Position numbers and translations under genes: made by a program. From an uncultured Clostridia bacterium (GTDB lineage: Bacteria; Bacillota; Clostridia; Christensenellales; UBA1242): a stretch of DNA of 64,000 bases. The stretch covers positions 36,142 through 100,141 of the forward strand of contig CAKVFH010000001.1 in NCBI GenBank assembly GCA_934746515.1, read 5' to 3'. Positions 1-64,000 of this stretch are shown piece by piece (position 1 is the first letter of the stretch; each line of letters starts with the position of its first letter). The notes below the pieces were generated by a model. The model was not told the origin of the DNA, did not search any database, and was given only the letters and a program-made list of their open reading frames with translations.

Positions 1-3000
1 GAAATCTCATATTTCAAATATTCTTCAAAAGTCATTTTGAGCAAGAAAAACGCAAATGTCTTCGGAAATAATCTATATTCTATTGATATTTCAAGTTCTA
101 CACTTGCAAATGATATTGCAGCAATTGTTGGAACAACAGATTTTGTTTATAGTTTGGTTGGTGAAGGTGACAATCAAGTTTTGATTATCTCTTACCACAG
201 AGACCACTTGATTAAGTTGTTTGCTCACTGGACCGCAAAAACTTATACATATAGATTTTATTTTGCTTATGCAACAGATGACGATGAAAATGAAGTAAAC
301 AGCATTTCATATTCTTCAAATTCAGGCAAATATAACAACTATCAAATTGATAAGTTTGTTGATATTACAGTGTCTTATGCAGAAACAAGAACACTTTTGA
401 CATTTGAAGACTTTGCTTCGCTTATTGCAAGCAAAGGGGTTACAGTCACTGTTCCAGAGCATTATAAAGCTTATGCATGGTTTAGATGGTACAATAACTA
501 TGATAACTTATCAGAGAGCACCGACAGCAATCCTGACTATGCATTAAACTCTGAAGATTGGTATATTGATAGGGGATATTACAACTCTATTTCTAAAAAC
601 AGCAATTGGTATGATCCAACCTTTGCAAACGATGACTTGAGCGTTCTTGCAAGCGGAACATGCTTCTCTGATGTTTCATATATGGCAATTTCTGGTCTTA
701 CCCAAGAAGATTATGAAAGTTTCTATTATGATGAAGTTACAAGAACTGTTAAAAACAATTCATTTAAGTATACATCAGACTTGATTTCTAGCGACAAATT
801 TATTTCAGCTGGAACATCAATCACAAAGCATTTTGTTGGTGATGAAACATTCTTTATTTATTACATTAAAGATATTTACTATTCATCATTCTACGATTCA
901 GATGCTAACACCGTTACTGTTTATGATGAAAACAAAGTTGATAAAGGTCACTATTATGTAACAGAAACAACACCTGTTTCAAATTATCCACAACAAATTG
1001 TTGTTGCTGGTGCAAAATATGTGTTTGAATCTGTTGAAACAGCACTTTTCTATGCTTACTACATCAATGGTACAAACTATGTTACATATAACTACAAGAG
1101 CGGAAAGGTTTACACCGGAAGAATTACATCTCTTCTTTTGAAAGAAAATAACTTCTTGATTCATGACCTTGAAGCTGATCTCGTTTATGAAGGCTTAACA
1201 TACACATTCGTTAAAAATGACGAAACAACAAGATTCTATTACTACAAATCTGGCGAAAGCTATTTGACTTATGACATTGTCAACAAGAAATTGTATTCTG
1301 GCAATGATATCCTAACTCAAATTTCAAGCTATCAACTTTCTGCATTCCCACAATACATTGACTATGTTGATGGCAATAGATACACATACAATAGAATTGA
1401 TGAATCACTTAAGTTTGCTTATTATACAAGCGGTTCAAACACAATCACATTTGATTATGATTTGAGAGTTACATATAATGGCACTCACACAACAAAACAA
1501 ACTTCAAACTATGTGTTCTTGACAACAACAGACCAAAAATATCATCTTCAAAATCGTCTTTATGCTGAAGACTTTGACTGGACTTTTGATCCATTCACAG
1601 CAATTTCAGAAAATACGAGAGTTGCAAGTTGGTATAATATTATTGGTTGGTGGGTTAAGATTGATCAAACATATTCTTATGTAATAAATGATCAAACCTA
1701 TCATGTTGATGACGAACATATTGACACATCATACTTTAATAATTATGATTCAAGTTCAGGTTATTACTACCACGAATTTACTTATTCATATTCTAAATCT
1801 GACGGCACATTAGATTATGCGCACTCAAGATTCTATTACTACACTGGTGATGACGGAATTGTTCATTTCAGATTTACACATGCATTCACTGATATTTATG
1901 TTTATGCAGTTTATCAGATGGTTGAATATGATGTTAATCTTGAAATCAATGCGCCAGTTGGCTCAACATATTTTCACCAAGTTGCAATTAAAAACACAAC
2001 TATTTCAAAGGAAAACTTCGTTTTGTCAGCTGATGATTACAAAAAAGCAATCACTGATGAATTTAATGTAATCTACACATATTACTATTCAGATTTGGAA
2101 AACGGTTACATTTATTATAAATGCGGAAACAAGTTCCTTAACTATTGCATTGCGGAAGAAAAACTATATCATGGCGTGATTGACGAAAGCGCAAACATTG
2201 TTTCAGATGAAATCAATGACAAGACAATCATTTACGGCAATCAAATTAACTATTATGGTTCTTATGATTCAAACAATGCTTATGACACCTTGACAAGAAT
2301 TGATAATCCATTTGCTTACAATGAATATATTGGCGCAAGCGATTACAATGACCTTGTTACAAAAGGTGAGTATACATTAAACAGAAATGGACTTGTTGCT
2401 TACACTCCAAAATTGTTTGTTTATACTGATAGAGCTGATGCAAGATTTTTCTTCAACGATTTTGTTTACAACAGAAGCGTTACTGCTTATCAATCTTATG
2501 ATACAAACAATGTTTATTTGGTTGAAGATTTCGATGATGCTGTTGTTCAAGACAATGCAAACAATGTTACAAAAACAAACTACGCTTTAACTCAAATTCA
2601 AGACAACAATTTGATTGCATATTTAGCGCTTAATCAAGGATACAGATTGCTTGAAAATAACATTTCAGTTAGAAATGGTTCAAATCACAGTGTAATTTCG
2701 GGTGAAATTAAAAATAGAACAGAAAGATCTTATGTTGATGAAACCAATGGTCCATCAAGAGTTATTTATTATGAATATATTGCAAACGGAAAAGTTATTT
2801 ATACTTACACTGAAGAAGAGTATTACAATGCTGCAACTCAAATTTTAAGTTATAAATACATTATTTCGTTCCCAGCAATCTCTCAAGATTATGACATGAG
2901 CTGGAATGTCACAAGCTTAACCTACGATTCGCTTGACTATTCAACATCAGAAGAAAATTCAAGCTCACAAGGTTATGTTCAAAAGGGAACAGATGTTGAA

Positions 3001-6000
3001 GATACATTGGATGACCAAGTTCAACTCACCAAAAAGACTGCAGGACAATTCTATGGCAATACACAATTCATCACATTCTATCCTGCAATGAACACAAAGA
3101 ACAATTTCTTTGATCAATATGCTTATGAACTTGACTATGTTGATTCATATTTAAGTAGGATTGACTTGTCGTCAACAAACGGAAGATATACAACTCTTGC
3201 TGACAACGCACTTGTTTCAACATTCTTCACTCTTGAGTATTATCTTGACACTGCAACGCAATATCAAATTGATTTTAGAAACTTTATTGTGAAAGATGCG
3301 TCAGGCAATATCGTTAATCCTGTTGATTTGGTTGCAAACCCAACCTACAAAATTTTGATTGACAAACTCCACGCAAACCATGGCACAACATTTGCTGATT
3401 TCGAACCAGGAAATGAATATAACTATAATGTTGAAAAGGCATTCATTCTTGAATTTAATGGCCTTGAATATTACTTGTATTTGTGTCACTACACCTATGG
3501 CACACATGATTATTACACCTACATTTTGTGGGCAGATACATGTGTTAAAAATAGTGGTCTTAAAGTTTCAACAACTTTCACAGACATCAAACACAACACA
3601 ACATTCTCTTCAAGTATTGTTAATGGTTCAAATGATCTCTATAAGAGTGATGCAAGCGTTGGAACAACAATCACAAACACTTCAAAAGCTGGTGTTGCAA
3701 GCTATTCTGATTCAATGGATCAAGCAAATATTTATCCATCAGACATCAATTCTTATGTAATTCGTCCACATAACGGATATGTTATTAACACAATCACAAT
3801 CACTTATGGAAACGGACTTGCAAAAATCAACTTAAGAAGAGATGAAAATGGAAATGTAACAGGTATAGATTCATATTTATATGCAGGCAAGTATACCTAC
3901 AAATATACCTATACAAACGAAGGTTACATTGACTTTAATGGCAACACAGGTGAAAGACAAGATTACCCAACAGCAACTGAATATGATTCAGACAACGATC
4001 GTTATATCAACCAAATTTCAACCTGGATGTATTTGTTCCATGACTATGATTTCATTTCTTATGATTATAATGAAGCTACTGGTTATGTAACACTTCTTAT
4101 CTATGGTATTTATGGTGATTGTTCAATCGTTGCAACAGCTGAAAGCTATGTTTCATTCAGACTTGAAGCAAATGAACTCACAGACTTTTATGCTAAAGAC
4201 GCAGCAACCTACATTGAAAACAATTATTCAGACAGAGTTTATAAAAACTATATTCACAAACCAACAACTGTTGATGAATTTAACAACTATTTGACATTTG
4301 GTTTTGAATATTACATCGGCTTGGATGAAGATGATAACGACACCTACATCAATGGCTGGTCAAATGAAACTCTTGATAACACTGGAAAATTTGCTTATTC
4401 AAAAAATCAAATGTCAAGCTTTGTGTTCGGAAAATATATGGATGGCGAAACACCTGTATATTATTTGGAACTCATCTATATTGGAAAAGCAAAGATATTT
4501 GATGCTGGCGTCACATTTAGAACTGTAAACTATAACTATACTTATAGAATCACAGACTTCATGGTTGCAAATTTTGAAAATACTCAAAATTCTGGCAATA
4601 TTTTCACAACGAACACAACTTCTAACACAGACTTAAAAGTTGGTGATTCAACTCTTGTTGATGAGACTGCTTCAGCAGGCAAATCAAGCTATAAGTCAAT
4701 CTTTATCAATGATGTTAGAAAATTGTTCAAAAGCTCTGCGATTGACAACACAAACTATGGTGGCTACACCATGGCAAGATTCTTTGTTCAGCCAATGAGA
4801 AATAATGATGAAGACACAATCGGAACACTTGTTCATATTGATTCATACCTTTACACAAAAGGCAACAATGATGATAGACAAGCTCGTCTTGATCCACTTG
4901 CTGATAATTCTTGGTTCAATGGTCACACATTGTCAAGAATTAGACTTGATTATTATCAAGCTAACAGAGATGAAAACTTGACTCAAGTTACATACAAAGA
5001 GTTTGAAGGCAGAACAACTGAATATTTCTATGGTAACAGCTATGATATTTACTATACAGAAATTGAAGGTTACACACTTTACAAGTTTAACTATCTTGGA
5101 ACAGATTACTTCTTCGATTATGACGGAAACTTCTACACATATACAAATGCTGTTGATAAGCAAGATGGATACATCAGAACAAAAGTTGTAAATGGGGAAA
5201 CTAAAACAACTCTTCCTGACTCAATCAGAGTAAGCTATTCAAGAGCAGCTGGTTCAACTTATGGTGTGTTCAAGTTTACAATCATTGCAGACTCTAACAC
5301 ATTTAGAACAAACTTCATTAAGTTCTATTCAAAACAGAAATCTTTGGGAATTACTTATAAATTCAATAAACATGAATCTACAAGTCCTGCAAAAATTTCT
5401 GGAAGAGAATATTTGACAAATGGTTCAATTGAATCAAATGAAAGAACACAAAGTTTGTTCTTCAATGAAGTTACATTGCTTTCTGCAAACAACTATTCAA
5501 TGGTTGGTTACACATTCATGGGGTATTCGTCAGAAAATGATTGGTCAAACTTCTCACACTGGTCAAGAGTTGACAATTGGGCAATCGGCGCTGACACTGA
5601 TATCTTTAACATGGACACCAATTTGATTGGTAGAGCATTCTATAGCTATAACTTCTATATTGAAGCTATTCAATCGTTTAGCTCTGAACCAACATTTGTT
5701 TCTCACGAAACAATTGTCACAATTGATGGTGAAAATACAAATCCTTATGATTACAACTTCTACAATGTTTTGAAAGATCAAATCCATGATTCGCTATACT
5801 TCTACAACAATGTGAAATTGTATTCAGTTTGGAAAGCTAACAAATATAACATTGTGTTTGATATGAATGACTATTCAAATGTTAATCCATTAAACACAAC
5901 TGTTTCAAAAGGTTCAACAGAAGCTCAATTCAATGTTTTGAACACAAACAATGTTCAAATGAGCATTCTTAACACAGACCACTATGATGATCCATTCTAT

Positions 6001-9000
6001 TTCATTAACGACGCTACATATCAACAGGCTAATGAAAACTATGAAAATGGCTACACTGACGGCTATTATTACGATAGCACAAAAACAAGAATCAGTATGG
6101 TTGTTACATTCGATTCTAACGATTGGTATTTGGTTTATAACGGAAAGACATACAATCTTGAAGATATCTTGATTGATAGATATGGTTATTCATGGTATGG
6201 TTGGTTTGTTTCAACCGATGGCAAGCTCGATTCAAACTTTGCAAGATTCTTTAACACTGACGGCAAACTTAACTGGACAAGCGTTATTGCATCAAACAGA
6301 GTGATTGAATCAAGAACACTTGCTTCTAAAGATACTGTTGATGACAGCAATAGACTCAAATTCGATTACGATTGGATTTGCAAGACCACATTCGTTGAGC
6401 CAACATTCGATACATCTTATGAGTATCGCAAAAATAACACCGACAGAGTTGACACATTGCACAGACTTGACATTGAGTATTTGAAACTTGATGAGTCATA
6501 TAATGATGTTGACTTTGAATATACAAGAAATTACTTTAGAAACACAGAATTTGCTGGAACAAGTGAATATAGCGATGTTTATTACAATCACAATGTTTAC
6601 GGAAAGTTCAAACTCTATGCTGGTTGGCAGGCTAACACCTACACATTAGCGTATGATTATGGAACTTATGGTATTGACACTGGCAAAACCAACAAGACCG
6701 AAAATAATGATTTGATGCACAATGAAGTTGTTGTTAGTGGAAAGAGCATTTTGGCATCTGCTAAACAGCTCCGTGGAACAACATCTCCACTTCAATCAAA
6801 TTCAGGCGACTATAACACACTTATATTCGATGTTGAATACAATCCACAATATGTGACAAGAATTGGTTACACATTCATGGGTTGGAGACTTGGTTTGACA
6901 TCTGTCAATTCAGTTTCAGGATTTGCTATTGATAATTCCGATAACAGTGCTGTTACAATTGATGAAAAAGTTTCAATTGCAAGCAAGGGAAGCAAGATTT
7001 GCATCAACTATAACTCAATTATTATTGATGACGGATCTGAAACAACCGGTGTCACAACAAACTGTTATCTATACAGAGATATGTCAAATGTTGCTGGTTC
7101 TTCTGAAACTCTTGGTGCATTCGAAACCTTGGGTGACAGCGAGTCAGATTGCAATTCAACACTCAATCACTATGTTGGCATGTATGCAATGTGGAAAACA
7201 AACATCTACACTGTTAAACTTGATGTCAATGCATCAGCAAACGACACGACAACATCTAACTATTTCTTAACAAATTCGTTAGAAAGACAACCACTTGCTA
7301 GTGGAATTATTCCCGTTAATATTTATGTTATTTTTGATACTAATGTTTGGTATTATGAAACAACATCTAGCGGAATGGATTTGACAGATGTAATTCTGGA
7401 AAAATTCGGTTACTTCTTCCTTGGCTGGTATACTGATGCCGAAGCAAAAGAAGGCAGAAACATACTTTCTCAAGACACAATAAATAGTGCACATTACACT
7501 GATTTCTTGATGACTGGAACAGATTACAACTATACAAATTCATACAACACCTATCCTGATAGAATTGATGACTTTGATGTTTATATTCAAAATTCAGCAA
7601 GAACAACCGCTGTTAAGCGTTTGGCTAGCGCTCCACAAATGAGAGTTCTTGATTATGCACTCTTCAATCAATTCGTATTCAGAACTTATGGTGAAACCTC
7701 AACAAACTCAAATCTTTACACATTTGAGTCAAGACTAAAAACCGCATACTCAAAAGTAAATGGTTACACAATCACAAATGATGATAAAATGTTCACTTCA
7801 AATATTACTGATGAATATTCACTTGCATCAAGAAAAGGCAACTGGGTAGAAATCAGAAACTATAATGAATCAACAAAAACTGAAACAACAACATTTGAAA
7901 TCACCATTTATGCAAAGTGGCAGGGTATTGTTTATGAAATCAGCTTCAATGGAACATCATTCGAAGATGATAGCGGTATTGGAACAACCAAAGCTCAATA
8001 CATCACTGAAAAAAATGGTCAAACTTATAATTCAGATTCAGCAAACTGTTCGATTTATGTTATGTTTGATAGAAACCTTTATACTTCAAGTTATAACGAA
8101 ATCTGGCAAGTTGAAAGCGACTATTACGCACAAATTGCAGATAACGCAAATGATATTGAAGCAATTACTAAAGGTTTGCACTTAAATGAAATTATCAATA
8201 TTGATAGATATGGCTACACCTGGACGGGTTGGTATACAAGGGGGTATGAATACTTACCTGATCAGACATTTAATGAAGTAAGCATCAAGCATGCAACAAA
8301 CGGAACCAAATCTGAATCAATTCCTTCAGAAACTGGTGATACAAGAGTTCCAACTTATACAGTTGAACAAAATGACGGCACTAATTATTATGTTGGAAAA
8401 ATGCTTGAAACTGATAATGTTTATATGGAAACCGACGGCTTCAATCATAGATATTACAGTTCACTTATTGTTGATGGTCATGACTATTCACAAAAGACAT
8501 ATAGGTCTTCATACAGCACAAACTATGTTCCTATCACAAACTACAATAAAGCAAATTATGGAACAGCTGCATATACAAAATTCAGTTTTCCAATCTATTC
8601 AGATTTGCAAACATTTGAAACAAACAAGGAAGACAAAACTTTCACATTCACGCTTTATGCTGGTTGGGAAGCTAACACATATCAAGTTTATTATGAATCA
8701 AACAGCGACAGTAGTTATGATAACAATTGGCTTGATGGCGTAAATACTCACGGACTTCCTTATGTCAGCGGTGCAAAACTTCGTAGCGAATATAGCAATC
8801 TTGCAATTGGTTCTTCACCAGCTTACAAGATTACTGCATATAATGGCACACCATATTCAGCAACACTCCTATTCGACGGTGATTATGAAAATGGTGACAA
8901 CGAAGGTTATGTTGAATGCACAGCATGGCAAAGATTTGGCTACACATTCATTGGTTATAGCATGGGTCACGGAACCGCAACTGACACATCAAGTGCACAC

Positions 9001-12000
9001 TTCTATGCAACAGTTGATTCTGGAGCAAAGAGCACACTTGTTAAACTTGACTATTATGCCGTTGCTTTCGGAACAAACAACTATGCATCATCTGGCAGAA
9101 ATGATTACAATTATTCAAGTGTTTCTTGTCTAAATAGCGATGCTTATTTGTATGGAACTTATGATATTGCAAGCAAAGATCTTTCAGACACAACAAAACG
9201 CGATTATGAAGAGCTTGGTGACAAATATGAAACATCACTGATTTCAACTTCAACAAACAATTATTCAAATTTCCTTAACGATGGAAAGAAAACATATACT
9301 TATGCTGTTGTGTTAAACGCATTCTATAGAGCCAATGTTTATAATGTTGGTTTTGATAGCAACGATTGCACAGACGGCAGGGGTTCAACCTATGCATTCT
9401 TTAAAGATACTGATGGTTTGGATGCTACTGGAAATCCATATCCAGCAGAGCTTAAACATACATATATTGAAGAAAATTGCGATAGAAATGGTGCAATAAG
9501 CGTTACATTTGACACAGCCGACTGGTCATTTAATGCCGAAAATGGTGGATTTGCCATGAGCGACATCAGAGCTGACAGGTTTGGTTATACTTGGATGGGT
9601 TGGTATACTCGAAGCACATGTTTCAACATTGACGGAAATATTGATGATGTTTGGAAGGCATACTATTACTACTTGATTATGACTGGTAACTCTGCAGGCG
9701 AATCTGACAAGATTATGGAAAAATTCGACTATAGCTTGTTCTTGACTTACTTTGTTGATGAATCAGCTGTAACCGAAGGTAGAAATTACAGCCAAGAAAC
9801 CCACAATGATAAAATGAACATCACGTGGAATGAAAGTGAAAATAGTTTCATCGTTTCTGGTGATGCTATTATCGAGAAATATCATGAGCACTTGATTACA
9901 ATCTTCGCTGGTTGGCAAGCAAATACATATAATTTGACATACTACTACAGCGATGTTGATTCAATCAAGAACTATGATAACAACTTAAGCAATCCTTTCA
10001 CAGGCGCTACATATTCATACAGAACCAGTTCTCCAATTGAAACACTTTCAAGATATGAAGCTGGAAACTTACAAACAACTGATGACTTGACAAGACAATT
10101 CTTCAGAACTGAAATGATTTTTGATAAAGAATATTCACCAGAATTCTTAACAAGAATCGGTTACACTTTCAAGGGTTGGAGATTTGGTCTAAACTCAAGC
10201 ACAGCTAACTATAATGGCACATTTATTGAAAATCAAAGAGCTAAAAACGGAACATTTGCTTCAGGCGAGAAGATTATTCTTGATAACAACTCAATTGTGA
10301 ATGTTTTGATTGATAGTTCAGGCATCAAATATGAATGTTACCTTTATACAGACACAATTTATTCAGATATCGACATCGGAAATGACAACTATTTCAGACT
10401 TGGAAATATTGAAGAATTGGGCGACACTGACACTGAATTTAATTTCAAAATCAGTAATGATGGCGAATGCACAGGATTGAACTTTAGTGTTACAAAACAC
10501 ACAGCACAACTATTTGCTATGTGGGAAAACAATGTTTATACAGTTGAATTTAATGTAAACAGAGATTTCAACTATACAAACGATCAAACAGGTTATTTGC
10601 AAGAAGATTCAACAATCGCAAACTACTTGCACAGACTTGCATATCTTGCAACACCAACAACAATTGGTGCAAATAGACAAATCAAAACAAACTCAACTTT
10701 GCAACAACTTGGCAATGATGACAAACTTTACAACATCGGAACAGATGTGACAAGCTTGCTTTCAATTGATTTAAGTTTAAATAGAATTTATTCAACAAAA
10801 CTTATTTCATCACTTCTCACAGACCTAGACGGTGAAAACAAGTATGCTGAAAAACTTGACAGTGAAGGATTCTTGTTCTCAAGAGAAGATTTTGACAATA
10901 TTTCTCTTGACTTTGGTGATTTTAACTATAATGGAAACTACACATCAGGCGATAAGAATGGTCAAAAGTATAGTTATGTTGCTTATGTAACATTTGATAC
11001 AAACGACTGGTGGTTTGAAACAATTGACGGTTCAACAATTGAAGAAACTCTTTATTTCATGATTCTTGAAAAACTTGGTTATTATTTCAAAGGTTGGTAT
11101 GTAAACGACGATTGCAATGATAATCAAATGCTTATCAGATACTATGAAGGTGAAGGGGATCAAAACCAAATTCTTGGTTTCTTCAACATTTCAGGTGCAA
11201 TGGATAATTACACCTATCGAGAAGATACAACAGCTGATAACAAATGGTATATGTACACAAACCCAACAACAAAGGCTGTTACATCTGACCCTGATTATTC
11301 TTATTTCTACAACGAAAGAATTTCAACATTTAGTTATCTTCCACGAATCAACTATAAGTTCTACTTGCAATTTGACAAAGAAATCAAGGCAAGAGATCAA
11401 GCAGAAGATTTTACTTATGGTAAGACTACTGAAGGAACATGGTCTGAAAATAGAAAGACTGGAACTTATGGATTTACATTGTTTGCAAAATGGACAAACA
11501 AAGTTTATACAGTTGAAGATTTTGACGGCAACATGGGTAAAGGTTCAACAAATCCTAAATTCTTCATTGACAATACTCAAAGCTACACAATTTATGGTGG
11601 TGCTTGCTACGCATTCGGAACATACACCGAAGCTAACCATTCACTATCTTGGGCTGAAGCTGGTATAGAAATCAAGATTCTATTTGATAGTGACAACTTC
11701 TTTGCTGTTTATAAAAATGGCGATCAAGAAATCATTATTAACGAATATATCAACAATATCATGGTTGATAGATATGGCTACACTTGGACAGGCTGGTCTT
11801 CAAACTTGGATCTTATTGACAGAACTCAAGTTATTGATGGACACCAACCAAATGAAAAATGGACATATTCTAACGATTATGACTATGACGATGAAACAAA
11901 GAAAGCTTGCGATGCTGTTCATTTTGGATATGATATATTGCGTTATGCTCAAACAAAGAGTGAAAGCGAAAGGAAATTAACTCTCTATGCAACTTGGATT

Positions 12001-15000
12001 GCAAACACCTATGCTCTTACATTTGACTTCCGCGATTCTGTTTCAAGTGAAACTTCAAAAACTGGATCTAGTGACGCTATGTTTGGTGATAACACACTCA
12101 CAAAATATAGAAACATTGTGTTTGATATGAACTATGATGTTAAGAAATACATGTTCACTGTTAAGCGTAATGGTTACACATTTGTTGGCTGGAGATTCGG
12201 TATTATTGATGAAGAAACCAATTCAATCATTTATGGTGATAGAATTGATTCGGGCAACATTTTCTGTTTGAATAATGACAGAATTATGAATGGCGACAAT
12301 GTGCTATTATTCACAAGAGATTTCACAGGTGGTTTTGAGAATGCACTTTTGTATCAAGAAACCTATGGCGATATGGAAGGATTAAACCATCCAACAAATA
12401 TTGCTGGTGAAGGTATGGTTCACTTTGTTTATGTGTTTGCTGAATGGAGTGCAATTGAATATACAATCGAATTCTATGGAAACCGTTTATATGGTTCAAC
12501 AACACCAATCTTTAACACAAGTGGTGAGTTCAACAACGATTACTGCGACATTAGATTGTATGTAAAATTCGATTCAAATAACTATTATCTTAAAAATGAA
12601 GATGGCACTATCATCGACAACTCAATCTTCAATGTTCTTGTTGATAGATATGGCTACACTTGGACAGGTTGGTATTATATTTATGGCAACTACAAAAATG
12701 ACATAATTTATTCCGACACAACCAAGAACAGAGATTCATATTTCCATTTCAATGATGAATATATGATTATCCCTGGAACTTCAATGAGAGATGAAAACAC
12801 ATCTCCAAAAACATTTACAAACGATATCTTTAGCACTTTGTTTGGTTCAAGATCTCATGAATCTGACTTAACTGAAGATTTCACAACAATCAGATTATAT
12901 GCTGGTTGGGAAGCTAACACCTACTCAATCATCTATAACACAGCTGACGCTGGAAGTGATTTGCAATATTACAATGATGCTTATAGTCATTCAAATCTTG
13001 GCAAATCACAAAAATCAAACAAGAGTGTTGGTTCAACAAAAATCAATCTTGAACAATCATTAACTCAAATGTCTGGAAAGAATATTGCAACAATCACATT
13101 TGATGATTCAAACAATACTTCATTCTTCCAATTGATCAGATCAGGTTATATTTTCAGAGGTTGGTCACTTTATAGAAACGACACTACTTCAGGTTCTTAT
13201 GATGCAAATGATTCAAGTTTTGCACTTATGCAAAGCAACTATCAAAAACCATCACAAGTAACTGATCACTTACTTTTGAACAAAACTTATGCAACTGATG
13301 AATATGAAAACAATAAAGACACAAGTTGCACAACAACAAACGCATTTTTATACTACTTCTTGGAAGATAGTGATGAATATGTTTACGAAACATTGGGTGA
13401 CAATGAAACTGAACGCGAAAGAGTGGTTGTTTACTACGCTTGCTGGGAAGCTAGAACATATCTCGTTTCGTTCAATGTCAACAATAGCTACACAAAGATA
13501 ATGGATGATCCAAACGAAAAAGCTAGACAAATTCAGTCTTCAACAACTCCTGGACCAATCAAAAACAAGAATGATAATGTTACATACAATGTGTTCGTAA
13601 CATTTGATACAAGCGATTGGTTTGGTGTTCCTGTTGATGGCGGTGACAAGACTAGCTCAATCATTTCACTTCTTTATGTTGAAAAACTTGGCTATTCATG
13701 GCTGGGTTGGTACACAACGCCAACACTTAATTGTGATACCGATGACGGAAGCTATATTTCATCAAAAGTATATGATGCACTCACCGGCGAAACTGGTGAA
13801 ACACTTTTGACTTTGGATGCTAACACATTCTACAATGTTGCACAATACAGTTCAGAGTATGACGGATACATTGCTAACAATGGTTACAATGCAACCGAAA
13901 AACAATGCTACCATTCAGGCACAATCACATTGTTTGCTGGATGGCAACAAAACACTTATCAAGTTGAAGTTATTTCCCGTGATTCAAACACTGTTGGAAG
14001 CACTGGTGCAATCAACTGGAGCATCGGTTCAACACCTGCATTCTTCAGAGATAATGCAACAGGTCTTTACAACGAAACTTACTATAACGGCGAAGATAAA
14101 CCACTTTATCTATTAAATGTTTATTTTGATAGCAATGAGTTCTATATAACAAAACTTATTGATGGGGAATATGTTCAAATCAATAAAACTGTTGCTGACG
14201 GAACAGAAAGATACAATTTGTATTATTTGCTTCTTGATAGATACGGCTACAGATGGAATGGTTTCTACTACGATCTTGAAGGTCTCGCTCAAAACCAAAT
14301 CGTTCCTGGACACACATCGGTTGGTTTAAGTGATTCTCCAAACTCTTATATTTCTAGTGGCGCTATTGCAATGTTTACAAACAGAACATATCAAGTTGCT
14401 AGCAGATATTATAGTGACATCGAAACAGATAAGAAATTCTACATTTTCGCATCTTGGGTTGCTAATGAATATAGCTTGATTTACGATTATCGTGATGCAA
14501 GCGAAAATTCAGTAAATGGAAACCTTGGTTCGACAAATGCAAGCATTATCACAACCGATTTCACTCAAAAGATTTTGTTCGATAACACAAGAACAACACT
14601 TGGTTCACAGCTTTACTATTATCAAGTTAAAGCAAGTAGAATCGGTTACGATTTCTTGGGTTGGAACTTAAACACAGCAATGTTCAACGACGCAAGCTAC
14701 AACGGAAATTATCCAGCAACATATTCAGTTGTTGATAATTTTGGAAATGTGAACGACGACTTCTTCTTGAGAATGAACAACGACTTCATGAGTTACGACA
14801 ACAAAATGATGCTTTATAGTCAATATTCTTCAGACAGCACAAACTCTGTTGAAACACTGGGTGACACAGAAAATGAACACTATATTGCTTTAATTGCTGT
14901 TTGGGTTGCTAGAGAATATAAACTCATTTTAAACGGAAACGACTCGTCAGAGAACAATGGTTCAACAAGCGTTGAATACAAAAACCCTGACAATGAAAAT

Positions 15001-18000
15001 CTTGAAAACATTCATGTTGTGTTTGATACAAACAACTATATGCTTAAAGATTCAAGCGGCTCAATTGTTGATAATCAATATATAAACAAAGTTAAGTTTG
15101 ATAGATTTGGTTATTCATTGTTGGGCTGGACTTACAACAAGGTTTATGCAAGAAACCTTAATACATCATCACCAAATTATTTGTATGATTTGGCTAATAT
15201 GTTAATAAACAATCTTGCAAACGATAGCTACATTGCTAACAATGTTAATGAAACTGAAAAAACAATAACTGTTTATGCTTGCTGGAAAGCAAACGAATAC
15301 ACAATCAACTTTAACTATAACGCTCCAACAACAGGCAACCTAACACCAAATTATTCACTTTCTAACATTGACAGCTTCTCATCAAGAAATGTTGCAAGCA
15401 TTATTGGTTCAACACTTTCAACAAGTCATAGTGAAACTATAAAAGTTACATTTGATGAAACAATAAGAATTCCAAACATTTCAAGGAATGGTTACGATTT
15501 CTTGGGTTATGCACTTGACGGAGATTTGAGCATTGCCAGAATCTTCACACCAGGAAGCAACAACACACCAATCATTCTTAATGATGAAACATATCATAAT
15601 GGATCAAATTCATTCATTTATGATAACGACTCGCCAGAAACTCTTGGCGAAAAAACACTTAATGGTTCTGTTTATTCAATAAATGTCCACGCATTATGGT
15701 CTCCAATAAAATATTCTGTGAAAATCAATGCAAACACTTCTACTGGCTCATCACTTGCATATATATTTGACATCAACACAGGAATATACCTTGTAACTCC
15801 TGCTATAGCCGATTTAGCTTACTTCATTGAATTTGATACAAACATCTGGTCAAAAGATATTTCATATTCAAACAATGATTTAACTGAATTGATTTTCGGC
15901 AGAGTGGGTTATTCTTGGTCAGGTTTATATCCAACAATTGATTGCACACTTTCAGAGCGCATGATGAATGTTGAAGGTGAAATAGCCACTAGAACTTTGG
16001 ATTCTTCACTATTTGATGACCTTGGCGAAAACATCAACTTGAGAACAAAAATCATTACAATTTATGCTGGCTGGAATGCTAAAACTTACAATGTAAACAT
16101 CAATCACAACCTATCTAACTTGGGCAATACATATAATGATGAGACAAGCAAGGTTTCATTCTTAACAAACGGCACAGCATCTGCAACATACAATAAAACT
16201 ATTTCTATTACATTTGATAGTGCGAACTGGTTGAACCTTCTCGGAAGAGATTCAGATACAATTATGGATAGATACGGCTTCGATTGGAACTATTTGTATT
16301 CAACAAGTTACTCTGCAATTGGATCAGAAATCACAAGTTCAACAACACTCAACCTATCATTGTTAAGCAATATCCTTTACGACAAACTTCTTGAAAATGT
16401 CAATCAAATTGATATTTTAAATGACTTTGACAACGAAACAGAATTTGAAGTATTTGCTCGTTGGAATGCACATATTTACACAGTTCAATTTAACTACAAT
16501 GATGCTAGATATAATGGTTCTGGCTACACCAATGCAACAACCACAAAAGGCGGAACAGAAACTGAAATAGCTCAAGAATTCAAAGTTCAACTTGGGCAGA
16601 CTTTGGCAGTTCCTGATATGTTCAGAGTCGGTTACAAATTTAAAGGTTGGATTATTGGTGACAAAGACGGAAGAATTTTGACAAGCATCACTGAAGAAGA
16701 ATATGAAACATTTAGAATTGATGACAATGGCACATTTAATTATGATTATCTCAACCTTATCGCATCAAGGCTATCAAATATGATTCCACTTTATTTCAAA
16801 AATTCTGATTCAGCTGATTTCACTAATGAAGTTTTGGGCGATGAAGATAAATCAGCAACAGAAAGAAAAATTTATGTATTTGCACTTTACTCTTCAGTTG
16901 AGTTTAAGATTCGATTTGAGCTTAACGATTCAGCTGTAAACAATGGTTCAACAAAGGCATTCTTCGAAAATGAAGGAGTATACAACTATGACACTTGCAC
17001 CGCAACCTGCACAATCAAATTTGCATCTAACAACTGGGTAGGAGTTGATGATGTTAAGATTGCAAGATTCGGTTACGATTGGACAGGTTGGTATTGCTCA
17101 TCAACCACAAACGACAGCAACTTTGTTGTATTTAAAGATAACAAGCCAATGCTTGACTATCTGTTATACACAAAACTGCAATTCGAAATTGGCGAAGATG
17201 AAGAAGATATTTACATTGTTCTATATGCTGGTTGGAAAGCTAAAAACTACACAGTGGTTTATGATGTTTCTTACACATCACCTGAAGCCGGGGGAACAAA
17301 CATTTCTAACGATTTGACACAGTTCTCAACACTTCCAACAATAACTCAAACATTTACATTTGATTCAAATGTGCCTGTTTACAAATTATCAAAGATTGGT
17401 TTTGATTTCATTGGTTGGTCATTCGATCCAGCAAAATACACCTATTCTATTGACACTGGAAAATCGACAAGAGAATCAAATCTTTCAATCATTTATCTCA
17501 ACAATGTTGAAGAAAACTTTGGAATAATCAAATTTGGTAATATGAGTTATTTTGAAAATAATCTCACGAATTACACTTATGACTCGATTGTTGATAACTC
17601 TGGAACTTCACTCATTTCATATCAAAATGACAATGAATTTATTTACTGCTTATATAACGATGAAGCATGCACCGTTCGCGAAAGTTATGCAGATGGTTCA
17701 AGCACACACTTTGTTAAACTTTATGCAGTTTGGGCTCCAAAGACTTATCAAATCACTCTTAAGTTTAATGACGCGCAAGATTCAAACAATGGCTCAACAG
17801 ATGCCTACATTTCAAAAGACCTTTGGTCATATAGTTTGCTTAACTTTGAAAACTATACAGAACAAGTTAGAAATGGAAATTCTGATTGGAAATGGTTTAT
17901 CACAATCGACAAGCCATTTGGAAAACTCACATTAAGTGAAGCACAAATTGATAGATACGGCTACACATTCATGGGTTGGTATTTATTTGATGGGGCAGAC

Positions 18001-21000
18001 GGATTGTTCGTTTCACCAAAGCAAGAAACAGCTTCAGTTCTCACAATTGACAAACTTGTTGAATATATCAATTATCTTGAAAGCCAAGGCTTGACAGCTA
18101 GCGAAAGTGAATTAGTATTGACCGCTCATTGGCAAGTTAATACTTATGAAATTTGCTATGCGACAAACCCTATTGGCGGTTCAACGACTGTTTATCAAGT
18201 TAATGAAATTCAGCAGGGCAACAGCCAAACAAAATATTTTTACAACAGCACAATGCAACAAACAATTGACTTTGATAGCAGAGCAGACTTCTCATTCATC
18301 CGCTTGGGTTACGATTTCAATGGCTACAGCTTTGTAAACTATTCAAAGTGGGAAGGTGAAACTCTCAACTACAAAAACGGCGCATCAAATATTATGCTCA
18401 ACAAAACAAATATTATCAGTTCATCAACAAACAGATGCTATTTGTATTCAGAACCAACAAGATCTGATAAACTCGATGAAGATGTTGAATTTGAAGCTTA
18501 TGGCGACAATGAAGCAAATCACTACATCGTAATTTATGTATTCTGGACAGCAATTGAATATGATATTACAGTTGCTATGAACAATTCTGGACTCTATAAT
18601 TTCAACCAAGTTGACTCTGGCTACAAAGTTAGACTTAACCAAAATATTATAGACATGCCAAAGAATTCAACAGTTTTGAATAATGGTATATTTAGTCAAC
18701 CAAATTACATTACATTTGCTGTTAAATTCGACTCTAGAATTTCAAGCGCTGTTTATAGAAACATCACAATCAACTATATGACTTTGATGGCAACGGGTTA
18801 TACTTACACCGGTCTTAACACGAATCCTGACAAGTCACTTGGTGAAGATTTGAATCTTTCACTTGAAGGTAATATTTTGAATGAAGATTTATTCTATAAA
18901 CTATTTATTTATTCTTACTCGACAGGCGATGATGGTTCACTCAATGAATATAAAACAGAACTTGGTTTGTCATTCGAGCTAAATGAAGAAGATTTGACAA
19001 TCACAAGAAATGATGATATTTATTCACAAAAGACATTCTCTCTATATGCTCAATATGAAATTAACAAATACACAATTTCTATCCAAGATCTTGATTCTTC
19101 AGATTATGGTAAAGGTTTGTATAAGCTTATAAACAGCAAAGAGTATGACAATAGCATTACAGATTTGAGTGAAGGTAAGGTTGAAAACTTGAATGTTGAA
19201 TTCTTCTCGAATGAATATGCTATCATGCTTCCATCTAGCGGTGGTAAATATGTGTCAAAGATTTACTTGTCATACACAACAGACTTTGATGCAACACAGA
19301 GAATTTTATCATTCACATTGAGCCTTGACCAAACAACACATATTCTTACATTTGAAGGCAATAAGACAGATTACGAAGCACTAAATTATGTGTTTAACGG
19401 ACTTGAACTTATTTGCGGGGAATATTCAAATAATGTATTCAATATCAATGACGACACAATTTCAACGACAATTAACTATGCTGATTTCGTTGGCGGTTAT
19501 TCATATTTGGCTTTGAAGTTTACAAACATCAAAACAAATATCAAGATTGCCTGCGAATACTCAACACAACAGTATGAAGTTAATATCAAGAAAGTTGTTA
19601 TCAATGATATTACAGACCCAACGGATCCAACAGGTGTTGCAACAGTATTTGTTGATTATGGTCAATATACTCTTTCTGATATCATGACTCTTTACACCGA
19701 CCAAGAATACGAAACAAGCCCTGTATGGTTCTATAACGAAGCTGTTGCTGGAAATGAAATTCCAACAGGAGATTATACAAAATATATCACTCATGCACTT
19801 GTGCTTGTGGCTAGATATAATTTGTCTGACAGTTTTGAATCAAAGAGTGTTAAGTTCTACACCTGGAACGATGGTGCAAGTTCATACAAACTCTACGATT
19901 CAGGCAAAGATTACATCTTCCAAGGCATTTCTGTAAGCGTCAATATTCTCGATAACTCAACAACCATCAACCACTATGGTGCTATGAAGACCTTAAATGG
20001 TTCTAACTATAGTTGGACATGGGCTGATTCACCAAAATCAAACTTCTCATTCAAATTCAATGCTTCTGACAGCGATTGGCTTGATTCGGGCGGTATTCCA
20101 CAAACAAATAAATATTCTTCAATCTATGCAGCAAGATTAAAGAGTATTCCACAACTCAATTTCGCTTATGGTGAAACATTTGCGGTTGGTTACATTTGTT
20201 TGAATGCTGAACAACTTTTAAGCAAAATCAACTCTGTTTTAAGTGAAAATGAAAAATATACTTATTCAACAATCTTGAATGTATTTGAAGAAAATATTTA
20301 CTGGTCAGTTCTTGATATTGTTGATGATGTTGCTCAAATTAAATTTATGGGCGATTCATCAAGCAAGCTTTACGGAAAAATCATACAAGCTCCAATTCTT
20401 ACAACTGAAACTGAAATTCAATCAAATGTTTATGCAATCCAAGCATATTCAGATGTATCATTCTCAATCACAGAAGATGCTAGACAATTCTTCACAACAA
20501 CAGAAGACACTCTTAATGTTGAAGTTAAGAACTTCCAAGATACAATTTCTTACTTCGAACCTAACTCTGATGTAATCAAATATTACAACAAGAACGAATT
20601 AAGATATGTTGTATTAAATGAATCTGAATTTAATGCTTACAACTATTATCGTTCACTTGGACTTTCAATTGAAACTGCACTTTCAAAAGTCATTGAGAAC
20701 TTTAATATTACATCAGCAAAAATTCAATCTAGCATTGATATTTCGAGTGGCTATGTGTTCTTCTATTTCAACAAGATGCCGGATTATGATGTTCATTCAA
20801 TCGTTGCTGTTTGTGAAAACTTCATCAAGAAGAACGCAAGCGCAATTGAATTCTATCCAACATCAAACAGATTCTCATTCACTGAAATTTCAATTTCTTC
20901 AAGCACAAACACTGTTGATAATAAAGAAGAAATTTCAATTATCATCAACAAAAACTTGATGAATACTGATTATGAAACAGGAAGCACTAAAGATACTAAT

Positions 21001-22374
21001 GGTTCAATTTATGGTAAATCTAACTTAAGATTCACAATGCTCAATACAAATCAAATTCTTGATTTTGTTGCAAGTGCATCTAAAGTTGCATATCTCACAA
21101 GCAATATCGAAAACTTAACAATTGACACCACTGGAACATTTAGAAGAATTAACAAAGATTCATTCATTGTTGCATTCCTTGTTGATGAAAATGAAACAAT
21201 CATTTCAGTTGCTCCAAACTTCATTTATGTAAACACCAGCGACTATGTTTACAAACTTATCTACATTTCAGACTTGATGTTCCTTGACAATAAGGTTGAC
21301 AATTCTCTCGTTATTGCCGACGGAAAACTTATTTACTCAAACATCAATTCAAACATGATGATAAAGGGTAACATTGATGCTGATAATGGTATGGATATTC
21401 AAAAGAATAATCCAATCTATTATGCAGTTATTCCAGCTCAAATCTTTGAAAAAATTGCAAATGAAGTGTTCTATGAACTTTCAAGCACAAATCAAATTTT
21501 GAAAGAATTTATTCTTGCAAATGAAGGCTCAACAATTCATGTTCTAAAGACAAATACAGATTCGGTTAACTTTGCAATCGACTATGCTAGCTTCGAAGAA
21601 AATGTTTATTACATTGTTCCATTCTACAGCAACAATCCAGTGCTTGGAAGCGCAACATACTTCCACTTTGGATTAAACTTCTTGAAACTCGATTTGTCAG
21701 ACTCAACACTCACAAGAAAAACATCTGTCGGATTCTTCAGCAACAAGTTGAGATTCAAATATTCATCAGTTGGAACTGGTCTTTATAATGATACATTTAC
21801 CATTTCTATTGATGTTGATGATCTTGATAACAAATTATTTAATTATTCATCAAATCAATTCGAATCAAACAGCTTAAGCTTCATTTCACTCACAGTTAAT
21901 GAAATTCAAAGTTTTGCTAACATTTATTCGAAATCTAATTCAACAGAGTTATATCAGTTCTCATATAACGATGTAACATATTATCTTAAAGATTTCAACA
22001 TTGAACAAGCAATTGAATATGTATTATACGCACTCAAATATCCAAATTCAGCACAAACTAGAAACTTGCTCACAACTATCACAAATGCTGCTGAAATCAT
22101 TGATGAAAAGAAAGTTATTTCAGGCGAGTTGTTCAGCAAAACCGTTAAGGAATATGATGTTGAATCAATTGGGCTTCTTGAAGAAAACAGCTTAAATGTA
22201 AACAATTCAGTTGGTAACAATGGTTATATTATCGGACTTGTTATTGATAACTTAAATAACAAGACTATCCACAAAGTTACAACAAACTTTGTAAGATATG
22301 AAGTTAGAGAAAATAACAGAATCGTTACTTCGCTATCAACTATTTTAAATATCATAGATTCAGTTAATAGCTAG
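1..22374 (+). CDS. Giant secreted/surface repeat protein, 5'-partial (continues left of window); 7,457 codons in window; Listeria-Bacteroides (Flg_new / InlB B-repeat)-like modules
   Basis: Frame 1 is uninterrupted from nt 1 to the TAG at 22372-22374, in AT-rich DNA. The 12 codons upstream of the track's TTG(37) are also open (EISYFKYSSKVI), so the real start lies outside the window. The translation contains 26 GY-x-[FW]-x-G[WY] motifs. Each is preceded by a (L/F)YA-x-W-x-A-x-x-Y-x-[VLI] strand, the signature I associate with Flg_new-type repeats. No LPXTG and no C-terminal hydrophobic segment were seen. Confidence 0.9.
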   Translation, partial: EISYFKYSSKVILSKKNANVFGNNLYSIDISSSTLANDIAAIVGTTDFVYSLVGEGDNQVLIISYHRDHLIKLFAHWTAKTYTYRFYFAYATDDDENEVNSISYSSNSGKYNNYQIDKFVDITVSYAETRTLLTFEDFASLIASKGVTVTVPEHYKAYAWFRWYNNYDNLSESTDSNPDYALNSEDWYIDRGYYNSISKNSNWYDPTFANDDLSVLASGTCFSDVSYMAISGLTQEDYESFYYDEVTRTVKNNSFKYTSDLISSDKFISAGTSITKHFVGDETFFIYYIKDIYYSSFYDSDANTVTVYDENKVDKGHYYVTETTPVSNYPQQIVVAGAKYVFESVETALFYAYYINGTNYVTYNYKSGKVYTGRITSLLLKENNFLIHDLEADLVYEGLTYTFVKNDETTRFYYYKSGESYLTYDIVNKKLYSGNDILTQISSYQLSAFPQYIDYVDGNRYTYNRIDESLKFAYYTSGSNTITFDYDLRVTYNGTHTTKQTSNYVFLTTTDQKYHLQNRLYAEDFDWTFDPFTAISENTRVASWYNIIGWWVKIDQTYSYVINDQTYHVDDEHIDTSYFNNYDSSSGYYYHEFTYSYSKSDGTLDYAHSRFYYYTGDDGIVHFRFTHAFTDIYVYAVYQMVEYDVNLEINAPVGSTYFHQVAIKNTTISKENFVLSADDYKKAITDEFNVIYTYYYSDLENGYIYYKCGNKFLNYCIAEEKLYHGVIDESANIVSDEINDKTIIYGNQINYYGSYDSNNAYDTLTRIDNPFAYNEYIGASDYNDLVTKGEYTLNRNGLVAYTPKLFVYTDRADARFFFNDFVYNRSVTAYQSYDTNNVYLVEDFDDAVVQDNANNVTKTNYALTQIQDNNLIAYLALNQGYRLLENNISVRNGSNHSVISGEIKNRTERSYVDETNGPSRVIYYEYIANGKVIYTYTEEEYYNAATQILSYKYIISFPAISQDYDMSWNVTSLTYDSLDYSTSEENSSSQGYVQKGTDVEDTLDDQVQLTKKTAGQFYGNTQFITFYPAMNTKNNFFDQYAYELDYVDSYLSRIDLSSTNGRYTTLADNALVSTFFTLEYYLDTATQYQIDFRNFIVKDASGNIVNPVDLVANPTYKILIDKLHANHGTTFADFEPGNEYNYNVEKAFILEFNGLEYYLYLCHYTYGTHDYYTYILWADTCVKNSGLKVSTTFTDIKHNTTFSSSIVNGSNDLYKSDASVGTTITNTSKAGVASYSDSMDQANIYPSDINSYVIRPHNGYVINTITITYGNGLAKINLRRDENGNVTGIDSYLYAGKYTYKYTYTNEGYIDFNGNTGERQDYPTATEYDSDNDRYINQISTWMYLFHDYDFISYDYNEATGYVTLLIYGIYGDCSIVATAESYVSFRLEANELTDFYAKDAATYIENNYSDRVYKNYIHKPTTVDEFNNYLTFGFEYYIGLDEDDNDTYINGWSNETLDNTGKFAYSKNQMSSFVFGKYMDGETPVYYLELIYIGKAKIFDAGVTFRTVNYNYTYRITDFMVANFENTQNSGNIFTTNTTSNTDLKVGDSTLVDETASAGKSSYKSIFINDVRKLFKSSAIDNTNYGGYTMARFFVQPMRNNDEDTIGTLVHIDSYLYTKGNNDDRQARLDPLADNSWFNGHTLSRIRLDYYQANRDENLTQVTYKEFEGRTTEYFYGNSYDIYYTEIEGYTLYKFNYLGTDYFFDYDGNFYTYTNAVDKQDGYIRTKVVNGETKTTLPDSIRVSYSRAAGSTYGVFKFTIIADSNTFRTNFIKFYSKQKSLGITYKFNKHESTSPAKISGREYLTNGSIESNERTQSLFFNEVTLLSANNYSMVGYTFMGYSSENDWSNFSHWSRVDNWAIGADTDIFNMDTNLIGRAFYSYNFYIEAIQSFSSEPTFVSHETIVTIDGENTNPYDYNFYNVLKDQIHDSLYFYNNVKLYSVWKANKYNIVFDMNDYSNVNPLNTTVSKGSTEAQFNVLNTNNVQMSILNTDHYDDPFYFINDATYQQANENYENGYTDGYYYDSTKTRISMVVTFDSNDWYLVYNGKTYNLEDILIDRYGYSWYGWFVSTDGKLDSNFARFFNTDGKLNWTSVIASNRVIESRTLASKDTVDDSNRLKFDYDWICKTTFVEPTFDTSYEYRKNNTDRVDTLHRLDIEYLKLDESYNDVDFEYTRNYFRNTEFAGTSEYSDVYYNHNVYGKFKLYAGWQANTYTLAYDYGTYGIDTGKTNKTENNDLMHNEVVVSGKSILASAKQLRGTTSPLQSNSGDYNTLIFDVEYNPQYVTRIGYTFMGWRLGLTSVNSVSGFAIDNSDNSAVTIDEKVSIASKGSKICINYNSIIIDDGSETTGVTTNCYLYRDMSNVAGSSETLGAFETLGDSESDCNSTLNHYVGMYAMWKTNIYTVKLDVNASANDTTTSNYFLTNSLERQPLASGIIPVNIYVIFDTNVWYYETTSSGMDLTDVILEKFGYFFLGWYTDAEAKEGRNILSQDTINSAHYTDFLMTGTDYNYTNSYNTYPDRIDDFDVYIQNSARTTAVKRLASAPQMRVLDYALFNQFVFRTYGETSTNSNLYTFESRLKTAYSKVNGYTITNDDKMFTSNITDEYSLASRKGNWVEIRNYNESTKTETTTFEITIYAKWQGIVYEISFNGTSFEDDSGIGTTKAQYITEKNGQTYNSDSANCSIYVMFDRNLYTSSYNEIWQVESDYYAQIADNANDIEAITKGLHLNEIINIDRYGYTWTGWYTRGYEYLPDQTFNEVSIKHATNGTKSESIPSETGDTRVPTYTVEQNDGTNYYVGKMLETDNVYMETDGFNHRYYSSLIVDGHDYSQKTYRSSYSTNYVPITNYNKANYGTAAYTKFSFPIYSDLQTFETNKEDKTFTFTLYAGWEANTYQVYYESNSDSSYDNNWLDGVNTHGLPYVSGAKLRSEYSNLAIGSSPAYKITAYNGTPYSATLLFDGDYENGDNEGYVECTAWQRFGYTFIGYSMGHGTATDTSSAHFYATVDSGAKSTLVKLDYYAVAFGTNNYASSGRNDYNYSSVSCLNSDAYLYGTYDIASKDLSDTTKRDYEELGDKYETSLISTSTNNYSNFLNDGKKTYTYAVVLNAFYRANVYNVGFDSNDCTDGRGSTYAFFKDTDGLDATGNPYPAELKHTYIEENCDRNGAISVTFDTADWSFNAENGGFAMSDIRADRFGYTWMGWYTRSTCFNIDGNIDDVWKAYYYYLIMTGNSAGESDKIMEKFDYSLFLTYFVDESAVTEGRNYSQETHNDKMNITWNESENSFIVSGDAIIEKYHEHLITIFAGWQANTYNLTYYYSDVDSIKNYDNNLSNPFTGATYSYRTSSPIETLSRYEAGNLQTTDDLTRQFFRTEMIFDKEYSPEFLTRIGYTFKGWRFGLNSSTANYNGTFIENQRAKNGTFASGEKIILDNNSIVNVLIDSSGIKYECYLYTDTIYSDIDIGNDNYFRLGNIEELGDTDTEFNFKISNDGECTGLNFSVTKHTAQLFAMWENNVYTVEFNVNRDFNYTNDQTGYLQEDSTIANYLHRLAYLATPTTIGANRQIKTNSTLQQLGNDDKLYNIGTDVTSLLSIDLSLNRIYSTKLISSLLTDLDGENKYAEKLDSEGFLFSREDFDNISLDFGDFNYNGNYTSGDKNGQKYSYVAYVTFDTNDWWFETIDGSTIEETLYFMILEKLGYYFKGWYVNDDCNDNQMLIRYYEGEGDQNQILGFFNISGAMDNYTYREDTTADNKWYMYTNPTTKAVTSDPDYSYFYNERISTFSYLPRINYKFYLQFDKEIKARDQAEDFTYGKTTEGTWSENRKTGTYGFTLFAKWTNKVYTVEDFDGNMGKGSTNPKFFIDNTQSYTIYGGACYAFGTYTEANHSLSWAEAGIEIKILFDSDNFFAVYKNGDQEIIINEYINNIMVDRYGYTWTGWSSNLDLIDRTQVIDGHQPNEKWTYSNDYDYDDETKKACDAVHFGYDILRYAQTKSESERKLTLYATWIANTYALTFDFRDSVSSETSKTGSSDAMFGDNTLTKYRNIVFDMNYDVKKYMFTVKRNGYTFVGWRFGIIDEETNSIIYGDRIDSGNIFCLNNDRIMNGDNVLLFTRDFTGGFENALLYQETYGDMEGLNHPTNIAGEGMVHFVYVFAEWSAIEYTIEFYGNRLYGSTTPIFNTSGEFNNDYCDIRLYVKFDSNNYYLKNEDGTIIDNSIFNVLVDRYGYTWTGWYYIYGNYKNDIIYSDTTKNRDSYFHFNDEYMIIPGTSMRDENTSPKTFTNDIFSTLFGSRSHESDLTEDFTTIRLYAGWEANTYSIIYNTADAGSDLQYYNDAYSHSNLGKSQKSNKSVGSTKINLEQSLTQMSGKNIATITFDDSNNTSFFQLIRSGYIFRGWSLYRNDTTSGSYDANDSSFALMQSNYQKPSQVTDHLLLNKTYATDEYENNKDTSCTTTNAFLYYFLEDSDEYVYETLGDNETERERVVVYYACWEARTYLVSFNVNNSYTKIMDDPNEKARQIQSSTTPGPIKNKNDNVTYNVFVTFDTSDWFGVPVDGGDKTSSIISLLYVEKLGYSWLGWYTTPTLNCDTDDGSYISSKVYDALTGETGETLLTLDANTFYNVAQYSSEYDGYIANNGYNATEKQCYHSGTITLFAGWQQNTYQVEVISRDSNTVGSTGAINWSIGSTPAFFRDNATGLYNETYYNGEDKPLYLLNVYFDSNEFYITKLIDGEYVQINKTVADGTERYNLYYLLLDRYGYRWNGFYYDLEGLAQNQIVPGHTSVGLSDSPNSYISSGAIAMFTNRTYQVASRYYSDIETDKKFYIFASWVANEYSLIYDYRDASENSVNGNLGSTNASIITTDFTQKILFDNTRTTLGSQLYYYQVKASRIGYDFLGWNLNTAMFNDASYNGNYPATYSVVDNFGNVNDDFFLRMNNDFMSYDNKMMLYSQYSSDSTNSVETLGDTENEHYIALIAVWVAREYKLILNGNDSSENNGSTSVEYKNPDNENLENIHVVFDTNNYMLKDSSGSIVDNQYINKVKFDRFGYSLLGWTYNKVYARNLNTSSPNYLYDLANMLINNLANDSYIANNVNETEKTITVYACWKANEYTINFNYNAPTTGNLTPNYSLSNIDSFSSRNVASIIGSTLSTSHSETIKVTFDETIRIPNISRNGYDFLGYALDGDLSIARIFTPGSNNTPIILNDETYHNGSNSFIYDNDSPETLGEKTLNGSVYSINVHALWSPIKYSVKINANTSTGSSLAYIFDINTGIYLVTPAIADLAYFIEFDTNIWSKDISYSNNDLTELIFGRVGYSWSGLYPTIDCTLSERMMNVEGEIATRTLDSSLFDDLGENINLRTKIITIYAGWNAKTYNVNINHNLSNLGNTYNDETSKVSFLTNGTASATYNKTISITFDSANWLNLLGRDSDTIMDRYGFDWNYLYSTSYSAIGSEITSSTTLNLSLLSNILYDKLLENVNQIDILNDFDNETEFEVFARWNAHIYTVQFNYNDARYNGSGYTNATTTKGGTETEIAQEFKVQLGQTLAVPDMFRVGYKFKGWIIGDKDGRILTSITEEEYETFRIDDNGTFNYDYLNLIASRLSNMIPLYFKNSDSADFTNEVLGDEDKSATERKIYVFALYSSVEFKIRFELNDSAVNNGSTKAFFENEGVYNYDTCTATCTIKFASNNWVGVDDVKIARFGYDWTGWYCSSTTNDSNFVVFKDNKPMLDYLLYTKLQFEIGEDEEDIYIVLYAGWKAKNYTVVYDVSYTSPEAGGTNISNDLTQFSTLPTITQTFTFDSNVPVYKLSKIGFDFIGWSFDPAKYTYSIDTGKSTRESNLSIIYLNNVEENFGIIKFGNMSYFENNLTNYTYDSIVDNSGTSLISYQNDNEFIYCLYNDEACTVRESYADGSSTHFVKLYAVWAPKTYQITLKFNDAQDSNNGSTDAYISKDLWSYSLLNFENYTEQVRNGNSDWKWFITIDKPFGKLTLSEAQIDRYGYTFMGWYLFDGADGLFVSPKQETASVLTIDKLVEYINYLESQGLTASESELVLTAHWQVNTYEICYATNPIGGSTTVYQVNEIQQGNSQTKYFYNSTMQQTIDFDSRADFSFIRLGYDFNGYSFVNYSKWEGETLNYKNGASNIMLNKTNIISSSTNRCYLYSEPTRSDKLDEDVEFEAYGDNEANHYIVIYVFWTAIEYDITVAMNNSGLYNFNQVDSGYKVRLNQNIIDMPKNSTVLNNGIFSQPNYITFAVKFDSRISSAVYRNITINYMTLMATGYTYTGLNTNPDKSLGEDLNLSLEGNILNEDLFYKLFIYSYSTGDDGSLNEYKTELGLSFELNEEDLTITRNDDIYSQKTFSLYAQYEINKYTISIQDLDSSDYGKGLYKLINSKEYDNSITDLSEGKVENLNVEFFSNEYAIMLPSSGGKYVSKIYLSYTTDFDATQRILSFTLSLDQTTHILTFEGNKTDYEALNYVFNGLELICGEYSNNVFNINDDTISTTINYADFVGGYSYLALKFTNIKTNIKIACEYSTQQYEVNIKKVVINDITDPTDPTGVATVFVDYGQYTLSDIMTLYTDQEYETSPVWFYNEAVAGNEIPTGDYTKYITHALVLVARYNLSDSFESKSVKFYTWNDGASSYKLYDSGKDYIFQGISVSVNILDNSTTINHYGAMKTLNGSNYSWTWADSPKSNFSFKFNASDSDWLDSGGIPQTNKYSSIYAARLKSIPQLNFAYGETFAVGYICLNAEQLLSKINSVLSENEKYTYSTILNVFEENIYWSVLDIVDDVAQIKFMGDSSSKLYGKIIQAPILTTETEIQSNVYAIQAYSDVSFSITEDARQFFTTTEDTLNVEVKNFQDTISYFEPNSDVIKYYNKNELRYVVLNESEFNAYNYYRSLGLSIETALSKVIENFNITSAKIQSSIDISSGYVFFYFNKMPDYDVHSIVAVCENFIKKNASAIEFYPTSNRFSFTEISISSSTNTVDNKEEISIIINKNLMNTDYETGSTKDTNGSIYGKSNLRFTMLNTNQILDFVASASKVAYLTSNIENLTIDTTGTFRRINKDSFIVAFLVDENETIISVAPNFIYVNTSDYVYKLIYISDLMFLDNKVDNSLVIADGKLIYSNINSNMMIKGNIDADNGMDIQKNNPIYYAVIPAQIFEKIANEVFYELSSTNQILKEFILANEGSTIHVLKTNTDSVNFAIDYASFEENVYYIVPFYSNNPVLGSATYFHFGLNFLKLDLSDSTLTRKTSVGFFSNKLRFKYSSVGTGLYNDTFTISIDVDDLDNKLFNYSSNQFESNSLSFISLTVNEIQSFANIYSKSNSTELYQFSYNDVTYYLKDFNIEQAIEYVLYALKYPNSAQTRNLLTTITNAAEIIDEKKVISGELFSKTVKEYDVESIGLLEENSLNVNNSVGNNGYIIGLVIDNLNNKTIHKVTTNFVRYEVRENNRIVTSLSTILNIIDSVNS
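1001..1482 (+). repeat. Three tandem ~60-aa Tyr-rich modules in ORF1 (starts ~1001, 1189, 1369); a fourth diverged copy at ~2056..2175
   Basis: The translated segments are AGAKYVFESVETALFYAYYINGTNYVTYNYKSGKVYTG, EGLTYTFVKNDETTRFYYYKSGESYLTYDIVNKKLYSG and DGNRYTYNRIDESLKFAYYTSGSNTITFDYDLRVTYNG. The later copy is DEFNVIYTYYYSDLENGYIYYKCGNKFLNYCIAEEKLYHG. They share the pattern x-Y-x-[FY]-x(7,8)-F-[YA]-Y-Y-x-x-G-x(4)-[TN]-[YF]-x(5,6)-[KR]-[VL]-[YT]-x-G. Confidence 0.6.
5335..8679 (+). repeat. ORF1 super-repeat unit 1 (modules 1-5, subtype order A-B-A-B-B)
   Basis: Motifs: MVGYTFMGY (A), DRYGYSWYGW (B), RIGYTFMGW (A), EKFGYFFLGW (B), DRYGYTWTGW (B). Boundaries are approximate and were set at the YA-x-W-x-A-x-Y strand preceding the first A module. 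Confidence 0.5.
8680..12009 (+). repeat. ORF1 super-repeat unit 2 (modules 6-10, A-B-A-B-B)
   Basis: Motifs: RFGYTFIGY (A), DRFGYTWMGW (B), RIGYTFKGW (A), EKLGYYFKGW (B), DRYGYTWTGW (B). The unit starts at FTLYAGWEANTYQVYY. Confidence 0.5.
12010..14469 (+). repeat. ORF1 super-repeat unit 3 (modules 11-15, A-B-A-B-B)
   Basis: Motifs: RNGYTFVGW (A), DRYGYTWTGW (B), RSGYIFRGW (A), EKLGYSWLGW (B), DRYGYRWNGF (B). The unit starts at LTLYATWIANTYALTF. Confidence 0.5.
14470..16474 (+). repeat. ORF1 super-repeat unit 4 (modules 16-20, A-B-A-B-B)
   Basis: Motifs: RIGYDFLGW (A), DRFGYSLLGW (B), RNGYDFLGY (A), GRVGYSWSGL (B), DRYGFDWNYL (B). The unit starts at FYIFASWVANEYSLIY. Confidence 0.5.
16475..19080 (+). 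repeat. ORF1 super-repeat unit 5 (modules 21-26, A-B-A-B-A-B; pattern breaks down)
   Basis: Motifs: RVGYKFKGW (A), ARFGYDWTGW (B), KIGFDFIGW (A), DRYGYTFMGW (B), RLGYDFNGY (A), ATGYTYTGL (B-like, degenerate). The unit starts at FEVFARWNAHIYTVQF. Confidence 0.45.
20743..22302 (+). repeat. At least four copies of a distinct C-terminal module in ORF1, ending G-Y-[VI]-x(12-20)-N-F-[IVL]
   Basis: Copies: SSGYVFFYFNKMPDYDVHSIVAVCENFIKKN (~20743-20835), NKDSFIVAFLVDENETIISVAPNFIYVN (~21148-21234), EENVYYIVPFYSNNPVLGSATYFHFGLNFLKLD (~21595-21693) and NNGYIIGLVIDNLNNKTIHKVTTNFVRYE (~22216-22302). Each is preceded by a more helical-looking, less Tyr-rich stretch. Confidence 0.4.
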
Positions 22375-22402
22375 CATGAATGAGTTTGTTTAAACTAAAG
22401 TA

Positions 22403-22440
22403 AAAATAGGGAAAGATTTATTCTTTCTCTATTTTTATTT
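22403..22440 (+). terminator. Intrinsic terminator downstream of giant ORF1
   Basis: The hairpin AATAGGGAAAGA-tttat-TCTTTCTCTATT has ~12 bp with one G-T pair. It is followed by TTTTATTT and begins ~30 nt after the TAG stop. Confidence 0.7.
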
Positions 22441-22479
22441 GCTATGAAAAATTTTTATAAATTTGTCAATTATTAAGTT

Positions 22480-24699
22480 ATGAGTTATTTGAGTGGGTTA
22501 GAAGAAGAATTAAACAAAAAACTATTTTGCGAGCCAGCAATTGACGACGGCTCTAATGATGACACTTCGAAATTTGAAGAAAATAGAACAGAGTTAGTAG
22601 ACAAACAGAGTAGTAAATTTGATGAAATTAAGCAAAATTCAAGACCAAGCATTTTGGAAAGCTGTCTTTTTCAGTGTAGCGAAAAAACCAAGAATTGTTT
22701 TTATTTTGAAAACCTGACAGATGACGAATTTTTCAGTGTTAGCGGTGCAAATGATCAGTTTGTGAGTTTTTATAAAACAATAACAAAATCTGGCGTTGGA
22801 AGCGTGATTTTAGGCGGAGTATATTTGGCATATAGACAAAAAATGCCAAACAATGTTGCTAGAATTACACTTGATGAAACAATCATGGATAAATATAAAC
22901 AAATCACGAAAAACGCCCATACAACAAATTGCAAAATATACTTAAAAGTAAAGTCTTGCTATGGACGATTTAATTCATTTAATCAGTACTCTCAAAGCCT
23001 AAAATTAGCGTCAAATTATGGCCTAGATCCATCAAATAAACAAAGACTTTTAATCAGAATAAGTGATAATAAATGCAACGAAATAATAAATGATTTGGCT
23101 CGAACTGTAATGCTTTCAAATATCGCAGGATTTGATGGAATAATGATTGATGCAACATTTGATAATATCATGGGGGAATTGTCATCACAAGAATTTAATA
23201 AACGAGTGTTTGGATATTTCTCTGATACAAACGATTTTTTAAAGAAAGCATTGATAAATATTGATGCTAAAAACAATAGGATTATTTTAAAGTTAAGTGT
23301 TTTATCATTGTTTTCTTATGAAAAAGAAAACGCAAATCTTTGCAAAATTTCTCGAAATTTTGATGAAAATAAGCTATTTAAAAACATAAAAGAATATATC
23401 AGTCTCGGAGTTGATGCTTTTGAATTTGAATTTGGCACGCCAAATAATGAATTTTTTAAACACTTTAACAGCTTTGAAGGAGATCTATTATTTAAAGGTT
23501 TTTACTCAAAACTTCGAAAAAAATTTGAAGAAGAAAATATTTTAAACAAATTTGGCGAACCTGTTGATTTTTTCTATCATGACAAGTTCACAGAGTTAAA
23601 AGAAGTTGAAAAAATGATAAAAACAAACATAGTTCAATTTGTTGATATAACAAGAAATTTGCTGTCTGATAACAATTATCTCAAAAATATAATAAATAAT
23701 AAAATTGCGCTAAATTGTATAAATTGCTCAAATTGTGATAAAAAAGCACAATTTAACCATAAAATTGAATGTTTAATAAATCCTAGTTTAAATGATAAAA
23801 TCAAATTCTGCAGTGAAAATAAAAATAAAAATGTTGCAATTATTGGCTCTGGTATTTCAGGACTAATATGCGCAATCACATTAGCTGAAAGGGGATTCAA
23901 TGTCCATTTGTTTGAACAAAAAGATGAGTTAAACCCAAACGGAAAAGCAACATGTATTTATGGATTTGATAAAACTCTTTTAAATTATTACAATCAAATT
24001 GAATCAAGAATAAACGAGCTTGCGAGCAATAAAATGATTGTAATTCACTTAAACACAAAATTCGATTATATCAAAGAAAATGAAAGAGAGTTTTATTCAA
24101 TCATTGTTGCCACTGGCTATAAAACAAAATTTCTATCAATATCTGGTGCTGTTCTTCCACATGTTCAAAATATTTATGATGTTTTGAAAAAAGAAAGCGC
24201 TTTTAAAAATAGAAAAAATATTGTCATTTATGCGAAGTCTTTACTTTCTTTAAAACTTGCATTATATCTTTCAACAAAGCAAAAGGTGACTGTTATTATA
24301 AAAAGTTTGGATGGTTTTAAAAATGAGAAAAACGCAAATCTTTTCTATTTTTTCTGGAATTTATATAAAAACAATGCTAATATCCATTTTTTATCAAGAA
24401 TTACAAAAATCAATGAAGACAATCTCGACTTGATTATTAATAAAAATTTCAATCCAAAAAGTATTAACACATTACTAAAACTGATGTCTAACGAAAAAAT
24501 ATCTTCTAGTCAAGTTCAAATAAACATTGACTGTGACTATTTAATTTATGAGCCAGATCTTATGCCAAATAATAGTCTATATGCCAGTGTTGTGAAACAA
24601 AATTATCCGGGTGAAGTTTATTTGATTGGCAACGCTCTTGAAAATTCAGATTTAGAAGACACAATCAAGTCTGGGTATTTTGTTGGCAAAAATTTGTAA
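22480..24699 (+). CDS. Divergent 2,4-dienoyl-CoA reductase (FadH)/NADH:flavin oxidoreductase-family protein (OYE-like barrel + 4-Cys cluster motif + FAD/NAD Rossmann domain)
   Basis: 739-aa ORF. It has the Cys motif CINCSNC-x11-CLINP, followed ~25 aa later by VAIIGSGISGLICAITLAERGFNVHLFE (GxGxxG + acidic end). The segment GFDGIMIDATFDNIM...RIILKLSVLSLF aligns by eye with the G[YF]DG[VI]E...RLS region of FadH/OYE enzymes. There is no Shine-Dalgarno sequence before the ATG. Confidence 0.6.
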   Translation: MSYLSGLEEELNKKLFCEPAIDDGSNDDTSKFEENRTELVDKQSSKFDEIKQNSRPSILESCLFQCSEKTKNCFYFENLTDDEFFSVSGANDQFVSFYKTITKSGVGSVILGGVYLAYRQKMPNNVARITLDETIMDKYKQITKNAHTTNCKIYLKVKSCYGRFNSFNQYSQSLKLASNYGLDPSNKQRLLIRISDNKCNEIINDLARTVMLSNIAGFDGIMIDATFDNIMGELSSQEFNKRVFGYFSDTNDFLKKALINIDAKNNRIILKLSVLSLFSYEKENANLCKISRNFDENKLFKNIKEYISLGVDAFEFEFGTPNNEFFKHFNSFEGDLLFKGFYSKLRKKFEEENILNKFGEPVDFFYHDKFTELKEVEKMIKTNIVQFVDITRNLLSDNNYLKNIINNKIALNCINCSNCDKKAQFNHKIECLINPSLNDKIKFCSENKNKNVAIIGSGISGLICAITLAERGFNVHLFEQKDELNPNGKATCIYGFDKTLLNYYNQIESRINELASNKMIVIHLNTKFDYIKENEREFYSIIVATGYKTKFLSISGAVLPHVQNIYDVLKKESAFKNRKNIVIYAKSLLSLKLALYLSTKQKVTVIIKSLDGFKNEKNANLFYFFWNLYKNNANIHFLSRITKINEDNLDLIINKNFNPKSINTLLKLMSNEKISSSQVQINIDCDYLIYEPDLMPNNSLYASVVKQNYPGEVYLIGNALENSDLEDTIKSGYFVGKNL

Positions 24700-24703
24700 A
24701 TGC

Positions 24704-24732
24704 TTGACAGAATTTTTAATGTAATATATAAT
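24704..24732 (+). promoter_or_regulatory. Consensus sigma-A (sigma-70) promoter for the cysS leader
   Basis: TTGACA (24704-24709), a 17-nt spacer, then TATAAT (24727-24732). Both hexamers match the consensus perfectly. Confidence 0.7.
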
Positions 24733-24755
24733 TTTCATATAAAGGAAATAAGTTT

Positions 24756-24779
24756 ATGAAAAAATGTTGTTGTAACTGA
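24756..24779 (+). CDS. Candidate leader peptide MKKCCCN (three consecutive Cys codons) upstream of cysS
   Basis: The ORF reads ATG AAA AAA TGT TGT TGT AAC TGA. An AAAGGA Shine-Dalgarno sequence lies 9 nt upstream (24741-24746). The ORF sits between the consensus promoter and an intrinsic terminator, directly in front of cysS. Confidence 0.5.
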   Translation: MKKCCCN

Positions 24780-24853
24780 ATATTATTTTAAACCTTAACA
24801 CTCTTAAGGTATTTTCAGTTATCTAATATTTTTTAAAGGTGAGTAGATAACTG
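24773..24853 (+). promoter_or_regulatory. Alternative RNA pairings of a putative attenuator (anti-antiterminator 1:2 and antiterminator 2:3)
   Basis: - Region 1, TAACTGA (24773-24779; last sense codon plus stop of the leader ORF), is complementary to TCAGTTA (24815-24821).
- Region 2, CAGTTATCTA (24816-24825), is perfectly complementary (10/10) to TAGATAACTG (24844-24853). That sequence spans the 5' arm, loop and 3' arm of the terminator.
- A local hairpin, ACCTTAA-cactc-TTAAGGT (24792-24810), lies between regions 1 and 2. Confidence 0.5.
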
Positions 24854-24868
24854 CTCATCTTTTATTTT
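24835..24868 (+). terminator. Intrinsic terminator (attenuator) 10 nt upstream of the cysS start
   Basis: The stem is AAAGGTGAGTAG / CTGCTCATCTTT around the loop ATAA (12 bp including two G-U pairs), followed by a TTTTATTTT run. The cysS SD (GGGGGA, 24870-24875) and ATG (24879) follow immediately. Confidence 0.7.
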
Positions 24869-24878
24869 CGGGGGAAAT

Positions 24879-26291
24879 ATGAATATTTACATTAACAATT
24901 CTTTATCAAGAAAAAAAGAGCTATTCAAACCAATTCACGAAGGCTTTGTTGGCATGTATGTTTGCGGTCCAACAGTTTATGGTCCACCACATGTTGGACA
25001 TGCTAGAAGCTATGTCAACTTTGATGTGATTAGAAGATTCTTTGAATATGCTGGATACAATATTAAATATGTTCAAAACATTACTGACGTTGGACATATT
25101 GTTGGCGATGTTGATGAAGGCGATGACAAAATTTTGTTGCAGGCGATGAAAGAAAATCTTGATCCTTATGCACTGGCATATAAATATGAGACAATTTATT
25201 TTGATGCTATGGACAAGCTTAACATTAAAAGGCCAACAATTTCAGTTCGTGCAACAGCTGTCATTCCTGAAATTATTGAAATGGTTCAAAAGATTATCGA
25301 CAAAGGCTACGCTTATGTCACCAAAGAAGGCAATGTTTATTTGGAACTATCAAAAGTTGATTCTTATGGAAAGTTGTCTGGCCGAAAGATTGAAAATGGT
25401 TTGTCAGGTGAAAGAATCACAATTGCGGACGATAAACGCAATCCTGAAGACTGCGCACTTTGGAAATCGGCTGTTGGTGGACATATTATGAAATGGAATT
25501 CACCATGGGGTTATGGTTATCCAGGCTGGCACATCGAATGTTCTGCTATCAGCAAAAAGTTTTTAGGCAACACTTTTGATATTCACGGCGGTGGACTAGA
25601 TAATATTTTCCCACACCACGAAACAGAAATTGCGCAGAGCGAAATTGCAAACGGTGTTCCTTTCGTAAACTATTTCATCCACAACAATCTTGTGACTGTA
25701 AATGGAACAAAAATGGGAAAGAGCCTTGGAAATTTTGTAACACTTAAAGATCTTTTTGAAAAATTTGATCCAATGGTTATAAGATTCTTTATCTTGCAAT
25801 TTCATTACAGAAAACCTGTTGACTTTTCTTTTGACCAAATCGAAAAAGCAAAAGATCAATATAAAAAGATAAATGAGAATTTTTCAAAAATCAAAGAAAT
25901 GGCGAAAGGTGAATACTTGGAAATTTCTGATAAATTGCTTTTGGAAATTAAAAACAATTTTGAACAAGCTATGTGTGACGACTTTAACACACCACTTGCA
26001 ATCGCTGAAGTTTTGAGATTATCTAAAGCTCTTGGACAAATTGAACAAGCTCAAGATGCACTGCTTGCTAAACAAGCAAATAATTTAGTAAAAATGGTTG
26101 AAGATGTTTTGGGTTTCGACTTTAAATCTGATATAATAAAAACAGAAACAACATCTAATGACGATAAACTGCTTGATTTACTCAATAGGGTTCGTGACAA
26201 ACTTCGCGCAAATAAGAACTTTGAACTTTCTGACTACATTCGCGATGAGCTTGCAAAATTGGATGTTACAATTAAAGATAAGAAAATTTAA
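24879..26291 (+). CDS. cysS: Cysteine--tRNA ligase
   Basis: 470 aa. Contains the class I HIGH motif (GPPHVGHARSY), KMSKS motif (KMGKSLGN), Zn-ligand context (YVCGPTVY, GWHIECS) and HGGGLDNIFPHHE. There is an NITDVGH...DEGDDKI insertion after the first Rossmann half. A GGGGGA SD precedes the start. Confidence 0.95.
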   Translation: MNIYINNSLSRKKELFKPIHEGFVGMYVCGPTVYGPPHVGHARSYVNFDVIRRFFEYAGYNIKYVQNITDVGHIVGDVDEGDDKILLQAMKENLDPYALAYKYETIYFDAMDKLNIKRPTISVRATAVIPEIIEMVQKIIDKGYAYVTKEGNVYLELSKVDSYGKLSGRKIENGLSGERITIADDKRNPEDCALWKSAVGGHIMKWNSPWGYGYPGWHIECSAISKKFLGNTFDIHGGGLDNIFPHHETEIAQSEIANGVPFVNYFIHNNLVTVNGTKMGKSLGNFVTLKDLFEKFDPMVIRFFILQFHYRKPVDFSFDQIEKAKDQYKKINENFSKIKEMAKGEYLEISDKLLLEIKNNFEQAMCDDFNTPLAIAEVLRLSKALGQIEQAQDALLAKQANNLVKMVEDVLGFDFKSDIIKTETTSNDDKLLDLLNRVRDKLRANKNFELSDYIRDELAKLDVTIKDKKI

Positions 26292-26302
26292 GGTGGAAAA
26301 TT

Positions 26303-27037
26303 ATGGCATTTTACGATACTTTTGATGCAAATGGCGTTTTTATGTCAGCAGAAGATGAAGCTGATGTTCACTACAAAGGCTTATGGCACAAGGTTATAAG
26401 AGTTTGGCTTTATGACTTGCAGGGCAATATTTATTTGCGTGTAAAAAAACCAAGCAAAAAGTGCGATTTTATAAATGAACTTCACATTGAGTCAGGCGAA
26501 AGTGCGACAAGCTGTTTTGATAGGGGAATGTATGAGAAACTTGGAATTCACTTTCCAGCAACTTCAAACTTAATTCAAGTATGCAGCAAAAAAATTAAGA
26601 AACACAAAGTTTACTCTGATAATTCCGAGCTTAAAGATAACTACTTTTTGATTGATTATATTGGTGAGTTTGATGAAAGTACAAGTTTCTTTATTTTTAG
26701 TGATGACACCGACCACATTATAAAATGTAATGCAAAAGGTCTTTTGAATCTTGTTAAAAACAGAACTGGCGAGATATTGGCTTACAGAGTAGAACCAAAC
26801 GGCAAGGTTTCCGACCAAAAGGATTTCTTAAAAATCACTGATATTTATGAAGATGTCAACGAAGATTCTTACACAAAATATAGTTTCATTGTTAATGCAA
26901 TTGTAAATGAAGTTACAAAGGCAAATAAAGAAAAAATCGAAAATGAAAAAATTAGAAAACTTACTGAAAAAGTAAAGGAAAGAGAAGAAAAATTCAATTC
27001 TCATGCCGATGAAAATGAAGGCACAGATAAATATTAA
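26303..27037 (+). CDS. Nudix-fold-like protein with degenerate Nudix box and Lys/Glu-rich C-terminal tail
   Basis: 244 aa with an AGGTGG SD, starting 11 nt after the cysS stop. The N-terminus, HYKGLWHKVIRVWLYD...IYLRVKK, resembles the GLWHR...V.I pattern of Nudix/IDI-like proteins. The expected box reads GESATSCFDRGMYEKLG instead of G-x5-E-x7-REUxEExGU. Confidence 0.4.
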   Translation: MAFYDTFDANGVFMSAEDEADVHYKGLWHKVIRVWLYDLQGNIYLRVKKPSKKCDFINELHIESGESATSCFDRGMYEKLGIHFPATSNLIQVCSKKIKKHKVYSDNSELKDNYFLIDYIGEFDESTSFFIFSDDTDHIIKCNAKGLLNLVKNRTGEILAYRVEPNGKVSDQKDFLKITDIYEDVNEDSYTKYSFIVNAIVNEVTKANKEKIENEKIRKLTEKVKEREEKFNSHADENEGTDKY

Positions 27038-27054
27038 AAATTTATAAAATTTTC

Positions 27055-27083
27055 TTGCAAAATTAAATCAAATATGCTATCAT
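27055..27083 (+). promoter_or_regulatory. Sigma-A promoter with extended -10 for tRNA-Leu
   Basis: TTGCAA (27055-27060), a 17-nt spacer, then TGcTATCAT (TG at 27075-27076, -10 at 27078-27083). The tRNA 5' end lies ~24 nt downstream of the -10. Confidence 0.55.
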
Positions 27084-27103
27084 AGCAATGTTGATAGCAT
27101 ATT
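27071..27103. repeat. Perfect 12-bp inverted repeat overlapping the tRNA promoter -10 and ending 4 nt before the tRNA
   Basis: AATATGCTATCA (27071-27082), a 9-nt spacer, then TGATAGCATATT (27092-27103). There is a nested palindrome GCTAT-C-ATAGC at 27076-27086. Confidence 0.8.
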
Positions 27104-27106
27104 CAT

Positions 27107-27192
27107 GCCGAAATGGCGAAATGGCAGACGCACAAGACTCAAAATCTTGCGAGGGCAACTTCATGTGGGTTCAAGTCCCACTTTCGGCACCA
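27107..27192 (+). tRNA. tRNA-Leu (anticodon CAA), class II with long variable arm, genomically encoded CCA
   Basis: Folded by hand:
- acceptor GCCGAAA / TTTCGGC (7 bp)
- D stem GCG / CGC with GG in the loop
- anticodon stem CAAGA / TCTTG with loop CU-CAA-AA
- 15-nt variable arm with a 4-bp stem
- T stem GTGGG / CCCAC with loop TTCAAGT
- discriminator A, then CCA. Confidence 0.9.
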
Positions 27193-27195
27193 TAT

Positions 27196-27253
27196 AACAC
27201 ATAATATTGTGTTTTTAAAACAATTTAACCACCAAATTATGGTGGTTTTTTTA
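27196..27253 (+). terminator. Tandem intrinsic terminators after tRNA-Leu
   Basis: Hairpin 1 is AACACA-taatat-TGTGTT followed by TTT (27196-27216). Hairpin 2 is AACCACCA-aatt-ATGGTGGTT followed by TTTTTT (27227-27253). Confidence 0.7.
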
Positions 27254-27296
27254 TTTGTTTTTTTAAAAAATATGAGTAATACTGGAATCGTTTTGT

Positions 27297-27325
27297 TTGC
27301 TTTTATTTCCAAGTTTCTTTATAAT
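27297..27325 (+). promoter_or_regulatory. Sigma-A promoter for the lipoprotein gene
   Basis: TTGCTT (27297-27302), a 17-nt spacer, then TATAAT (27320-27325). Confidence 0.6.
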
Positions 27326-27352
27326 TTTGAGTAGGAAATTTTGGATGAGATT

Positions 27353-28147
27353 ATGAAAAAATTAAAGATTAAACGATTTTTTGAATTAGCTTTATGCTTT
27401 GTTTTAATTTGCTTTTCATTTATGTTTGTTTCATGTGAAAAAAGCAATGATGGCGACGGGGATTCTCCAAATAACGCAAAAACTACTGTTACTGTTTCCA
27501 CTTATGAAGAGTTAAAAGAAGCTGTAAATGGTTCGGCTGACATTATTAAGCTTAAAAAAGACATAGACATTAGGCGTGAAGATATGAATGACAAAGAATT
27601 TTTTGTTTTTGACAGAAAACTTACGCTTGATTTAAACGGCAAAAAAATCTATTCAACTCAAAACATAACCGGAAAGAATAATGGAAATGATGCCATGATT
27701 GAAATCAACGGCAATGGAAATGTCACAATCAAGGGAATTGGAAAAGTTTTTGCAAACAAAGACGATGCTTACGCAGTTCAAGTGTCAAATGGCGGAAAAC
27801 TTGTAATTGAAAATGGCGAGTTTGTGGGGAATCGTAATTGTGTTTATGTGCATTACGGTTCACTTGAAATTAAGGGTGGAAAATTTAGAATTTTGCAAAT
27901 AGAACAAGACAAAACTTTTGACCCAGAAACGAACATGAGCGGTTATGGATTTGTTTTAAACTTTAACAAGGTAAATATCAGTAACTGCACAATTACTGTT
28001 AAAGGTGGAGAGTTTGAAAATTTTAACCCTGAAAGAAATATTTCAGGTGGAAATAACACAAACTATTTGGCTTCTGGATACAAATCAGTTTTGGATGAGA
28101 ATTCTACGAGCAGCAAAAAAATTTATAAAGTTGTTGTTAATACTTAG
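27353..28147 (+). CDS. Putative lipoprotein with parallel beta-helix-like G-x-[LV]-x-I-x-G-G-x-F repeats
   Basis: The ORF track starts at TTG 27341, but I prefer ATG 27353 (MKKLKIKRFF...). The signal peptide has a positive n-region and a hydrophobic core, and a lipobox-like FVSC is followed by a polar linker (EKSNDGDGDSPNN). Repeated strands are present: GNVTIKGIGKV, GGKLVIENGEF, GSLEIKGGKF, CTITVKGGEF. Confidence 0.7.
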   Translation: MKKLKIKRFFELALCFVLICFSFMFVSCEKSNDGDGDSPNNAKTTVTVSTYEELKEAVNGSADIIKLKKDIDIRREDMNDKEFFVFDRKLTLDLNGKKIYSTQNITGKNNGNDAMIEINGNGNVTIKGIGKVFANKDDAYAVQVSNGGKLVIENGEFVGNRNCVYVHYGSLEIKGGKFRILQIEQDKTFDPETNMSGYGFVLNFNKVNISNCTITVKGGEFENFNPERNISGGNNTNYLASGYKSVLDENSTSSKKIYKVVVNT

Positions 28148-28185
28148 CAAAAACACTGACTCATTTTTGAATTGGTGTTTTTTTG
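28148..28185 (+). terminator. Possible weak terminator after the lipoprotein gene
   Basis: CAAAAACAC (28148-28156) can pair with GTGTTTTTTTG (28175-28185) across an 18-nt loop, and a T-run follows. The stem is weak, so confidence is low. Confidence 0.3.
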
Positions 28186-28447
28186 TGAAATTTTTATTTT
28201 ATTAACTTAAAGAGACAAAAATTCAACCTTTCAAATATATAAAATAAGGGCGAAAATGCAGACGAAGTAAAATGTTTTATATAAAAAATTGTTAAAAGTG
28301 TCAGCACAATACAGTTTGTTTTTATATCAAACAAAATTTTGCACTAGCAAAGATTTTCATTTATAAATTCACAATATTATTTCAGCCAGCAAAATGGATT
28401 AAAGGTAAATTAAATCAATTAAAATCAAAATAATGCAAAAATCAACC

Positions 28448-28475
28448 TTGACACAGATATAATTATATTTATAAT
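28448..28475 (+). promoter_or_regulatory. Consensus sigma-A promoter for the HAD hydrolase gene
   Basis: TTGACA (28448-28453), a 16-nt spacer, then TATAAT (28470-28475). A GAGGT SD and the ATG at 28493 follow. Confidence 0.65.
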
Positions 28476-28492
28476 TATAGCACGAGGTTAAA

Positions 28493-29161
28493 ATGATTAA
28501 AGAATATAGCTTTGTTGACGAAATTGAAGCAGAGATTAAAAATGTTGTTTTTGACTATAATGGCGTGCTTGCAGGGATAAATAAAACTAGAGTTTTGAGC
28601 AAGGTGAATTTAAAAGATATTTGCAATGCAATCGGCTTTGGCTTTAGCTATTTAACAAAATCCGGGTTCCGCTGTGATGTTAAATATGCTTATCACGGGC
28701 TTACAAATGGAAGCGTTAGTTCAAAAGATATTTATGACATGTTTGAATCATATTTTCCACACAAAAGCGACACTGTGAAAAAAGTTTTCGATAATTTTGT
28801 CAATTCAATGTACACTAGAGAAGGAATGATTAGACTTGTTGATTATTTGAGAGAAAATCAATTTAGAGTTTTTGTTTTATCAAACACCATACCTGAAACC
28901 GCAAAAATTTTGAACTCTGAAGATGTTAAAAAACATTTTGATGGAATTTACTGCACATCTGAACACGGAATTCAAAAACCAGATATTGACACTTTTCTCG
29001 ACGCATGCAAAATTTGGAATATCAAACCTGAAGAATCGCTTTTTGTTGACGACAAAAAAGTGAATACGAAAGCAGCTGCGATGGCTGGTTTTGGTGATAC
29101 ATTTAATTCAAACAGCGAAAGAAAAATAAAAAACTACATCAACCAAGTTTATCTAGACTAA
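28493..29161 (+). CDS. HAD-superfamily hydrolase (subfamily IA-like)
   Basis: 222 aa. Motif I-like VVFDYNGVL, motif II VFVLSNT, motif III Lys in GIQKPD, motif IV LFVDDKKVNTKAA. A GAGGT SD is present. Confidence 0.75.
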   Translation: MIKEYSFVDEIEAEIKNVVFDYNGVLAGINKTRVLSKVNLKDICNAIGFGFSYLTKSGFRCDVKYAYHGLTNGSVSSKDIYDMFESYFPHKSDTVKKVFDNFVNSMYTREGMIRLVDYLRENQFRVFVLSNTIPETAKILNSEDVKKHFDGIYCTSEHGIQKPDIDTFLDACKIWNIKPEESLFVDDKKVNTKAAAMAGFGDTFNSNSERKIKNYINQVYLD

Positions 29162-29285
29162 TTTTTTTAAATCAAATCACAATACAGCGAAATTTGATGA
29201 ATATTTGTTAATTTTTATAGAAATTTATATAAAAACTTAATATTCGGTTAAATTTTCCATTTAATTCGCACATTATTTATTTTTC

Positions 29286-29314
29286 TTGATTTAGTTTTAA
29301 TTTTAGCGTATAAT
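29286..29314 (+). promoter_or_regulatory. Sigma-A promoter for the Nudix gene
   Basis: TTGATT (29286-29291), a 17-nt spacer, then TATAAT (29309-29314). A GAAGG SD and the ATG at 29333 follow. Confidence 0.6.
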
Positions 29315-29332
29315 GTGTGAAGAAGGTTATTT

Positions 29333-29872
29333 ATGGCATCAAAAGAATACTTTGAAGAAAAATCTAAATTATATTATGAAAGTTATATGCACAACCAAAG
29401 CACACGACATGTTAGAGGCATAATAATCAACGATGAAGGACAAGTTTTGCTTTTGCATTTCAACAAAAGAAACGGCTATTCAATTCCAGGTGGAACAGTT
29501 GAAGAAAATGAATCTATAAAAGAAACTGTGCTTCGTGAAGTTCTTGAAGAAACTGGAGCGGAAATCATTCCAATCAAAATTGTTGGTAAATATTACCACA
29601 CTTCAAAAAACTTCAATTATGACGGAATCACATTTGATTCCAATAGGGTTGAGTATTTTTATTTCTGCAAATTTAAAGGATTTAAAGAGAAAAATCTAGG
29701 CGTTAAAGGTGAATTTGACGCAGGCGATGTTCAAATATGTTTCCTTGATTATGAAGATGTTATGAATGCAAAGTTGTTTAAACGCGATAAATCAATGATT
29801 GAAAGAGCAATGAATGAATATCTTTTATATAAACCTGAAAAAAAAATAGTCAAGTCAAAAAATAAAACTTAA
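29333..29872 (+). CDS. Nudix hydrolase
   Basis: 179 aa with a complete Nudix box, GTVEENESIKETVLREVLEETGA, matching G-x5-E-x7-REUxEExGU. Confidence 0.85.
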   Translation: MASKEYFEEKSKLYYESYMHNQSTRHVRGIIINDEGQVLLLHFNKRNGYSIPGGTVEENESIKETVLREVLEETGAEIIPIKIVGKYYHTSKNFNYDGITFDSNRVEYFYFCKFKGFKEKNLGVKGEFDAGDVQICFLDYEDVMNAKLFKRDKSMIERAMNEYLLYKPEKKIVKSKNKT

Positions 29873-29880
29873 GTTTGAAA

Positions 29881-29900
29881 GCGAAATATTTTTTCGTTTT
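29881..29900 (+). terminator. Small hairpin terminator after the Nudix gene
   Basis: GCGAAA-tattt-TTTCGT (6 bp including one G-U pair) followed by TTT, 9 nt after the stop. Confidence 0.4.
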
Positions 29901-29920
29901 GGCTTAAGTTTTTTTACTGT

Positions 29921-29975
29921 AAAAAAACCACTGTTTCTTGGGGATATCCCAAATTCAGTGGCTTTTTTGTTTTTC
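29921..29975. terminator. Bidirectional intrinsic terminator between convergent genes
   Basis: An A7 run is followed by the outer stem CCACTG / CAGTGG, which encloses the inner stem TTGGG / CCCAA. After that come C, T6, G and T5. Both strands therefore read as a hairpin followed by a U-run. Confidence 0.75.
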
Positions 29976-30004
29976 AATTTATATTAGTTTGTTATTTAAA
30001 ATTG

Positions 30005-31990
30005 TTAATCTTCATTTAATGGGGTAGCGCTATCAGAAATTTTCTGACCGCGACTTCCCAAATGGTTCTTTTTGTATAGAAGAATCAAAATCAAAAGACC
30101 AATATTGATTGCAATCAGAACACAGCCTACAATTTGAAGTGTTGACCAAGCATCTGCTTTAAGATAGTCTGTTTCAATATAACCTGTAAATTCATTTCCA
30201 TATTCATCATTAAAGGTTATTGATGTAAATCCTGTTTTTGTATCTCTTTTGCCGTTAATTCGAATATTTTTGCCTTTATTTAATTTAAAAGTTAGGGCAG
30301 TGGCATCGGTGCTTGCCGAGAGATAAACTGTTGTGTTGTCTTTTTTGATTATAGCATTTGTAATGACAAAATCAACAACATTTGCTGGGGTTCTCACGCA
30401 TCTTTCTTCAATGTAGCCAACATCTTTGCCATTTACACGAACTTTTAACATTTTTGTGCCGTTTGCAGAATATCCACACAAAACATTTAAAACTTCAAGT
30501 TCTGAATTATCTTCAATTTGCAAAAGACGTTTTGAAATAAGTGGACAGCCGTCAGTTCCAATTTGTCCCCTAATAACAGTGGTTGGAAGAGAGTATAGAA
30601 CTGCGTTTGGCCAAACACTAACACGCGCTTTAAATCCAGCTTCAGAGACAGAAATTTGGGTTTTTTCTTTCAAATCTTCGCTTCTGATAAATCCACAATA
30701 ATTGTAATTGTTGTTTGTGAATAAGCAATAATCATAGTCTTGAATAACGGTATTATTTTCTAGTACAGCGCTGCCAATTTTGATTACATCAACATTTTCA
30801 CCAACAATGATTGCGGAATTTGCACCCCAAGGGTCTTCGTAAAGCTCCGTGAGTTTGTTTGCACTTTTATAAATAAATTCATCGACAGAAAGATAAGAAA
30901 TGTTATAGTTTGGATTGTCAACTTCAGTTGTTGTTTCACTGAAATTTGTGCCTTCAAGAGTTGTTTCTGACGAGATTTTTGTGAAGAACAATTTTTGGTT
31001 TTCTATATCAACATAAGAATAATAATCATTATTGAAAAGTGTAAATCTTGAATTTAAGCACGAAAATTGTGCTGAATAGCTGATTGTTTCTGTGCCACTA
31101 TAAAAAGCGAATGAATAAAGGTTGATTACTTCATTTGGCGCAGCTAGTGGGAAAGAAATTGCCAAGTAGTCCTTTGAATCAATTTTCATTAGTCCTACAT
31201 CTGTGATATTTGAATTTGTTGATTCATTTTGTGGAATCTCTGTGTGTCCAAGTGATAAAACTTCTTTCGTTTCAAGCTCGGTTAGGGCACTATAACTATT
31301 TATTGAATAGTATGCAATTCCATTGTTGTTATACACAAAAACAATATATAGTCTTGAACTTGAATCTTGATATGAAATAACTTTTTTTAGGTTCGATTTA
31401 ACTGTGTTTTGAAGTGAGTCATCACTTTTGAACTGCATCTGAAAATCTATTATACTATCAGTTGCTTCATTTATAATTGCTATTTTTGCGTTTCGACCAC
31501 GAACTGAAAATGTTGCAAGAAAGTATGGTGTTTCATCAAAAATTATCTTTTGAACAAAACATGATTCATATCCACTTTCAATTGAAAAATCATATGTCTT
31601 TTCGACTTGAAGAGTATCTAAATTGATTTTCAAAAGTTTGTTTTCTGTGCTCGTTTTAACCATTAAAAATAGGGCATTTTCAATAAAACTTGTGTCAATG
31701 ATTTCATAGGCTGATAAATCTAAATATTTTGAATCAAACACATGATTTGCCGAGTCATAAATTTTGAGAAGTTTGTCTGTTTCATCAATAAAAAATAGTT
31801 TGTCATTATAAAAAACAGAATAGGCTGGTTTTCGAATAAATATTGAAACACTTTCGTTTTCAGAGCTTTCATTTTCTGCAAAGGAAATGTTTGTTTTTGT
31901 TGATACAGCAAAATTGTTTGGCGCAAAGCAGGCAAATGCTAACATCAAACAAAAAAAACAAAATAACACCGACTTAATATATTTTTTCAT
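30005..31990 (-). CDS. Type I membrane protein: N-terminal signal peptide, large beta-rich ectodomain, SH3b-like repeats, C-terminal TM anchor
   Basis: 661 aa.
- N-terminus: MKKYIKSVLFCFFCLMLAFACFA.
- Membrane-proximal segments have SH3b-like endings: GFIRSEDLKEK; LKVRVNGKDVGYIEERCV; EYGNEFTGYIETDYLKAD.
- TM helix: TLQIVGCVLIAINIGLLILILLY, followed by KKNH and a short tail. Confidence 0.65.
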   Translation of the reverse strand: MKKYIKSVLFCFFCLMLAFACFAPNNFAVSTKTNISFAENESSENESVSIFIRKPAYSVFYNDKLFFIDETDKLLKIYDSANHVFDSKYLDLSAYEIIDTSFIENALFLMVKTSTENKLLKINLDTLQVEKTYDFSIESGYESCFVQKIIFDETPYFLATFSVRGRNAKIAIINEATDSIIDFQMQFKSDDSLQNTVKSNLKKVISYQDSSSRLYIVFVYNNNGIAYYSINSYSALTELETKEVLSLGHTEIPQNESTNSNITDVGLMKIDSKDYLAISFPLAAPNEVINLYSFAFYSGTETISYSAQFSCLNSRFTLFNNDYYSYVDIENQKLFFTKISSETTLEGTNFSETTTEVDNPNYNISYLSVDEFIYKSANKLTELYEDPWGANSAIIVGENVDVIKIGSAVLENNTVIQDYDYCLFTNNNYNYCGFIRSEDLKEKTQISVSEAGFKARVSVWPNAVLYSLPTTVIRGQIGTDGCPLISKRLLQIEDNSELEVLNVLCGYSANGTKMLKVRVNGKDVGYIEERCVRTPANVVDFVITNAIIKKDNTTVYLSASTDATALTFKLNKGKNIRINGKRDTKTGFTSITFNDEYGNEFTGYIETDYLKADAWSTLQIVGCVLIAINIGLLILILLYKKNHLGSRGQKISDSATPLNED

Positions 31991-31996
31991 AAGTTT

Positions 31997-32025
31997 ATTA
32001 TATTATTATTTTATAATTTTTACAA
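31997..32025 (-). promoter_or_regulatory. Sigma-A promoter positioned for a leaderless transcript of the 661-aa gene
   Basis: On the minus strand: TTGTAA (32025-32020), a 17-nt spacer, TATAAT (32002-31997), then only 6 nt (AAACTT) before the ATG at 31990. No SD is present. Confidence 0.5.
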
Positions 32026-32172
32026 ACAAAAATTATTATTTTTTGTGCTTGTTTGAAAATTTTTTAGTCACTTTTTTTTGAACAATAATTTTTCTTTTTC
32101 ATAAATTTAACTTAAACATAGAAATTGCATGTTTTTAGCGGTTTGTTATAAGTTTTTAAATAAAATTTCCAC

Positions 32173-32205
32173 AAAAAAAGATAGGAGATTAGTCCTATCT
32201 TTTTT
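32173..32205 (-). terminator. Intrinsic terminator downstream of giant ORF2
   Basis: The minus strand reads GATAGGA-ctaatc-TCCTATC followed by T7. It starts ~26 nt after the TAG stop (32233-32231). Confidence 0.75.
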
Positions 32206-32230
32206 GAATTTTTGTCCAATAAATATAAGT

Positions 32231-35200
32231 CTACTTGTAAACACTATTGATTGCGTCTCTAACCATTTTATCAATTTCATATTCAGTGACTCTATTAAAT
32301 TGTACAAGGTTATTGTCTGTGTCAATACCAAACATTTGTTTAAACAAGCCTGCTCGTGATTCAAGTATCACACCGGACAATGCTTTTTGAGCCTCATACT
32401 TGGAAACATCACTACCAATTCTTTCAACTGTTGAATATAGGAATACACCTGCACCAACAGCTGCAAGACCGATAGCAATATCAGCAATCCAACCAATTGG
32501 TGTAATTTGTGAAACAGCAAAGGTAATAGCTGTGGCAATATAAGCAATTACCATAATTGTATCCACAACTTTATCATATTGCGTTTTATAATCAAGTGGA
32601 TTTAGATTAAAAAATCTTGTTGGGAGTCTCAAGTTTGGATCTTCACAAATTGTGACTGTTGGTGTCATTGCTTCAATTTTATCTTTACTGCTATAGAAGT
32701 CTTTTGCAGCAAATGCAGCTGAAGCAGTTGACGTTGCCAAATAGTTATCCACACGATTGCTACTAGCTTGATACATTGTCGCCATTGGAGCCATTGGATG
32801 CTCAAGCGAAACAACATCATCAATAAATTTTGTTGCTTGATCTTTTACACTTTTATCAGCATTTGCAAAGTTGAATGATAAAGCATTGCCGACATGTCCA
32901 TCAGAAACTGTGAATGTTGGAGTTCCAACCGTGCAAGTGAATGCAGTTTTTACTGGAGCATAATACTTGTAAGCTTTTATACCAAATGCATCTTGTCTAG
33001 GCTTAGATTCTTTTCCAGTAAAGAATTTTTTAATACCATTCCATGCGTTTGCAATCGCACCAACACGACCAGCTTGGAAGTATTGTTGACTGTATCTTTC
33101 CTTCATTTCAATTACTGAAACAACAAGATCTGTTTGCTTAATATGGTTAGAAATGAAGTTTGTCGAAACTGCAGTTCTTGAAAGGGCATTAACATCAATT
33201 TGACTGACTTTCAAGAATTTGGTTGTTGAATCATCATATCTTGAATCGTATTTTCTAGGAAGATTTGCAATGTAATATTTTGCCTCACTAACAATATCTG
33301 CCTTTGTTGAATTTCTATTTAAAATGAGATTTACAGCACCAATAGCAAAATCATAGAATGTTGAATATTTGTAGAATGAAGAACTTCTGTTTGCATCATC
33401 AAACAAGTAATCCATTTGTAACTGGATATATGAGAGTGGGTTATATGTTGAAATATAACTATAATACTTGGTTGCAGTAACTCTTGTATCGTTGTTTGAA
33501 GTATTTTCAAAAATAAATTCAAGCAAGTCGAGAACCATTTGTCCATCATTGATAACATACAAATTGTATGACTTATAAATGAATGAGAAGTATGTGCTGT
33601 ACGATTCAATCATTCTGTTTTCAGAATTTTCTTCGTCTTTTGACATAACTCTTCCGAATATCTTTGAGAAGCCATTTACATTTGATGTGCTATAAATTGA
33701 AGTTGGATTAGATTCTGAAGCACCACTTCTGCTGAGCATTGAAATATTTCCTGTTTCATTATTTCCAACAACAGTTTTTACTGTTGGATTCACAGCTTTC
33801 AAAGTGTAGGCATAGATAAGTGAAACTTTTACATTAAGGTTTGGCATTTGGAAATACTTTCCATTTTCATAGCTATATCCGCCACCATAAAGGTTTTGGA
33901 AGAAACCATTTGCTTCTTTACCTCTTCCAATGTAGTTTGCATCGTTTTCGCCTGTGATGTTAGAATCATATCTAGTTCCGTTTCTTTCAGCAATAGTTGT
34001 AGGTGAGTAAACTAAAGCATTTTTATCATTGCCATAAGTATAATCAACAACAATACCAATTCTTTGAAGGTTAGCGACTGAAATGTCTTGTCGTTTCTTT
34101 TCAGCGGTTGTAAGTGCTGGATTTTGATTTATGATAACTTCAGGAAGAGAACCATCTTCATAATAAATTTTTAAGGTAAGAGTAATTGATGTAACAATTC
34201 CAATTGATGAAGTTGATGTCTCAAACTTGATTGAAGACAAGAACGTCTTTTCAACACCTTCAGTGTTTTTGAAGGTTGCTGTAATCTTGTTAGAAAGTTG
34301 AGTAAATTGACTACTATCAATCATGTAACCACCAACACTGATTGTGAATAATTTTTCTTTTAATTTATATAATTTTTCACCAGAAGTTGAATCTGTTCCA
34401 ATATAATCAACAAACTTACTCTTGTCGGTTATACCTGGGGTAATGTTGGTTGATGTAATATTGTAGAATCCATGTTTAGAAGCGGTTTCGTCAACACTTG
34501 TCTTGTAAACAATTATTCTCAAATATTCTTGTGCTAATTCATAATCGCTGTCAAGTGGATCATTTGCTTTCTTAATAAGACTTGTTACATAGTTTAATTC
34601 GTATTTTGATTTATCATTGATATACTTTTCGCCATTTTTTGCAAGTCTTCCAGCAACAACATAACTCTTGCCACTTATTTGTATGTATGCTAAACCTGTT
34701 GATGAGAATAGAATATCTGTAGATTTAATTTTCTTTACATTGAATATATCATCGGCTGGGGTATCAAGTTTTGCTGCACTAAAGTCAATTGTATAAACAA
34801 AGTTCTCATTTGCATAAATTGTTTTTCCACCACATGAGTTGCCGGCTGCTGGGTTATGATTTTCTTCAAGGAAAGATGAATTGAATTCTACATAGTTTTC
34901 ACTTCCACCTTGGTTATATGGAATTACAAGGTATGCATAATTTTCAACTTTTTCAACTTTATTTTCATAGGTTATCTTGTTTGAATAGTTTTCTTCAGAT
35001 AATTGATCGCCAGTCTTACTGAGCTTATCTTTTGGTTGAATATTATAGTATTTGAACGATTGAACAACCCAAATGCCATAATCATCTTTATAAATCTCAA
35101 ATTGTTTAGAGTCGCCAGCGCTTGTTGCATAAGCTGAAGTCATTTCAGTTCCGCCAGTGACTTCCTTTCTTGCAAGAGCTGGAATGTAATATTGACCATC

Positions 35201-38200
35201 TGAATTTTTTTTATAAACAAGGAAGCCTGCAGCTTTTGAAAGGGTAAAGTCGATCATAGAGTTCAAGATTGGAGATGGAGTAGCCATCATAAATTTCTTG
35301 TAAATAGATCTTATGCTTGGTTGTTCCATTTCTGCAGTTATGAGTGTTCCATAGTTGTCAAACAATGTGTAAACAAGTCTGTCATCACCAGAAACATCTT
35401 TGTAAGTATAAGCTCTTGTCTCTACAGCTCCAGCTGAATCGCCTGTGCCTTGCGATGCAATGTTTGCAATAAAGCTATAGTCGTTTATGCCATCAGATGT
35501 AACAGCGTTTGCATAATCTTCATCATCGAGATAATAGCTAAAGTATTTATCATAGATTGTGCTATTGTTTCTGTCACCATAAATTGTTGTGTTATAGGTG
35601 TGAGCTGGGTTTTCCCAAGTTTTATTTGTTGTTTTTTCATATTCTTCAATATATCTTTCTGTGTAAGCAATATAGCTATCTGCTTCCGATTTTGAACCAT
35701 CTTCAGCATTATAAATGCCACGCTCTGTTTCATTAAGCTCAATTGTGAGTGTGTATGAAATTGCATTGAAGAATACATAAATTCCAAGATTGTTTGTAAA
35801 TCCACCAAAGAAGATATAATTTTTCTGAGTATTGTTATCTTCAGGGAATTTAACATATTGATCGACTCCAGAGCCCAAAATCTTAATTTTTGACTTATCA
35901 GTTGTTCCATTATCAGTTCTTGACTGATTCATAAAGTATGTATAATTTGCAGCATTTAATAGGTTGGACGAACCGCCCTCATATTTTCTAACGACTGATA
36001 AAGATTTTGAGTAGTTATAGTCTGACGATATTGAATATGAATCATCAAACAATTTAGTTTTAACATCTTTATATCTTTGATCAGTTTCATCAGTGATTTT
36101 AAGGGTTGTGTTTATTGTTCGAACTGAAGTCATTTGATTCTCATTTTCTTTTGCAAGAGAATAACCCAAGTAGCTGTTGCCATTTGTTGGTCTTGCTGTA
36201 ATCATTGCAAAACCATTGTGTTCAACAAGCATATTTCCTCTTACAGATCCAGCTGAAGTTGAATCTTCTGGTTTAGAATTTTCATCATAAAGTTGAGAGA
36301 ACAAACCTTCACGAATCGTTCCATCTGGTTGAGTGTTGTTTGTTAAGATTGAAACATCATCTTTATTTTTGATTGAAGACAAATCAACCTTTGTGACTCC
36401 AATTGTATACATAACTGGAGCATAAACAGCGAAGATTGTAAAGTTTCCATTGATTGGGAGATTGATGTCATAGCAAATTGCACTAATGTTGCCTTTAGCA
36501 TCTGATTCATAAGAAACTTTGCCGTTTGTGCTGTTATCAATACATTCATAGTCAACTGAAATAAATTTTAACAAATTGAAGCTTGAATAATATTCAAAAC
36601 CTTGCAATCCGTCAAAGATATTTCCGCCTGAAGTTAAAATGTAATGCAAATATGTTGAACCGGTTGACACAAAATCAGGAACTAGCAAGAATCCTTTGAG
36701 ATAATATCCAGCATAAACTTTAGCTCTAATGCTTGTGATGTTTGCTTGTGATGAAGCCAAAGATAGTTGATTGTTTGAAGGGGTAGTGTATCTATCAACA
36801 TTCCTGTATGAATAAACTGCATCATTTTTGCTTGCAATGTTTACTTGGATTGTGCTTAAGCCGAGATTGTCAATTCTTCTTACAAAGTATGACATTCCTT
36901 CGAAAATACAAAGTGAATTCTTGATTAGTGTTGAACTATTAAAGTTTGCAGGATCCGAATACATATTTGAAGTAATATTGCCAGCATCATTTTGAGTGAT
37001 TACAAAGTAAATTGATGTATTAGTGCCATCACCATTATCATATTGATATGGGATAACTTGAGTGTTACCTGTAACATTTATTGCACCAACATTGGCAATA
37101 TATTTCTTTTTGTTGTAAGTAATGTTTTTGTAAATCTTAATGATGTTTGTTCCACCATTATCACTTGTTTTATAATAATCTGTATTTACTCTAAATTTGT
37201 CAGAGAAGGTGTAGTTTGTGTATTCAGTGCCTTGATTGCCATCTTGATCTGAACCATAAATTCTTGCTTTAGAGCTTACATCGTTACAATCTGGGAGAAC
37301 GAGTTTGATAAAATCATTTGGATCTGTGCTTTGAGCATAAAGAACATAAGGATCAATTGGATTGTTTGATGAATCTTTATTTACAAATGTTGGAATATCA
37401 TATTTAACAACTCCAAGTTGAATGAATGTTGGGTAAACATAATAATTATGCAACTTCATATATTTGTAAGTATCTTCATCATAAATTTTAGTTGTTTCAA
37501 GCGAATTTACTTTAACCATGCTAGTTTCATTGAATGGGAATGAACTATACAATTTAAGGTTGCTTCCGATATAAAATTGTGTTCCATCAATTTTAACATA
37601 GTTATATTTGTCAATAGTTTCAATTGATGAAGAATTAAAGTTGAATGTTTTTCCTATACAAGTTATATCTGAAACAGTGACAGAAAATTGGTATTCATTC
37701 GAATATACTCCGCCGGAATAATTGTTATAGAATTTTCCTTTATAATAGTAAACTTCTCGCAATATGTTGGTGAATCTATCAATAAATTTATACAAATAAG
37801 TACCAGCACTAGTATCACATGCAACTTTTCGATTTTTAAATCTATTACTACCAAATATTGCATATTTATAATAAACATCTGCATACCAACTATCTGGATT
37901 AAAGTAGTCTTTGTAGAGTGAGCCATCAATCAAATAATACTCATCACCATTATAGGTGTATTTAGTTATCTTATTTGTTTCGGCTGCCATGTAGTTGTAC
38001 TTAATTTCAATGTTATTAACATTGCTTGAATCACCATCTTCAAAATCTGTATTAAAGATGTATGAGTTATCATCACCACTAATCTCTAGAAGTGCATCTT
38101 CATTTGAATTTACAACAATTTTGCGTTTAATTGTCTTTTTTGTATACGAATTTTTGAAGTCTTGAAGTTTTTCTTGAAGTCTAGTCTTTTCTTTTTCTAG

Positions 38201-41200
38201 AGCGGCAATTTCTTCATCTCTTCCAACATAATTTAGTCCTTTATTCTTAATGAAGATATCCATGTCTATTTTCTTGATTTTTTTGGTGTAATCACTGATT
38301 TTTTCTTGTCTTGCAAGACTATCTTCCATGTAATAGGTTTCAATTTTTCTTGCACCAACAAGAACGAAATTAGTTATTTCTTTACCATCTTCAAGTGTAA
38401 TTACAGGGCCAGTTTCTTCACGATATTCAGCGTATGAATAATTTTCAGACTGGTAGTTATATTGCAAAATACCATTAGAAAGGGTGTAGATTGATTTACT
38501 TGTGTTATACCAACTCTTAAATGATGCTGGCATTGTATCAACAGTTTTTTCAATCATTGTCTTAAATGAATCATTTTCATTAACTGTAAAGTTATTGGCA
38601 AAACTTGATTCAAACTTTGTTCCACCAACCATTGCTTCAGATTTTTCACCAAGAATGAGATATAATAGTTCATAAACTGTTATTGAATAGTCGCTGTAAT
38701 CTACATCAAAGTAATAACCTTCACTTCTTGGGTCATATTCAACTTCCATGTTGTTGAATTCAACAAACTCATCATCAAGTGCATCTTTAACACTTTCAAG
38801 ATAAATTTTTCCATCGCAGAAATAGTAAAGTTTGTTATTGAATACGAATGACATTGCATGAACTGTTTTTCCGGTTGTTGTTTTTATCTTAATGTCTTTA
38901 ACTGCATTTGCTTCAACATCTGTAACATTTCCCAAATTGTCAAAATATTTTGAACCTTCACTAGAAATGTTATCAACATCTGTTTTATAAATGTAGTCAA
39001 CTTCTCTGATATCAACAAATGGAACAGCGGTTTGTTTTTTGTTAGCCAAAAGAACATCGTGTCTCTTTTCTTTTGTTTTAACCAAGAACAAGTATTGTTT
39101 TGGATAAATTAGGTCTGCATTTAGTCTATTTGCATAAGCAAAAAGATTGAATGTGTTATCAACATCAAAGTTATTCATTGAGTAAAGTTGACTTGGGTAT
39201 GTTTCTGTGTTTTCTTCAGTATACAAGAAACCTTCATGTTCGTGAATTTCATAACCCGAATAACTCTTTTGTGATGATGTGTTAAGTTGTTTAACACTGA
39301 TTGAACTTCCAATACCAATAATCTTCGCAACAACATTATAGCCTGAATTCAAATCATTGCTTGTATTGATAAGGTTTCCAACGCCATTATCAATTGTGAA
39401 TGATGAAGAATTATCAGCTGCAATAATTGCAAAAATAAATTTATTATTGGCATTTGCATCAGCATTAAAGTTTGCTAGGAATGAAGTGTTACTCCTTGGC
39501 AAGAATGTGTAACTGATTAAATCCGAATTGCTAATGTATGAAGAAATAGAAGAAAGAGTAGTCATAAGTGTGCCTGGGGATAGGTTTCTAGCTTGAGCAC
39601 TTGTGAATGTCAAGTAGTTGTAAACACAAACATCATATCTCAAGTCAGTTCTTTTTCTCATAACACCATTTAATGCATTTTCTTTAACATACATTACTGG
39701 GATTTTGCTTGCATCAAGAATATTATATTTAATGTTAACACTTTCACCATCACGAACAAAGGTGTAAGCATATCTGTTTGCATAATCGGTGCCTGAACCA
39801 AAGTTGATTGCTGTTCCATCTCCAGTGAGTGTAAATGGAGCATCAATTGTGCCAGACAAACCATTTGTTGAATACAAAATCTTATAATATTTTTGTGTTT
39901 GAATTTTTACAATATTTTCATTTGCGAAAGATCCGCCCAATTGCCATGAAACAATTGCACCAATTGATGACTGAATTTCAAACATAACTTCTTGTGTTTT
40001 GTTTTCGCAATAAGCATTTTCGCAACTTAATGCATAAGGCAAGCTGTCGTTGATATACAAATACAACTTGGTTGCATCTGTACCGCTTGACTTGTCTTGT
40101 TCACGGAAGTCGTTAAGTTTAATGTTAAATCTAGCTTGTTGAGCAATTAAGTTTTGACCATAAATAAACTCAAAGTAATATTTGCCGTTTTCTGACTTAT
40201 ATGTGCAATAAGAAATTGTCAAAGAATCTGTGATTGTTTCATCTGTTGGGTACAAATCAATTGCATTTGTTACGCCATAGTCTTTTCCAAAACTATCTGG
40301 CTCATTCCATCTAACATTTTCAAGAACAGTGTAGGTTGTTGTTGAACCAGCTGAACCAATTTGAATATCTAGACCAAGAGTTGCATTTGTATATTCAAGT
40401 TCAAGTGTGGTTTTCTTTACATTTTCTTTACCAACACAGTGAAGAACCAAAGTAGGAAGGTCGTCAGAAATTGAGTTAGAATCATTAAATAGTTGCATAA
40501 ACTCGCCGTAAGAGATTGAAAGAGCTGAATCGTTTGTGCCAAGTGAAGTTCCTTGTACATCTCTATTGTCTATTGTGTTCATGTAATCACTAAGGTTAGT
40601 ATAGCTATTTGAAGTTTTATTCTTGAAACAATAGTAATCAAATGAAAGATAAGCTGAGTTGAATACAAGTGAAAGTGGTTTTGCAAATTGATAGGTGATA
40701 TCGTAGTAGTAAACACCACGAGCTGTTCCTGAACCACCGATTGTTCTCATTTCATCACTATCATAAACATAATTAGAAATGGTTACGTCGTCTGAAGCTG
40801 AAATAAATGGATTGAGAGCAAAGACATCATCACCAACACCAGCCGTCAATACACTGTTTGTAAGTTCGGTGCTATATTCACCATTTGATGAGTTATAGTA
40901 AGCTGGGTGAATATAAATTCTGATAATGCCACGAGTTTTATAGTTATAGGTAATGTTATTGTTTTTGTCATCATTCATATTTGAAGTGTTGACATAAGCA
41001 ATATTTTCACCATTCCAAACACCAGCTGAAGTAAATGAACCATCAATATGAGCTGATTTAGCTGATACACCACCAATTTTGATGATATCAAAGTTACTGA
41101 AACCATCCATAAATTGGATATTACCTGTAGATTTATTTACAAGCATTGTGTTAGAGAATTTTGAATCTTTGATTGCTGGATCGGTTACAAAATCACTAAT

Positions 41201-44200
41201 TAAAATTTCAGAACTATCAACTCTCATATAGTTTGCAACATCTTTTAGGTAAGATAAGATTCTAGCGTTTGTTACAAAGTTTTTACCATCATACTTGCCA
41301 AAGTTAGATGAGAATTGTTCAGACAAATAGTTGGCAGGGTAGAACATATTGAGTGATGAACCATCATAGCCAGAAATAGAAGCATCATTTTCAGTTACTG
41401 AAATATGCAAGATTGTTATTGGTCTTGTTGTTACCGTGTAACTTGACTCAACACCAAGCGCAGCCAAGTTTGTTGTCACTTTCAAGACAACTTTTGTGAA
41501 GAATCTTTGACCAAAGCTGTCAGTAACAATCACTGAACGATCAAGATCAATTTCAGCAGATGAACCTGTAGCCATTGTTATAGTGAACAAATCTTTATTT
41601 TGAGAATTTTGATCGTAAGTAAAGTCAATCATCGCATTAGATCCAGATCTAATCTTGTCGATATATTCATCGTCACCAGCCTGGAATTCCAATGTATAAA
41701 CTGTGCCAGCGCCATAATCTTCACCTGAACCATAATTTCCATTGTTAGCATTTGGTTTAGAGAGTTGTTTTGCTTCGCCGAAAACAGCATAGATATAAAC
41801 ATCAGACATAACGGTGAATGTGAATGAGAATCCAACTTCTTCAACGCTATAGAGTTTATAGCTTGTTTTGCCGTCATAAGAAATCATGAATCCAGAGAAG
41901 CTATCGTTTCTGTATTCCGCACGAAGACTTACAGTAAGTTGTGTGTACATTGAGAAGTATTTTCCAACAACAGCTGAAATAACTGGGGTATCAGCAATTG
42001 CATTTAATTCATCTGTAGTCAAAGTATGTGGGTTCTTAAATACATAAACAGTTAAATTATCTTCACTTAAGAAGTATTTATTTGAACCAACATAGGTTAC
42101 AAAACCTGGCGAACCAATAGTTGTATAGTTAGAAATAAAGTAGTAGTAATTTTCTGGACTTGTTCCACCTCTAGTTACTTGATAGGTAACAAGAGTTTCA
42201 TAATAATTTCCTTCAAACAAATAGTAAATCGTGCCACCAATATTAACATAATCAATTTCATTAGCATACTTTTGTGTGTTGTTAATGTTATCTTGAGTAA
42301 TGTCGCTTGCAGTAACAGTAATGAGAGAATTTACATCGTTTTCAAACACTTTGTCAGGTGCGATTGGTTTAACTGTAACCTTTAGTGAATTTTTGCTATC
42401 GTTTACGGTGATAACGATTTTGTCTTCTGAAATATCATTTAAGATATTGTCATAGTATCCACGCATGCTTGGACCAGTTTTACCAAACTTCAAGTTGTAG
42501 TTTGGTTGTTCATTCACATTTGTTGAAAGTGTTACGCTATCTCTGATACTGTTGCCGTAAACAGGCAATGAAATTCCTGTTACTGGGGTATCCGATTCAA
42601 CTGTAAGTGAATCATCAAGGAATTTGAAGTCATTTTCAACACCAATCTCACTTATATAGTATGTGCTCATAACTGGTGCAGACATTCTGATTACGGCTTG
42701 GTCAGTTGCAATGAATTTAGCACCCAAAATTGAGTTGTCTGTTGAGTCTTGAACATAGTAATAAGGCATTGTCACTTGACCTTTCAAGTGTATTGAAGAC
42801 ATGTCTGAATATTTAACATCAATGTTCTTATATTCAACATATCTTGCCCAATAGGTTCCTTTTTCTATAGGAACACCACCTGAACCAGGTGTTGCACTTA
42901 CGAGATATGCAAGTCTTCCACTCATATATCTGTACCAACCAGTAAAGATATAAAGTTTTGAGTCAATTGAAACAGTTTGTGGGGTATTCAAGAATGTTGT
43001 GCCACCTGAACCATAAGATGTCGAAGTAACCTTATTTCCATCAAGAGAATATACTTGATAAACAAGATCTGTGTTAGAAGATGCTATCGTGCTCACATCA
43101 TTATAGTTAATAATTAAAGATTTATCTTCATTAACATAGAATGAAATTGAGCTATTGCTTGACATCAATGTATTAACACTGATTGAATTCCAATACCATC
43201 TAGAATTTGCAATATTTGAATCAAATTCAAGTTTTGTTCCATAAGGAACTGTGATTGTAAATGTGCCATTTGCTGCTTCAGCATCAATACCAGGAATATC
43301 AGATGAAGAAGAGTAAATAGTATTTCCAATTGTATACTTAATAACATTTGTGTGATAGTTATTTGAAACATTTACATCAAATGAAAGGTTTTTATTGTGT
43401 GTTACACTTCCATTATCTCTCATGTCAACATAAACTGTAACAAGTTTAAGGAATCTTGCTTCAATAACAACATCACTCGCTGCATTAAGGTGAATATCAA
43501 ATGATTTTCTGTTGAATGAATCATCAACATATTGACCATTTACATAGTAACCAGCAAACACATATTCTGAATCAACTGAAACTTCACTATGAACAATTGA
43601 ATAAGTTGAGTTGAATACGTAAGAAGAATTGTCGCCTTTTTCAGCACCACCAGTTGTTTTAACTTTGATGCTTGAATAGTTGATTGAACCACCATATTCG
43701 CCAGTTGCCAAACTTCCGTCTTCACGAACAGTTGTTGTGATAAAGCTGAATGTGTAGAAGTTATCAACAGCTGATAAAATATTATAATTTGAATTTACAT
43801 CATAAACTTTACCGGCTTTTTTGATTTGTGCAAGATTTACATCTTTTCCATCAATATAGCCTGCACTTGTTGACAATCTATCACTATTTGCATCTCTTGT
43901 GGCTTGCAATGAGTTTCTATAGTTGAATGAGAAATTATTTACTTGCGAACTCAAGAATGGGAATTTGTTTTGAGGCAACGAACTATCTTTTGTTCTCTCA
44001 TAGTTTATTGAATTGATGATATAGTAGAAACCATCTTGTGGGGTAATGGTTGTTGCGGTATCACTACCATAAGAACCAACGGCAGTTTCAAAGCCAAAGT
44101 ATGTTCCTACCAAAACTTCAATTTTAACTTGAACTCTGTCTTTTGTGATTGTTGAAATTGCCAAGATTCTATCATCACGAACATTAGTTTTAACATAGTT

Positions 44201-47200
44201 ATAACTTGTGTACATATTTGAACGAACACTACCAGAACTGATCACTTCATTTGCATTTGAAGCATCTGTTGTGTTAGGAAGTTCAATTGTAATTGTTTTA
44301 ACAAGGATAAATCTTGCAATCAAACTATCAGTTTGAATAAGGTTGTTTGGATAATCATCAAAATTATCAGAAACCATTAAATATCTTACACTATCCGCAA
44401 CATTAGCATCGTTTACTTTTAACCACCAGCCAGCGAACACATATTTATTTCCATTATACATCAAAACATTATTTTGAATAATTGTTCTGATTGACTCAAC
44501 TGAAAGAGATGTGTCAATATTATTTCCAATAAGTTCCGCAGAAAAAAGTGGAGATTCAACATAAGACGATTCATAACTGCTGTATTTTGCCAAAATATCA
44601 ATGCTCGAATCTGAATGTGAGTTGAAATTGATATCTTTTGCAGCAAAGAATGTAAGCTCGTCAGAATAAGTTATCTTTGAGTTGTTTTTGATAATTTCAG
44701 TGTTGTTATCATAAACATACCAACCACTAAAGTGGAACAATCTTGAGTTTGAACCATAGGCTTTCTTGTTGGCAATTTTTAATGTAATTTTTGTTCCAAA
44801 TGGAACAATAAATTTTGTACAAAGTTCTGTGCCACTTCCAGTCCAAATGCTTCTTGTGAGTTTGTCAGAACTTGTAATAACTGACATACTATCATAATAA
44901 AGTGTTTTTTCACCTTTGAAATAATATTGTGGAATAGCTGTTCCTGTATACAAAACTTTATCCCAATCGTTTTCATCAAACACATATTCAGTTCCGCTTG
45001 TTGGAGATGTGTAATATTTGATTTTTGAATTGTAGAGAGAACCTTTCTTAAGTTCAACTCTTTGTCCAACAGAATATTTGATTGTTGTGTAAATATTTTC
45101 AAGAGCAATTGAGATATCAAATTGTCCACCCTTAACAATGCCATATTCACTAGAGAGAACGCTCTTTGAAATGATATCGTTTACAGCCATTCTGACAGAA
45201 ACTTCAATATTTTTAACAAACTTAACTTCAATGTTTATATTGTTTTCAAAAGCAGAGAAAGTTCTATCAGTTCCGTCAATAGTGTCGGTTACATCAAACT
45301 CGCTGCCTCCGCCTTCACCAGAGAAGAGTCTTTGCAAGTTGATAGTTACTTCGCCAGATAAGCCATAGGTATCAAAGCCTAAATTGCTAACTGACAAATA
45401 AATTCCGTTGATGAATATTCCCGCAGTTGTATAACCGCTTGTTGGATTAACAGTAATTTGAAGACAATTGTATGATTTTGAGAAGAATGTTCCTTCATTT
45501 TTGGTTGATGGAGAAGTTTCCATGTATGCCTTAACTTTAACAGTTCCGCCAACTTTATTGTTTGCGTTATAGTTGCTTGTTGGGCCAAGGTATCCAAAAT
45601 CATCAGTTGTTGTAACAAATGTGTTAATGTCATAAACATTTTCATAGTTTGCAATAACTGTGATATTACTTGTGATGATATCACCAGAAATTGCGAGATA
45701 TGAAACATCAGCACTATCAGTAAGTTTCAATGTTTGTCTATAAACAAAGTTAGGATCATCAATTTGATCTTTAATAATTCGATATGAAATATCTTTTCCG
45801 TCGACTGTAACTTGAATTCTTGAAATATAATAGGTGAAACCAGTAAATCTAAATCCAAGTGTGTGTCCCGCGGTGAGATATAAGTTTGTTCCAGACCTTG
45901 CATAAACTGCAACATCAGGATTTGAATAATAGTTATCAGCAATTGTATATGAGTTTAAAATGTTAGAAATTGTGTAGCCATTCTTTAAATCTTTATCACC
46001 GATTGTTCCGTCATTATCAAGCATGTATTTTGCAAATTGTGCAAATTCATCCTTTGAATAAATGGTTGATGGATTATCTGTTGTAAGGTGGCTAGCATAT
46101 TTCAATAAGTTACCAGAAATAATTGATGAAACCAAAATATTTTCTCTGTTGCCAGTTGGGTAGGTTGAATTTGGAGTTGTGTCATAAGTTACTTCTGTAT
46201 AATAACCATAAGAAGCGGTAAACTTCATGTTATCTGAAGGGATGTAAACATAGCCATAATCTCCAAGACTGCCTGAAAGTTCACCCGTGATGTTTTCAAG
46301 AACAGCTTTTCTGCTGATTGTTCTTGTTTCACCAGCAAATGTGAATGTGTAATACAAATCGTTTCCACCAGCGGTATCTCTTTGAAGTGCACAAAGTGCA
46401 ACAATTTTGTTGTCGTTATCATGAATCATAACGAAACCATTGATACCATCTGATTCTGTTGAGCCAAGCTTTGAGACATTGACTGAAACTTCTCTGTCGG
46501 TTGAATATAAGTAACCATTCAAGTACCAACCATAGAACACAATGCCAAGTTTTTCAGCATCAACACCATTCATGATGCTTGTTTTTAAGGTGTGTCTTGT
46601 TGCAAAGTCAGCTCTGTGAATAGGGTAGGTCTTTGTGAGCGAACTTGTATTGTAATAGTAAATGTTCTTAAATGCACGGTCACCATTACCAATATTAAGT
46701 TGACTTTCTTCATAGTAAGACAAAAAGTTTTGATCAGTGTAGTACAACGCAATATTTCTATCATTGATAGTCGCATATTCAACAGTTGATTCAACTGAAA
46801 TGAATTTTAACAAATCTGTAAGCTTGCTTTCTGCACCAACATTTCCGTCATCTTTGTTTCCTTCAATTGTTTTTTCTATTGTTGAAGTATATGAGCTATA
46901 GTAAGAAATTCTCATTGAAATGTTAGCTGGGCTACCAATTGTTCCAATTGTGTTGCTTGTGATAACAAATCTGCCTTCCTTGTCTTTGTTAAGATAGGTG
47001 TTATTACCTTCCAATCCAAGGGTAGCAAAAATGTGTGTACCTTCAATACTCATATATCTGTTTCTAACAGCTGGGTTAATATATGGAGTAATGTAAAGAT
47101 TTGTGCCTCTTGCAATTGTTACATCGGTATAGTAAAGCCCTTTATCAGCATCATAGTTATCTGAATAAATGAATGCTGAACGATAGGTTGAGTCAGAAAG

Positions 47201-50200
47201 AGAAATCTTATATTCAATTTTTGCATCAAAATATGAAGTAAACTCATTAGATTTTTGATTGTAGAATGCATAGTCATCTGGGTGAATATCATTAGGGTCG
47301 AGTGATTTATAAACACGGACTGTGATAACTTCAGAGAAAAATGCATAGATTTTTAAGAGTGTTGTGCCGTCTTTCATAACATCAGCATTTGAAACCATAT
47401 CTGAACTTACAGCAATGGCTGCATCTGATTTTGTTGAAATAACTTGCTCAACATAAATGTAGTTTTCATCGTTTTGATAAGAATTATCATCTTTTGAATG
47501 CCATGCAACTTTTTTAGAGAACTTGGTTGAATTCAAATCTTTTTCTGTGTAAGCTGAATTCTTTGTTTCATCATTCGATTCATTGAAATAATAGTAATAT
47601 GTTTGATTGTCATAAACGAATGAATACCAGTTTCCATCAAGTTTTGTTGGCAAACATTTTTTGTAATAATAGTAATAAACGAATGCATAGTTAGTTCCGA
47701 CATCTTTAACATGAATATCATAAGAAACAATTGAACCAGAGTTGATGCTGATTTCATTTGTAACTGTGCTGTTTTCTGGAAGATATTGTATTTCACTATC
47801 AATTTTTGCCAGGGTGTAATAATATCTTGAATCTCTGAATTCATGTTTCATTTCACCTTCGCCGTTGCCGACTTTGAACACACTGTTATCTTTTGCATTT
47901 ACACCACCATTGTTGCCGCTATACTGTGTGCTATCCATACCAGCAATGATTGTTGCAAGTTTTGATGATGATGTAAATCTAATTTCAAGAGAAACATCAC
48001 CAGGAAGACCTGCAGGTTTTACATCTCTATAGAAAAGTTCATAAACTGTGTAGGTTTCGCCATCAATTTCATAGGTTCTTGAACCAAATTTTGATGCGCT
48101 AGCAATTTCTTTTCCATTTTCATAAACACCAATCAAAGATTGTGAACCATGAGAGAAATAGTAAATATAGAATGAATTTTGTTGAGGAATACTTGCAGTC
48201 ATCTTTTCTATATTATCTCTATTATAAATAAAGTCTTCGCTATTAAGTGAACTAATATCACTGTCGCTCATTCGTGTTTCAGATACTCTTGTGTATGCAC
48301 CTTCGGTGTAAAGAGTCGCAACCGCAGAATCTGAAAGAGAAGACAATGAATATTGTTTGATTGTTACAATGTAAGCGTCTTCAAATGAGAACTTAAATGC
48401 AACAGCTTCTCTATATTTGCTGATAGTTGCAATTGTACTGCCACCACTAAATGAGATTGTGCTGCCACTGGCAATTGTTTTTGCTGGGTCTGTGTCTTTT
48501 TCAAATGGTTCATACACTGGATCAGGGTAATAATAAAGATTTACGCCGGATTTAAGTTGATTGTTATCATCAAAATATGTGTCAAAATCTGTTGAAGTGA
48601 ATTTTCTAGACTGGGTGATATAGTATGTTTTTGTTGAATCATAATATTCACCTGCAGAAACAGCTCTGAGCGCAATTGCTGTATCAAGTCTGTAACCAGC
48701 AAAGCTCAATTTGTAGCCAGTGCTTGCAACAACACCAACAGTGAGAGATGTGTTGTATAGGCAGTAGTTAATGTTATGTGGAATATCAGAAGTTGTTGGA
48801 TCTGTTGAAGAGTAATTTTTGTAATCTGAACCATCAAACTCTGAAATTGTGTTGACATGTTTGATGCTTAAGAATGATTTGTAAGCTGTATATTGATCTT
48901 TTTGTGCGTCTGTTACAAAGCCGCCCAGCATTTCAGTTGTTACAAATGAGTTAACACTTACATTTGCAGTACCACCAGATGTGATTGAGATTGTGAGTGG
49001 GGTAATCTTTATATATCTAGCAATAATTGTTCCTGCTGGGAGAATACCCAAGAAATCATAATACATATTGGTTGTAAGCAATGTTTCTTTGTCACCAACA
49101 AGGTTATAGAAACCAACAAATTGATAATACGAAGCTTTGCCCTTATCGTAAACAACATAATATTTATCTTTTACTTGAATTGACAAATACTTTCTGTCAC
49201 CACTAACACTATTGTTGTCAATTTTGAACTTATATGTGATTGTCTTCTTGAAGTTTGCATCGCCTAAATGGTTATCAAATTCTCTTGAACCAACGCCGCC
49301 CCAATCCATTCTTGTGTTGGTTAGGTTATATTCCAATATACCATTGCTTGAAATGTTTGCTTCAGTGTCATAGTGAACATAGTTCATATAATAAACGATT
49401 TCCATTGGAATGATCATGTCTGTGTCATCTTCAACAAGGTCACTATTTGCATCATTTATTGATTTAAACTCATTTTTAAATGAAACAAGTGAAGTTACAT
49501 CTCTTGCAATTGATTGATAAATAACTTGGTTATTTTCATCAAGAGAGCAGTTTGTGTTGATTACAGTATCAGCTGTATAGTAATAGTTTGCATAGAGAAC
49601 TGATGAGAACTTATCTGATGTAACATCAATTGAAGCAGTGTCATTAAATAAAGATTTCAAGGTTGCAACAGCTTTAACCATATCAGTTGGTTGCAACATT
49701 GATGTTGAGTTGTTTGATGCTTTAGACTCATTAGTCTTCCAATTTTTAAAGGTTGGAGGAGCTGCTTCGCTATTGGTTTCAGCATTTCTTACAAGTTCTT
49801 CGTGTGTTTTGTTATAAACAATTGCAGCAACAAGTTTTCCATTTAACTCGGCATCAAACCAACCATAAACTTTGTATGTTGCTTGACTTGAATCTGAATG
49901 ATAGAGAACATTATGAGCAATATCTCTATTTAAACTATAATGTGGGCTTACATAAGAGCCTTTTTCATCAAGTGTATCATTCAAATAATCATCAAGAAGA
50001 GCAGTGTTGATAACACCTTCGTTGTTCTCTTCATAGTCTGAAATGAAGAACACTTTGTCAATGTCGCCGTTATCTTTAATTGAATAAAGAACGAACTCGC
50101 AATCTCTGATAGCTGTGCCATCTGGATTATATGTAAAGTTGCTGATTACAAATTCAGTGAAGATAACTTTCTTTGCAGAGAGTTTAACTGTACATGAGCG

Positions 50201-53200
50201 TCTTGCATCAACATCGCCAGAAGCACCATCAAGTGTGATTCTTACAAGTGGGAATTTAACGAATGTGTTGCTTGTCATTGACCAATCAATAAATGAACAT
50301 TCAGCAGCACTTTGATTGTTCTTTGTTTGATAGTAGGTAAGAGAATTATCAAATTCAATATTTTTGCTTGCATTATCATCGATTCTAACTTGATAAGTAT
50401 CATTTACTCTATAGCCACCAACTGGGTTGATTGACATAACTGGGGCGCTTGAATAGAAGAACCAACCAGAAATTGTTGCCATGTTTTCATCATACTTATA
50501 CAAAAGCTTTCCAGGTTGTGATGAAAGTTTGTTTGATTTAAGTTTTCCACCATCCCAATCGCTTGCGCTATAAGTATATTTGTTAATGCCACGATTATCT
50601 GTAAAATACAAATTGCTATCAGCATCAATCCATTCGTCACCAGGCTCAACCATGATGTATGAAGATTCATTTATCGCAATTTCTTGATTTCTTGAGTCAA
50701 TTGAATCTCTGAATGAAACATTGAATTCATTTTTATTGTAAGAGAATGAGAATTCTGTGAGTGCAACAAACATTGCAATGATGTTTGTGTTTGCAGCAGA
50801 AGCTGTAACAAGTGGTTTTGTCATATCTGTTGACAAAAGTTCAAGATCAGACCAAACTGAATTATCTTCGTTATATGTTTGGGCATACCAACCAGCAAAT
50901 GAATAAGCTTTTGTAATCTCAAAATCTTCAAGATATTCAGGAGTTACTTTTGTGGTTGTTCCAATATAAACGGTCTTATAATCTTCAGTATAGATGTAAT
51001 ATTCACCAGTATAAACACCATTTTCATTGTCATAAGCACGGCAGACAACATACTCGCCGTTATCAATCTTGAAGTAATTATCACCAGAATTTAAAGCATA
51101 GCCAGCATTACTTGTTGAAGCTCTTGTTGTTTTTAGAACTTGTTTGTCATATTGTGAAATATATCCAAAACTGCTGTAATCACCTGAATAGTAGGTTTTT
51201 AATCCGCCCCACAAAGCAACAGTGTTTTCTGCGAACAACATGCTTCCGTAAGAATTGTAATTAAGTTTTCCTGCAGTGATTTGATCTTCAGCATAAAGGT
51301 CACTTGTTCCATCTTGATAATATTCAAGATTAAACTGTTGAACTTTTTCATAACCAGCTACATAGTTGAGTGGGTCGTCAGATCTGTCAAGTTTTTTAGC
51401 ACTACCAATGTAGTTGTAATCTGCAAAACTGGTTTTGATACCACCACCAACATAAATTGTATCATCCAAAATATAGTATGGGTTTTGAGTGAAGTTTGCA
51501 CTCTTTGCACCATTTGTAATAAAGATATCGCTTTCTTTATCAGCATTTAAGTTATCTGAAGAGAATGAATCAACAATCGCTGTTGAAACAGAGAATGTGT
51601 AAATTTTGATTGAAGAAAGGTTAATATAGTTGGTTTTACCTGAAAGTGCAGGCATGCTATAATTAAACACTTTCTTTGTGATAACTTCTTCTTTTCCATC
51701 TCCAGCGAAGAATGTTGAATTATAAATCATTCCTGTTGTGTTAGAAGTAAGTTTGCTTGCATCAATTTTATATTGAACAAGGCGTTTTATTGAAATGATA
51801 TATAACTCACCAATACTGCTAAAATTGCTTGAAGGAAGTTTTACATAGTCTGTGTAGCTTACTTCACTGTTAAGTGAGAGTTTGTAAGGTTTATAATAGC
51901 TGCTTGTATAGGTTGCTGATGAAATTCTGATTGAATTTTTAATAGATGTTGCAGCATAGATAATTTGGTTCATTTGACTAACAAATTGACCAATTGATTG
52001 GAACTTTTTGTTTTCAAGTGTCCAAAGAACAGAAACTGTATAGTCAGTTAAACCAAGTGTGTCTTTTAATGTTTTCTTATTTACTTCAATATTTAAAATT
52101 GAGTTAATAAGCGTGTCATTTATATAAACATTTCCAGAAACTGTTGAATAATAACCTAATTCGTAAATTGATTTATACAAACCATAAGCGGATGCATCCA
52201 ATGCATTATCTTTATTCAAAAATGCTTTCAAAGAATTATTTATATTTGAAAGAGCTTTGCTAAAGTTCTTTTCAAGTGAATTTGATTTTTGTTCATTATA
52301 AGCGTTTTCAAACACAAATACGAAATATTTTCTGATTTCATCAATGAAATCTGCCTTTGAAACATCGTCTTTCTTGCTAAATTTGAATGTATTATTGCCA
52401 ATCTTGTATGTATACGCAGTTGCTTGGCTTGCGTTTCTAGTTTCATAAGGTGCCAAATTATCAAAAGCACCAAGCTGATAATAGTTATAGAAAACAATTT
52501 CAGCCATCATTTTTGAGAATGCGAATGCGTTTGAAATAACTAGGGAAGTGTTTCTATCAAAAGCAATTTTAACATCGAATTTATCTGTGCCATATTTGAA
52601 TCTCAAATAGTTATTCTTTGAAATGTCTGTTGTCGCGTTATCAAGCTCTGAATATGAAACTTTCAAATCAAAGATTGAATCATAAAGAGACAAGTTGTTT
52701 CCGCTCAAAACTTGGTTGGTAACAAGACGAGCTTTGTCTGGGTGGAGAACATATTCTGGGTTCTCGTTGCCCATTGTTGTTGTTAAGCCTTCTGTTTGTT
52801 CAAGGTCATTATTATAGGTAACCTTTAACAAATAGTAGGTATACTTCAAGTTTGTATCTGATGACTCATTTACAAGTTGTTTATTAGGCTCAATAAGGAA
52901 GTTTATTGTGTAATTTGAATTAAGTCCAAGTGAGTGAATTGTAAGTTCATTGCCTTTTTGCAAACGAACAAGAACATAAAGTGTTGTTCCAACATCAAAA
53001 TAATAATTCTTGAGTGTAAGGGTCTTATCTTCAGTTCTAAACATTGCAAAAGCATTTCTTTCAAATGAACCTTTGCCTTTTTCATTTAGGTTATATTTCG
53101 TTCCATTTTTAACCTTTCTATAGTCAGTAAGACTTGTGTATGTTGAAAGTTTTGAAAGTTTTTGGAAGTTTACAATTGATTCTTCATCATAATAATGCAT

Positions 53201-56200
53201 CAAATAAGACTCTGAAGTTGAGAAACCTTCGGCATCAAAGCCTGCTTTTCCAGCTTTTGACTTATCGTAATAACCATTCAAAAGTGAAATTTGTTTACTC
53301 TTATCTTCTTCATCATTGATAATGAAATTGTAGTTTGTGTAGTTCTTTGTTAAACCATAAGATTCAACAGCACCACCAAGGAAGTTTCTGTTTGCTGTTC
53401 CACTTACAAGAGAATCATCATTCATAAGTTGACCAGAAGAATTTGATCTCACTTGAGACTTTGAAGAATCTTCGTTAAAGTAGTAGATTGCTTCAACTGA
53501 AACGCCTGAATCAGCTTCATCTTCGCACAAAACATAGGTTTGGAATGTTTCAATAAACTTGGCAACAACACGAATATTTGAGTGCAATTTGTTAATCTTT
53601 AACACATTTGGTTGATTTCCATCAATTTCAAAGTTGTTACCTTTTGTGCTTCTGTAATAGGTTATATCATAACTTAATGTTGTATTGTTATAAACAAATA
53701 TAGCATAAACTTCTTGACCATTTTGAGTGTAGGTTGTTTTTGTTGATTGACGCTTGCCAGAACCAACAATTTGCCATTCTTCACTCACAACAGGAATACC
53801 ATTGCTTGTTGTGAACGAATAAACAACATCAATAGCATCATAATTATTCATGTAACCAATGTAGTATGAGTTCCAAAGGGAAGTGATTGTTGTGGCTGAT
53901 TTGCTTGAACCAAAGTCTGAAACCGAAACAGGGAATCTGAAATCTTCATCATAATACAAATCTTCTCTGTCTCCGCCTTTCATGTAAACTCTCACAAATT
54001 TTGGATTTGTTCTTGATTGTCCAATATTTGCATAAAGTGCACAATATTCAGATTTAAGTGAAGCTGGAACAACTTTTCCACTATTAGTAAATCTCAATGT
54101 AAATTCATCATAATATTGATTTGTGATTGAGTATTTTCTGGTGAAGCTTGAACCATTTGGATAAAGACCTTTTGTTTCAATTTCAAACGATTTCGCAGAG
54201 CTGTTGTTTGTTTCAAATTCAGTTCTAATGATTTCATCGCTAAAGTTTGTTTCAAACTGTTCATTGACTTTTTTATCTGAAACAACCCAGCCATATTCTT
54301 CATCATAAGATGCAAGATACCAGCCTTCAATTCTATAACCAGAGTTTGCAATAGCTGTTATTGTGATTGTGTCATCTCTGTCATAGTAGGTTGTTTTATA
54401 TTCAATTGAAGTGTTTACTGTCTTTCCGTCATCGGCAAGATAGAATTCGCCACTGCTGAGGTTGTTGTTTGAGTTATAGTAAGTTTCATCATAATAAACA
54501 TCTTCATTTTTGGTTGTGTAGTTAAATCCTGCACGAATAATGTCTGCAAACGAGTTTGACTCACTAAAGTAATAATCAATATTTCTGTGCAACTCAAGAG
54601 AATTTTCTTTAAATGTATAAAGTTTGTCATTTGCAACAGTGAATTTTTGTGGATTAGTTTTCTTTGTGTAAACTTGATTTTTGTTTACTGAATAAACAGT
54701 GCCTCTATAGTGAAGAATGTCTGTGATCATGTAATCTTCATTAGTAGAATCATCTTCATAGATATAGCCATCCATGCCGATCATCATTGTATCGTAAACA
54801 TGAGTTGTGGTGTTATATTTTTTTGTTGCGAAAAATGTGCTTACTTTTCTAAATGACTTGTAGTTATAGGTGATATAAACTTGATCAACAACAGAGCCTG
54901 GTGCGTTAAGTTTATAAGCCAAACTATTTGCTTTTACAACTCTTACAAGAGACAAAACGCCAGCTTTGAGAGAAGAGTATTCAGAAAGGTCAACACTTAA
55001 GCAAGAATGATATGTTTCACCTTTGTAGAAATAAAGTTTGTAAATTGAATTTTCAACTTCTTTAACAAGAATTGAAACAGCATTAGCATTAGTTTTATAG
55101 TCACTAGCTAGTCCAATCTTTGCAAAAACAGGGCTGTTGCCAACAAAATTACCAGTGAAGAGCAAGAACATATTTGTGTCTGTAACTTCCAAGTTTTCTT
55201 TTGTATATTGAAGCAAAAATCTGTCTTCAACATGATCATTTTCATCAATTGAAGTTGAATTTGATGTTGAAGTAATATTGATTGAACCGCCAATATTTGG
55301 AGTTGCTGTTGTGGTTTCCATACCAATAGAAACGGAGTAAAGTCTTTCATAAACAGGCAATACTAAATAGTAGCCTGAAACAGTAGACTTAAATCTGCAA
55401 ATTGAGTTAAATCTGTCTGTAAAACTATCACTTTCAGTTGCTTCGCTGTTATAAACCATATACTCAGCGCTATCTTTTGAATAGATTCTCCATTCTTTGA
55501 ATCTGTAGTATGTTTCATTTTTAAAGTTAATGAGTGGGTTAGCGAGTAAGATTGCGCCATCAACACCAACTTCAAGATAAACCTGTTTGTCTGGATCAAG
55601 TTTTTCATTGTAAATATTGATTGCTGATTCAAGCCAATAACCTTGAAGTGAAGTTGAATCAAGCGCATCGAATGGAACTTTATAGCCAGTTGTTAAGCCA
55701 GAAATTACAACATTCGAGAAATCAACATTTGCTGAATTTGAAAAAACGTTTGTGTCAAGGTCAACCAAGCCATTGCAAATTGTATTGTCACTTTCACCAA
55801 TCATATCACTGGTTAAAATAAGTTCGCCAGTTGTTTCGTCTTGAACATAAGTGTGAATGTCAAAGAATGGGGCATCTTTAATTTCATAAACAGATGATTG
55901 CCAAATTACTGCATCATCTTCAGTAAGTTTTGCAAGCTTGCCATTCTTGATAATATAAATATTATCGGTGTAAATCTTTGTTTCAACACCATTTTGCATT
56001 TTTACAGTGTAGGTATCACTAGCATAAATATTTGAATCATTATCGTTCATTGCACATTCATTGATTTTTAATGTGTCACTATAAACTTTATAGAAACTTT
56101 CGCCAGCTTTGATATAACCTTTGTAGAAACTCTTTTCAAGTGTGGTTAGGTTTGTATATTCTTCAAACAAAATATAATATTTTGAATCTTTGTCTGTTTC

Positions 56201-59200
56201 TGTGCTGTAATAGTATGAATAGAATGTTGTGTGTTCTTGTGGATTTGCTTTTGAATAATGTCTCAGTGCTGTGATAGAACTATAAGTTTCTTTGTCAACA
56301 ACATAATACATATTGTCAAATTGATTGTTATCAAGATTTGCAAGTGTGTGTTTGAAAGTAACAGCAGAGAAGTCTGTGTATAGAGTTCCAGGGACTTTTC
56401 CTGTTTCATCGTGGCTAACAAACCCGTCAAGAATTTCAATATAGTAACCGTTATTAAATCCAGTAACAAGTTCCACATGCGATGTTGAGCCTTGAACATG
56501 ATAAACATCAAAGGCAAATATTGGATTGACATAAGGCAAACCATCTATATATCTAACACCAGGGAAACCTTGTGTTATGCTTGTTTTGTCTGTGTAATCA
56601 ATGTCAAAGTATGAGCCTTCGTCTGTGAGATAATCAAAAGGTGAATAATTCGTGCCTGAAGGAAGGCCATCTTTTGAAATACTTGGGACATTTAATTTTC
56701 TCTTTGAAATGAATGAAGAGAATGTGTTTGTTGCAACAACTTCACCAGAAACTGCATCATGTGAATATTTACCAAGTATTGAAATAATTTCAACGTTATT
56801 TATATTTGTTCCATAAAGTCGAGCATACCTGCTTGTGTCACCAACATAGGTTACAATTGAAGTGTTTTTAATTTTAACTTCAAGGAATTTTTCACGAACC
56901 TTTGCAGCAAATGCTGTGCCGTAAAGTGCGGCTTCTGTAATTTCAGCACCCACAACCAAATTTCCACTACCATCAACAGTTGCATAGTAGTATTTATAAG
57001 TTGTGTCGCCTAAAAGCTTCTTGGTAACATAATCGCGGTTATACAAAAGGTATTCATAATTGCCACCATCTTTTTGATAAACAATGTATCTTTGAGAATC
57101 ATAATCGAAACATGCTTGAACATAATATTTTGTATTCTTTCTTCTTTCAATTCTACCAGAAATGATAACTTGCTCTGTTGTATCAAGAGTGTAGTAAGCA
57201 TAGCATCTTGTGTTAATCATAACTTCATCTTCAACTTTATCATCATTAAGTCTGTATGAACGAAGCAAATCAAAGTTCGAAAATGCATAATATTGAACAA
57301 CAGGTCTAAACTCAAATCTATCAGAAGAAGAGTAATAGTTGTAGGTAAATTCTGTAACGGAGTTTGACATAGCAAAAAGTCCGTCGTTAAATTCAAGTTT
57401 TTTGAAAAGAGTTGAGTTATTTTTGTCATAGAAGAAGATTGAAGATGTTAATTTATCTTCAACATAAGGTGTTGCATTGACACCAGTATCTTTTATTGAC
57501 AAATCGTCATTAAAAATTGTAACTGTTGCATTTACTGCATTAGAAATTCTAGCAACCAAGTCGCCATTAGTTTTTCTGATTTCACGAGTAGATGCATTAT
57601 ATTTAAAGGTTAAATTTGCATTATTTTTAACATTTTGATAAGGTACAAAATGATAAGAGTCTGTTGCAGTTAGTGGAGCAGGAATGTCTGATCTAACAAA
57701 AACTTCGCCTGTGTTTGAGTCGCAGAAATAGAATTGTCCTTCATAATTAAAAATATAATTAAGTGCAACTGAAGTTGATTCAAGCAAGAATTTTCCTTCA
57801 GGTTCAGTAGTTTCAACCTTTGAAATTTTTGTTACATCATTTGCAGCATTTTCTGTTGTTTCATATTTATAATAGCTACCTTTTTCATTGATGATATAGT
57901 TTGTTCCATTAAAGAAAATAGATGCTTTGTCAATATAGTTTCCATAAGCATATTGAACATTCATGAAAGAGTCTTTGTTTACATCACCAAACATTTGCTT
58001 GTAGGTTATTGGGTCGCCGGCACTATTTGTTAGCATTTGAAGAACTTTTCTTGAACCATTTGTAGATTGTTCAATAAAGCAATAAGCATCAGCGGTTTCA
58101 CCTTGTCCAGTTGCTGCAACATACATTGTTACAGGAGTTGGTTCAGAAGTATCAACGCTTGTTGATGAATAACAAATATACAAGCTGTATGCTGTCAAGA
58201 CATCATAATAAACAGGATCATTTGCCAAACTATCAGAATATCTAATTGGCAAATCAATATAGTATGTTGATGAACCATTAAGAAGAAATTCATATTTTGC
58301 TTCAGATATTGTTGGTGTTGAAACAATGTTTGAAACATTACCAAATACACGGCTTCCAGATTCAGTTGACAAGTTTGAAGAAGGGTATAAATCAATAATT
58401 TGATTGTTATCTTTTCTCTTTAATGATTGTTTGCCGTTTTCTCCACTGCCACCACTGCCTTGCATGAATGAAGCATAGTTGATAACAACTTCAGTTGGTC
58501 TATAGTATTCACCTTTTTGAGTTTGTTTTGTTACAGTAACAAATATTTTTGAAGGATTTGCTAAATCAGGATCCGTTTTAAGCAAGTATCTCTCACCATC
58601 AATTTTTACATTTTTACTTCCAAATGAAAAGTAATAAAAATTGCCATTAAATTTAACTTTGTTATAGTCATCACTGCTAATATCAACATAATTTGGCTTA
58701 CTTAAATCATTTGATATGATGAATTTTTCAATAAGTTTGAGTTCGTTATTGATTCCATCTCCGTCAGATAAATCTGAAAGATCGCCAATTGTTGTGTTTG
58801 AAGTTGAGAAATACTTTGTAACATAGGTGTAACTTGATCTGGTGTCAACATAAGAAACTTCAAAGCTTTGAACTTTGTCTGCTTGAGTTGCTCTGATATA
58901 TTTTGTTTGAAGAGTAACCATTTGGCCATTTGATTCAGAAGTATACTCTTGAACAACCAAAACTTCTTTGCTGACGCTCAATCTTTCAACATAATAGAAG
59001 CAACTTACATCAAGTGAAGCTTTAACAAGATTATAGAATGGTAAACATTTCTTTTGGTTTGCTGTAAGTGTATTTTGATCAGCTGTTGCATAAGTTTCAA
59101 TTTGTTTGCCAGAGAAAATACTTACCCCAATAAGATCTTTAAAATTAGAGATAGGGTAATACATTATAAGTGTGGTGATAGAATTTGTATCATCATATCT

Positions 59201-62200
59201 AACAGTTTCGCTTTTAGCAATTGGTTTTGAGCTAAAGTTATATGTGATTCCGGCATTTGTATATGATTGAATTCCATAATACAAGTAGCATGTTGATTCG
59301 GTGTTGTCAGAAGTAACTTCATCAGTCCAATCACCTGAACCAGATCCTGAAACTGTTTTTCTTTGTTTTATTTTGATGTCAGCAGCAAACTTGAGTTTAT
59401 AGTGTCCGCCTTCATATTTACAAGAATAAACTTGACTGGTTGAATCATTAGCTTCTTTCGATGTGTCAGTGTCATAAATTAAAATATTTCCATCATAATA
59501 TAAAGCTTTTAAGCTGCCAGTGTAAGCTGTGCCACAATTTTCATCTTGATATAAATCTACTTTTCCAATAATTAAATCGTCAGGGTTGAGATAGACATTT
59601 TTTTCAATCTGAATTATTCCATTTTCAAGCATGCTTAACGTTTTTTGCATAGCAAAATAATATTTTCCGTTATCGTTTACAACATAACCATTATTAACAA
59701 GTTTATCATCTGAAACCCTATAACTTGTGTGCATAAGTGCATCAACAAATGGTTTATACATCCTGAGATTTCCATTTATGTAAACTGGGCTCGTTGTTGA
59801 GAAGAATACATTATAGTCAGCTTCAGCATTGAGAGTCTTCATGTAATCATTTTTAATATAGTAATTTGCAACCTTGAATTGTGAATTATAATTTGAATCA
59901 TAATACAAATCAAAATTCAAACCATCATTACTATTTCTGAAACCTGTTATTGCATTACTAGCATCAAAATTAGGGATAGCTTTTGGATAGAGATATTCAT
60001 CATTATACAAAAGGGCATCAAGTTTCATTGAACTTTCATAAGCACTGAGTGAAATTGAAGTCATTGAGCTTGAAAAATATGTATTGTAAATTTGGTTAGC
60101 TTTTTTTCCGTCGCTGATAACAAGATATTTGAAGCTATCAGAAGTTTTTCCACCATAAACAAATTTTTTGGCAACGATATCATCTGTTGCGTGATCGCTA
60201 CCTGGAGTGCCATAAATTGTCACAATACTTCCAGTTGAAGATTCACTTGCGTGACTTGTCAATCTTGTGTCATAAGTTGAGCCAAATGAAAGAGTAATTT
60301 TATCGTCTGCATCCATTGAAATTTCATAGTGAACAGATGAGAATAATTTTGAACCACTTGTATACAAGTCAAGAGAAGAATCAAGAACATAAAGGGAAAT
60401 TGTTTTAGAATTTGATTGAGCCGTTCCAGTTGTATTTGTTAAAACAGTTGAATCAAATGGTTGCAAAGCATTCAGTGAATTTCCAGTGGTATAGTGCTCC
60501 TTTCCAATAAGATTTTGATTAAACGCTGCACAACCTGAACCATAAGAACGAGAGATTGTTGTTTGATATAAATCAATTTTAAGTCTTGTTTTGAAATAAT
60601 TTGAAAGTTTGATTGTTGCTGTGCCGTCATCTTCACGATTAAACACATAAGTGTCGGAATAGTTCCAAACTTTTGTGCATGCAATATCAGTATAAATATT
60701 GTTTTTAACAGGATTTACATAGAAAAATCCAAAATAATATCTGCTAAAGATAATTTTTCTGTTTGCAATATCACAAGATTTCAATTCAGCAAAGCCAAGT
60801 TCTTTAAATACATCAACTTCATTTACAAGTTCTGATGTAACATAAAGCTTATATTTTCCAGTAGACTGATCTTTGTTTACAAAATAGGTGATACCATTGA
60901 TTGTTACACCATAACGGCCGATAATCATTTCAGAGAAATTTGAAGAAATCGCAAATGAAATAGAATTATAATTTTGTTGATTTTTTTCTGATTCCAAACT
61001 ATTCCAAACCAAGAACCAGTCTTCTTGGTTTACGTCTGATGAAATAGTTGAATAGATTTTACCTTTATAGTAGTAAAGTTCTTTATTAAAGTAATAAAAA
61101 CTATAAATTTTTTCATCGTCATTAAGGTTATCGCCATCATAATTTTCAATATAAACTCGAGTTGCAGTTTTTCTTAAAACATCTGAACTTAAGTTCAATT
61201 CAAAATCAGTCAAACTCAAGTTTAGTGTTTGCTCAACAGTGATGCCATAGATAAATTTATCAAGGACTTCGCCGTTTGCATTAACACCAGTTTTTGTTGG
61301 CCCAAAAAGAGAGAATGAGTTGTTAGATTTATTATAGTCAACGAAAGGTGTGTCACTAATCAGAGATTGAAGATAAGATTTATTGTTATCAAAAATAATT
61401 TCATTGTAATATCTTGTGATTGTGCCTGTTGTGTGATCTTCATTTTCTTTGCCTGCATTAAGTTCAAATTTGCCGGTATAAGCATAATCTTGGTCAACAA
61501 AATAGAAGAAATTTAAGAACGAAATATTTTCTTGAGTGTTAAAATAAACTGAACCATTGTAATACAAACAATCTTCACTTGATTGCAATTGTTGCAATTG
61601 TTCTTCTGTCAAACCAGAAATATCGCTATACAAATAGCCAGTTCTAGTCATTGCCACTTGTGATTGAACATTATCTTGATCACGAATTTTGTCAAGTTTT
61701 AAAAGGGTATATGAAGATGCCGAAGCATTCACTTTGCCCGAACCATCAGTGCCATAAACCGCACAAATCATATTGTGAGTTGTAAGACTTTGATACATGT
61801 AGTTGTAGCTGTTAGTTCCATTCAATTTTTTGTAATAGTAAACGAATTCTTCACCAGTATCTTTAAGTTTAAAGTAGCTTCTGTCATTACTTGATGTAAT
61901 TTTTGTTGAAGCTATTGTTTCAGTGTTGAAGAAATAATAACATGGAATGATTTCACCATCAACTTCATCAATAAACTTGATGATTGTTCCATTTTTTCCA
62001 TTTGTATCTAAACTATTGCTGTTTGCGTAAACTGTTGGGGCATAGGTATTGTTATCAGTAACAAGGTTATATTTGTCAATTGAGTAATTGCTTGGCATAA
62101 CAACTGAAACATAAACGGTTGTCTTTACACAGCCAAGAGCATCAATTGTGGTTGTGACAGATTTGATAACTTCATAAGAAACACCAACTTCACTTGCATC

Positions 62201-64000
62201 AACTGTTTCGCCTGAACCATCACTCTTGATTTTGTAAACTTTGAATGAAACAACAAGGGAAGTATCATCATCATATTTTGAAGATAACACGCTCATGCTT
62301 GTTAAATCCAAAACATTATATGCAAAGCTTACTTTTGCAGCTGTTACACGATTTCCAGCTTCATCGTAAACAACATCGTCTTTAATGTAGAACATTTCAC
62401 GACTAAGGTTGTCTTTCAAAAATTGTGAAGTTGTTGGAGCTAGGTAATATTTTTTTCCATAAAGTGTAACGATTTTTGCAATCATGTTTTTATCATTAAC
62501 AACACGGTTTTGCAAAACACGAAGATTTTCAGTTTTTTCAAGGTTTGTGTCAGTAAGGCGAGTTAAATAATCACCATAGAAACGATATTCATCGGTTCCA
62601 TCAGCGTAAGAAAACTTGATATATTGACCAAATTCAAGTCCTTCAAAAATAAAGCTTGCTTTGTCTAGTTCACCAGCTTGTCCGCTAATTGCGTTTTTGC
62701 TTGCGTCATATTTTTGCCACTTAACACCTTTAAGTTCTGAATTTCCAGCTGACAAAATTTTATCAGCATCAAAAATTGTGCCTTTAAGTGTAAAGTTGTC
62801 AACTTTAACGAAGTTAGCATAGAATTTTGTGTTGTTATATTCTCTTGCAGAACAAACGCGAAGTGTTCCAACTCTGCCATCAACTCCACTAGCCACTGAA
62901 CCAGAAACTGTTTCAAAAGCACCACTATATGTGTCAAGATAGTCATTGATTTTATTTGAGTCAAATGTGAAAAGTGCATTAAATGCTTTTCCTTTTGAGC
63001 TTCCAAAAATACAGGTATAGTCGTTATCAAAGTCTTCAAACATAAAATCGAGTGAAGCATAATTGTTGTATTGTCTTGCTTGATAGAAAGAATCAATATT
63101 GTTAAGAGCTAACGAGTTTTTAGCTTTTACTGCATTTGACCATGATTGGAAAGCATAATCTTTTGCAACGATACTGGTTGAACCAGTTTTTGTGTGATCT
63201 GTAAAGCGTCTTTGAATGGTAACCATTTTGCCGGTTGGGAAATAACCAGTGCAAGATGTGACATTAGTTTGGCCAGTAACTTCAGAAATTGTTTGGTTTA
63301 CCATGTAGAAATAGTCATTGTTTGTTCCAAGTCTATAATTTGATTTTGTTGCATCAGCTTCAACATCAAGATAAGCATAACCATCATCAACACCATTTAA
63401 GGAGTTGATTTCAAAAGTCATTTTGTTTGCACCAAAATAGAGTGGTGTGGTTGTTAATGATTCACCACGAGCAACATTGGTTTTATCCGTTTGGTTTGTA
63501 TAGGTGTAAGAGAGAACATCGGCATTATAGCCAGCGCTTAAATTTGCTTTCATGTTTGGATTTGGTCTAGCTTTAACTGTCATGCTTCTTGTTGTTGAAC
63601 CATTTCCAAGTCTTGGAGAAAAACGAAGATAAAGAGAATGATCGCTTGTTGTGGTGTTTGCAGACACAAAATCCTTTTTATCATTTCTGTGGCAAAGAGA
63701 AAACATAGAACTAGCATCTTTCCAATTTTCTGAATTGCTTGTTCTAAAGTAGAATGAAAAAGCACTCGTATCAACTTCTATGCGTTTTTCTTTACCATTA
63801 TATCTTCCAGAATTTCCGCCAGTAAAAGATATAGTTCCGCTGTAGTTGATATGGAGCTGATATGAAATTCCGTCATAAGTGAAAATATAATCAGGGAATG
63901 AAACATCAGTTGCACCATTAGCCATTGCATCTGAACCGTTTTGGTCGTAATTTTTGCGCAAAGCTAAATATTCGCTATCCGAAGTTGAAACATCGTAAAA
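32231..64000 (-). CDS. Giant membrane-anchored surface protein, 5'-partial (continues right of window); 10,589 codons in window
   Basis: The reading frame is uninterrupted from the window edge (64000) to the TAG at 32233-32231. The 13 codons upstream of the track's TTG (63961) are open (FYDVSTSDSEYLA), so the start is outside the window. The product is Asn/Tyr/Thr/Ser/Asp-rich. It carries scattered degenerate [YF]-x-F-x-G-[WFY]-[YWF] modules, for example GYRIEGWY at 54317-54355 and YVFAGWWLK at 44415-44445. A C-terminal TM hairpin is present. Confidence 0.9.
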   Translation of the reverse strand, partial: FYDVSTSDSEYLALRKNYDQNGSDAMANGATDVSFPDYIFTYDGISYQLHINYSGTISFTGGNSGRYNGKEKRIEVDTSAFSFYFRTSNSENWKDASSMFSLCHRNDKKDFVSANTTTSDHSLYLRFSPRLGNGSTTRSMTVKARPNPNMKANLSAGYNADVLSYTYTNQTDKTNVARGESLTTTPLYFGANKMTFEINSLNGVDDGYAYLDVEADATKSNYRLGTNNDYFYMVNQTISEVTGQTNVTSCTGYFPTGKMVTIQRRFTDHTKTGSTSIVAKDYAFQSWSNAVKAKNSLALNNIDSFYQARQYNNYASLDFMFEDFDNDYTCIFGSSKGKAFNALFTFDSNKINDYLDTYSGAFETVSGSVASGVDGRVGTLRVCSAREYNNTKFYANFVKVDNFTLKGTIFDADKILSAGNSELKGVKWQKYDASKNAISGQAGELDKASFIFEGLEFGQYIKFSYADGTDEYRFYGDYLTRLTDTNLEKTENLRVLQNRVVNDKNMIAKIVTLYGKKYYLAPTTSQFLKDNLSREMFYIKDDVVYDEAGNRVTAAKVSFAYNVLDLTSMSVLSSKYDDDTSLVVSFKVYKIKSDGSGETVDASEVGVSYEVIKSVTTTIDALGCVKTTVYVSVVMPSNYSIDKYNLVTDNNTYAPTVYANSNSLDTNGKNGTIIKFIDEVDGEIIPCYYFFNTETIASTKITSSNDRSYFKLKDTGEEFVYYYKKLNGTNSYNYMYQSLTTHNMICAVYGTDGSGKVNASASSYTLLKLDKIRDQDNVQSQVAMTRTGYLYSDISGLTEEQLQQLQSSEDCLYYNGSVYFNTQENISFLNFFYFVDQDYAYTGKFELNAGKENEDHTTGTITRYYNEIIFDNNKSYLQSLISDTPFVDYNKSNNSFSLFGPTKTGVNANGEVLDKFIYGITVEQTLNLSLTDFELNLSSDVLRKTATRVYIENYDGDNLNDDEKIYSFYYFNKELYYYKGKIYSTISSDVNQEDWFLVWNSLESEKNQQNYNSISFAISSNFSEMIIGRYGVTINGITYFVNKDQSTGKYKLYVTSELVNEVDVFKELGFAELKSCDIANRKIIFSRYYFGFFYVNPVKNNIYTDIACTKVWNYSDTYVFNREDDGTATIKLSNYFKTRLKIDLYQTTISRSYGSGCAAFNQNLIGKEHYTTGNSLNALQPFDSTVLTNTTGTAQSNSKTISLYVLDSSLDLYTSGSKLFSSVHYEISMDADDKITLSFGSTYDTRLTSHASESSTGSIVTIYGTPGSDHATDDIVAKKFVYGGKTSDSFKYLVISDGKKANQIYNTYFSSSMTSISLSAYESSMKLDALLYNDEYLYPKAIPNFDASNAITGFRNSNDGLNFDLYYDSNYNSQFKVANYYIKNDYMKTLNAEADYNVFFSTTSPVYINGNLRMYKPFVDALMHTSYRVSDDKLVNNGYVVNDNGKYYFAMQKTLSMLENGIIQIEKNVYLNPDDLIIGKVDLYQDENCGTAYTGSLKALYYDGNILIYDTDTSKEANDSTSQVYSCKYEGGHYKLKFAADIKIKQRKTVSGSGSGDWTDEVTSDNTESTCYLYYGIQSYTNAGITYNFSSKPIAKSETVRYDDTNSITTLIMYYPISNFKDLIGVSIFSGKQIETYATADQNTLTANQKKCLPFYNLVKASLDVSCFYYVERLSVSKEVLVVQEYTSESNGQMVTLQTKYIRATQADKVQSFEVSYVDTRSSYTYVTKYFSTSNTTIGDLSDLSDGDGINNELKLIEKFIISNDLSKPNYVDISSDDYNKVKFNGNFYYFSFGSKNVKIDGERYLLKTDPDLANPSKIFVTVTKQTQKGEYYRPTEVVINYASFMQGSGGSGENGKQSLKRKDNNQIIDLYPSSNLSTESGSRVFGNVSNIVSTPTISEAKYEFLLNGSSTYYIDLPIRYSDSLANDPVYYDVLTAYSLYICYSSTSVDTSEPTPVTMYVAATGQGETADAYCFIEQSTNGSRKVLQMLTNSAGDPITYKQMFGDVNKDSFMNVQYAYGNYIDKASIFFNGTNYIINEKGSYYKYETTENAANDVTKISKVETTEPEGKFLLESTSVALNYIFNYEGQFYFCDSNTGEVFVRSDIPAPLTATDSYHFVPYQNVKNNANLTFKYNASTREIRKTNGDLVARISNAVNATVTIFNDDLSIKDTGVNATPYVEDKLTSSIFFYDKNNSTLFKKLEFNDGLFAMSNSVTEFTYNYYSSSDRFEFRPVVQYYAFSNFDLLRSYRLNDDKVEDEVMINTRCYAYYTLDTTEQVIISGRIERRKNTKYYVQACFDYDSQRYIVYQKDGGNYEYLLYNRDYVTKKLLGDTTYKYYYATVDGSGNLVVGAEITEAALYGTAFAAKVREKFLEVKIKNTSIVTYVGDTSRYARLYGTNINNVEIISILGKYSHDAVSGEVVATNTFSSFISKRKLNVPSISKDGLPSGTNYSPFDYLTDEGSYFDIDYTDKTSITQGFPGVRYIDGLPYVNPIFAFDVYHVQGSTSHVELVTGFNNGYYIEILDGFVSHDETGKVPGTLYTDFSAVTFKHTLANLDNNQFDNMYYVVDKETYSSITALRHYSKANPQEHTTFYSYYYSTETDKDSKYYILFEEYTNLTTLEKSFYKGYIKAGESFYKVYSDTLKINECAMNDNDSNIYASDTYTVKMQNGVETKIYTDNIYIIKNGKLAKLTEDDAVIWQSSVYEIKDAPFFDIHTYVQDETTGELILTSDMIGESDNTICNGLVDLDTNVFSNSANVDFSNVVISGLTTGYKVPFDALDSTSLQGYWLESAINIYNEKLDPDKQVYLEVGVDGAILLANPLINFKNETYYRFKEWRIYSKDSAEYMVYNSEATESDSFTDRFNSICRFKSTVSGYYLVLPVYERLYSVSIGMETTTATPNIGGSINITSTSNSTSIDENDHVEDRFLLQYTKENLEVTDTNMFLLFTGNFVGNSPVFAKIGLASDYKTNANAVSILVKEVENSIYKLYFYKGETYHSCLSVDLSEYSSLKAGVLSLVRVVKANSLAYKLNAPGSVVDQVYITYNYKSFRKVSTFFATKKYNTTTHVYDTMMIGMDGYIYEDDSTNEDYMITDILHYRGTVYSVNKNQVYTKKTNPQKFTVANDKLYTFKENSLELHRNIDYYFSESNSFADIIRAGFNYTTKNEDVYYDETYYNSNNNLSSGEFYLADDGKTVNTSIEYKTTYYDRDDTITITAIANSGYRIEGWYLASYDEEYGWVVSDKKVNEQFETNFSDEIIRTEFETNNSSAKSFEIETKGLYPNGSSFTRKYSITNQYYDEFTLRFTNSGKVVPASLKSEYCALYANIGQSRTNPKFVRVYMKGGDREDLYYDEDFRFPVSVSDFGSSKSATTITSLWNSYYIGYMNNYDAIDVVYSFTTSNGIPVVSEEWQIVGSGKRQSTKTTYTQNGQEVYAIFVYNNTTLSYDITYYRSTKGNNFEIDGNQPNVLKINKLHSNIRVVAKFIETFQTYVLCEDEADSGVSVEAIYYFNEDSSKSQVRSNSSGQLMNDDSLVSGTANRNFLGGAVESYGLTKNYTNYNFIINDEEDKSKQISLLNGYYDKSKAGKAGFDAEGFSTSESYLMHYYDEESIVNFQKLSKLSTYTSLTDYRKVKNGTKYNLNEKGKGSFERNAFAMFRTEDKTLTLKNYYFDVGTTLYVLVRLQKGNELTIHSLGLNSNYTINFLIEPNKQLVNESSDTNLKYTYYLLKVTYNNDLEQTEGLTTTMGNENPEYVLHPDKARLVTNQVLSGNNLSLYDSIFDLKVSYSELDNATTDISKNNYLRFKYGTDKFDVKIAFDRNTSLVISNAFAFSKMMAEIVFYNYYQLGAFDNLAPYETRNASQATAYTYKIGNNTFKFSKKDDVSKADFIDEIRKYFVFVFENAYNEQKSNSLEKNFSKALSNINNSLKAFLNKDNALDASAYGLYKSIYELGYYSTVSGNVYINDTLINSILNIEVNKKTLKDTLGLTDYTVSVLWTLENKKFQSIGQFVSQMNQIIYAATSIKNSIRISSATYTSSYYKPYKLSLNSEVSYTDYVKLPSSNFSSIGELYIISIKRLVQYKIDASKLTSNTTGMIYNSTFFAGDGKEEVITKKVFNYSMPALSGKTNYINLSSIKIYTFSVSTAIVDSFSSDNLNADKESDIFITNGAKSANFTQNPYYILDDTIYVGGGIKTSFADYNYIGSAKKLDRSDDPLNYVAGYEKVQQFNLEYYQDGTSDLYAEDQITAGKLNYNSYGSMLFAENTVALWGGLKTYYSGDYSSFGYISQYDKQVLKTTRASTSNAGYALNSGDNYFKIDNGEYVVCRAYDNENGVYTGEYYIYTEDYKTVYIGTTTKVTPEYLEDFEITKAYSFAGWYAQTYNEDNSVWSDLELLSTDMTKPLVTASAANTNIIAMFVALTEFSFSYNKNEFNVSFRDSIDSRNQEIAINESSYIMVEPGDEWIDADSNLYFTDNRGINKYTYSASDWDGGKLKSNKLSSQPGKLLYKYDENMATISGWFFYSSAPVMSINPVGGYRVNDTYQVRIDDNASKNIEFDNSLTYYQTKNNQSAAECSFIDWSMTSNTFVKFPLVRITLDGASGDVDARRSCTVKLSAKKVIFTEFVISNFTYNPDGTAIRDCEFVLYSIKDNGDIDKVFFISDYEENNEGVINTALLDDYLNDTLDEKGSYVSPHYSLNRDIAHNVLYHSDSSQATYKVYGWFDAELNGKLVAAIVYNKTHEELVRNAETNSEAAPPTFKNWKTNESKASNNSTSMLQPTDMVKAVATLKSLFNDTASIDVTSDKFSSVLYANYYYTADTVINTNCSLDENNQVIYQSIARDVTSLVSFKNEFKSINDANSDLVEDDTDMIIPMEIVYYMNYVHYDTEANISSNGILEYNLTNTRMDWGGVGSREFDNHLGDANFKKTITYKFKIDNNSVSGDRKYLSIQVKDKYYVVYDKGKASYYQFVGFYNLVGDKETLLTTNMYYDFLGILPAGTIIARYIKITPLTISITSGGTANVSVNSFVTTEMLGGFVTDAQKDQYTAYKSFLSIKHVNTISEFDGSDYKNYSSTDPTTSDIPHNINYCLYNTSLTVGVVASTGYKLSFAGYRLDTAIALRAVSAGEYYDSTKTYYITQSRKFTSTDFDTYFDDNNQLKSGVNLYYYPDPVYEPFEKDTDPAKTIASGSTISFSGGSTIATISKYREAVAFKFSFEDAYIVTIKQYSLSSLSDSAVATLYTEGAYTRVSETRMSDSDISSLNSEDFIYNRDNIEKMTASIPQQNSFYIYYFSHGSQSLIGVYENGKEIASASKFGSRTYEIDGETYTVYELFYRDVKPAGLPGDVSLEIRFTSSSKLATIIAGMDSTQYSGNNGGVNAKDNSVFKVGNGEGEMKHEFRDSRYYYTLAKIDSEIQYLPENSTVTNEISINSGSIVSYDIHVKDVGTNYAFVYYYYYKKCLPTKLDGNWYSFVYDNQTYYYYFNESNDETKNSAYTEKDLNSTKFSKKVAWHSKDDNSYQNDENYIYVEQVISTKSDAAIAVSSDMVSNADVMKDGTTLLKIYAFFSEVITVRVYKSLDPNDIHPDDYAFYNQKSNEFTSYFDAKIEYKISLSDSTYRSAFIYSDNYDADKGLYYTDVTIARGTNLYITPYINPAVRNRYMSIEGTHIFATLGLEGNNTYLNKDKEGRFVITSNTIGTIGSPANISMRISYYSSYTSTIEKTIEGNKDDGNVGAESKLTDLLKFISVESTVEYATINDRNIALYYTDQNFLSYYEESQLNIGNGDRAFKNIYYYNTSSLTKTYPIHRADFATRHTLKTSIMNGVDAEKLGIVFYGWYLNGYLYSTDREVSVNVSKLGSTESDGINGFVMIHDNDNKIVALCALQRDTAGGNDLYYTFTFAGETRTISRKAVLENITGELSGSLGDYGYVYIPSDNMKFTASYGYYTEVTYDTTPNSTYPTGNRENILVSSIISGNLLKYASHLTTDNPSTIYSKDEFAQFAKYMLDNDGTIGDKDLKNGYTISNILNSYTIADNYYSNPDVAVYARSGTNLYLTAGHTLGFRFTGFTYYISRIQVTVDGKDISYRIIKDQIDDPNFVYRQTLKLTDSADVSYLAISGDIITSNITVIANYENVYDINTFVTTTDDFGYLGPTSNYNANNKVGGTVKVKAYMETSPSTKNEGTFFSKSYNCLQITVNPTSGYTTAGIFINGIYLSVSNLGFDTYGLSGEVTINLQRLFSGEGGGSEFDVTDTIDGTDRTFSAFENNINIEVKFVKNIEVSVRMAVNDIISKSVLSSEYGIVKGGQFDISIALENIYTTIKYSVGQRVELKKGSLYNSKIKYYTSPTSGTEYVFDENDWDKVLYTGTAIPQYYFKGEKTLYYDSMSVITSSDKLTRSIWTGSGTELCTKFIVPFGTKITLKIANKKAYGSNSRLFHFSGWYVYDNNTEIIKNNSKITYSDELTFFAAKDINFNSHSDSSIDILAKYSSYESSYVESPLFSAELIGNNIDTSLSVESIRTIIQNNVLMYNGNKYVFAGWWLKVNDANVADSVRYLMVSDNFDDYPNNLIQTDSLIARFILVKTITIELPNTTDASNANEVISSGSVRSNMYTSYNYVKTNVRDDRILAISTITKDRVQVKIEVLVGTYFGFETAVGSYGSDTATTITPQDGFYYIINSINYERTKDSSLPQNKFPFLSSQVNNFSFNYRNSLQATRDANSDRLSTSAGYIDGKDVNLAQIKKAGKVYDVNSNYNILSAVDNFYTFSFITTTVREDGSLATGEYGGSINYSSIKVKTTGGAEKGDNSSYVFNSTYSIVHSEVSVDSEYVFAGYYVNGQYVDDSFNRKSFDIHLNAASDVVIEARFLKLVTVYVDMRDNGSVTHNKNLSFDVNVSNNYHTNVIKYTIGNTIYSSSSDIPGIDAEAANGTFTITVPYGTKLEFDSNIANSRWYWNSISVNTLMSSNSSISFYVNEDKSLIINYNDVSTIASSNTDLVYQVYSLDGNKVTSTSYGSGGTTFLNTPQTVSIDSKLYIFTGWYRYMSGRLAYLVSATPGSGGVPIEKGTYWARYVEYKNIDVKYSDMSSIHLKGQVTMPYYYVQDSTDNSILGAKFIATDQAVIRMSAPVMSTYYISEIGVENDFKFLDDSLTVESDTPVTGISLPVYGNSIRDSVTLSTNVNEQPNYNLKFGKTGPSMRGYYDNILNDISEDKIVITVNDSKNSLKVTVKPIAPDKVFENDVNSLITVTASDITQDNINNTQKYANEIDYVNIGGTIYYLFEGNYYETLVTYQVTRGGTSPENYYYFISNYTTIGSPGFVTYVGSNKYFLSEDNLTVYVFKNPHTLTTDELNAIADTPVISAVVGKYFSMYTQLTVSLRAEYRNDSFSGFMISYDGKTSYKLYSVEEVGFSFTFTVMSDVYIYAVFGEAKQLSKPNANNGNYGSGEDYGAGTVYTLEFQAGDDEYIDKIRSGSNAMIDFTYDQNSQNKDLFTITMATGSSAEIDLDRSVIVTDSFGQRFFTKVVLKVTTNLAALGVESSYTVTTRPITILHISVTENDASISGYDGSSLNMFYPANYLSEQFSSNFGKYDGKNFVTNARILSYLKDVANYMRVDSSEILISDFVTDPAIKDSKFSNTMLVNKSTGNIQFMDGFSNFDIIKIGGVSAKSAHIDGSFTSAGVWNGENIAYVNTSNMNDDKNNNITYNYKTRGIIRIYIHPAYYNSSNGEYSTELTNSVLTAGVGDDVFALNPFISASDDVTISNYVYDSDEMRTIGGSGTARGVYYYDITYQFAKPLSLVFNSAYLSFDYYCFKNKTSNSYTNLSDYMNTIDNRDVQGTSLGTNDSALSISYGEFMQLFNDSNSISDDLPTLVLHCVGKENVKKTTLELEYTNATLGLDIQIGSAGSTTTYTVLENVRWNEPDSFGKDYGVTNAIDLYPTDETITDSLTISYCTYKSENGKYYFEFIYGQNLIAQQARFNIKLNDFREQDKSSGTDATKLYLYINDSLPYALSCENAYCENKTQEVMFEIQSSIGAIVSWQLGGSFANENIVKIQTQKYYKILYSTNGLSGTIDAPFTLTGDGTAINFGSGTDYANRYAYTFVRDGESVNIKYNILDASKIPVMYVKENALNGVMRKRTDLRYDVCVYNYLTFTSAQARNLSPGTLMTTLSSISSYISNSDLISYTFLPRSNTSFLANFNADANANNKFIFAIIAADNSSSFTIDNGVGNLINTSNDLNSGYNVVAKIIGIGSSISVKQLNTSSQKSYSGYEIHEHEGFLYTEENTETYPSQLYSMNNFDVDNTFNLFAYANRLNADLIYPKQYLFLVKTKEKRHDVLLANKKQTAVPFVDIREVDYIYKTDVDNISSEGSKYFDNLGNVTDVEANAVKDIKIKTTTGKTVHAMSFVFNNKLYYFCDGKIYLESVKDALDDEFVEFNNMEVEYDPRSEGYYFDVDYSDYSITVYELLYLILGEKSEAMVGGTKFESSFANNFTVNENDSFKTMIEKTVDTMPASFKSWYNTSKSIYTLSNGILQYNYQSENYSYAEYREETGPVITLEDGKEITNFVLVGARKIETYYMEDSLARQEKISDYTKKIKKIDMDIFIKNKGLNYVGRDEEIAALEKEKTRLQEKLQDFKNSYTKKTIKRKIVVNSNEDALLEISGDDNSYIFNTDFEDGDSSNVNNIEIKYNYMAAETNKITKYTYNGDEYYLIDGSLYKDYFNPDSWYADVYYKYAIFGSNRFKNRKVACDTSAGTYLYKFIDRFTNILREVYYYKGKFYNNYSGGVYSNEYQFSVTVSDITCIGKTFNFNSSSIETIDKYNYVKIDGTQFYIGSNLKLYSSFPFNETSMVKVNSLETTKIYDEDTYKYMKLHNYYVYPTFIQLGVVKYDIPTFVNKDSSNNPIDPYVLYAQSTDPNDFIKLVLPDCNDVSSKARIYGSDQDGNQGTEYTNYTFSDKFRVNTDYYKTSDNGGTNIIKIYKNITYNKKKYIANVGAINVTGNTQVIPYQYDNGDGTNTSIYFVITQNDAGNITSNMYSDPANFNSSTLIKNSLCIFEGMSYFVRRIDNLGLSTIQVNIASKNDAVYSYRNVDRYTTPSNNQLSLASSQANITSIRAKVYAGYYLKGFLLVPDFVSTGSTYLHYILTSGGNIFDGLQGFEYYSSFNLLKFISVDYECIDNSTNGKVSYESDAKGNISAICYDINLPINGNFTIFAVYAPVMYTIGVTKVDLSSIKNKDDVSILTNNTQPDGTIREGLFSQLYDENSKPEDSTSAGSVRGNMLVEHNGFAMITARPTNGNSYLGYSLAKENENQMTSVRTINTTLKITDETDQRYKDVKTKLFDDSYSISSDYNYSKSLSVVRKYEGGSSNLLNAANYTYFMNQSRTDNGTTDKSKIKILGSGVDQYVKFPEDNNTQKNYIFFGGFTNNLGIYVFFNAISYTLTIELNETERGIYNAEDGSKSEADSYIAYTERYIEEYEKTTNKTWENPAHTYNTTIYGDRNNSTIYDKYFSYYLDDEDYANAVTSDGINDYSFIANIASQGTGDSAGAVETRAYTYKDVSGDDRLVYTLFDNYGTLITAEMEQPSIRSIYKKFMMATPSPILNSMIDFTLSKAAGFLVYKKNSDGQYYIPALARKEVTGGTEMTSAYATSAGDSKQFEIYKDDYGIWVVQSFKYYNIQPKDKLSKTGDQLSEENYSNKITYENKVEKVENYAYLVIPYNQGGSENYVEFNSSFLEENHNPAAGNSCGGKTIYANENFVYTIDFSAAKLDTPADDIFNVKKIKSTDILFSSTGLAYIQISGKSYVVAGRLAKNGEKYINDKSKYELNYVTSLIKKANDPLDSDYELAQEYLRIIVYKTSVDETASKHGFYNITSTNITPGITDKSKFVDYIGTDSTSGEKLYKLKEKLFTISVGGYMIDSSQFTQLSNKITATFKNTEGVEKTFLSSIKFETSTSSIGIVTSITLTLKIYYEDGSLPEVIINQNPALTTAEKKRQDISVANLQRIGIVVDYTYGNDKNALVYSPTTIAERNGTRYDSNITGENDANYIGRGKEANGFFQNLYGGGYSYENGKYFQMPNLNVKVSLIYAYTLKAVNPTVKTVVGNNETGNISMLSRSGASESNPTSIYSTSNVNGFSKIFGRVMSKDEENSENRMIESYSTYFSFIYKSYNLYVINDGQMVLDLLEFIFENTSNNDTRVTATKYYSYISTYNPLSYIQLQMDYLFDDANRSSSFYKYSTFYDFAIGAVNLILNRNSTKADIVSEAKYYIANLPRKYDSRYDDSTTKFLKVSQIDVNALSRTAVSTNFISNHIKQTDLVVSVIEMKERYSQQYFQAGRVGAIANAWNGIKKFFTGKESKPRQDAFGIKAYKYYAPVKTAFTCTVGTPTFTVSDGHVGNALSFNFANADKSVKDQATKFIDDVVSLEHPMAPMATMYQASSNRVDNYLATSTASAAFAAKDFYSSKDKIEAMTPTVTICEDPNLRLPTRFFNLNPLDYKTQYDKVVDTIMVIAYIATAITFAVSQITPIGWIADIAIGLAAVGAGVFLYSTVERIGSDVSKYEAQKALSGVILESRAGLFKQMFGIDTDNNLVQFNRVTEYEIDKMVRDAINSVYK
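32432..32569 (-). other. Two adjacent predicted transmembrane helices (membrane hairpin) 66 aa from the ORF2 C-terminus
   Basis: The two helices are VVDTIMVIAYIATAITFAVSQIT and PIGWIADIAIGLAAVGAGVFLYS, separated by no loop of significant length. These are the only long hydrophobic runs I saw in the in-window part of ORF2. Confidence 0.65.
38120..38340 (-). other. Isolated Lys/Glu-rich, probably helical/coiled-coil segment inside ORF2
   Basis: The sequence is MEDSLARQEKISDYTKKIKKIDMDIFIKNKGLNYVGRDEEIAALEKEKTRLQEKLQDFKNSYTKKTIKRK. This composition is unlike the surrounding N/Y/T/S-rich sequence. Confidence 0.5.

Follow-up and report, generated by a model that had tools for sequence, protein, structure and literature searches.

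Giant bacterial surface proteins are usually composed of long arrays of recognisable repeats, and polymorphic toxins are numerous among the giant proteins of bacteria. Concerning the described systems closest to the locus dealt with here, giant proteins of Clostridia from mammalian gut metagenomes, 10,000–30,000 aa long and carrying Listeria-Bacteroides repeats, have been reported by West-Roberts et al. (2023, bioRxiv 10.1101/2023.11.21.568195), who also linked giant genes to predation. Ebh of Staphylococcus aureus, a protein of 1.1 MDa, is depicted as having both a secretion signal and a transmembrane domain (PMC4856396). The surface proteins Giant1-5 of Apilactobacillus kunkeei, of 3,000–8,000 aa, are encoded by five consecutive, clustered genes that diversify rapidly and account for much of a small Firmicute genome, Giant1-4 possessing an N-terminal β-solenoid (PMC12863079).

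The window analysed here, i.e. the whole stretch of 64,000 nt, comes from an uncultured, low-GC species of gut Clostridia and contains two convergent giant genes, A and B, facing each other over a small housekeeping island, as had been claimed in the original prediction. The frame of A (1..22374, + strand, frame 0) runs uninterrupted from base 1 until its stop codon at 22372–22374 and covers 7,457 codons; that of B (32231..64000, − strand) is open from base 64000 to the stop codon at 32231–32233 and covers 10,589 codons. Both are truncated by the window edges and together fill 84.6% of it, matching the ~85% first estimated, the remaining four reading frames being closed within 106–482 codons. 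Given the base composition of the window (stop codons at 0.075 per codon), the chance of such stop-free runs is ~1e-254 for A and ~1e-360 for B. Upstream of the TTG codons chosen by the ORF lister both frames are still open, and the expectation of proteins larger than 7,457 and 10,589 aa is confirmed by public gene calls for the same locus: two assemblies give A a length of 12,312 aa, and a Hadza contig 100% identical to the window gives B one of 10,675 aa. Judging from these lengths, the true starts lie outside the window, by ~4,855 codons (A) and ~86 codons (B), the coding DNA of both genes together amounting to ~69 kb. It is probable that A and B are two intact genes for unrelated megadalton proteins, most likely of the cell surface. 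Unlike in A. kunkeei, two unrelated genes converge here on a housekeeping island, and similarity to solenoids or serine-rich repeats is undetected in either product. Unlike the LPXTG adhesins, moreover, the in-window parts of A and B lack the C-terminal LPXTG motif; it is absent everywhere in them, and a related motif is absent from the last 300 aa.

The island starts, next to A, with a flavin/pyridine-nucleotide oxidoreductase of 739 aa (22480..24699, + strand), a conserved neighbour of that gene. It is followed on the same strand by the cysteinyl-tRNA synthetase (CysRS; 24879..26291), 60–73% identical to its counterparts from uncultured Clostridia MAGs, the conserved hypothetical protein p244 (26303..27037), 61–82% identical in most relatives, tRNA-Leu(CAA) (27107..27192), the predicted lipoprotein p268 (27341..28147) with a signal peptide ending FMFVSC, a HAD-family hydrolase (28493..29161) and a NUDIX hydrolase (29333..29872). 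The protein p661 (30005..31990, − strand), with a signal peptide and a C-terminal transmembrane anchor, is encoded directly 3′ of B and in the same orientation in all relatives showing both, and is a candidate partner. It should be noted that export signals are likewise borne by two of these neighbours, p661 and p268.

The locus has been assembled in five independent gut-metagenome assemblies with an identity of 98.7–100%; identity to the window is 100% for the sequences L005 and L006 and exceeds 99.9% for L001–L004. The window sequence is free of N, and neither DNA tandem repeats inside A and B nor long DNA repeats anywhere in the window were found, the only dispersed DNA repeats being stretches of 30–67 nt, 60–83% identical, that code for a GYxWxGW motif. 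When A is compared with strain L009, a dN/dS of 0.087 is obtained over 7,272 codons, the values for its housekeeping neighbours being 0.03–0.10; at this intraspecific level A is constrained by purifying selection just as strongly as CysRS and the housekeeping genes. Collinear orthologs of the giants keep the frame open across thousands of codons at 25–60% identity, and the giant frames are open in every species examined. The order A, oxidoreductase, CysRS, p244, NUDIX hydrolase, p661, B is found in L010, L015, L016, L018, L019 and L020, so that orthologous giant pairs, suggested as a check at the outset, do recur in this layout in at least six related species, the position of B being conserved with its frame open. 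A and B are real, intact, chromosomal and positionally conserved genes. The view that the giant frames reflect assembly errors or genes in decay, i.e. the collapsed repeats, chimeras and pseudogenes named in the original prediction as possible refutations, could appeal to the fact that short-read metagenomes are the source of all data, as well as to the breaks of the giants in public assemblies (in L009 and L010 by N-gaps, in L007 by a frame change and in scaffold_247 by a call from an internal Met). These breaks, however, match scaffold gaps rather than stop codons; and with the independent, virtually identical assemblies, the N-free and repeat-poor window, the low dN/dS of A, the conserved synteny and the frames open throughout, such an explanation is extremely improbable. 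Two apparent irregularities were rejected along the same lines: the length difference between L009 and the window, considered as a 41-codon in-frame indel, is an N-run scaffold gap, as is the break between the L010 calls of 5,484 and 5,013 aa, considered as a split gene.

The in-window part of A—the 3′ 7,457 codons plus stop of the gene called as 12,312 aa elsewhere—is acidic (pI 4.5) and exhibits neither a transmembrane segment nor a cell-wall-binding domain. Its collinear orthologs are P0002 (60% identity) and P0003 (28%). The upstream, non-repeat part (1..5370, + strand; window aa 1–1790) has no family match and is 67% identical to the ORF upstream of P0002 in L007. It is followed by a contiguous array (5371..19254, + strand; window aa 1791–6418) of ~27 divergent, Flg_new-like modules of ~80 aa each, with the motif FD...R.GY.F.GW (core GYxFxGW), grouped in superunits of ~300 aa, the entire array spanning ~4,600 aa. 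The 27 modules were found between aa 2013 and 6312, with the consensus ...VTFDSNNW...DRYGYTFLGWY.... The C-terminal non-repeat region (19255..22371, + strand; aa 6419–7457) carries no anchor motif and is kept in positional orthologs.

Over all tiles of A and B, Pfam matches were limited to sub-threshold Flg_new ones, and NCBIfam gave none. The family PF09479 is the commonest Pfam family among the modules of A, matching 11 of 22, all below threshold (best E 0.003), and the window A as a whole reaches 19.4 bits (E 0.0011) against a gathering score of 27 bits. Among its collinear and positional orthologs, however, P0003 (39.5 bits), L021 (42.4 bits) and L016 (29.6 bits) exceed this cut-off, and L013 (26.6 bits) is narrowly under it; P0003 is named by NCBI as an InlB B-repeat-containing protein. 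A profile of the A modules could be aligned with the InlB B-repeat (PDB 2y5p) over the GYxFxGWY core, the match being weak (E 0.14, 21 residues). The AF2 model of a superunit (aa 4830–5220), calculated from an alignment of 29 paralogs plus orthologs, is β-rich, with a mean pLDDT of 66 and a confident core (blocks of ~72–93 between residues 131 and 280); a Foldseek search of the PDB with this model retrieved nothing at E<1, a multi-module query with floppy linkers being poorly suited to a target of 74 residues. Based on sequence comparison, A is Flg_new-like, in all likelihood a highly divergent Listeria-Bacteroides (Flg_new/InlB B-repeat) array, of a known kind. Like the proteins of West-Roberts et al., A comes from gut Clostridia, exceeds 10,000 aa and appears to bear the same repeat type, its positional orthologs passing the Pfam PF09479 threshold; unlike them, its modules are so divergent that A itself stays at 19.4 bits against the 27-bit cut-off, they are arranged in ~300-aa superunits, and more than 1,000 aa on each flank are unannotated. 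The original guess of Flg_new holds for A, whereas in B no such array was detected.

It had also been proposed that the two giants share related repeat vocabularies and form a paralogous system. The two proteins do resemble each other in giant size, acidity, abundance of N, T, Y and S, and convergent orientation of their genes, and F.GW(Y) is seen at a few sites in B, one of them being a sub-threshold match to Flg_new_2 (17.9 bits, E 0.003). The BLAST comparison of A and B, however, gave no match at E<1e-3, and all 131 tile profiles of B remained under 50% hhalign probability when aligned with the A module, while the single alignment that was inspected consisted of only a 7-residue F.GW match. 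The HMM of the A module found at most 7 weak sites in B (E 0.004–0.5), from which iteration recruited no further copies, and the self-similarity of B equals that of a locally shuffled control. An array of Flg_new modules was accordingly not detected in B by Pfam, the A-module HMM or hhalign. At the level of sequence A and B are unrelated, with no detectable homology, and the origin of the pair by duplication of a repeat adhesin is improbable.

In full, B has ~10,675 aa and ~1.2 MDa. It is acidic (pI 4.9; 4.5–5.6 along the chain except for 8.1 in aa 10001–10500, the final 500-aa block calculated), with much N, T, Y, S and D and little Cys, and it is enriched in β-forming residues. None of its tiles has a match above threshold in Pfam or any in NCBIfam, PDB sequence searches were without significant match for all B tiles and for the profiles of its two conserved portions, and no clear domain period emerged when hydropathy, Trp and aromatic residues were autocorrelated. 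Only 23 relatives were identified among 1.84 billion representative proteins; the scan of GTDB with the C-terminal profile and that of JGI metagenomes with a conserved block both yielded zero. B can thus be regarded, as far as sequence methods reach, as an uncharacterised family with neither detectable repeats nor annotated domains. Two portions are well conserved: the block at 54701..57100 (− strand; aa 2301–3100; 61% mean column identity), with the motifs GFPGVxFIDGLPYVNPIFAFDVYH, DIHTYxQDExTG and NIGGSINI, and the C-terminal 900 aa (32234..34933, − strand; 56% mean column identity, 3 species), the latter used as a profile for the library search. The AF2 model of these 900 aa, based on a 3-sequence alignment, was unusable (pLDDT 37.8).

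The C-terminal part of B includes a Gly/Ala-rich, two-segment hydrophobic hairpin (32423..32572, − strand; aa 10477–10526), conserved in P0004, P0005, L016 and L018 and followed by a tail of 63 aa (32234–32422). A two-helix hairpin would place this tail outside the cell, not inside. Concerning the opposite end, which for B itself lies outside the window, the ortholog P0006 (31–35% identity) starts with ...SLILVIGVFASIFLAGC, a lipobox characteristic of a lipoprotein signal peptide, its residue 133 being aligned to residue 8 of the window B; a signal peptide of B is predicted from this one ortholog. Like Ebh, B would combine ~1.2 MDa and a huge, predicted acidic ectodomain with an N-terminal export signal (from P0006) and a C-terminal membrane-spanning anchor. 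Unlike Ebh, it is devoid of FIVAR, GA and DUF1542 repeats (no Pfam match in B or any ortholog), the predicted signal is of the lipobox and not the YSIRK type, a Gly/Ala-rich hairpin of two segments would serve as the anchor, and it has no sequence homology to Ebh.

We infer that A and B are exported and exposed at the surface with a role in adhesion, coating or scaffolding; in the case of B, this agrees with the P0006 signal, the hairpin, the acidity and composition of the chain and the export signals of the neighbours. The surface placement originally proposed is still the best reading. B would be exported by Sec via an N-terminal lipoprotein signal peptide, as in the ortholog, and tethered through the conserved C-terminal hydrophobic hairpin in a topology resembling that of staphylococcal Ebh, leaving ~10,000 acidic residues, rich in β-forming types, outside the cell. 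A and B, possibly with the membrane-anchored p661, probably build long fibres or a coat, which could serve in attachment to the host, particles or other cells, or in envelope shielding or scaffolding. A bolder version, advanced here only tentatively, would make B the founder of a new family of megadalton proteins, confined to the lineage, free of repeats and membrane-tethered at both ends, which together with A and p661 would form a conserved three-part surface apparatus fixed at cysS. If so, each B protein would be held by its N-terminal lipid and C-terminal hairpin, its ~10,000 unique residues would mean many distinct folds, not a repeat stalk, and the apparatus would be central to how the lineage contacts its surroundings.

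A purely structural function, in which the giants are envelope scaffolds or shields, not adhesins, with B tethered at both ends as an Ebh-like protein and the surface sterically masked, seems somewhat less likely still. It would agree with the predicted Ebh-like topology of B, with purifying selection on A within the species at the level of housekeeping genes, and with the fixed position beside core genes across species rather than in a variable island; Ebh is moreover named as a determinant of cell size and complement resistance in the title of Cheng et al. (2014), as listed in PMC4856396. B, however, has no sequence relation to Ebh modules, the divergence of the giants between species is fast (24–31% identity vs. 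67–73% for CysRS), which is more typical of environment-facing proteins, and scaffolding and adhesion can coexist. As to contact-dependent delivery of toxins or effectors, or an origin from mobile elements or phages, both the frequency of polymorphic toxins among giant bacterial proteins and the link of giant genes to predation made by West-Roberts et al. would speak for it. However, neither the tiles nor the orthologs showed toxin, Rhs/YD, LXG, peptidase or secretion domains, the C-terminus of B is formed by a membrane hairpin and not by a variable toxin tip, and comparison of its aa 5001–8000 with phages and aa 7590–10589 with plasmids gave zero matches. Rhs/YD, RTX, BIg and cadherin repeats and a C-terminal toxin domain are also missing according to Pfam and NCBIfam, as are, in any tile, NRPS/PKS modules (condensation, adenylation, KS, AT and carrier domains), in accordance with the initial impression that NRPS/PKS, peptidase, toxin and secretion-machinery domains are absent. 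With CysRS, tRNA and NUDIX hydrolase as neighbours in conserved synteny, this possibility is very remote, although slightly less so than that of an artefact.

The A/B pair offers a concrete and clearly bounded object for metaproteomics, structure prediction and, in time, cultivation-based studies of attachment and protection in the gut. A fits the repeat-array picture, to which it adds a very divergent member found in an uncultured lineage of the gut; B, with ~10,600 residues lacking detectable repeats, domains or solved relatives, stands outside it. It should also be pointed out that scaffold gaps and gene callers split giant genes in public catalogues and so hide them from protein databases.

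Two further features of B may be added. The main signal of internal duplication was recorded at 42611..45703 (− strand; aa ~6100–7130) with an offset of ~500–600 aa and E ~1e-5, the same region holding several isolated F.GW motifs. Between the stop codon of B and p661, a hairpin with a 13-bp palindrome flanked by A/T runs (32174..32205) represents a possible terminator of B.

The two giant genes, A (1–22374, + strand) and B (32231–64000, − strand), converge on a 9.8-kb island and their frames make up 84.6% of the window, the G+C content of which is 33%. The frame of A (+ frame 0) is open for 7,457 codons from base 1 to its stop at 22372–22374 and that of B for 10,589 codons from base 64000 to its stop at 32231–32233, the remaining four frames closing within 106–482 codons. 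Given the base composition of the window, the chance of such stop-free runs is ~1e-254 for A and ~1e-360 for B, confirming the convergent giant frames of the original prediction.

Concerning the reality of these genes, a look-up by exact protein with two island proteins and P0001, a piece of A, showed that five independently assembled gut metagenomes carry this locus. Identity to the window is 100% for L005 (Hadza contig) and L006 (Logan contig), >99.9% for L001–L004 (from two assemblies) and 98.7% for L009 (one further assembly). A has been called twice at 12,312 aa on contigs continuing upstream, which places its N-terminus ~4,855 aa upstream of the window, and, on the Hadza contig, B at 10,675 aa. 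A different scaffold has B called at 10,331 aa from an internal Met (window codon 259; 63224–63226); this call is a truncation, since comparison with the ortholog P0006 shows conservation of the residues preceding that codon. Across 7,272 codons, dN/dS of A against the 98.7%-identical strain is 0.087, the flanking housekeeping genes giving 0.03–0.10; B, for which strains >99.9% identical form the only comparison set, exhibits 3–4 synonymous and 2 non-synonymous changes. There is no N in the window and no tandem DNA repeat in either giant, the only DNA repeats there being short, 60–83% identical and encoding one peptide motif, so that a collapsed-repeat misassembly is unlikely. An artefact is contradicted by the independent near-identical assemblies, the dN/dS of 0.087 and the conserved synteny. 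The apparent gene breaks in public assemblies result from N-run scaffold gaps (L009, 2056–2155; L010, 9897–9906), besides one local frame change in L007 (4375–4400). Due to the gaps, gene callers give A as 6,575 aa (P0001) and a B ortholog as 5,484 + 5,013 aa, the frame change splitting an A ortholog into 1,465 + 6,975 aa. The full-length 12,312-aa and 10,675-aa products were not among the protein-search matches.

Self-BLAST of A detected divergent repeats (22–35% identity) between residues ~1800 and 6100; an iterated HMM resolved 27 modules of ~80 aa with the core FD...R.GY.F.GW, and jackhmmer with a 391-aa segment as query tiled residues 1791–6418 without gaps by superunits of ~300 aa. The original suggestion of Flg_new, i.e. 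the Listeria-Bacteroides repeat (PF09479), holds for three orthologs matched by collinearity or position (P0003, L021 and L016), all above the Pfam threshold, A itself scoring 19.4 bits against the required 27. Flg_new is also the commonest Pfam family among isolated A modules (11 of 22), and P0003 is named InlB B-repeat-containing protein at NCBI. The AF2 model of residues 4830–5220, with 29 paralogs and orthologs as input, is beta-rich, its 10-residue blocks reaching pLDDT ~72–93 between residues 131 and 280; Foldseek found no significant neighbour for it in the PDB. Neither a TM segment nor an LPXTG motif is present in the part of A within the window. Gut Clostridia are already known to encode giant proteins with Listeria-Bacteroides repeats (bioRxiv 10.1101/2023.11.21.568195), a group to which A belongs; since giant surface proteins of such size are known from these bacteria, it represents a new, very divergent example.

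B is more unusual—a conserved 1.2-MDa protein without sequence-detectable repeats or any annotated domain, the family of which is nearly unrepresented in public protein space. Apart from two sub-threshold Pfam hits, it had no match in Pfam or NCBIfam (E-value limit 0.01) or among PDB sequences (0.05); two profiles of its conserved blocks retrieved nothing significant from the PDB and its orthologs gave no Pfam hit. Its self-similarity equals that of a locally shuffled control, save for a faint duplication at residues ~6100–7130 and a still fainter match of residues ~950–1046 to 8359–8808. The profile of the conserved C-terminal 900 aa found only 23 proteins, mostly fragments, among 1.84 billion cluster representatives, the AF2 model of this region being of low confidence (pLDDT 38). 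Residues 2301–3100 (54701–57100, − strand), with 61% mean column identity among three species, the invariant motifs GFPGVxFIDGLPYVNPIFAFDVYH, DIHTYxQDExTG, YYRFKEWRVY and NIGGSINI and no PDB or Pfam relative, are a candidate for the functional core.

The original prediction regarded both giants as paralogs with related repeat vocabularies; this could not be upheld, as A and B share no BLAST similarity and profile–profile comparison of an A module with 131 B tiles never exceeded 50% probability, the sole alignment inspected being a 7-residue F.GW match.

As to whether giant pairs occupy the same locus in related genomes, the nearest species representatives by CysRS (60–73% identity in a GTDB scan) are nearly all labelled uncultured Clostridia, with one Eubacteriales, one Clostridiales and one Thermoanaerobacterales, the named sources being human (Hadza), goat and roe deer samples. 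Giant open frames extend into the island of these loci, on one flank or on both, and tblastn recovered the order A, oxidoreductase, CysRS, p244, ..., NUDIX, p661, B in six of them (L010, L015, L016, L018, L019 and L020). The orthologs of A and B are 24–31% identical there, CysRS 67–73% and NUDIX 72–89%. A is collinear with P0002 (60% identity over 7,030 columns) and P0003 (28% over 4,599), and B with P0005 (33% over 5,356). Low identity, yet collinearity and shared order, means that the pair is an old, positionally fixed and fast-evolving feature of the lineage. In the more distant MGYG-HGUT-04512 (CysRS 60%), a giant frame upstream of cysS (L021:2-7510) scores 42.4 bits with Flg_new but was missed by tblastn with the C-terminal 3,400 aa of A; it is thus a positional ortholog diverged beyond BLAST, or a replacement.

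The best reading of A and B is that both are megadalton proteins of the cell surface. In the ortholog P0006, the N-terminus is a signal peptide of the classical lipoprotein type (...LILVIGVFASIFLAGC), located ~107 residues ahead of the position aligned with window-B residue 8, suggesting that B would be exported by Sec via a lipobox. At the C-terminus of B, a pair of neighbouring hydrophobic segments rich in Gly and Ala (residues 10477–10526) is followed by a 63-aa tail, both conserved in P0004, P0005, L016 and L018 and more weakly in L019 and L020; this hairpin would hold the protein. The chain of ~10,000 residues is probably extracellular, judging from composition and charge (pI 4.5–5.6 per 500-aa block, except for 8.1 in residues 10001–10500, the last block computed). 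The topology proposed for B from sequence—an export signal, by ortholog, and a C-terminal membrane anchor—is the same as that of the 1.1-MDa S. aureus Ebh with its secretion signal and TM domain (PMC4856396), although the repeats of Ebh are entirely absent from B. Among the candidate functions (adhesion, a surface coat or shield, an envelope scaffold), adhesion or a coat is tentatively favoured, since the giants diverge fast between species under strong constraint within species, Flg_new modules are present in surface proteins already known, and the products of the partner genes p661 and p268 are predicted to be exported. Phage and plasmid searches, each with one 3,000-aa segment of B and both without a match, together with the conserved synteny, contradict a mobile-element origin, just as domain searches of A and B contradict a toxin or an NRPS/PKS.

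The island encodes a 739-aa flavin/pyridine-nucleotide oxidoreductase, CysRS, p244, tRNA-Leu(CAA), p268, a HAD hydrolase, a NUDIX hydrolase and p661. The last (661 aa; 30005–31990, − strand) has a signal peptide, a TM anchor at the C-terminus and no family match; it lies directly downstream of B, as in all six relatives showing both (33–46% identity), and may be its functional partner. The conserved hypothetical p244 (244 aa; 26303–27037, + strand), adjoining the 3' side of cysS, is predicted to be cytosolic, matches neither Pfam nor NCBIfam, and is 61–82% identical in most related species and 55% in L008. The predicted lipoprotein p268 (268 aa; 27341–28147, + strand) has an FMFVSC lipobox and Gly/Asn-rich repeats, its sole match being a sub-threshold one with NigD-family lipoproteins, in their signal region; not all relatives conserve p268. 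The oxidoreductase gene contains a 46-nt imperfect direct repeat (74% identity; 23327–23372 and 24329–24374) and a 19-nt tandem repeat of 2.2 copies (23702–23742). Palindromic hairpins with flanking T/A runs follow tRNA-Leu (27227–27247, called on both strands) and the stop of B (32174–32205), both being likely terminators.

Follow-up and report, generated by a model that had tools for sequence, protein, structure and literature searches.

A five-module super-repeat of Flg_new-like domains in a giant protein encoded by an uncultured Clostridia bacterium of the gut

Introduction

Stalks in which two related repeat types alternate are found in Gram-positive surface proteins such as SasG/Aap, with its E-G5 repeats, and the Lactobacillus reuteri MUB protein, with its type 1 and type 2 Mub repeats, and are presumed to project an adhesive region. 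SasG/Aap and MUB proteins carry LPXTG anchors, their repeats are near-identical or arranged block-wise, and Mub repeats are beta-grasp-like. A preprint (bioRxiv 10.1101/2023.11.21.568195) reportedly deals with giant proteins in bacteria of small or predatory lifestyle.

The Listeria-Bacteroides or InlB B-repeat (PF09479, Flg_new; PF18998, Flg_new_2) has a canonical length of ca. 65–70 aa and is repeated in tandem in surface proteins of microbes associated with the gut. Flg_new proteins in such microbes are viewed as adhesin-like (PMC9723798), and the Flg_new fold was described by Ebbes et al. 2011, as cited in PMC9723798. A super-repeat, in which domains recur in a higher-order pattern, is itself a familiar phenomenon; the titin A-band contains super-repeats of 7 and 11 Ig/Fn3 domains (PMC10665226), and the super-repeats of nebulin were also used for comparison.

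Here, we describe a super-repeat array in a stretch of 64,000 nt (hereafter, the window) of the reduced genome (ca. 1.17 Mb) of an uncultured gut Clostridia bacterium. The array lies in ORF1 (whole gene, G000:C1:21577-58515), whose product is 12,312 aa long counted from the ATG and whose in-window part (1..22374, plus strand) comprises the last 7,457 codons and the stop codon. At least 13 more related modules are present in this protein upstream of the window, and the array is only one part of it. The N-terminus of the ORF1 product is a hydrophobic signal-anchor, the sole hydrophobic anchor found, and its C terminus, which reads ...TSLSTILNIIDSVNS, has neither an LPXTG motif nor a hydrophobic tail.

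Compared with SasG/Aap and MUB, with which it has in common a long, two-type repeat stalk presumed to project an adhesive region, the protein has an N-terminal anchor instead of LPXTG, highly diverged modules, and a period of five. With the giant proteins mentioned above, it shares a coding sequence of over 10,000 codons in a small genome, a repetitive and extracellular character, and multi-module block duplication, while it differs from them in its origin from Bacillota, class Clostridia, of the animal gut and in its Flg_new family.

Results

Module types and order

Within the window, ORF1 contains 26 matches to G[YF]x[FWYL]x(G[WFLY]|YL), whereas 500 shuffles gave a mean of 0.31 and a maximum of 3 matches. 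This count confirms the 26 GY-x-[FW]-x-GW modules proposed in the initial annotation. The GY anchors of the modules lie at nt 5506-18796, and placing the module borders at the conserved L-Y-A-x-W strand gave an array (Array II, M01-M26) at 5323..19056. This array and all of the units and modules below are on the plus strand.

Unit 1 (ABABB, 5323..8667) is composed of the atypical A module M01 (5323-5832), M02 (B, 5833-6627), M03 (A, 6628-7194), M04 (B with E-K-F-GY, 7195-7920), and M05 (B, 7921-8667). Unit 2 (ABABB, 8668..11997), which is collinear with unit 1, contains M06 (A, 8668-9327), M07 (B, 9328-9915), M08 (A, 9916-10524), M09 (B with E-K-L-GY, 10525-11493), and M10 (B, 11494-11997). 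It is followed by unit 3 (ABABB, 11998..14457), with M11 (A, 11998-12447), M12 (B, 12448-12909), M13 (A, 12910-13446), M14 (B, 13447-13944), and M15 (B, 13945-14457), and by unit 4 (ABABB, 14458..16464), with M16 (A, 14458-14904), M17 (B, 14905-15285), M18 (A, 15286-15699), M19 (B, 15700-16074), and M20 (B, 16075-16464). The array ends in a tail of 864 aa (ABABAB, 16465..19056) consisting of M21 (A, 16465-16890), M22 (B, 16891-17235), M23 (A, 17236-17733), M24 (B, 17734-18132), M25 (A, 18133-18546), and M26 (B, 18547-19056).

Smith-Waterman scores averaged 73.9 between modules of the same type and 47.6 between modules of different types, and none of 10,000 permutations gave a value as high. 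In a maximum-likelihood tree of the 26 modules, one branch separated A from B (matched by 0 of 500 shuffles), and a single A/B branch was also obtained in a tree of 102 modules including orthologues (SH-aLRT 95). This unsupervised split agreed with the A or B label of the initial annotation in 26/26 modules. The two subtypes are true clades in the tree of excised modules and, since all 26 labels were reproduced, the order of four ABABB units followed by ABABAB stands as first read.

In type A modules, the GY-x-F-x-GW strand is separated from the last strand by an insert of ca. 65 aa, with helices and a beta-hairpin that bears E-x-L-G-D; the ExLGD motif is present in ten A modules and absent from M01. 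Type B modules are marked by an additional strand region, F-D-[ST]-N-x-W, and in most cases by D-R-[YF]-GY-x-W-x-GWY. When the A and B profiles were compared by hhalign, only the 16-column GY-x-F-x-GW core was aligned. ORF2, a giant minus-strand gene, was considered as a paralogue of the array and rejected because no GY-x-[FW]-x-GW modules were found in it.

Relationship to Flg_new

The window protein matched PF09479 with 19.4 bits (E 0.0011), which is below the gathering score of 27 bits, and 3 of the 11 A modules and 3 of the 15 B modules matched at E 0.006–0.009. An NCBIfam search of the window protein returned nothing, and a Pfam search of the upstream 4,855 aa of ORF1 gave zero matches. 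M14 of the orthologue P0004 passed the PF09479 threshold (39.5 bits, E 6e-10). At E<=1e-3, a profile of the A-B pair (61 rows) detected 12,125 proteins. Of the matches outside the family that covered many stretches, four (E ~1e-159 to 1e-60) were checked and contained 12–38 canonical Flg_new repeats each (Pfam E 1e-195 to 0), and canonical Flg_new proteins matched both parts of the profile, A and B.

Judging from these profile matches, the modules appear to be divergent Flg_new domains with inserts. The core motifs are common to both, namely the Y-x-V-x-F first strand, R-x-GY-x-F-x-GW, and the L-Y-A-x-W last strand, and the array here is likewise a tandem array from a gut-associated microbe. 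However, the modules are 115–323 aa long rather than of canonical length, with the excess in type-specific inserts, and unlike canonical Flg_new the array follows a fixed order of two subtypes, each with inserts.

When the alignments of A and of B were used as profiles to search the PDB, nothing meaningful was retrieved. An AlphaFold2 model of the A-B pair M21-M22 reached a pLDDT of 85 and a pTM of 0.81, and in this model the last strand of A continues into the first strand of B; a model of M16-M17 based on an 11-row paralogue alignment was discarded (pLDDT 51). Foldseek of the M21-M22 model against the PDB gave no match at E<=1e-3, in a search in which a two-domain query with inserts depresses the scores. 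The probability was highest for a part of InlB that contains the B-repeat (residues 36-392; 0.84, E 0.27), followed by the cell-surface protein YwfG (0.69, E 0.02–0.04), and the ubiquitin-like chains ISG15, SUMO, and Hub1 matched with low probability. The likeness to the Mub repeats would extend to a beta-grasp-like fold.

Period-five homology

BLAST of the whole protein against itself returned the identity match alone, and self-comparison was done by BLAST of overlapping 400-aa chunks. The resulting HSPs were collinear across module borders at offsets of ca. 1100–1220 aa and ca. 820 aa. Between units 1 and 2, they paired M01-02/M06-07, M02-03/M07-08, M03/M08, and M04/M09, and from units 2-3 to units 3-4, they paired M10-11/M15-16, M11-12/M16-17, and M12-13/M17-18, M10-M13 being collinear with M15-M18 at an offset of ca. 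820 aa.

Among same-type pairs, similarity was enriched at an offset of five modules, both with single sequences (z=3.8, p=0.0003) and with orthologue profiles (z=5.35, p<5e-5; 0/20,000 within-type permutations). Offset 3 was also enriched (z ca. 3.2), and offsets 1, 2, 4, and 6–15 were not significant in the within-type permutation test with orthologue profiles. When offsets 5, 10, and 15 were pooled in a positional test on raw Smith-Waterman scores, significance was not reached (p=0.19), because the signal is confined to neighbouring units, as seen in the offset-resolved and profile-based tests.

Positional matching of unit 1 with unit 2 ranked 1/12 among those possible, and M03+M08 and M04+M09 formed supported clades in the module tree. 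M03 and M08 share long alignable inserts (Smith-Waterman score, 192; hhalign score, 245). The assignment of the B modules to positions 2, 4, and 5, as made in the initial annotation, was the best of 216 alternatives. D-R-[YF] was absent only from the position-4 B modules, in all four units and in every orthologue (chance 1/495), and this absence is a better position-4 marker than the E-K signature. E-K-[FL]-GY, proposed earlier as the position-4 marker of units 1–3, does occur at 7408, 11077, and 13690, and E-K is conserved in orthologues at M04 and M09; at the M14 position, however, it is lineage-specific, since the full E-K is found in the window only, P0003 has S-K (with K kept), and the other five species have R.

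Clustering of equivalent positions was thus observed for neighbouring units and for B modules but not for A modules. A grouping of the A modules of all four units by position (1 or 3) ranked only 4/8; those of units 3-4 were not sorted by position, and M11 resembled M03/M08. The tree weakly grouped M05 with M07 and M10 with M12, both pairs being at offset 2. Because offsets 10 and 15 were silent and the A modules unsorted, the data do not establish a single cassette copied four times; together with the affinities at offsets 2 and 3, they point to a history that was multi-step or blurred by gene conversion. The ancient duplication of a five-domain cassette proposed earlier therefore holds with respect to the offset-5 homology, the antiquity of the array, and the five-module block of genome G247 (see below) but not as fourfold copying of one cassette. 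The closest relative of M01 was a module outside the array, upstream. Self-comparison also revealed a duplicated segment of ca. 1,050 aa, the first copy of which (aa 3616-4665 of the full protein, upstream of the window) ends in an A0-B0 pair and the second (aa 5830-6949; 2875..6234, plus strand) in M01-M02, with an offset of ca. 2,200 aa between the copies.

It is unlikely that the A-B pair is the actual repeat unit, with extra B modules inserted independently in several places and a coincidental period of five. The offset-5 signal is by far the strongest, and the HSPs cross B-B-A borders collinearly (M10-11/M15-16), although A-B pairs also align mutually at offsets 2, 3, 7, 8, and 10, and the offset-3 enrichment and the weak grouping of the position-5 modules M05 and M10 with the following position-2 modules M07 and M12 would suit such a unit. 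The purely ABABAB tail and the defined A-B pair predicted by AlphaFold2 would also agree with it, but the rank of the B partition, the position-4 signature in 4/4 units, and the length of the only indel among the relatives examined, given below, argue for a five-module period.

Orthologues and age of the array

Related loci were retrieved with an alignment of M10 orthologues; a search with a 1,489-aa piece as the query gave zero loci. The order of M01-M25/26 was identical in P0003, L015, L018, and L019, and a fragment (P0004/L014), in which the downstream synteny (oxidoreductase, cysS) was kept, showed this order for the equivalents of M08-M26. One-to-one orthologues were found for all 26 modules among the relatives examined, down to ca. 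30% identity, and each module position formed its own orthologue clade in the 102-module tree. The recurrent fixed order of two types, as in a super-repeat, is accordingly accompanied by conservation in orthologues. Within the array, the modules are mutually only 20–30% identical, and DNA-level repeats did not exceed 67 nt or extend beyond the motif level. The separate orthologue clade of each module and the lack of longer DNA repeats indicate that the array is old and did not arise by recent tandem amplification, as the initial annotation had argued in setting aside simple tandem amplification of a single domain.

In a genome of the same genus (G247, L017), the module order is otherwise kept and M03-M07 are present twice, in register; the two copies are 51% identical and are sisters with weak support. 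This was the only indel among the relatives examined, and it was exactly five modules long. Five-module blocks do get copied or lost.

These comparisons also bear on whether the period-five likeness could be a convergent constraint, imposed by a five-module super-domain or a periodic partner, in the absence of shared cassette ancestry. The ABABB order kept in every relative examined, the single indel being in register, and the conserved position-4 signature are compatible with such a constraint, yet it should act equally at offsets 10 and 15, whereas a similarity that fades with distance, enriched at offset 5 and not at 10 or 15, is expected from descent. Considering also the long alignable inserts of M03/M08 and the real block copying in G247, we regard convergence as quite improbable. 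Although the genome is a MAG in 27 contigs and repetitive genes are prone to assembly errors, a by-eye or misassembly artefact was rejected as having a negligible chance, as the unsupervised trees recovered the labels exactly, the 26-module order is also found in independent MAGs from different samples, and modules of such low mutual identity, with no long DNA repeats, leave nothing for assembly to collapse.

Length gradient

Units 1 to 4 are 1115, 1110, 820, and 669 aa long (3.3, 3.3, 2.5, and 2.0 kb), and the modules tend to shorten from M01 to M26 (Spearman rho -0.75, p=1e-5). The gradient was seen in 5/6 orthologues compared, while an additional length of ca. 230 aa per unit in units 1 and 2 is specific to the window/P0003 lineage (insert gain or loss). 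The contraction toward the C-terminus described earlier is therefore present, but it is partly ancestral and partly specific to the window/P0003 lineage.

Discussion

The reading that we favour, with a probability of roughly 0.7, is that the array is the distal stalk of a giant, N-terminally anchored extracellular protein, a two-type Flg_new chain that grew by the copying of five-module blocks. Unequal recombination would have copied blocks of five consecutive modules, giving the ABABB period, and the blocks would have diverged to their present identity before the present species split. Later, inserts may have been gained or lost, small conversion patches may have formed, and one more five-module copy would have arisen in one lineage. 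The protein would most likely be a semi-rigid rod that keeps a region for adhesion or interaction at a long distance from the cell, and the alternation of unlike neighbouring modules would limit misfolding between adjacent domains.

As in titin and nebulin, two domain types follow a fixed order that recurs, equivalent positions of neighbouring super-repeats are closer than other same-type domains, and the arrangement is old, conserved between species, and derived from block duplication. The array differs from these in belonging to a bacterial extracellular protein, in its fold, and in having only 4-5 units. Its positional homology fades past the neighbouring unit, and it is not known to match a periodic partner as the super-repeats of titin match the thick filament.

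A further idea, which we consider doubtful, is that the ABABB period is structural and kept by selection, and not left over from duplication, with one defined super-domain or one turn of the fibre built from five modules. If so, the reach of the stalk would depend on how many periods it has, or this number would fit a periodic partner carried by a host or by a partner cell, and the strict order down to ca. 30% identity and the in-register five-module indel would reflect selection on register and not only recombination between the most similar modules.

Within the framework of the favoured block-copying history, the array offers a worked example of how a bacterial protein reaches 12,000 residues: a cassette of two domain types was duplicated in blocks long ago, and the copies then diverged independently over a long time. 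Because its modules can be matched one by one among the relatives examined, the array is well suited to studies on domain-array evolution and the avoidance of inter-domain misfolding. Two insert-bearing variants of Flg_new are defined here, which current Pfam and NCBIfam models largely miss, and profiles built from both variants would improve the annotation of gut metagenome proteins. The assembly contains six giant ORFs, which together account for 9.9% of its length, and a hydrophobic N-terminal stretch was present in 4/4 of those read from their start. Together, the hydrophobic N-termini of these four ORFs and the ca. 10% of a genome of this size that is devoted to the six suggest that surface attachment is central to the probably dependent way of life of this organism.

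The giant gene and its setting

The window contains two giant open frames that converge on a small island of housekeeping genes. ORF1, the giant gene on the + strand, continues past the left edge of the window; in the assembly (G000; 1,169,382 bases in 27 contigs), where the window occupies C1:36142-100141, its stop-free frame spans 12,328 codons. Translation from the ATG at C1:21577 gives a protein of 12,312 aa, the last 7,457 of which lie within the window. The protein begins with MKKLSRKVKSILTIAIALVCVIAIAVCAIVVG, a basic stretch followed by ~23 hydrophobic residues, and therefore has an N-terminal signal-anchor; inspection of the C terminus revealed neither LPXTG nor a hydrophobic tail. The 1.17-Mb assembly has six frames of 2,000 aa or more (the largest of 12,328 aa), which account for 9.9% of it, and three are grouped around the window. 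They lie at C1:5051-21067 (+), C1:21529-58512 (ORF1, +), C1:68375-100441 (-), C2:48023-59092, C2:64282-78021, and C11:25485-31742; those on C1 and C11 have a basic and then hydrophobic N-terminal start. Other members of the family have genomes of 0.8-1.3 Mb, and the sources of related MAGs include roe deer gut and goat gut, among others. Two alternative-frame ORFs inside ORF1 (window 8291-8743, 150 aa, and 11117-11668, 183 aa, both +) have most likely stayed open by chance, the sequence being low in GC.

Two module types

The motif GY-x-[FW]-x-GW occurred 26 times in the in-window ORF1 as against 0.31 times in shuffles, in agreement with the count of the initial annotation. Module borders were set at the W of the conserved terminal L-Y-A-x-W strand, directly after which x-x-x-Y-x-V-x-F starts, and the 26 modules so cut (M01-M26, nt 5323-19056) were 115-323 aa each. 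The proposed division into two types, A and B, was recovered: same-type pairs scored 73.9 vs 47.6 for mixed pairs (0 of 10,000 permutations as high), and in an ML tree of the aligned modules a single branch separated the 11 A from the 15 B modules (0/500 shuffles); the SH-aLRT value of this branch was 95 once orthologues had been added (a tree of 102 modules). Motif markers agreed with this division, as E-x-[LY]-G-[DE] was found near the C terminus of every A module except M01 (10/11) and in 0/15 B modules, and F-D-[ST]-N-like motifs were found in 14/15 B modules. The order reported previously, ABABB four times and then ABABAB, and the lengths of the four units (3.3, 3.3, 2.5, and 2.0 kb) were reproduced.

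Age of the array

A search of protein databases identified two orthologues, P0003 (6,975 aa, 63% identity) and the fragment P0004 (30% identity), which bears the name 'InlB B-repeat-containing protein'. Genome searches added G247 (locus L017), a genome of the same genus whose frame reaches a contig end and spans at least 9,269 aa, and the loci L015, L018, and L019 in other MAGs. Modules were cut with a boundary PSSM in the genomic loci and with a regular expression in P0003 and P0004, a few borders being set by hand. The chain position of every relative's modules maps one-to-one to M01-M26, and P0004, whose first module is M08, has exactly 19 modules. Each module position forms a separate orthologue clade in the 102-module tree; therefore, all 26 modules predate these species. 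Window DNA contained no repeats beyond motif-level matches of ≤67 nt, which excludes both recent amplification and assembly collapse. The proposed antiquity of the array is thus upheld, as against a recent tandem amplification. A FAD/NAD oxidoreductase-like gene and then cysS lie directly downstream of ORF1 (window 22480-26291), and the same order is found at L014, the roe-deer MAG locus encoding P0004 (13095-16840), so the chromosomal neighbourhood of the giant gene is conserved.

Modules upstream of the window and the history of M01-M02

Upstream of the window, ORF1 carries more related modules. An upstream array (L012, C1:21577-36141; full-protein aa about 966-3063) consists of modules of ~135-145 aa, some pieces being double, which have GY-x-F-x-GW motifs and a last strand ending in Y-A-x-Y, not Y-A-x-W; these are a third module subtype. 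Pfam gave no matches to the 4,855 aa of ORF1 upstream of the window. A segment of ~1,050 aa is present twice on the + strand, ~2,200 aa apart (full aa 3616-4665 and 5830-6949), and both copies close with an atypical A module and then a B module. Copy 1, upstream of the window, ends in the pair A0-B0 (full aa 4453-4760); copy 2, located by chunked self-BLAST at window 2875-6234, ends in M01-M02. The best relative of M01 is A0, outside the array (SW 114 vs 77 for the best in-array module), and both are without the E-x-L-G-D motif. Unit 1 is therefore in fact A'-B-A-B-B, and M01-M02 have a duplication history separate from that of the rest of the unit.

Homology at a period of five

Since the type pattern itself has a period of five, only same-type pairs were compared, with modules permuted within each type. 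Similarity was enriched at a distance of five modules (offset 5) among single sequences (z=3.8, p=0.0003) and in hhalign comparisons of profiles from 6-7 orthologues per position (z=5.35, 0/20,000 permutations). Offset 3 was weakly enriched (z about 3.2), and no enrichment among same-type pairs was seen at offsets 1, 2, 4, and 6-15, 10 and 15 included. Chunked self-BLAST gave collinear diagonals running across module borders, at 1096-1220 aa (M01-02/M06-07, M02-03/M07-08, M03/M08, and M04/M09) and at 817-823 aa (M10-11/M15-16, M11-12/M16-17, and M12-13/M17-18). Among all 216 within-unit alternatives for the B modules, the initial placement at positions 2, 4, and 5 ranked first, and the matching of unit 1 with unit 2 ranked 1/12. 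The proposed positional homology thus holds between neighbouring units, with no signal at offsets 10 and 15. The A modules do not sort by position across the four units: their assignment ranked 4/8, M11 being closer to M03/M08 than to M06/M16.

Supported clades between positions in the 102-module tree were M03+M08 (89) and M04+M09 (98), and the offset-2 clades M05+M07 (86) and M10+M12 (84) were also supported. M10 and M12 have a common tract of 33 nt with one base different, within a 67-nt stretch of 78% identity (window 11734-11800 and 12610-12676, each encoding VDRYGYTWTGW) whose flanks have diverged. This tract looks like a small gene-conversion patch, which may be the reason for the M10+M12 grouping.

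Within units 1-4, D-R-[YF] precedes GY in every B module except those at position 4 (M04, M09, M14, and M19), in the window as in every orthologue; by chance, four such modules would all share one given position class with a probability of 1/495. The E-K-[FL]-GY copies at 7408, 11077, and 13690, which had been taken to mark position 4 of the first three units, are present in the window, and the signature is kept across orthologues at M04 and M09; at M14, however, it is lineage-specific, complete in the window only (S-K in P0003 and R in the other five species).

A five-module block in a related genome

G247 has 31 modules instead of 26, with M03-M07 (A-B-B-A-B) present twice in tandem (L017 3362-8857, JAFUSN010000003.1; blocks of 2,763 and 2,733 nt). 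The best matches of each extra module are its paralogue and the window's M03-M07. The two blocks have 51% protein identity and group as weakly supported sisters (67/61), which implies that the event is old. On these sequences, the difference may represent a gain in G247 or possibly a loss in other lineages; in both cases, exactly one period was added or removed, in register. Since M03/M08 is the most similar module pair of the array, unequal recombination between them would yield exactly the M03-M07 block.

Length gradient

Modules become shorter towards the end of the array, both in the window protein (rho -0.75, p=1e-5) and in five of the six orthologues used for comparison (rho -0.56 to -0.72, with p<0.003 in each), and a gradient is therefore ancestral; in P0004, a fragment starting at M08, the trend was not significant (rho -0.27, p=0.25). 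The modules of the four units add up to 1115/1110/820/669 aa in the window vs 878/859/749/668 aa in L015. The contraction towards the C-terminus described initially is thus real but only partly ancestral, the other part being a difference of ~230 aa in unit 1 and in unit 2 of the window/P0003 lineage, which may be either a gain or a loss. M02, M04, M05, M06, and M09 (window 5833-11493) are 40-110 aa longer in the window and P0003 than in L015, L017, L018, and L019, so the inserts have changed readily in size during evolution, chiefly in units 1-2. A long M09 is shared by the window (323 aa) and P0004 (299 aa).

Fold and kinship of the modules

Pfam matches of the window protein to Flg_new (PF09479, the Listeria-Bacteroides repeat/InlB B-repeat domain) were all sub-threshold, while the M14 orthologue in P0004 exceeded the threshold (39.5 bits). 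NCBIfam gave no matches to the window protein, nor did PDB profile searches with the module alignments. A profile of 61 A-B pairs matched 12,125 of 1.84 billion representative proteins at E≤1e-3; out-of-family matches comprised many short stretches each, with both profile halves matched, and the four checked (E about 1e-159 to 1e-60) were canonical proteins with 12-38 Flg_new repeats.

AlphaFold2 modelled M21-M22 (window 16465-17235) with pLDDT 85 and pTM 0.81 from the 61-pair alignment; M16-M17, modelled from an 11-row alignment, reached pLDDT 51. In the A module of the M21-M22 model, three short helices and a beta-hairpin separate the GW strand from the final strand, and this final strand (131-144) continues nearly straight into the first B strand (146-152). 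This continuity and the high pTM suggest a fixed A-B geometry, and the near-unbroken strand suggests stiff junctions along the stalk. Foldseek found no PDB match to the model at E≤1e-3; probability was highest for the InlB B-repeat (0.84) and then for the cell-surface protein YwfG (0.69), and low for the ubiquitin-like chains that came next. The model is consistent with, but does not prove, a beta-grasp-like B-repeat fold.

Origin and role of the array

A single cassette copied four times was not demonstrated by the offset and partition tests, and M01-M02 have their own history. Of the ancient five-domain cassette duplication proposed initially, what stands is that the copying of five-module blocks accounts for at least part of the growth of the array, the evidence being strongest at units 1-2, at the B positions, and in the extra G247 block. 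Two insert-bearing variants of Flg_new make up the array, and their chain is old and conserved. Titin is a well-known case of such super-repeats (PMC10665226). Flg_new proteins are regarded as adhesin-like and are enriched in gut-associated microbes (PMC9723798), and we infer that the ORF1 array would serve as a projecting, probably adhesive stalk.

Follow-up and report, generated by a model that had tools for sequence, protein, structure and literature searches.

The leader of cysS in an uncultured Clostridia bacterium is most probably a ribosome-mediated, leader-peptide transcription attenuator specific for cysteine, as judged from comparative sequence analysis and predicted RNA folds. A preliminary description of the locus had proposed such a Cys-codon attenuator, and this reading is backed by negative Rfam scans, by conservation of a short open reading frame (ORF) and its run of Cys codons, and by constraint folding. 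The arrangement has a functional logic, in that the Cys codons precede the gene of the enzyme that charges tRNA-Cys; this logic was put forward earlier for uORFC-8-2 (PMC8632094).

Organization of the cysS leader

The window, which is the whole 64,000-nucleotide stretch of DNA that was analysed, carries the leader between a strong promoter and cysS. Every element in the preliminary description, that is, the promoter, Shine-Dalgarno (SD) sequence, ORF, hairpin, CAGTTATCTA, terminator and cysS, was located in the sequence (Table 1). The leader promoter is one of only two perfect promoter sites in positions 22000–29000. Transcription would start at about 24739, some 7 nt past the −10 box, which places the putative start approximately 140 nt from cysS. 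The leader ORF has its own SD and start codon directly past the promoter, with the ATG at 24756 lying approximately 17 nt after the putative start.

Table 1. Elements of the cysS leader and adjoining genes (positions are those of the window)
Feature	Position	Strand	Details
Sigma-70-type promoter	24704–24732	+	TTGACA 24704–24709, 17-nt spacer, TATAAT 24727–24732; 12/12 consensus score
Leader ORF Shine-Dalgarno, AAAGGA	24741–24746	+	9 nt upstream of ATG
Leader ORF, MKKCCCN and stop	24756–24779	+	ATG AAA AAA TGT TGT TGT AAC TGA; 7 codons plus TGA
Three tandem Cys codons, TGT TGT TGT	24765–24773	+	Proposed sensing codons
Region 1, anti-antiterminator 5' strand	24759–24783	+	ORF codons 2–7, stop and 4 nt beyond; from the minimum free energy (MFE) fold
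Mid hairpin	24792–24810	+	ACCTTAA / TTAAGGT, loop CACTC; 7 bp, −5.7 kcal/mol
Region 2	24811–24834	+	Alternative partners: region 1, or region 3 through core CAGTTATCTA (24816–24825)
Region 3, TAGATAACTG	24844–24853	+	Upper left arm, loop and upper right arm of terminator; partner of 24816–24825
Intrinsic terminator (putative attenuator)	24835–24868	+	12-bp stem 24835–24846 / 24851–24862, loop ATAA, T-rich tail to 24868
cysS Shine-Dalgarno, GGGGGA	24870–24875	+	Outside every predicted helix
cysS	24879–26291	+	Cysteinyl-tRNA synthetase, 470 aa, proposed regulated gene; Pfam tRNA-synt_1e (E 1e-113) plus DALR_2
Conserved 244-aa ORF	26303–27037	+	11 nt downstream of cysS; syntenic in all relatives

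The 244-aa gene is probably co-transcribed with cysS and would then be under the same attenuator. Its product has no Pfam or NCBIfam match. The AlphaFold2 model has a pLDDT of 87 and Foldseek matches it to IPP isomerase and Nudix structures with TM of about 0.45–0.6, so that, on the model, it is a lineage-restricted orphan with a divergent Nudix-like fold. A link between this gene and cysteine was looked for and none was found.

T-boxes are recognised by a Stem I with a specifier loop and by the conserved T-box sequence in the antiterminator bulge. A T-box (RF00230) or other known RNA family was rejected for the cysS leader by two Rfam scans. A cmscan of the whole window at the Rfam gathering score matched tRNA alone, and one of positions 24500–25000 at E ≤ 10 returned three chance matches with none to a T-box or any other family. 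The Rfam Trp, His, Leu, Thr, Phe and Leu/Phe leader families also had no match at E ≤ 10. In addition, a T-box would not fit into the short distance between the putative transcription start and cysS. Thus, the absence of a T-box seen in the preliminary description stands at both thresholds. Its wording, that the leader is used instead of a T-box, is a fair description, but the nearest outgroups (L010–L014) have neither a T-box nor the leader described here. The T-box, found for example upstream of cysE-cysS in Bacillus, has a like output: more CysRS with uncharged tRNA-Cys through a choice between terminator and antiterminator. Its sensor, however, is a direct tRNA-binding RNA of approximately 200 nt or more, and none is present at cysS here.

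Alternative folds and the proposed switch

The leader RNA has an MFE of −36.2 kcal/mol (z = −4.5) and none of 200 shuffles was as good. In the MFE fold, 24759–24783 pairs with 24811–24834 over approximately 22 bp, which takes up nearly the whole ORF. Pairing between the ORF and region 2 had been proposed previously and is also predicted by the MFE fold, but the 7 nt assigned to it were far too few. RNAalifold independently yields the 1:2 helix and the terminator, and recovers a core helix, 24772–24780 with 24814–24822. The alternative is the 2:3 antiterminator, in which 24816–24825 and 24844–24853 are Watson–Crick complementary at 10/10 positions, a pairing that was already claimed and can be read directly from the sequence. 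The antiterminator (−9.2 kcal/mol) overlaps both arms and the loop of the terminator, whose stem (24835–24862) has a predicted energy of −14.5 kcal/mol.

Constraint folding, proposed earlier as a check, gives a switch between these two states in each of the 19 systematically folded sequences. Here, free RNA adopts 1:2, the mid hairpin and the terminator (19/19), and RNA truncated at region 3 with a masked ORF adopts the 2:3 antiterminator (19/19). When the ORF is masked in the full-length RNA the terminator is still preferred, at −20.2 versus −14.9 kcal/mol with the mid hairpin, and only kinetic trapping would thus allow read-through. For several relatives, 2:3 is predicted to outweigh 1:2 by 1–6 kcal/mol in the free nascent RNA, so termination there is likewise dependent on the order of folding. 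The attenuation decision would be a kinetic one, since the antiterminator is intrinsically the less stable of the two hairpins. The trp leader is also governed by kinetic competition, with 3:4 more stable than 2:3, as is predicted for the Clostridia element.

In the proposed mechanism, for which we infer translation of the ORF, ribosome stalling, the kinetic order of folding and a pause, the first 130 nt of the leader would contain the 7-codon ORF, whose codons 2–7 and stop would pair with region 2 as the 5' side of the long helix. With ample Cys-tRNA(Cys), the ribosome would read the ORF in well under a second and leave at UGA. Region 1 would then capture region 2 as it emerges, so that regions 3 and 4 could build the 12-bp terminator and the majority of transcripts would stop close to 24868. 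With Cys-tRNA(Cys) in short supply, the ribosome would stall while one of the three UGU codons occupied its A site. The footprint of this ribosome would extend over the whole ORF and its stop, making region 1 unavailable. During the stall, region 2 would pair with region 3 (10 bp) before region 4 is synthesised, thereby blocking the terminator and allowing RNA polymerase to read into cysS and probably also into the 244-aa gene.

The preliminary description cautioned that region 2 lies well beyond the stop codon. This distance (34–36 nt) is real, but its weight is smaller than was feared, the ORF itself being region 1. Consequently, termination would depend on the ribosome leaving the ORF and not on the masking of region 2, which a terminating ribosome would leave exposed in most members. 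A ribosome paused at the stop codon would also mask region 1, so that repression requires fast release. With no more than fMet-Lys-Lys attached, the peptidyl-tRNA of a stalled ribosome may tend to drop off.

The mid hairpin is present in 20/20 leaders, with CCTT/AAGG invariant and with loop and stem length variable. In the 19 leaders measured it starts 9–13 nt past the stop and ends 5–6 nt before CAGTT. It is possibly an RNA polymerase pause hairpin, and a pause between regions 1 and 2 would plausibly let translation catch up with transcription. As a separate observation, TTNTTT, the motif of NusG-type pausing (PMC11602163), follows the mid hairpin in approximately 11 of 19 leaders as judged by eye, which is suggestive only.

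Conservation among related Clostridia

The comparison covered 20 distinct leaders from 26 sources, namely the window and 25 loci, from related gut Clostridia MAGs with CysS proteins that are 67–90% identical. In all 26 sources the leader is directly upstream of cysS. The −35 element is of the TTGAC type in all relatives (TTGACA in 19/20, TTGACT in L092), TATAAT or TATACT is present at the equivalent −10 position, and an SD-like AAGGA, GAGGA or TAGGTA occurs up to about 16 nt upstream of the leader ATG. The SD and ATG of the leader ORF are kept in 20/20 leaders, and a terminator lies between the ORF and cysS in all relatives.

The mini-ORF and its Cys run, the conservation of which had been named as a test of the reading, are both kept. 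Three consecutive Cys are encoded by 19 of the 20 distinct leaders, which follow the pattern M(K/L/Q/E)(K/N)(-/I/L/M/K)CCCN. The residues ahead of CCC are variable (MKK, MLKI, MQKL, MKKM, MQNK, MEKL) and in frame throughout, all indels in the ORF are multiples of 3, and the peptide is 7–8 residues long with Cys at positions 4–6 or 5–7. From CCC through the stop, variation is confined to third positions and is synonymous (AAC/AAT for Asn), the Cys codons changing between TGT and TGC only. Part of this conservation is confounded with RNA pairing, since the Cys codons sit in region 1.

That confounding is one of two points in favour of a structured leader that acts without the ribosome, in which a protein or small ligand stabilises one hairpin and the mini-ORF is incidental or merely serves as region 1. 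The other is that regions 2–4 are almost invariant and so resemble ligand- or protein-binding sites; this invariance is, however, expected because each segment must pair with two partners. Such a leader is quite unlikely: there is no Rfam match even at the relaxed threshold, the folds are simple hairpins without a junction or pocket, an SD and an ATG with the proper spacing are retained, and indels respect the reading frame. Furthermore, changes within CCCN are all synonymous even outside the RNAalifold helices (Cys1 in L002, Cys2 in L001).

Two leaders depart from the common architecture. L096 has lost the TGA and has an ORF that runs on to a stop 9 nt short of region 2, which is the classical trp geometry; CCC is retained, and a new 8-bp 1:2 pairing, UGGAAAAG:CUUUUCCA, takes the place of the old one. 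In L009 there is at most one Cys codon and region 1 is shifted to AUUAGACA:UGUCUAAU. The latter would fit a translation-coupled attenuator that senses general translation capacity and not Cys-tRNA charging, the CCC run being secondary. Here, any ribosome on the mini-ORF would open 1:2, as in ermC-type or pyrBI-type coupling sensors, and since region 1 is the whole ORF, a ribosome that is slow or waiting at the stop would favour the antiterminator. We regard this as unlikely, given that CCC is retained in nearly all leaders while other codons and ORF length vary, that it survives the remodelling of L096, that the downstream gene is cysS in every case and that Cys is otherwise very rare in the proteins of the window. 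Cys makes up 0.67% of 20,804 codons in the large ORFs of the window, and these contain no Cys-Cys dipeptides.

Conservation of the leader among relatives is the decisive evidence against chance. Against the window, 17 of the 18 relatives measured have a core identity of 87–100%, and L009 has 73%. For comparison, fourfold-degenerate sites of cysS have an identity of 0.43–0.62 (about 50%, saturated) and spacers 0.5–0.8. Region 2 contains TTTC(A/G)GTT(A/G)TC in 19/19 sequences of alignment A2, and the terminator loop ATAA is invariant across this alignment; terminator loops normally drift. These data bear on the proposal that the terminator is constitutive and leaky, or an insulator, with no switching and a fortuitous ORF and complementarities. 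The genome is AT-rich, so A/U-rich complementarity is easily found, and TGYTGYTGY is not a rare string, with 19 copies on both strands of the window versus 9 expected; the leader copy is the only intergenic one. Yet the core is conserved against saturated neutral sites, the loop sequence does not vary, the terminator sits between a strong promoter and an essential gene, and dinucleotide shuffling of the upstream part yielded a perfect complement of at least 10 nt to the terminator hairpin in just 4 of 5000 trials. A leaky terminator is thus very unlikely to account for the leader.

In all three predicted helices 98% of alignment cells are paired, and sliding the partners by 1–3 columns reduces this to 20–54%; for the antiterminator (24816–24825 with 24844–24853) the value is 98.4% (19 sequences, A2). 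Position 3 of the Cys3 codon pairs with the R of TCAGTTR as C-G (nine times), U-G (seven) and U-A (three), and C.A is absent. Similarly, an A-to-G change in region 2 of L092 and a C-to-T change in region 1 of L004 and L094 each produce G.U, and the base of the terminator stem has coordinated changes in relatives. Compensatory changes, also proposed as a check, were minimal: two pairs in 1:2 and the terminator have double-sided changes, but the antiterminator has none and no claim of covariation support is made for it. Covariation is scarce because the segments are nearly invariant, and it is conservation, thermodynamics and wobble-compatible changes that support the structures.

The same alignment bears on the inverted repeat CAGTTRTCTA ... 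TAGATAACTG, which could be read as a DNA operator for a dimeric repressor of cysS, being a perfect 10-bp repeat that is highly conserved and downstream of the promoter. This reading was rejected and is exceedingly improbable. Regions 2 and 3 are 11–24 nt apart among relatives, a variable distance that fits the loop of an RNA hairpin and not the fixed spacing of a dimer; one half-site lies within a typical terminator hairpin with its T-tract, and G.U-compatible changes (A/G opposite T) are sensible only in RNA.

A covariance-model search of the window and 96 loci detected exactly one copy at each locus, and these copies were confined to the cysS upstream regions of the clade. No extra leader copies were found in this set, the weak minus-strand matches being the terminator palindrome. 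A DNA-pattern scan of metagenome contigs for more copies of the motif or for other genes gave 0 matches, though the pattern-matching L085 is JGI-derived, and a second scan of such contigs gave a single chance match inside an unrelated sequence (L088). Ahead of cysS in other phyla (Scalindua, Balneolales, Chlorobi, Bacteroidales and others), Cys-rich mini-ORFs are scattered and non-conserved, for example in L036 and L025, and were set aside as chance.

Relation to known leaders and meaning

Cys-codon leaders upstream of cysS have already been predicted elsewhere, so the Clostridia element, although unrelated to them in sequence, is not new in kind. The uORFC-8-2 motif is a predicted Cys-codon uORF attenuator upstream of cysS in Rhodobacterales (Brewer et al. 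2021, PMC8632094). Both have cysS as the regulated gene and tandem Cys codons in the first stem followed by an intrinsic terminator, and both are comparative predictions only (PMC8632094). However, uORFC-8-2 is alphaproteobacterial and GC-rich, and has two Cys codons, mostly UGC and usually at positions 14–15 of a longer peptide, with two prominent stems. The Clostridia element belongs to a low-GC host lineage and has three Cys codons at positions 4–6 of 7 residues, a stop inside region 1, an extra mid hairpin and three helices. Going by the published description, it falls outside uORFC-8-2; there is no detectable sequence relationship, and the origin is presumably independent.

In Deinococcus deserti, the cysS mRNA begins with the coding sequence of a 10-aa Cys-containing peptide, which was proposed to attenuate transcription (de Groot et al. 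2014, PMC4007540). A short Cys-containing peptide ahead of cysS is common to both systems, but the Deinococcus peptide comes from a leaderless mRNA, contains two Cys, belongs to a different phylum and shares no structural model with the Clostridia element (PMC4007540). The polycysteine leaderless sORFs of mycobacteria, the "Cys ribulon", are experimentally validated (Canestrari et al., bioRxiv 10.1101/834739). There too, poly-Cys ribosome stalling senses cysteine supply and raises downstream expression (bioRxiv 10.1101/834739). These sORFs control translation by unmasking of the RBS and regulate cysteine metabolic operons, not cysS. The Clostridia element has neither leaderless initiation nor RBS sequestration; instead, it has an SD with a 5' UTR of approximately 17 nt and a U-tract terminator, and the cysS SD is outside the helices. 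Finally, His leader peptides upstream of hisS paralogues and hisZ in bacilli (Naville and Gautheret 2010, PMC2965389) are a Firmicutes precedent for "regular" leader-peptide attenuators at genes that are elsewhere T-box-controlled, but involve another amino acid, gene and lineage, and unrelated sequences (PMC2965389).

The enterobacterial trpL, hisL, pheL, leuL, thrL and ilvL leaders and pheM-pheST resemble the Clostridia element in having a promoter-proximal ORF rich in the cognate codon, alternative 1:2, 2:3 and 3:4 helices, and an intrinsic terminator ahead of the structural gene. Here, pheM-pheST is a precedent for attenuation of an aminoacyl-tRNA synthetase operon. The enterobacterial ORFs are much longer, and the Clostridia element matches none of the corresponding Rfam leader families. 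Unlike these leaders, most Clostridia members have the stop within region 1 and a separate small hairpin between regions 1 and 2; L096 is the only one with a trp-like geometry.

Leader-peptide attenuators are considered rare in Firmicutes, where aminoacyl-tRNA synthetase genes are normally T-box controlled. The cysS leader does not reveal a new regulatory principle, but adds a well-supported and phylogenetically distinct case of leader-peptide attenuation to this group. Cys-codon control of cysS presumably arose independently in at least three phyla. For annotators, the covariance model captures an uncharacterised leader in common gut MAGs. With approximately 130 nt, 7 codons and natural variants of the stop and region 1, the leader is a convenient system in which to test how the attenuation decision depends on the position and release of the ribosome and on pausing of the polymerase.

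Speculatively, and with considerable doubt, this could be the most compact amino-acid-sensing leader known, with 7 codons, a stop in region 1 and a "release-dependent" logic with a dedicated pause hairpin in place of region-2 masking, and possibly one of a lineage-wide set of sensors. If true, the trp-like variant (L096) and the one-Cys variant (L009) would mean that the family records the interconversion of attenuator architectures, and a lineage-wide sensor set would amount to a "Cys ribulon" or would mean that T-boxes have been generally replaced in small-genome, uncultured gut Clostridia.

The cysS leader and its surroundings

The 470-aa ORF downstream of the leader encodes CysRS (Pfam tRNA-synt_1e, E 1e-113), and the host is a member of a gut 'Clostridia' lineage, uncultured and low in GC (about 33%). 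When 24400–25100 was read directly, the promoter, SD, leader ORF, hairpin, complementary segments, terminator and cysS start signals were each located where the preliminary description had placed them. The -35 box follows the end of the flavoenzyme gene by 4 nt. Cys accounts for 0.67% of the 20,804 ORF codons in the window, and Cys-Cys dipeptides are absent from them. As a bare string, TGYTGYTGY is common in the window (19 copies), the leader copy being the sole intergenic one.

Features of the cysS leader and of the genes around it
Feature	Coordinates	Strand	Remarks
Giant ORF	37–22374	+	At least 7,445 aa; approaches window end
OYE/FadH-type flavoenzyme	22480–24699	+	739 aa; Oxidored_FMN plus Pyr_redox_2; 5' neighbour of leader
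Promoter TTGACA / 17-nt spacer / TATAAT	24704–09 and 24727–32	+	12/12 match; one of two perfect sites in 7 kb
Leader SD AAAGGA	24741–46	+	Direct reading of 24400–25100
Leader ORF	24756–79	+	ATG AAA AAA TGT TGT TGT AAC TGA; direct reading
Mid hairpin	24792–24810	+	-5.7 kcal/mol
Region 2 core CAGTTATCTA	24816–25	+	Perfect complement of TAGATAACTG at 24844–53 (region 3)
Terminator	24835–62, tail to 24868	+	12-bp stem and T-rich tail; -14.5 kcal/mol
cysS SD GGGGGA	24870–75	+	Followed by ATG of 470-aa ORF; direct reading
Conserved 244-aa ORF	26303–27037	+	Starts 11 nt after cysS; syntenic in all relatives
tRNA-Leu(CAA), then symmetric hairpin (27227–27247)	27107–27247	+	Directly 3' of the cysS and 244-aa ORF pair
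Promoter TTGACA-16-TATAAT	28448–28475	+	Second perfect 12/12; 18 nt 5' of HAD-family hydrolase gene (28493–29161)
Giant ORF	32231–63961	-	At least 10,576 aa; approaches window end

The flavoenzyme gene adjoins the cysS leader in every case within the clade. Its top NCBIfam similarities, all far under cut-off, are long-form bilirubin reductase, a mycofactocin-system FadH/OYE oxidoreductase and BaiCD. Most of the window is occupied by the two giant ORFs, and relatives carry ORFs of 4,349–13,836 aa in the same place, 5' of the flavoenzyme gene. A Pfam scan of the first (7,445 aa), the sole giant ORF scanned, gave nothing beyond a sub-threshold Flg_new (Listeria-Bacteroides repeat). The 244-aa ORF has just 138 homologues in a database of 5.8 billion protein sequences, all of them unannotated Clostridia MAG proteins, and its product is without a match in Pfam and NCBIfam searches. 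Its AlphaFold2 model (pLDDT 87) includes a long C-terminal helix, and a Foldseek comparison shows similarity of fold to IPP isomerase and to Nudix hydrolases (E about 1e-7, TM 0.45–0.6). The hairpin beyond tRNA-Leu reads as a terminator on both strands, and this stretch may end the transcription unit.

Alternative folds of the leader RNA

At gathering score, the sole Rfam match in the whole window is the tRNA-Leu. Even at E<=10 the leader region yields three matches, all by chance; none is to a T-box, a riboswitch or a leader family, and this bears out the earlier statement that a T-box is absent.

The window leader folds at -36.2 kcal/mol (z = -4.5). In the MFE structure region 1 (24759–83, comprising ORF codons 2–7, the stop codon and 4 nt past it) pairs with region 2 (24811–34); this helix surrounds the mid hairpin and stacks directly onto the terminator. 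A pairing of the ORF with region 2 had been proposed and is present, its extent of 7 nt having been set too small. The 1:2 helix with the mid hairpin amounts to -19.2 kcal/mol and the 2:3 antiterminator to -9.2 kcal/mol. A perfect complement of at least 10 nt to the terminator hairpin arose in 4 of 5000 dinucleotide shuffles.

The alternative folds suggested in the preliminary description were obtained in all 19 sequences folded. Free, full-length leaders form 1:2 around the mid hairpin together with the terminator (19/19), which RNAalifold recovered independently, and when the ORF and 6 nt past it are masked and the transcript ends at region 3, a 10-bp antiterminator forms (19/19). With the ORF masked but the RNA full-length, the terminator remains the more stable structure, so that control of read-through must be kinetic, as it is in the trp attenuator.

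Conservation and variation among relatives

The nearest species-representative genomes (CysS 67–73% identical) are human, goat, roe-deer and mouse gut MAGs, and in the protein database CysS relatives form a continuum from 69% to 100%. Upstream regions of cysS, picked by protein identity and blind to the motif, gave 20 distinct leaders. The promoter, SD, ATG, mid hairpin, TTTC(A/G)GTT(A/G)TC, GTAGATAACT(G/A)CTCA and the T-tract are kept in all 20. M-x-x-(x)-C-C-C-N-stop is encoded by 18 of the 20, with prefixes MKK, MLKI, MQKL, MKKM and MQNK, and CCC also occurs in L096; the mini-ORF and its Cys run are conserved. ORF length changes are each of 3 nt, and substitutions within CCCN are third-position and synonymous without exception (TGT/TGC at all three Cys codons; AAC/AAT). 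In the core, 17 of 18 relatives measured are 0.87–1.0 identical to the window and L009 is 0.73 identical; the same comparison gives 0.43–0.62 for cysS fourfold-degenerate sites and 0.5–0.8 for spacers.

A covariance model made from 19 leaders matches once in each locus of this clade (68–130 bits), in every case immediately 5' of cysS; the remaining 70 loci gave no match, and the 64-kb window contains no further site. At 54–60% identity, the more distant loci L010–L014 lack this leader and leave too little space for a T-box. A JGI metagenome scan with a pattern exactly matching locus L085 (sample 3300006217) gave no match; the collection apparently holds no L085 record, so its negatives say little.

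Paired cells make up 98% in all three helices by pair counts, and 20–54% when partners are slid by 1–3 columns. Real covariation is scarce and weak. Double-sided pairs number two in 1:2 plus terminator (four with RNAalifold's extended stem base) and zero in the antiterminator, by pair counts over the alignment. The clearest case sets the third base of Cys3 against the R of TCAGTTR (C-G nine times, U-G seven, U-A three, C.A none). Such near-invariance is expected of segments that each have two pairing partners, one of them also coding. The predicted antiterminator is supported by conservation, which extends to a terminator loop that does not vary, by thermodynamics and by substitutions compatible with wobble pairing.

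Two kinds of variant depart from the common plan. In L096/L097 (CysS 70% identical) the TGA is gone and the ORF reads MEKLCCCNLICIATLI*, with CCC kept. The L096 ORF (16 aa, L096 1378–1428) crosses the mid hairpin and has its stop 9 nt ahead of CAGTT, which is the classical trp geometry, where the terminating ribosome masks region 2. The AACUGA:UCAGUU pairing is lost, with UGGAAAAG:CUUUUCCA in its place. In L009 (67%) the ORF, at about 2877–2903 of that locus, reads MIRHCYLY* and has just one Cys codon, and region 1 is relocated to AUUAGACA, partner UGUCUAAU. The Cys run and the predicted region-1 partner are thus both maintained by different solutions, which favours a switch read by the ribosome over a fixed RNA motif or a protein-binding site. 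A dimeric DNA operator is ruled out by the variable spacing of regions 2 and 3 (11–24 nt across leaders).

Proposed attenuation mechanism

The interpretation of the element as leader-peptide transcription attenuation sensing Cys-tRNA(Cys), made in the preliminary description, is supported computationally. At cysS in Rhodobacterales, Cys-codon uORF attenuators are predicted (145 examples of uORFC-8-2, whose two Cys codons occupy positions 14–15; PMC8632094), and a 10-aa leader with two Cys was noted at D. deserti cysS (PMC4007540). In mycobacteria, experiments have validated poly-Cys leaderless sORFs as translational attenuators (bioRxiv 10.1101/834739), and His leader peptides in place of T-boxes were reported in bacilli in 2010 (PMC2965389). 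A literature search turned up no earlier description of the present Clostridia element, which is new and presumably of independent origin, Cys-codon leaders at cysS being already predicted elsewhere. L036 (Halalkalibaculum sp., Balneolales) has a small ORF, VFRNGNYVFVCCCFQTQFYQR, with CCC about 267 nt upstream of cysS. It is probably due to chance; no CCC ORF was seen in the other Balneolales loci, of which L028 alone has a short ORF with CC.

The mid hairpin lies 9–13 nt, usually 12, past the stop codon and 5–6 nt before CAGTT. A T-rich stretch follows it, with TTNTTT (PMC11602163) in about 11 of 19 leaders. The fixed hairpin and T-rich stretch suggest a candidate RNA polymerase pause site, which would hold the polymerase, with region 2 still inside, during translation of the ORF. 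A ribosome stalled at UGU codons 4–6 would cover the entire ORF and with it region 1; regions 2 and 3 would then pair, pre-empting the terminator, and cysS would be transcribed. With ample Cys-tRNA the ribosome would finish and depart, region 1 would capture region 2, and the terminator would form. As region 1 would also be masked by a ribosome that waits on the stop codon, appreciable basal read-through is expected, and this would suit an essential gene.
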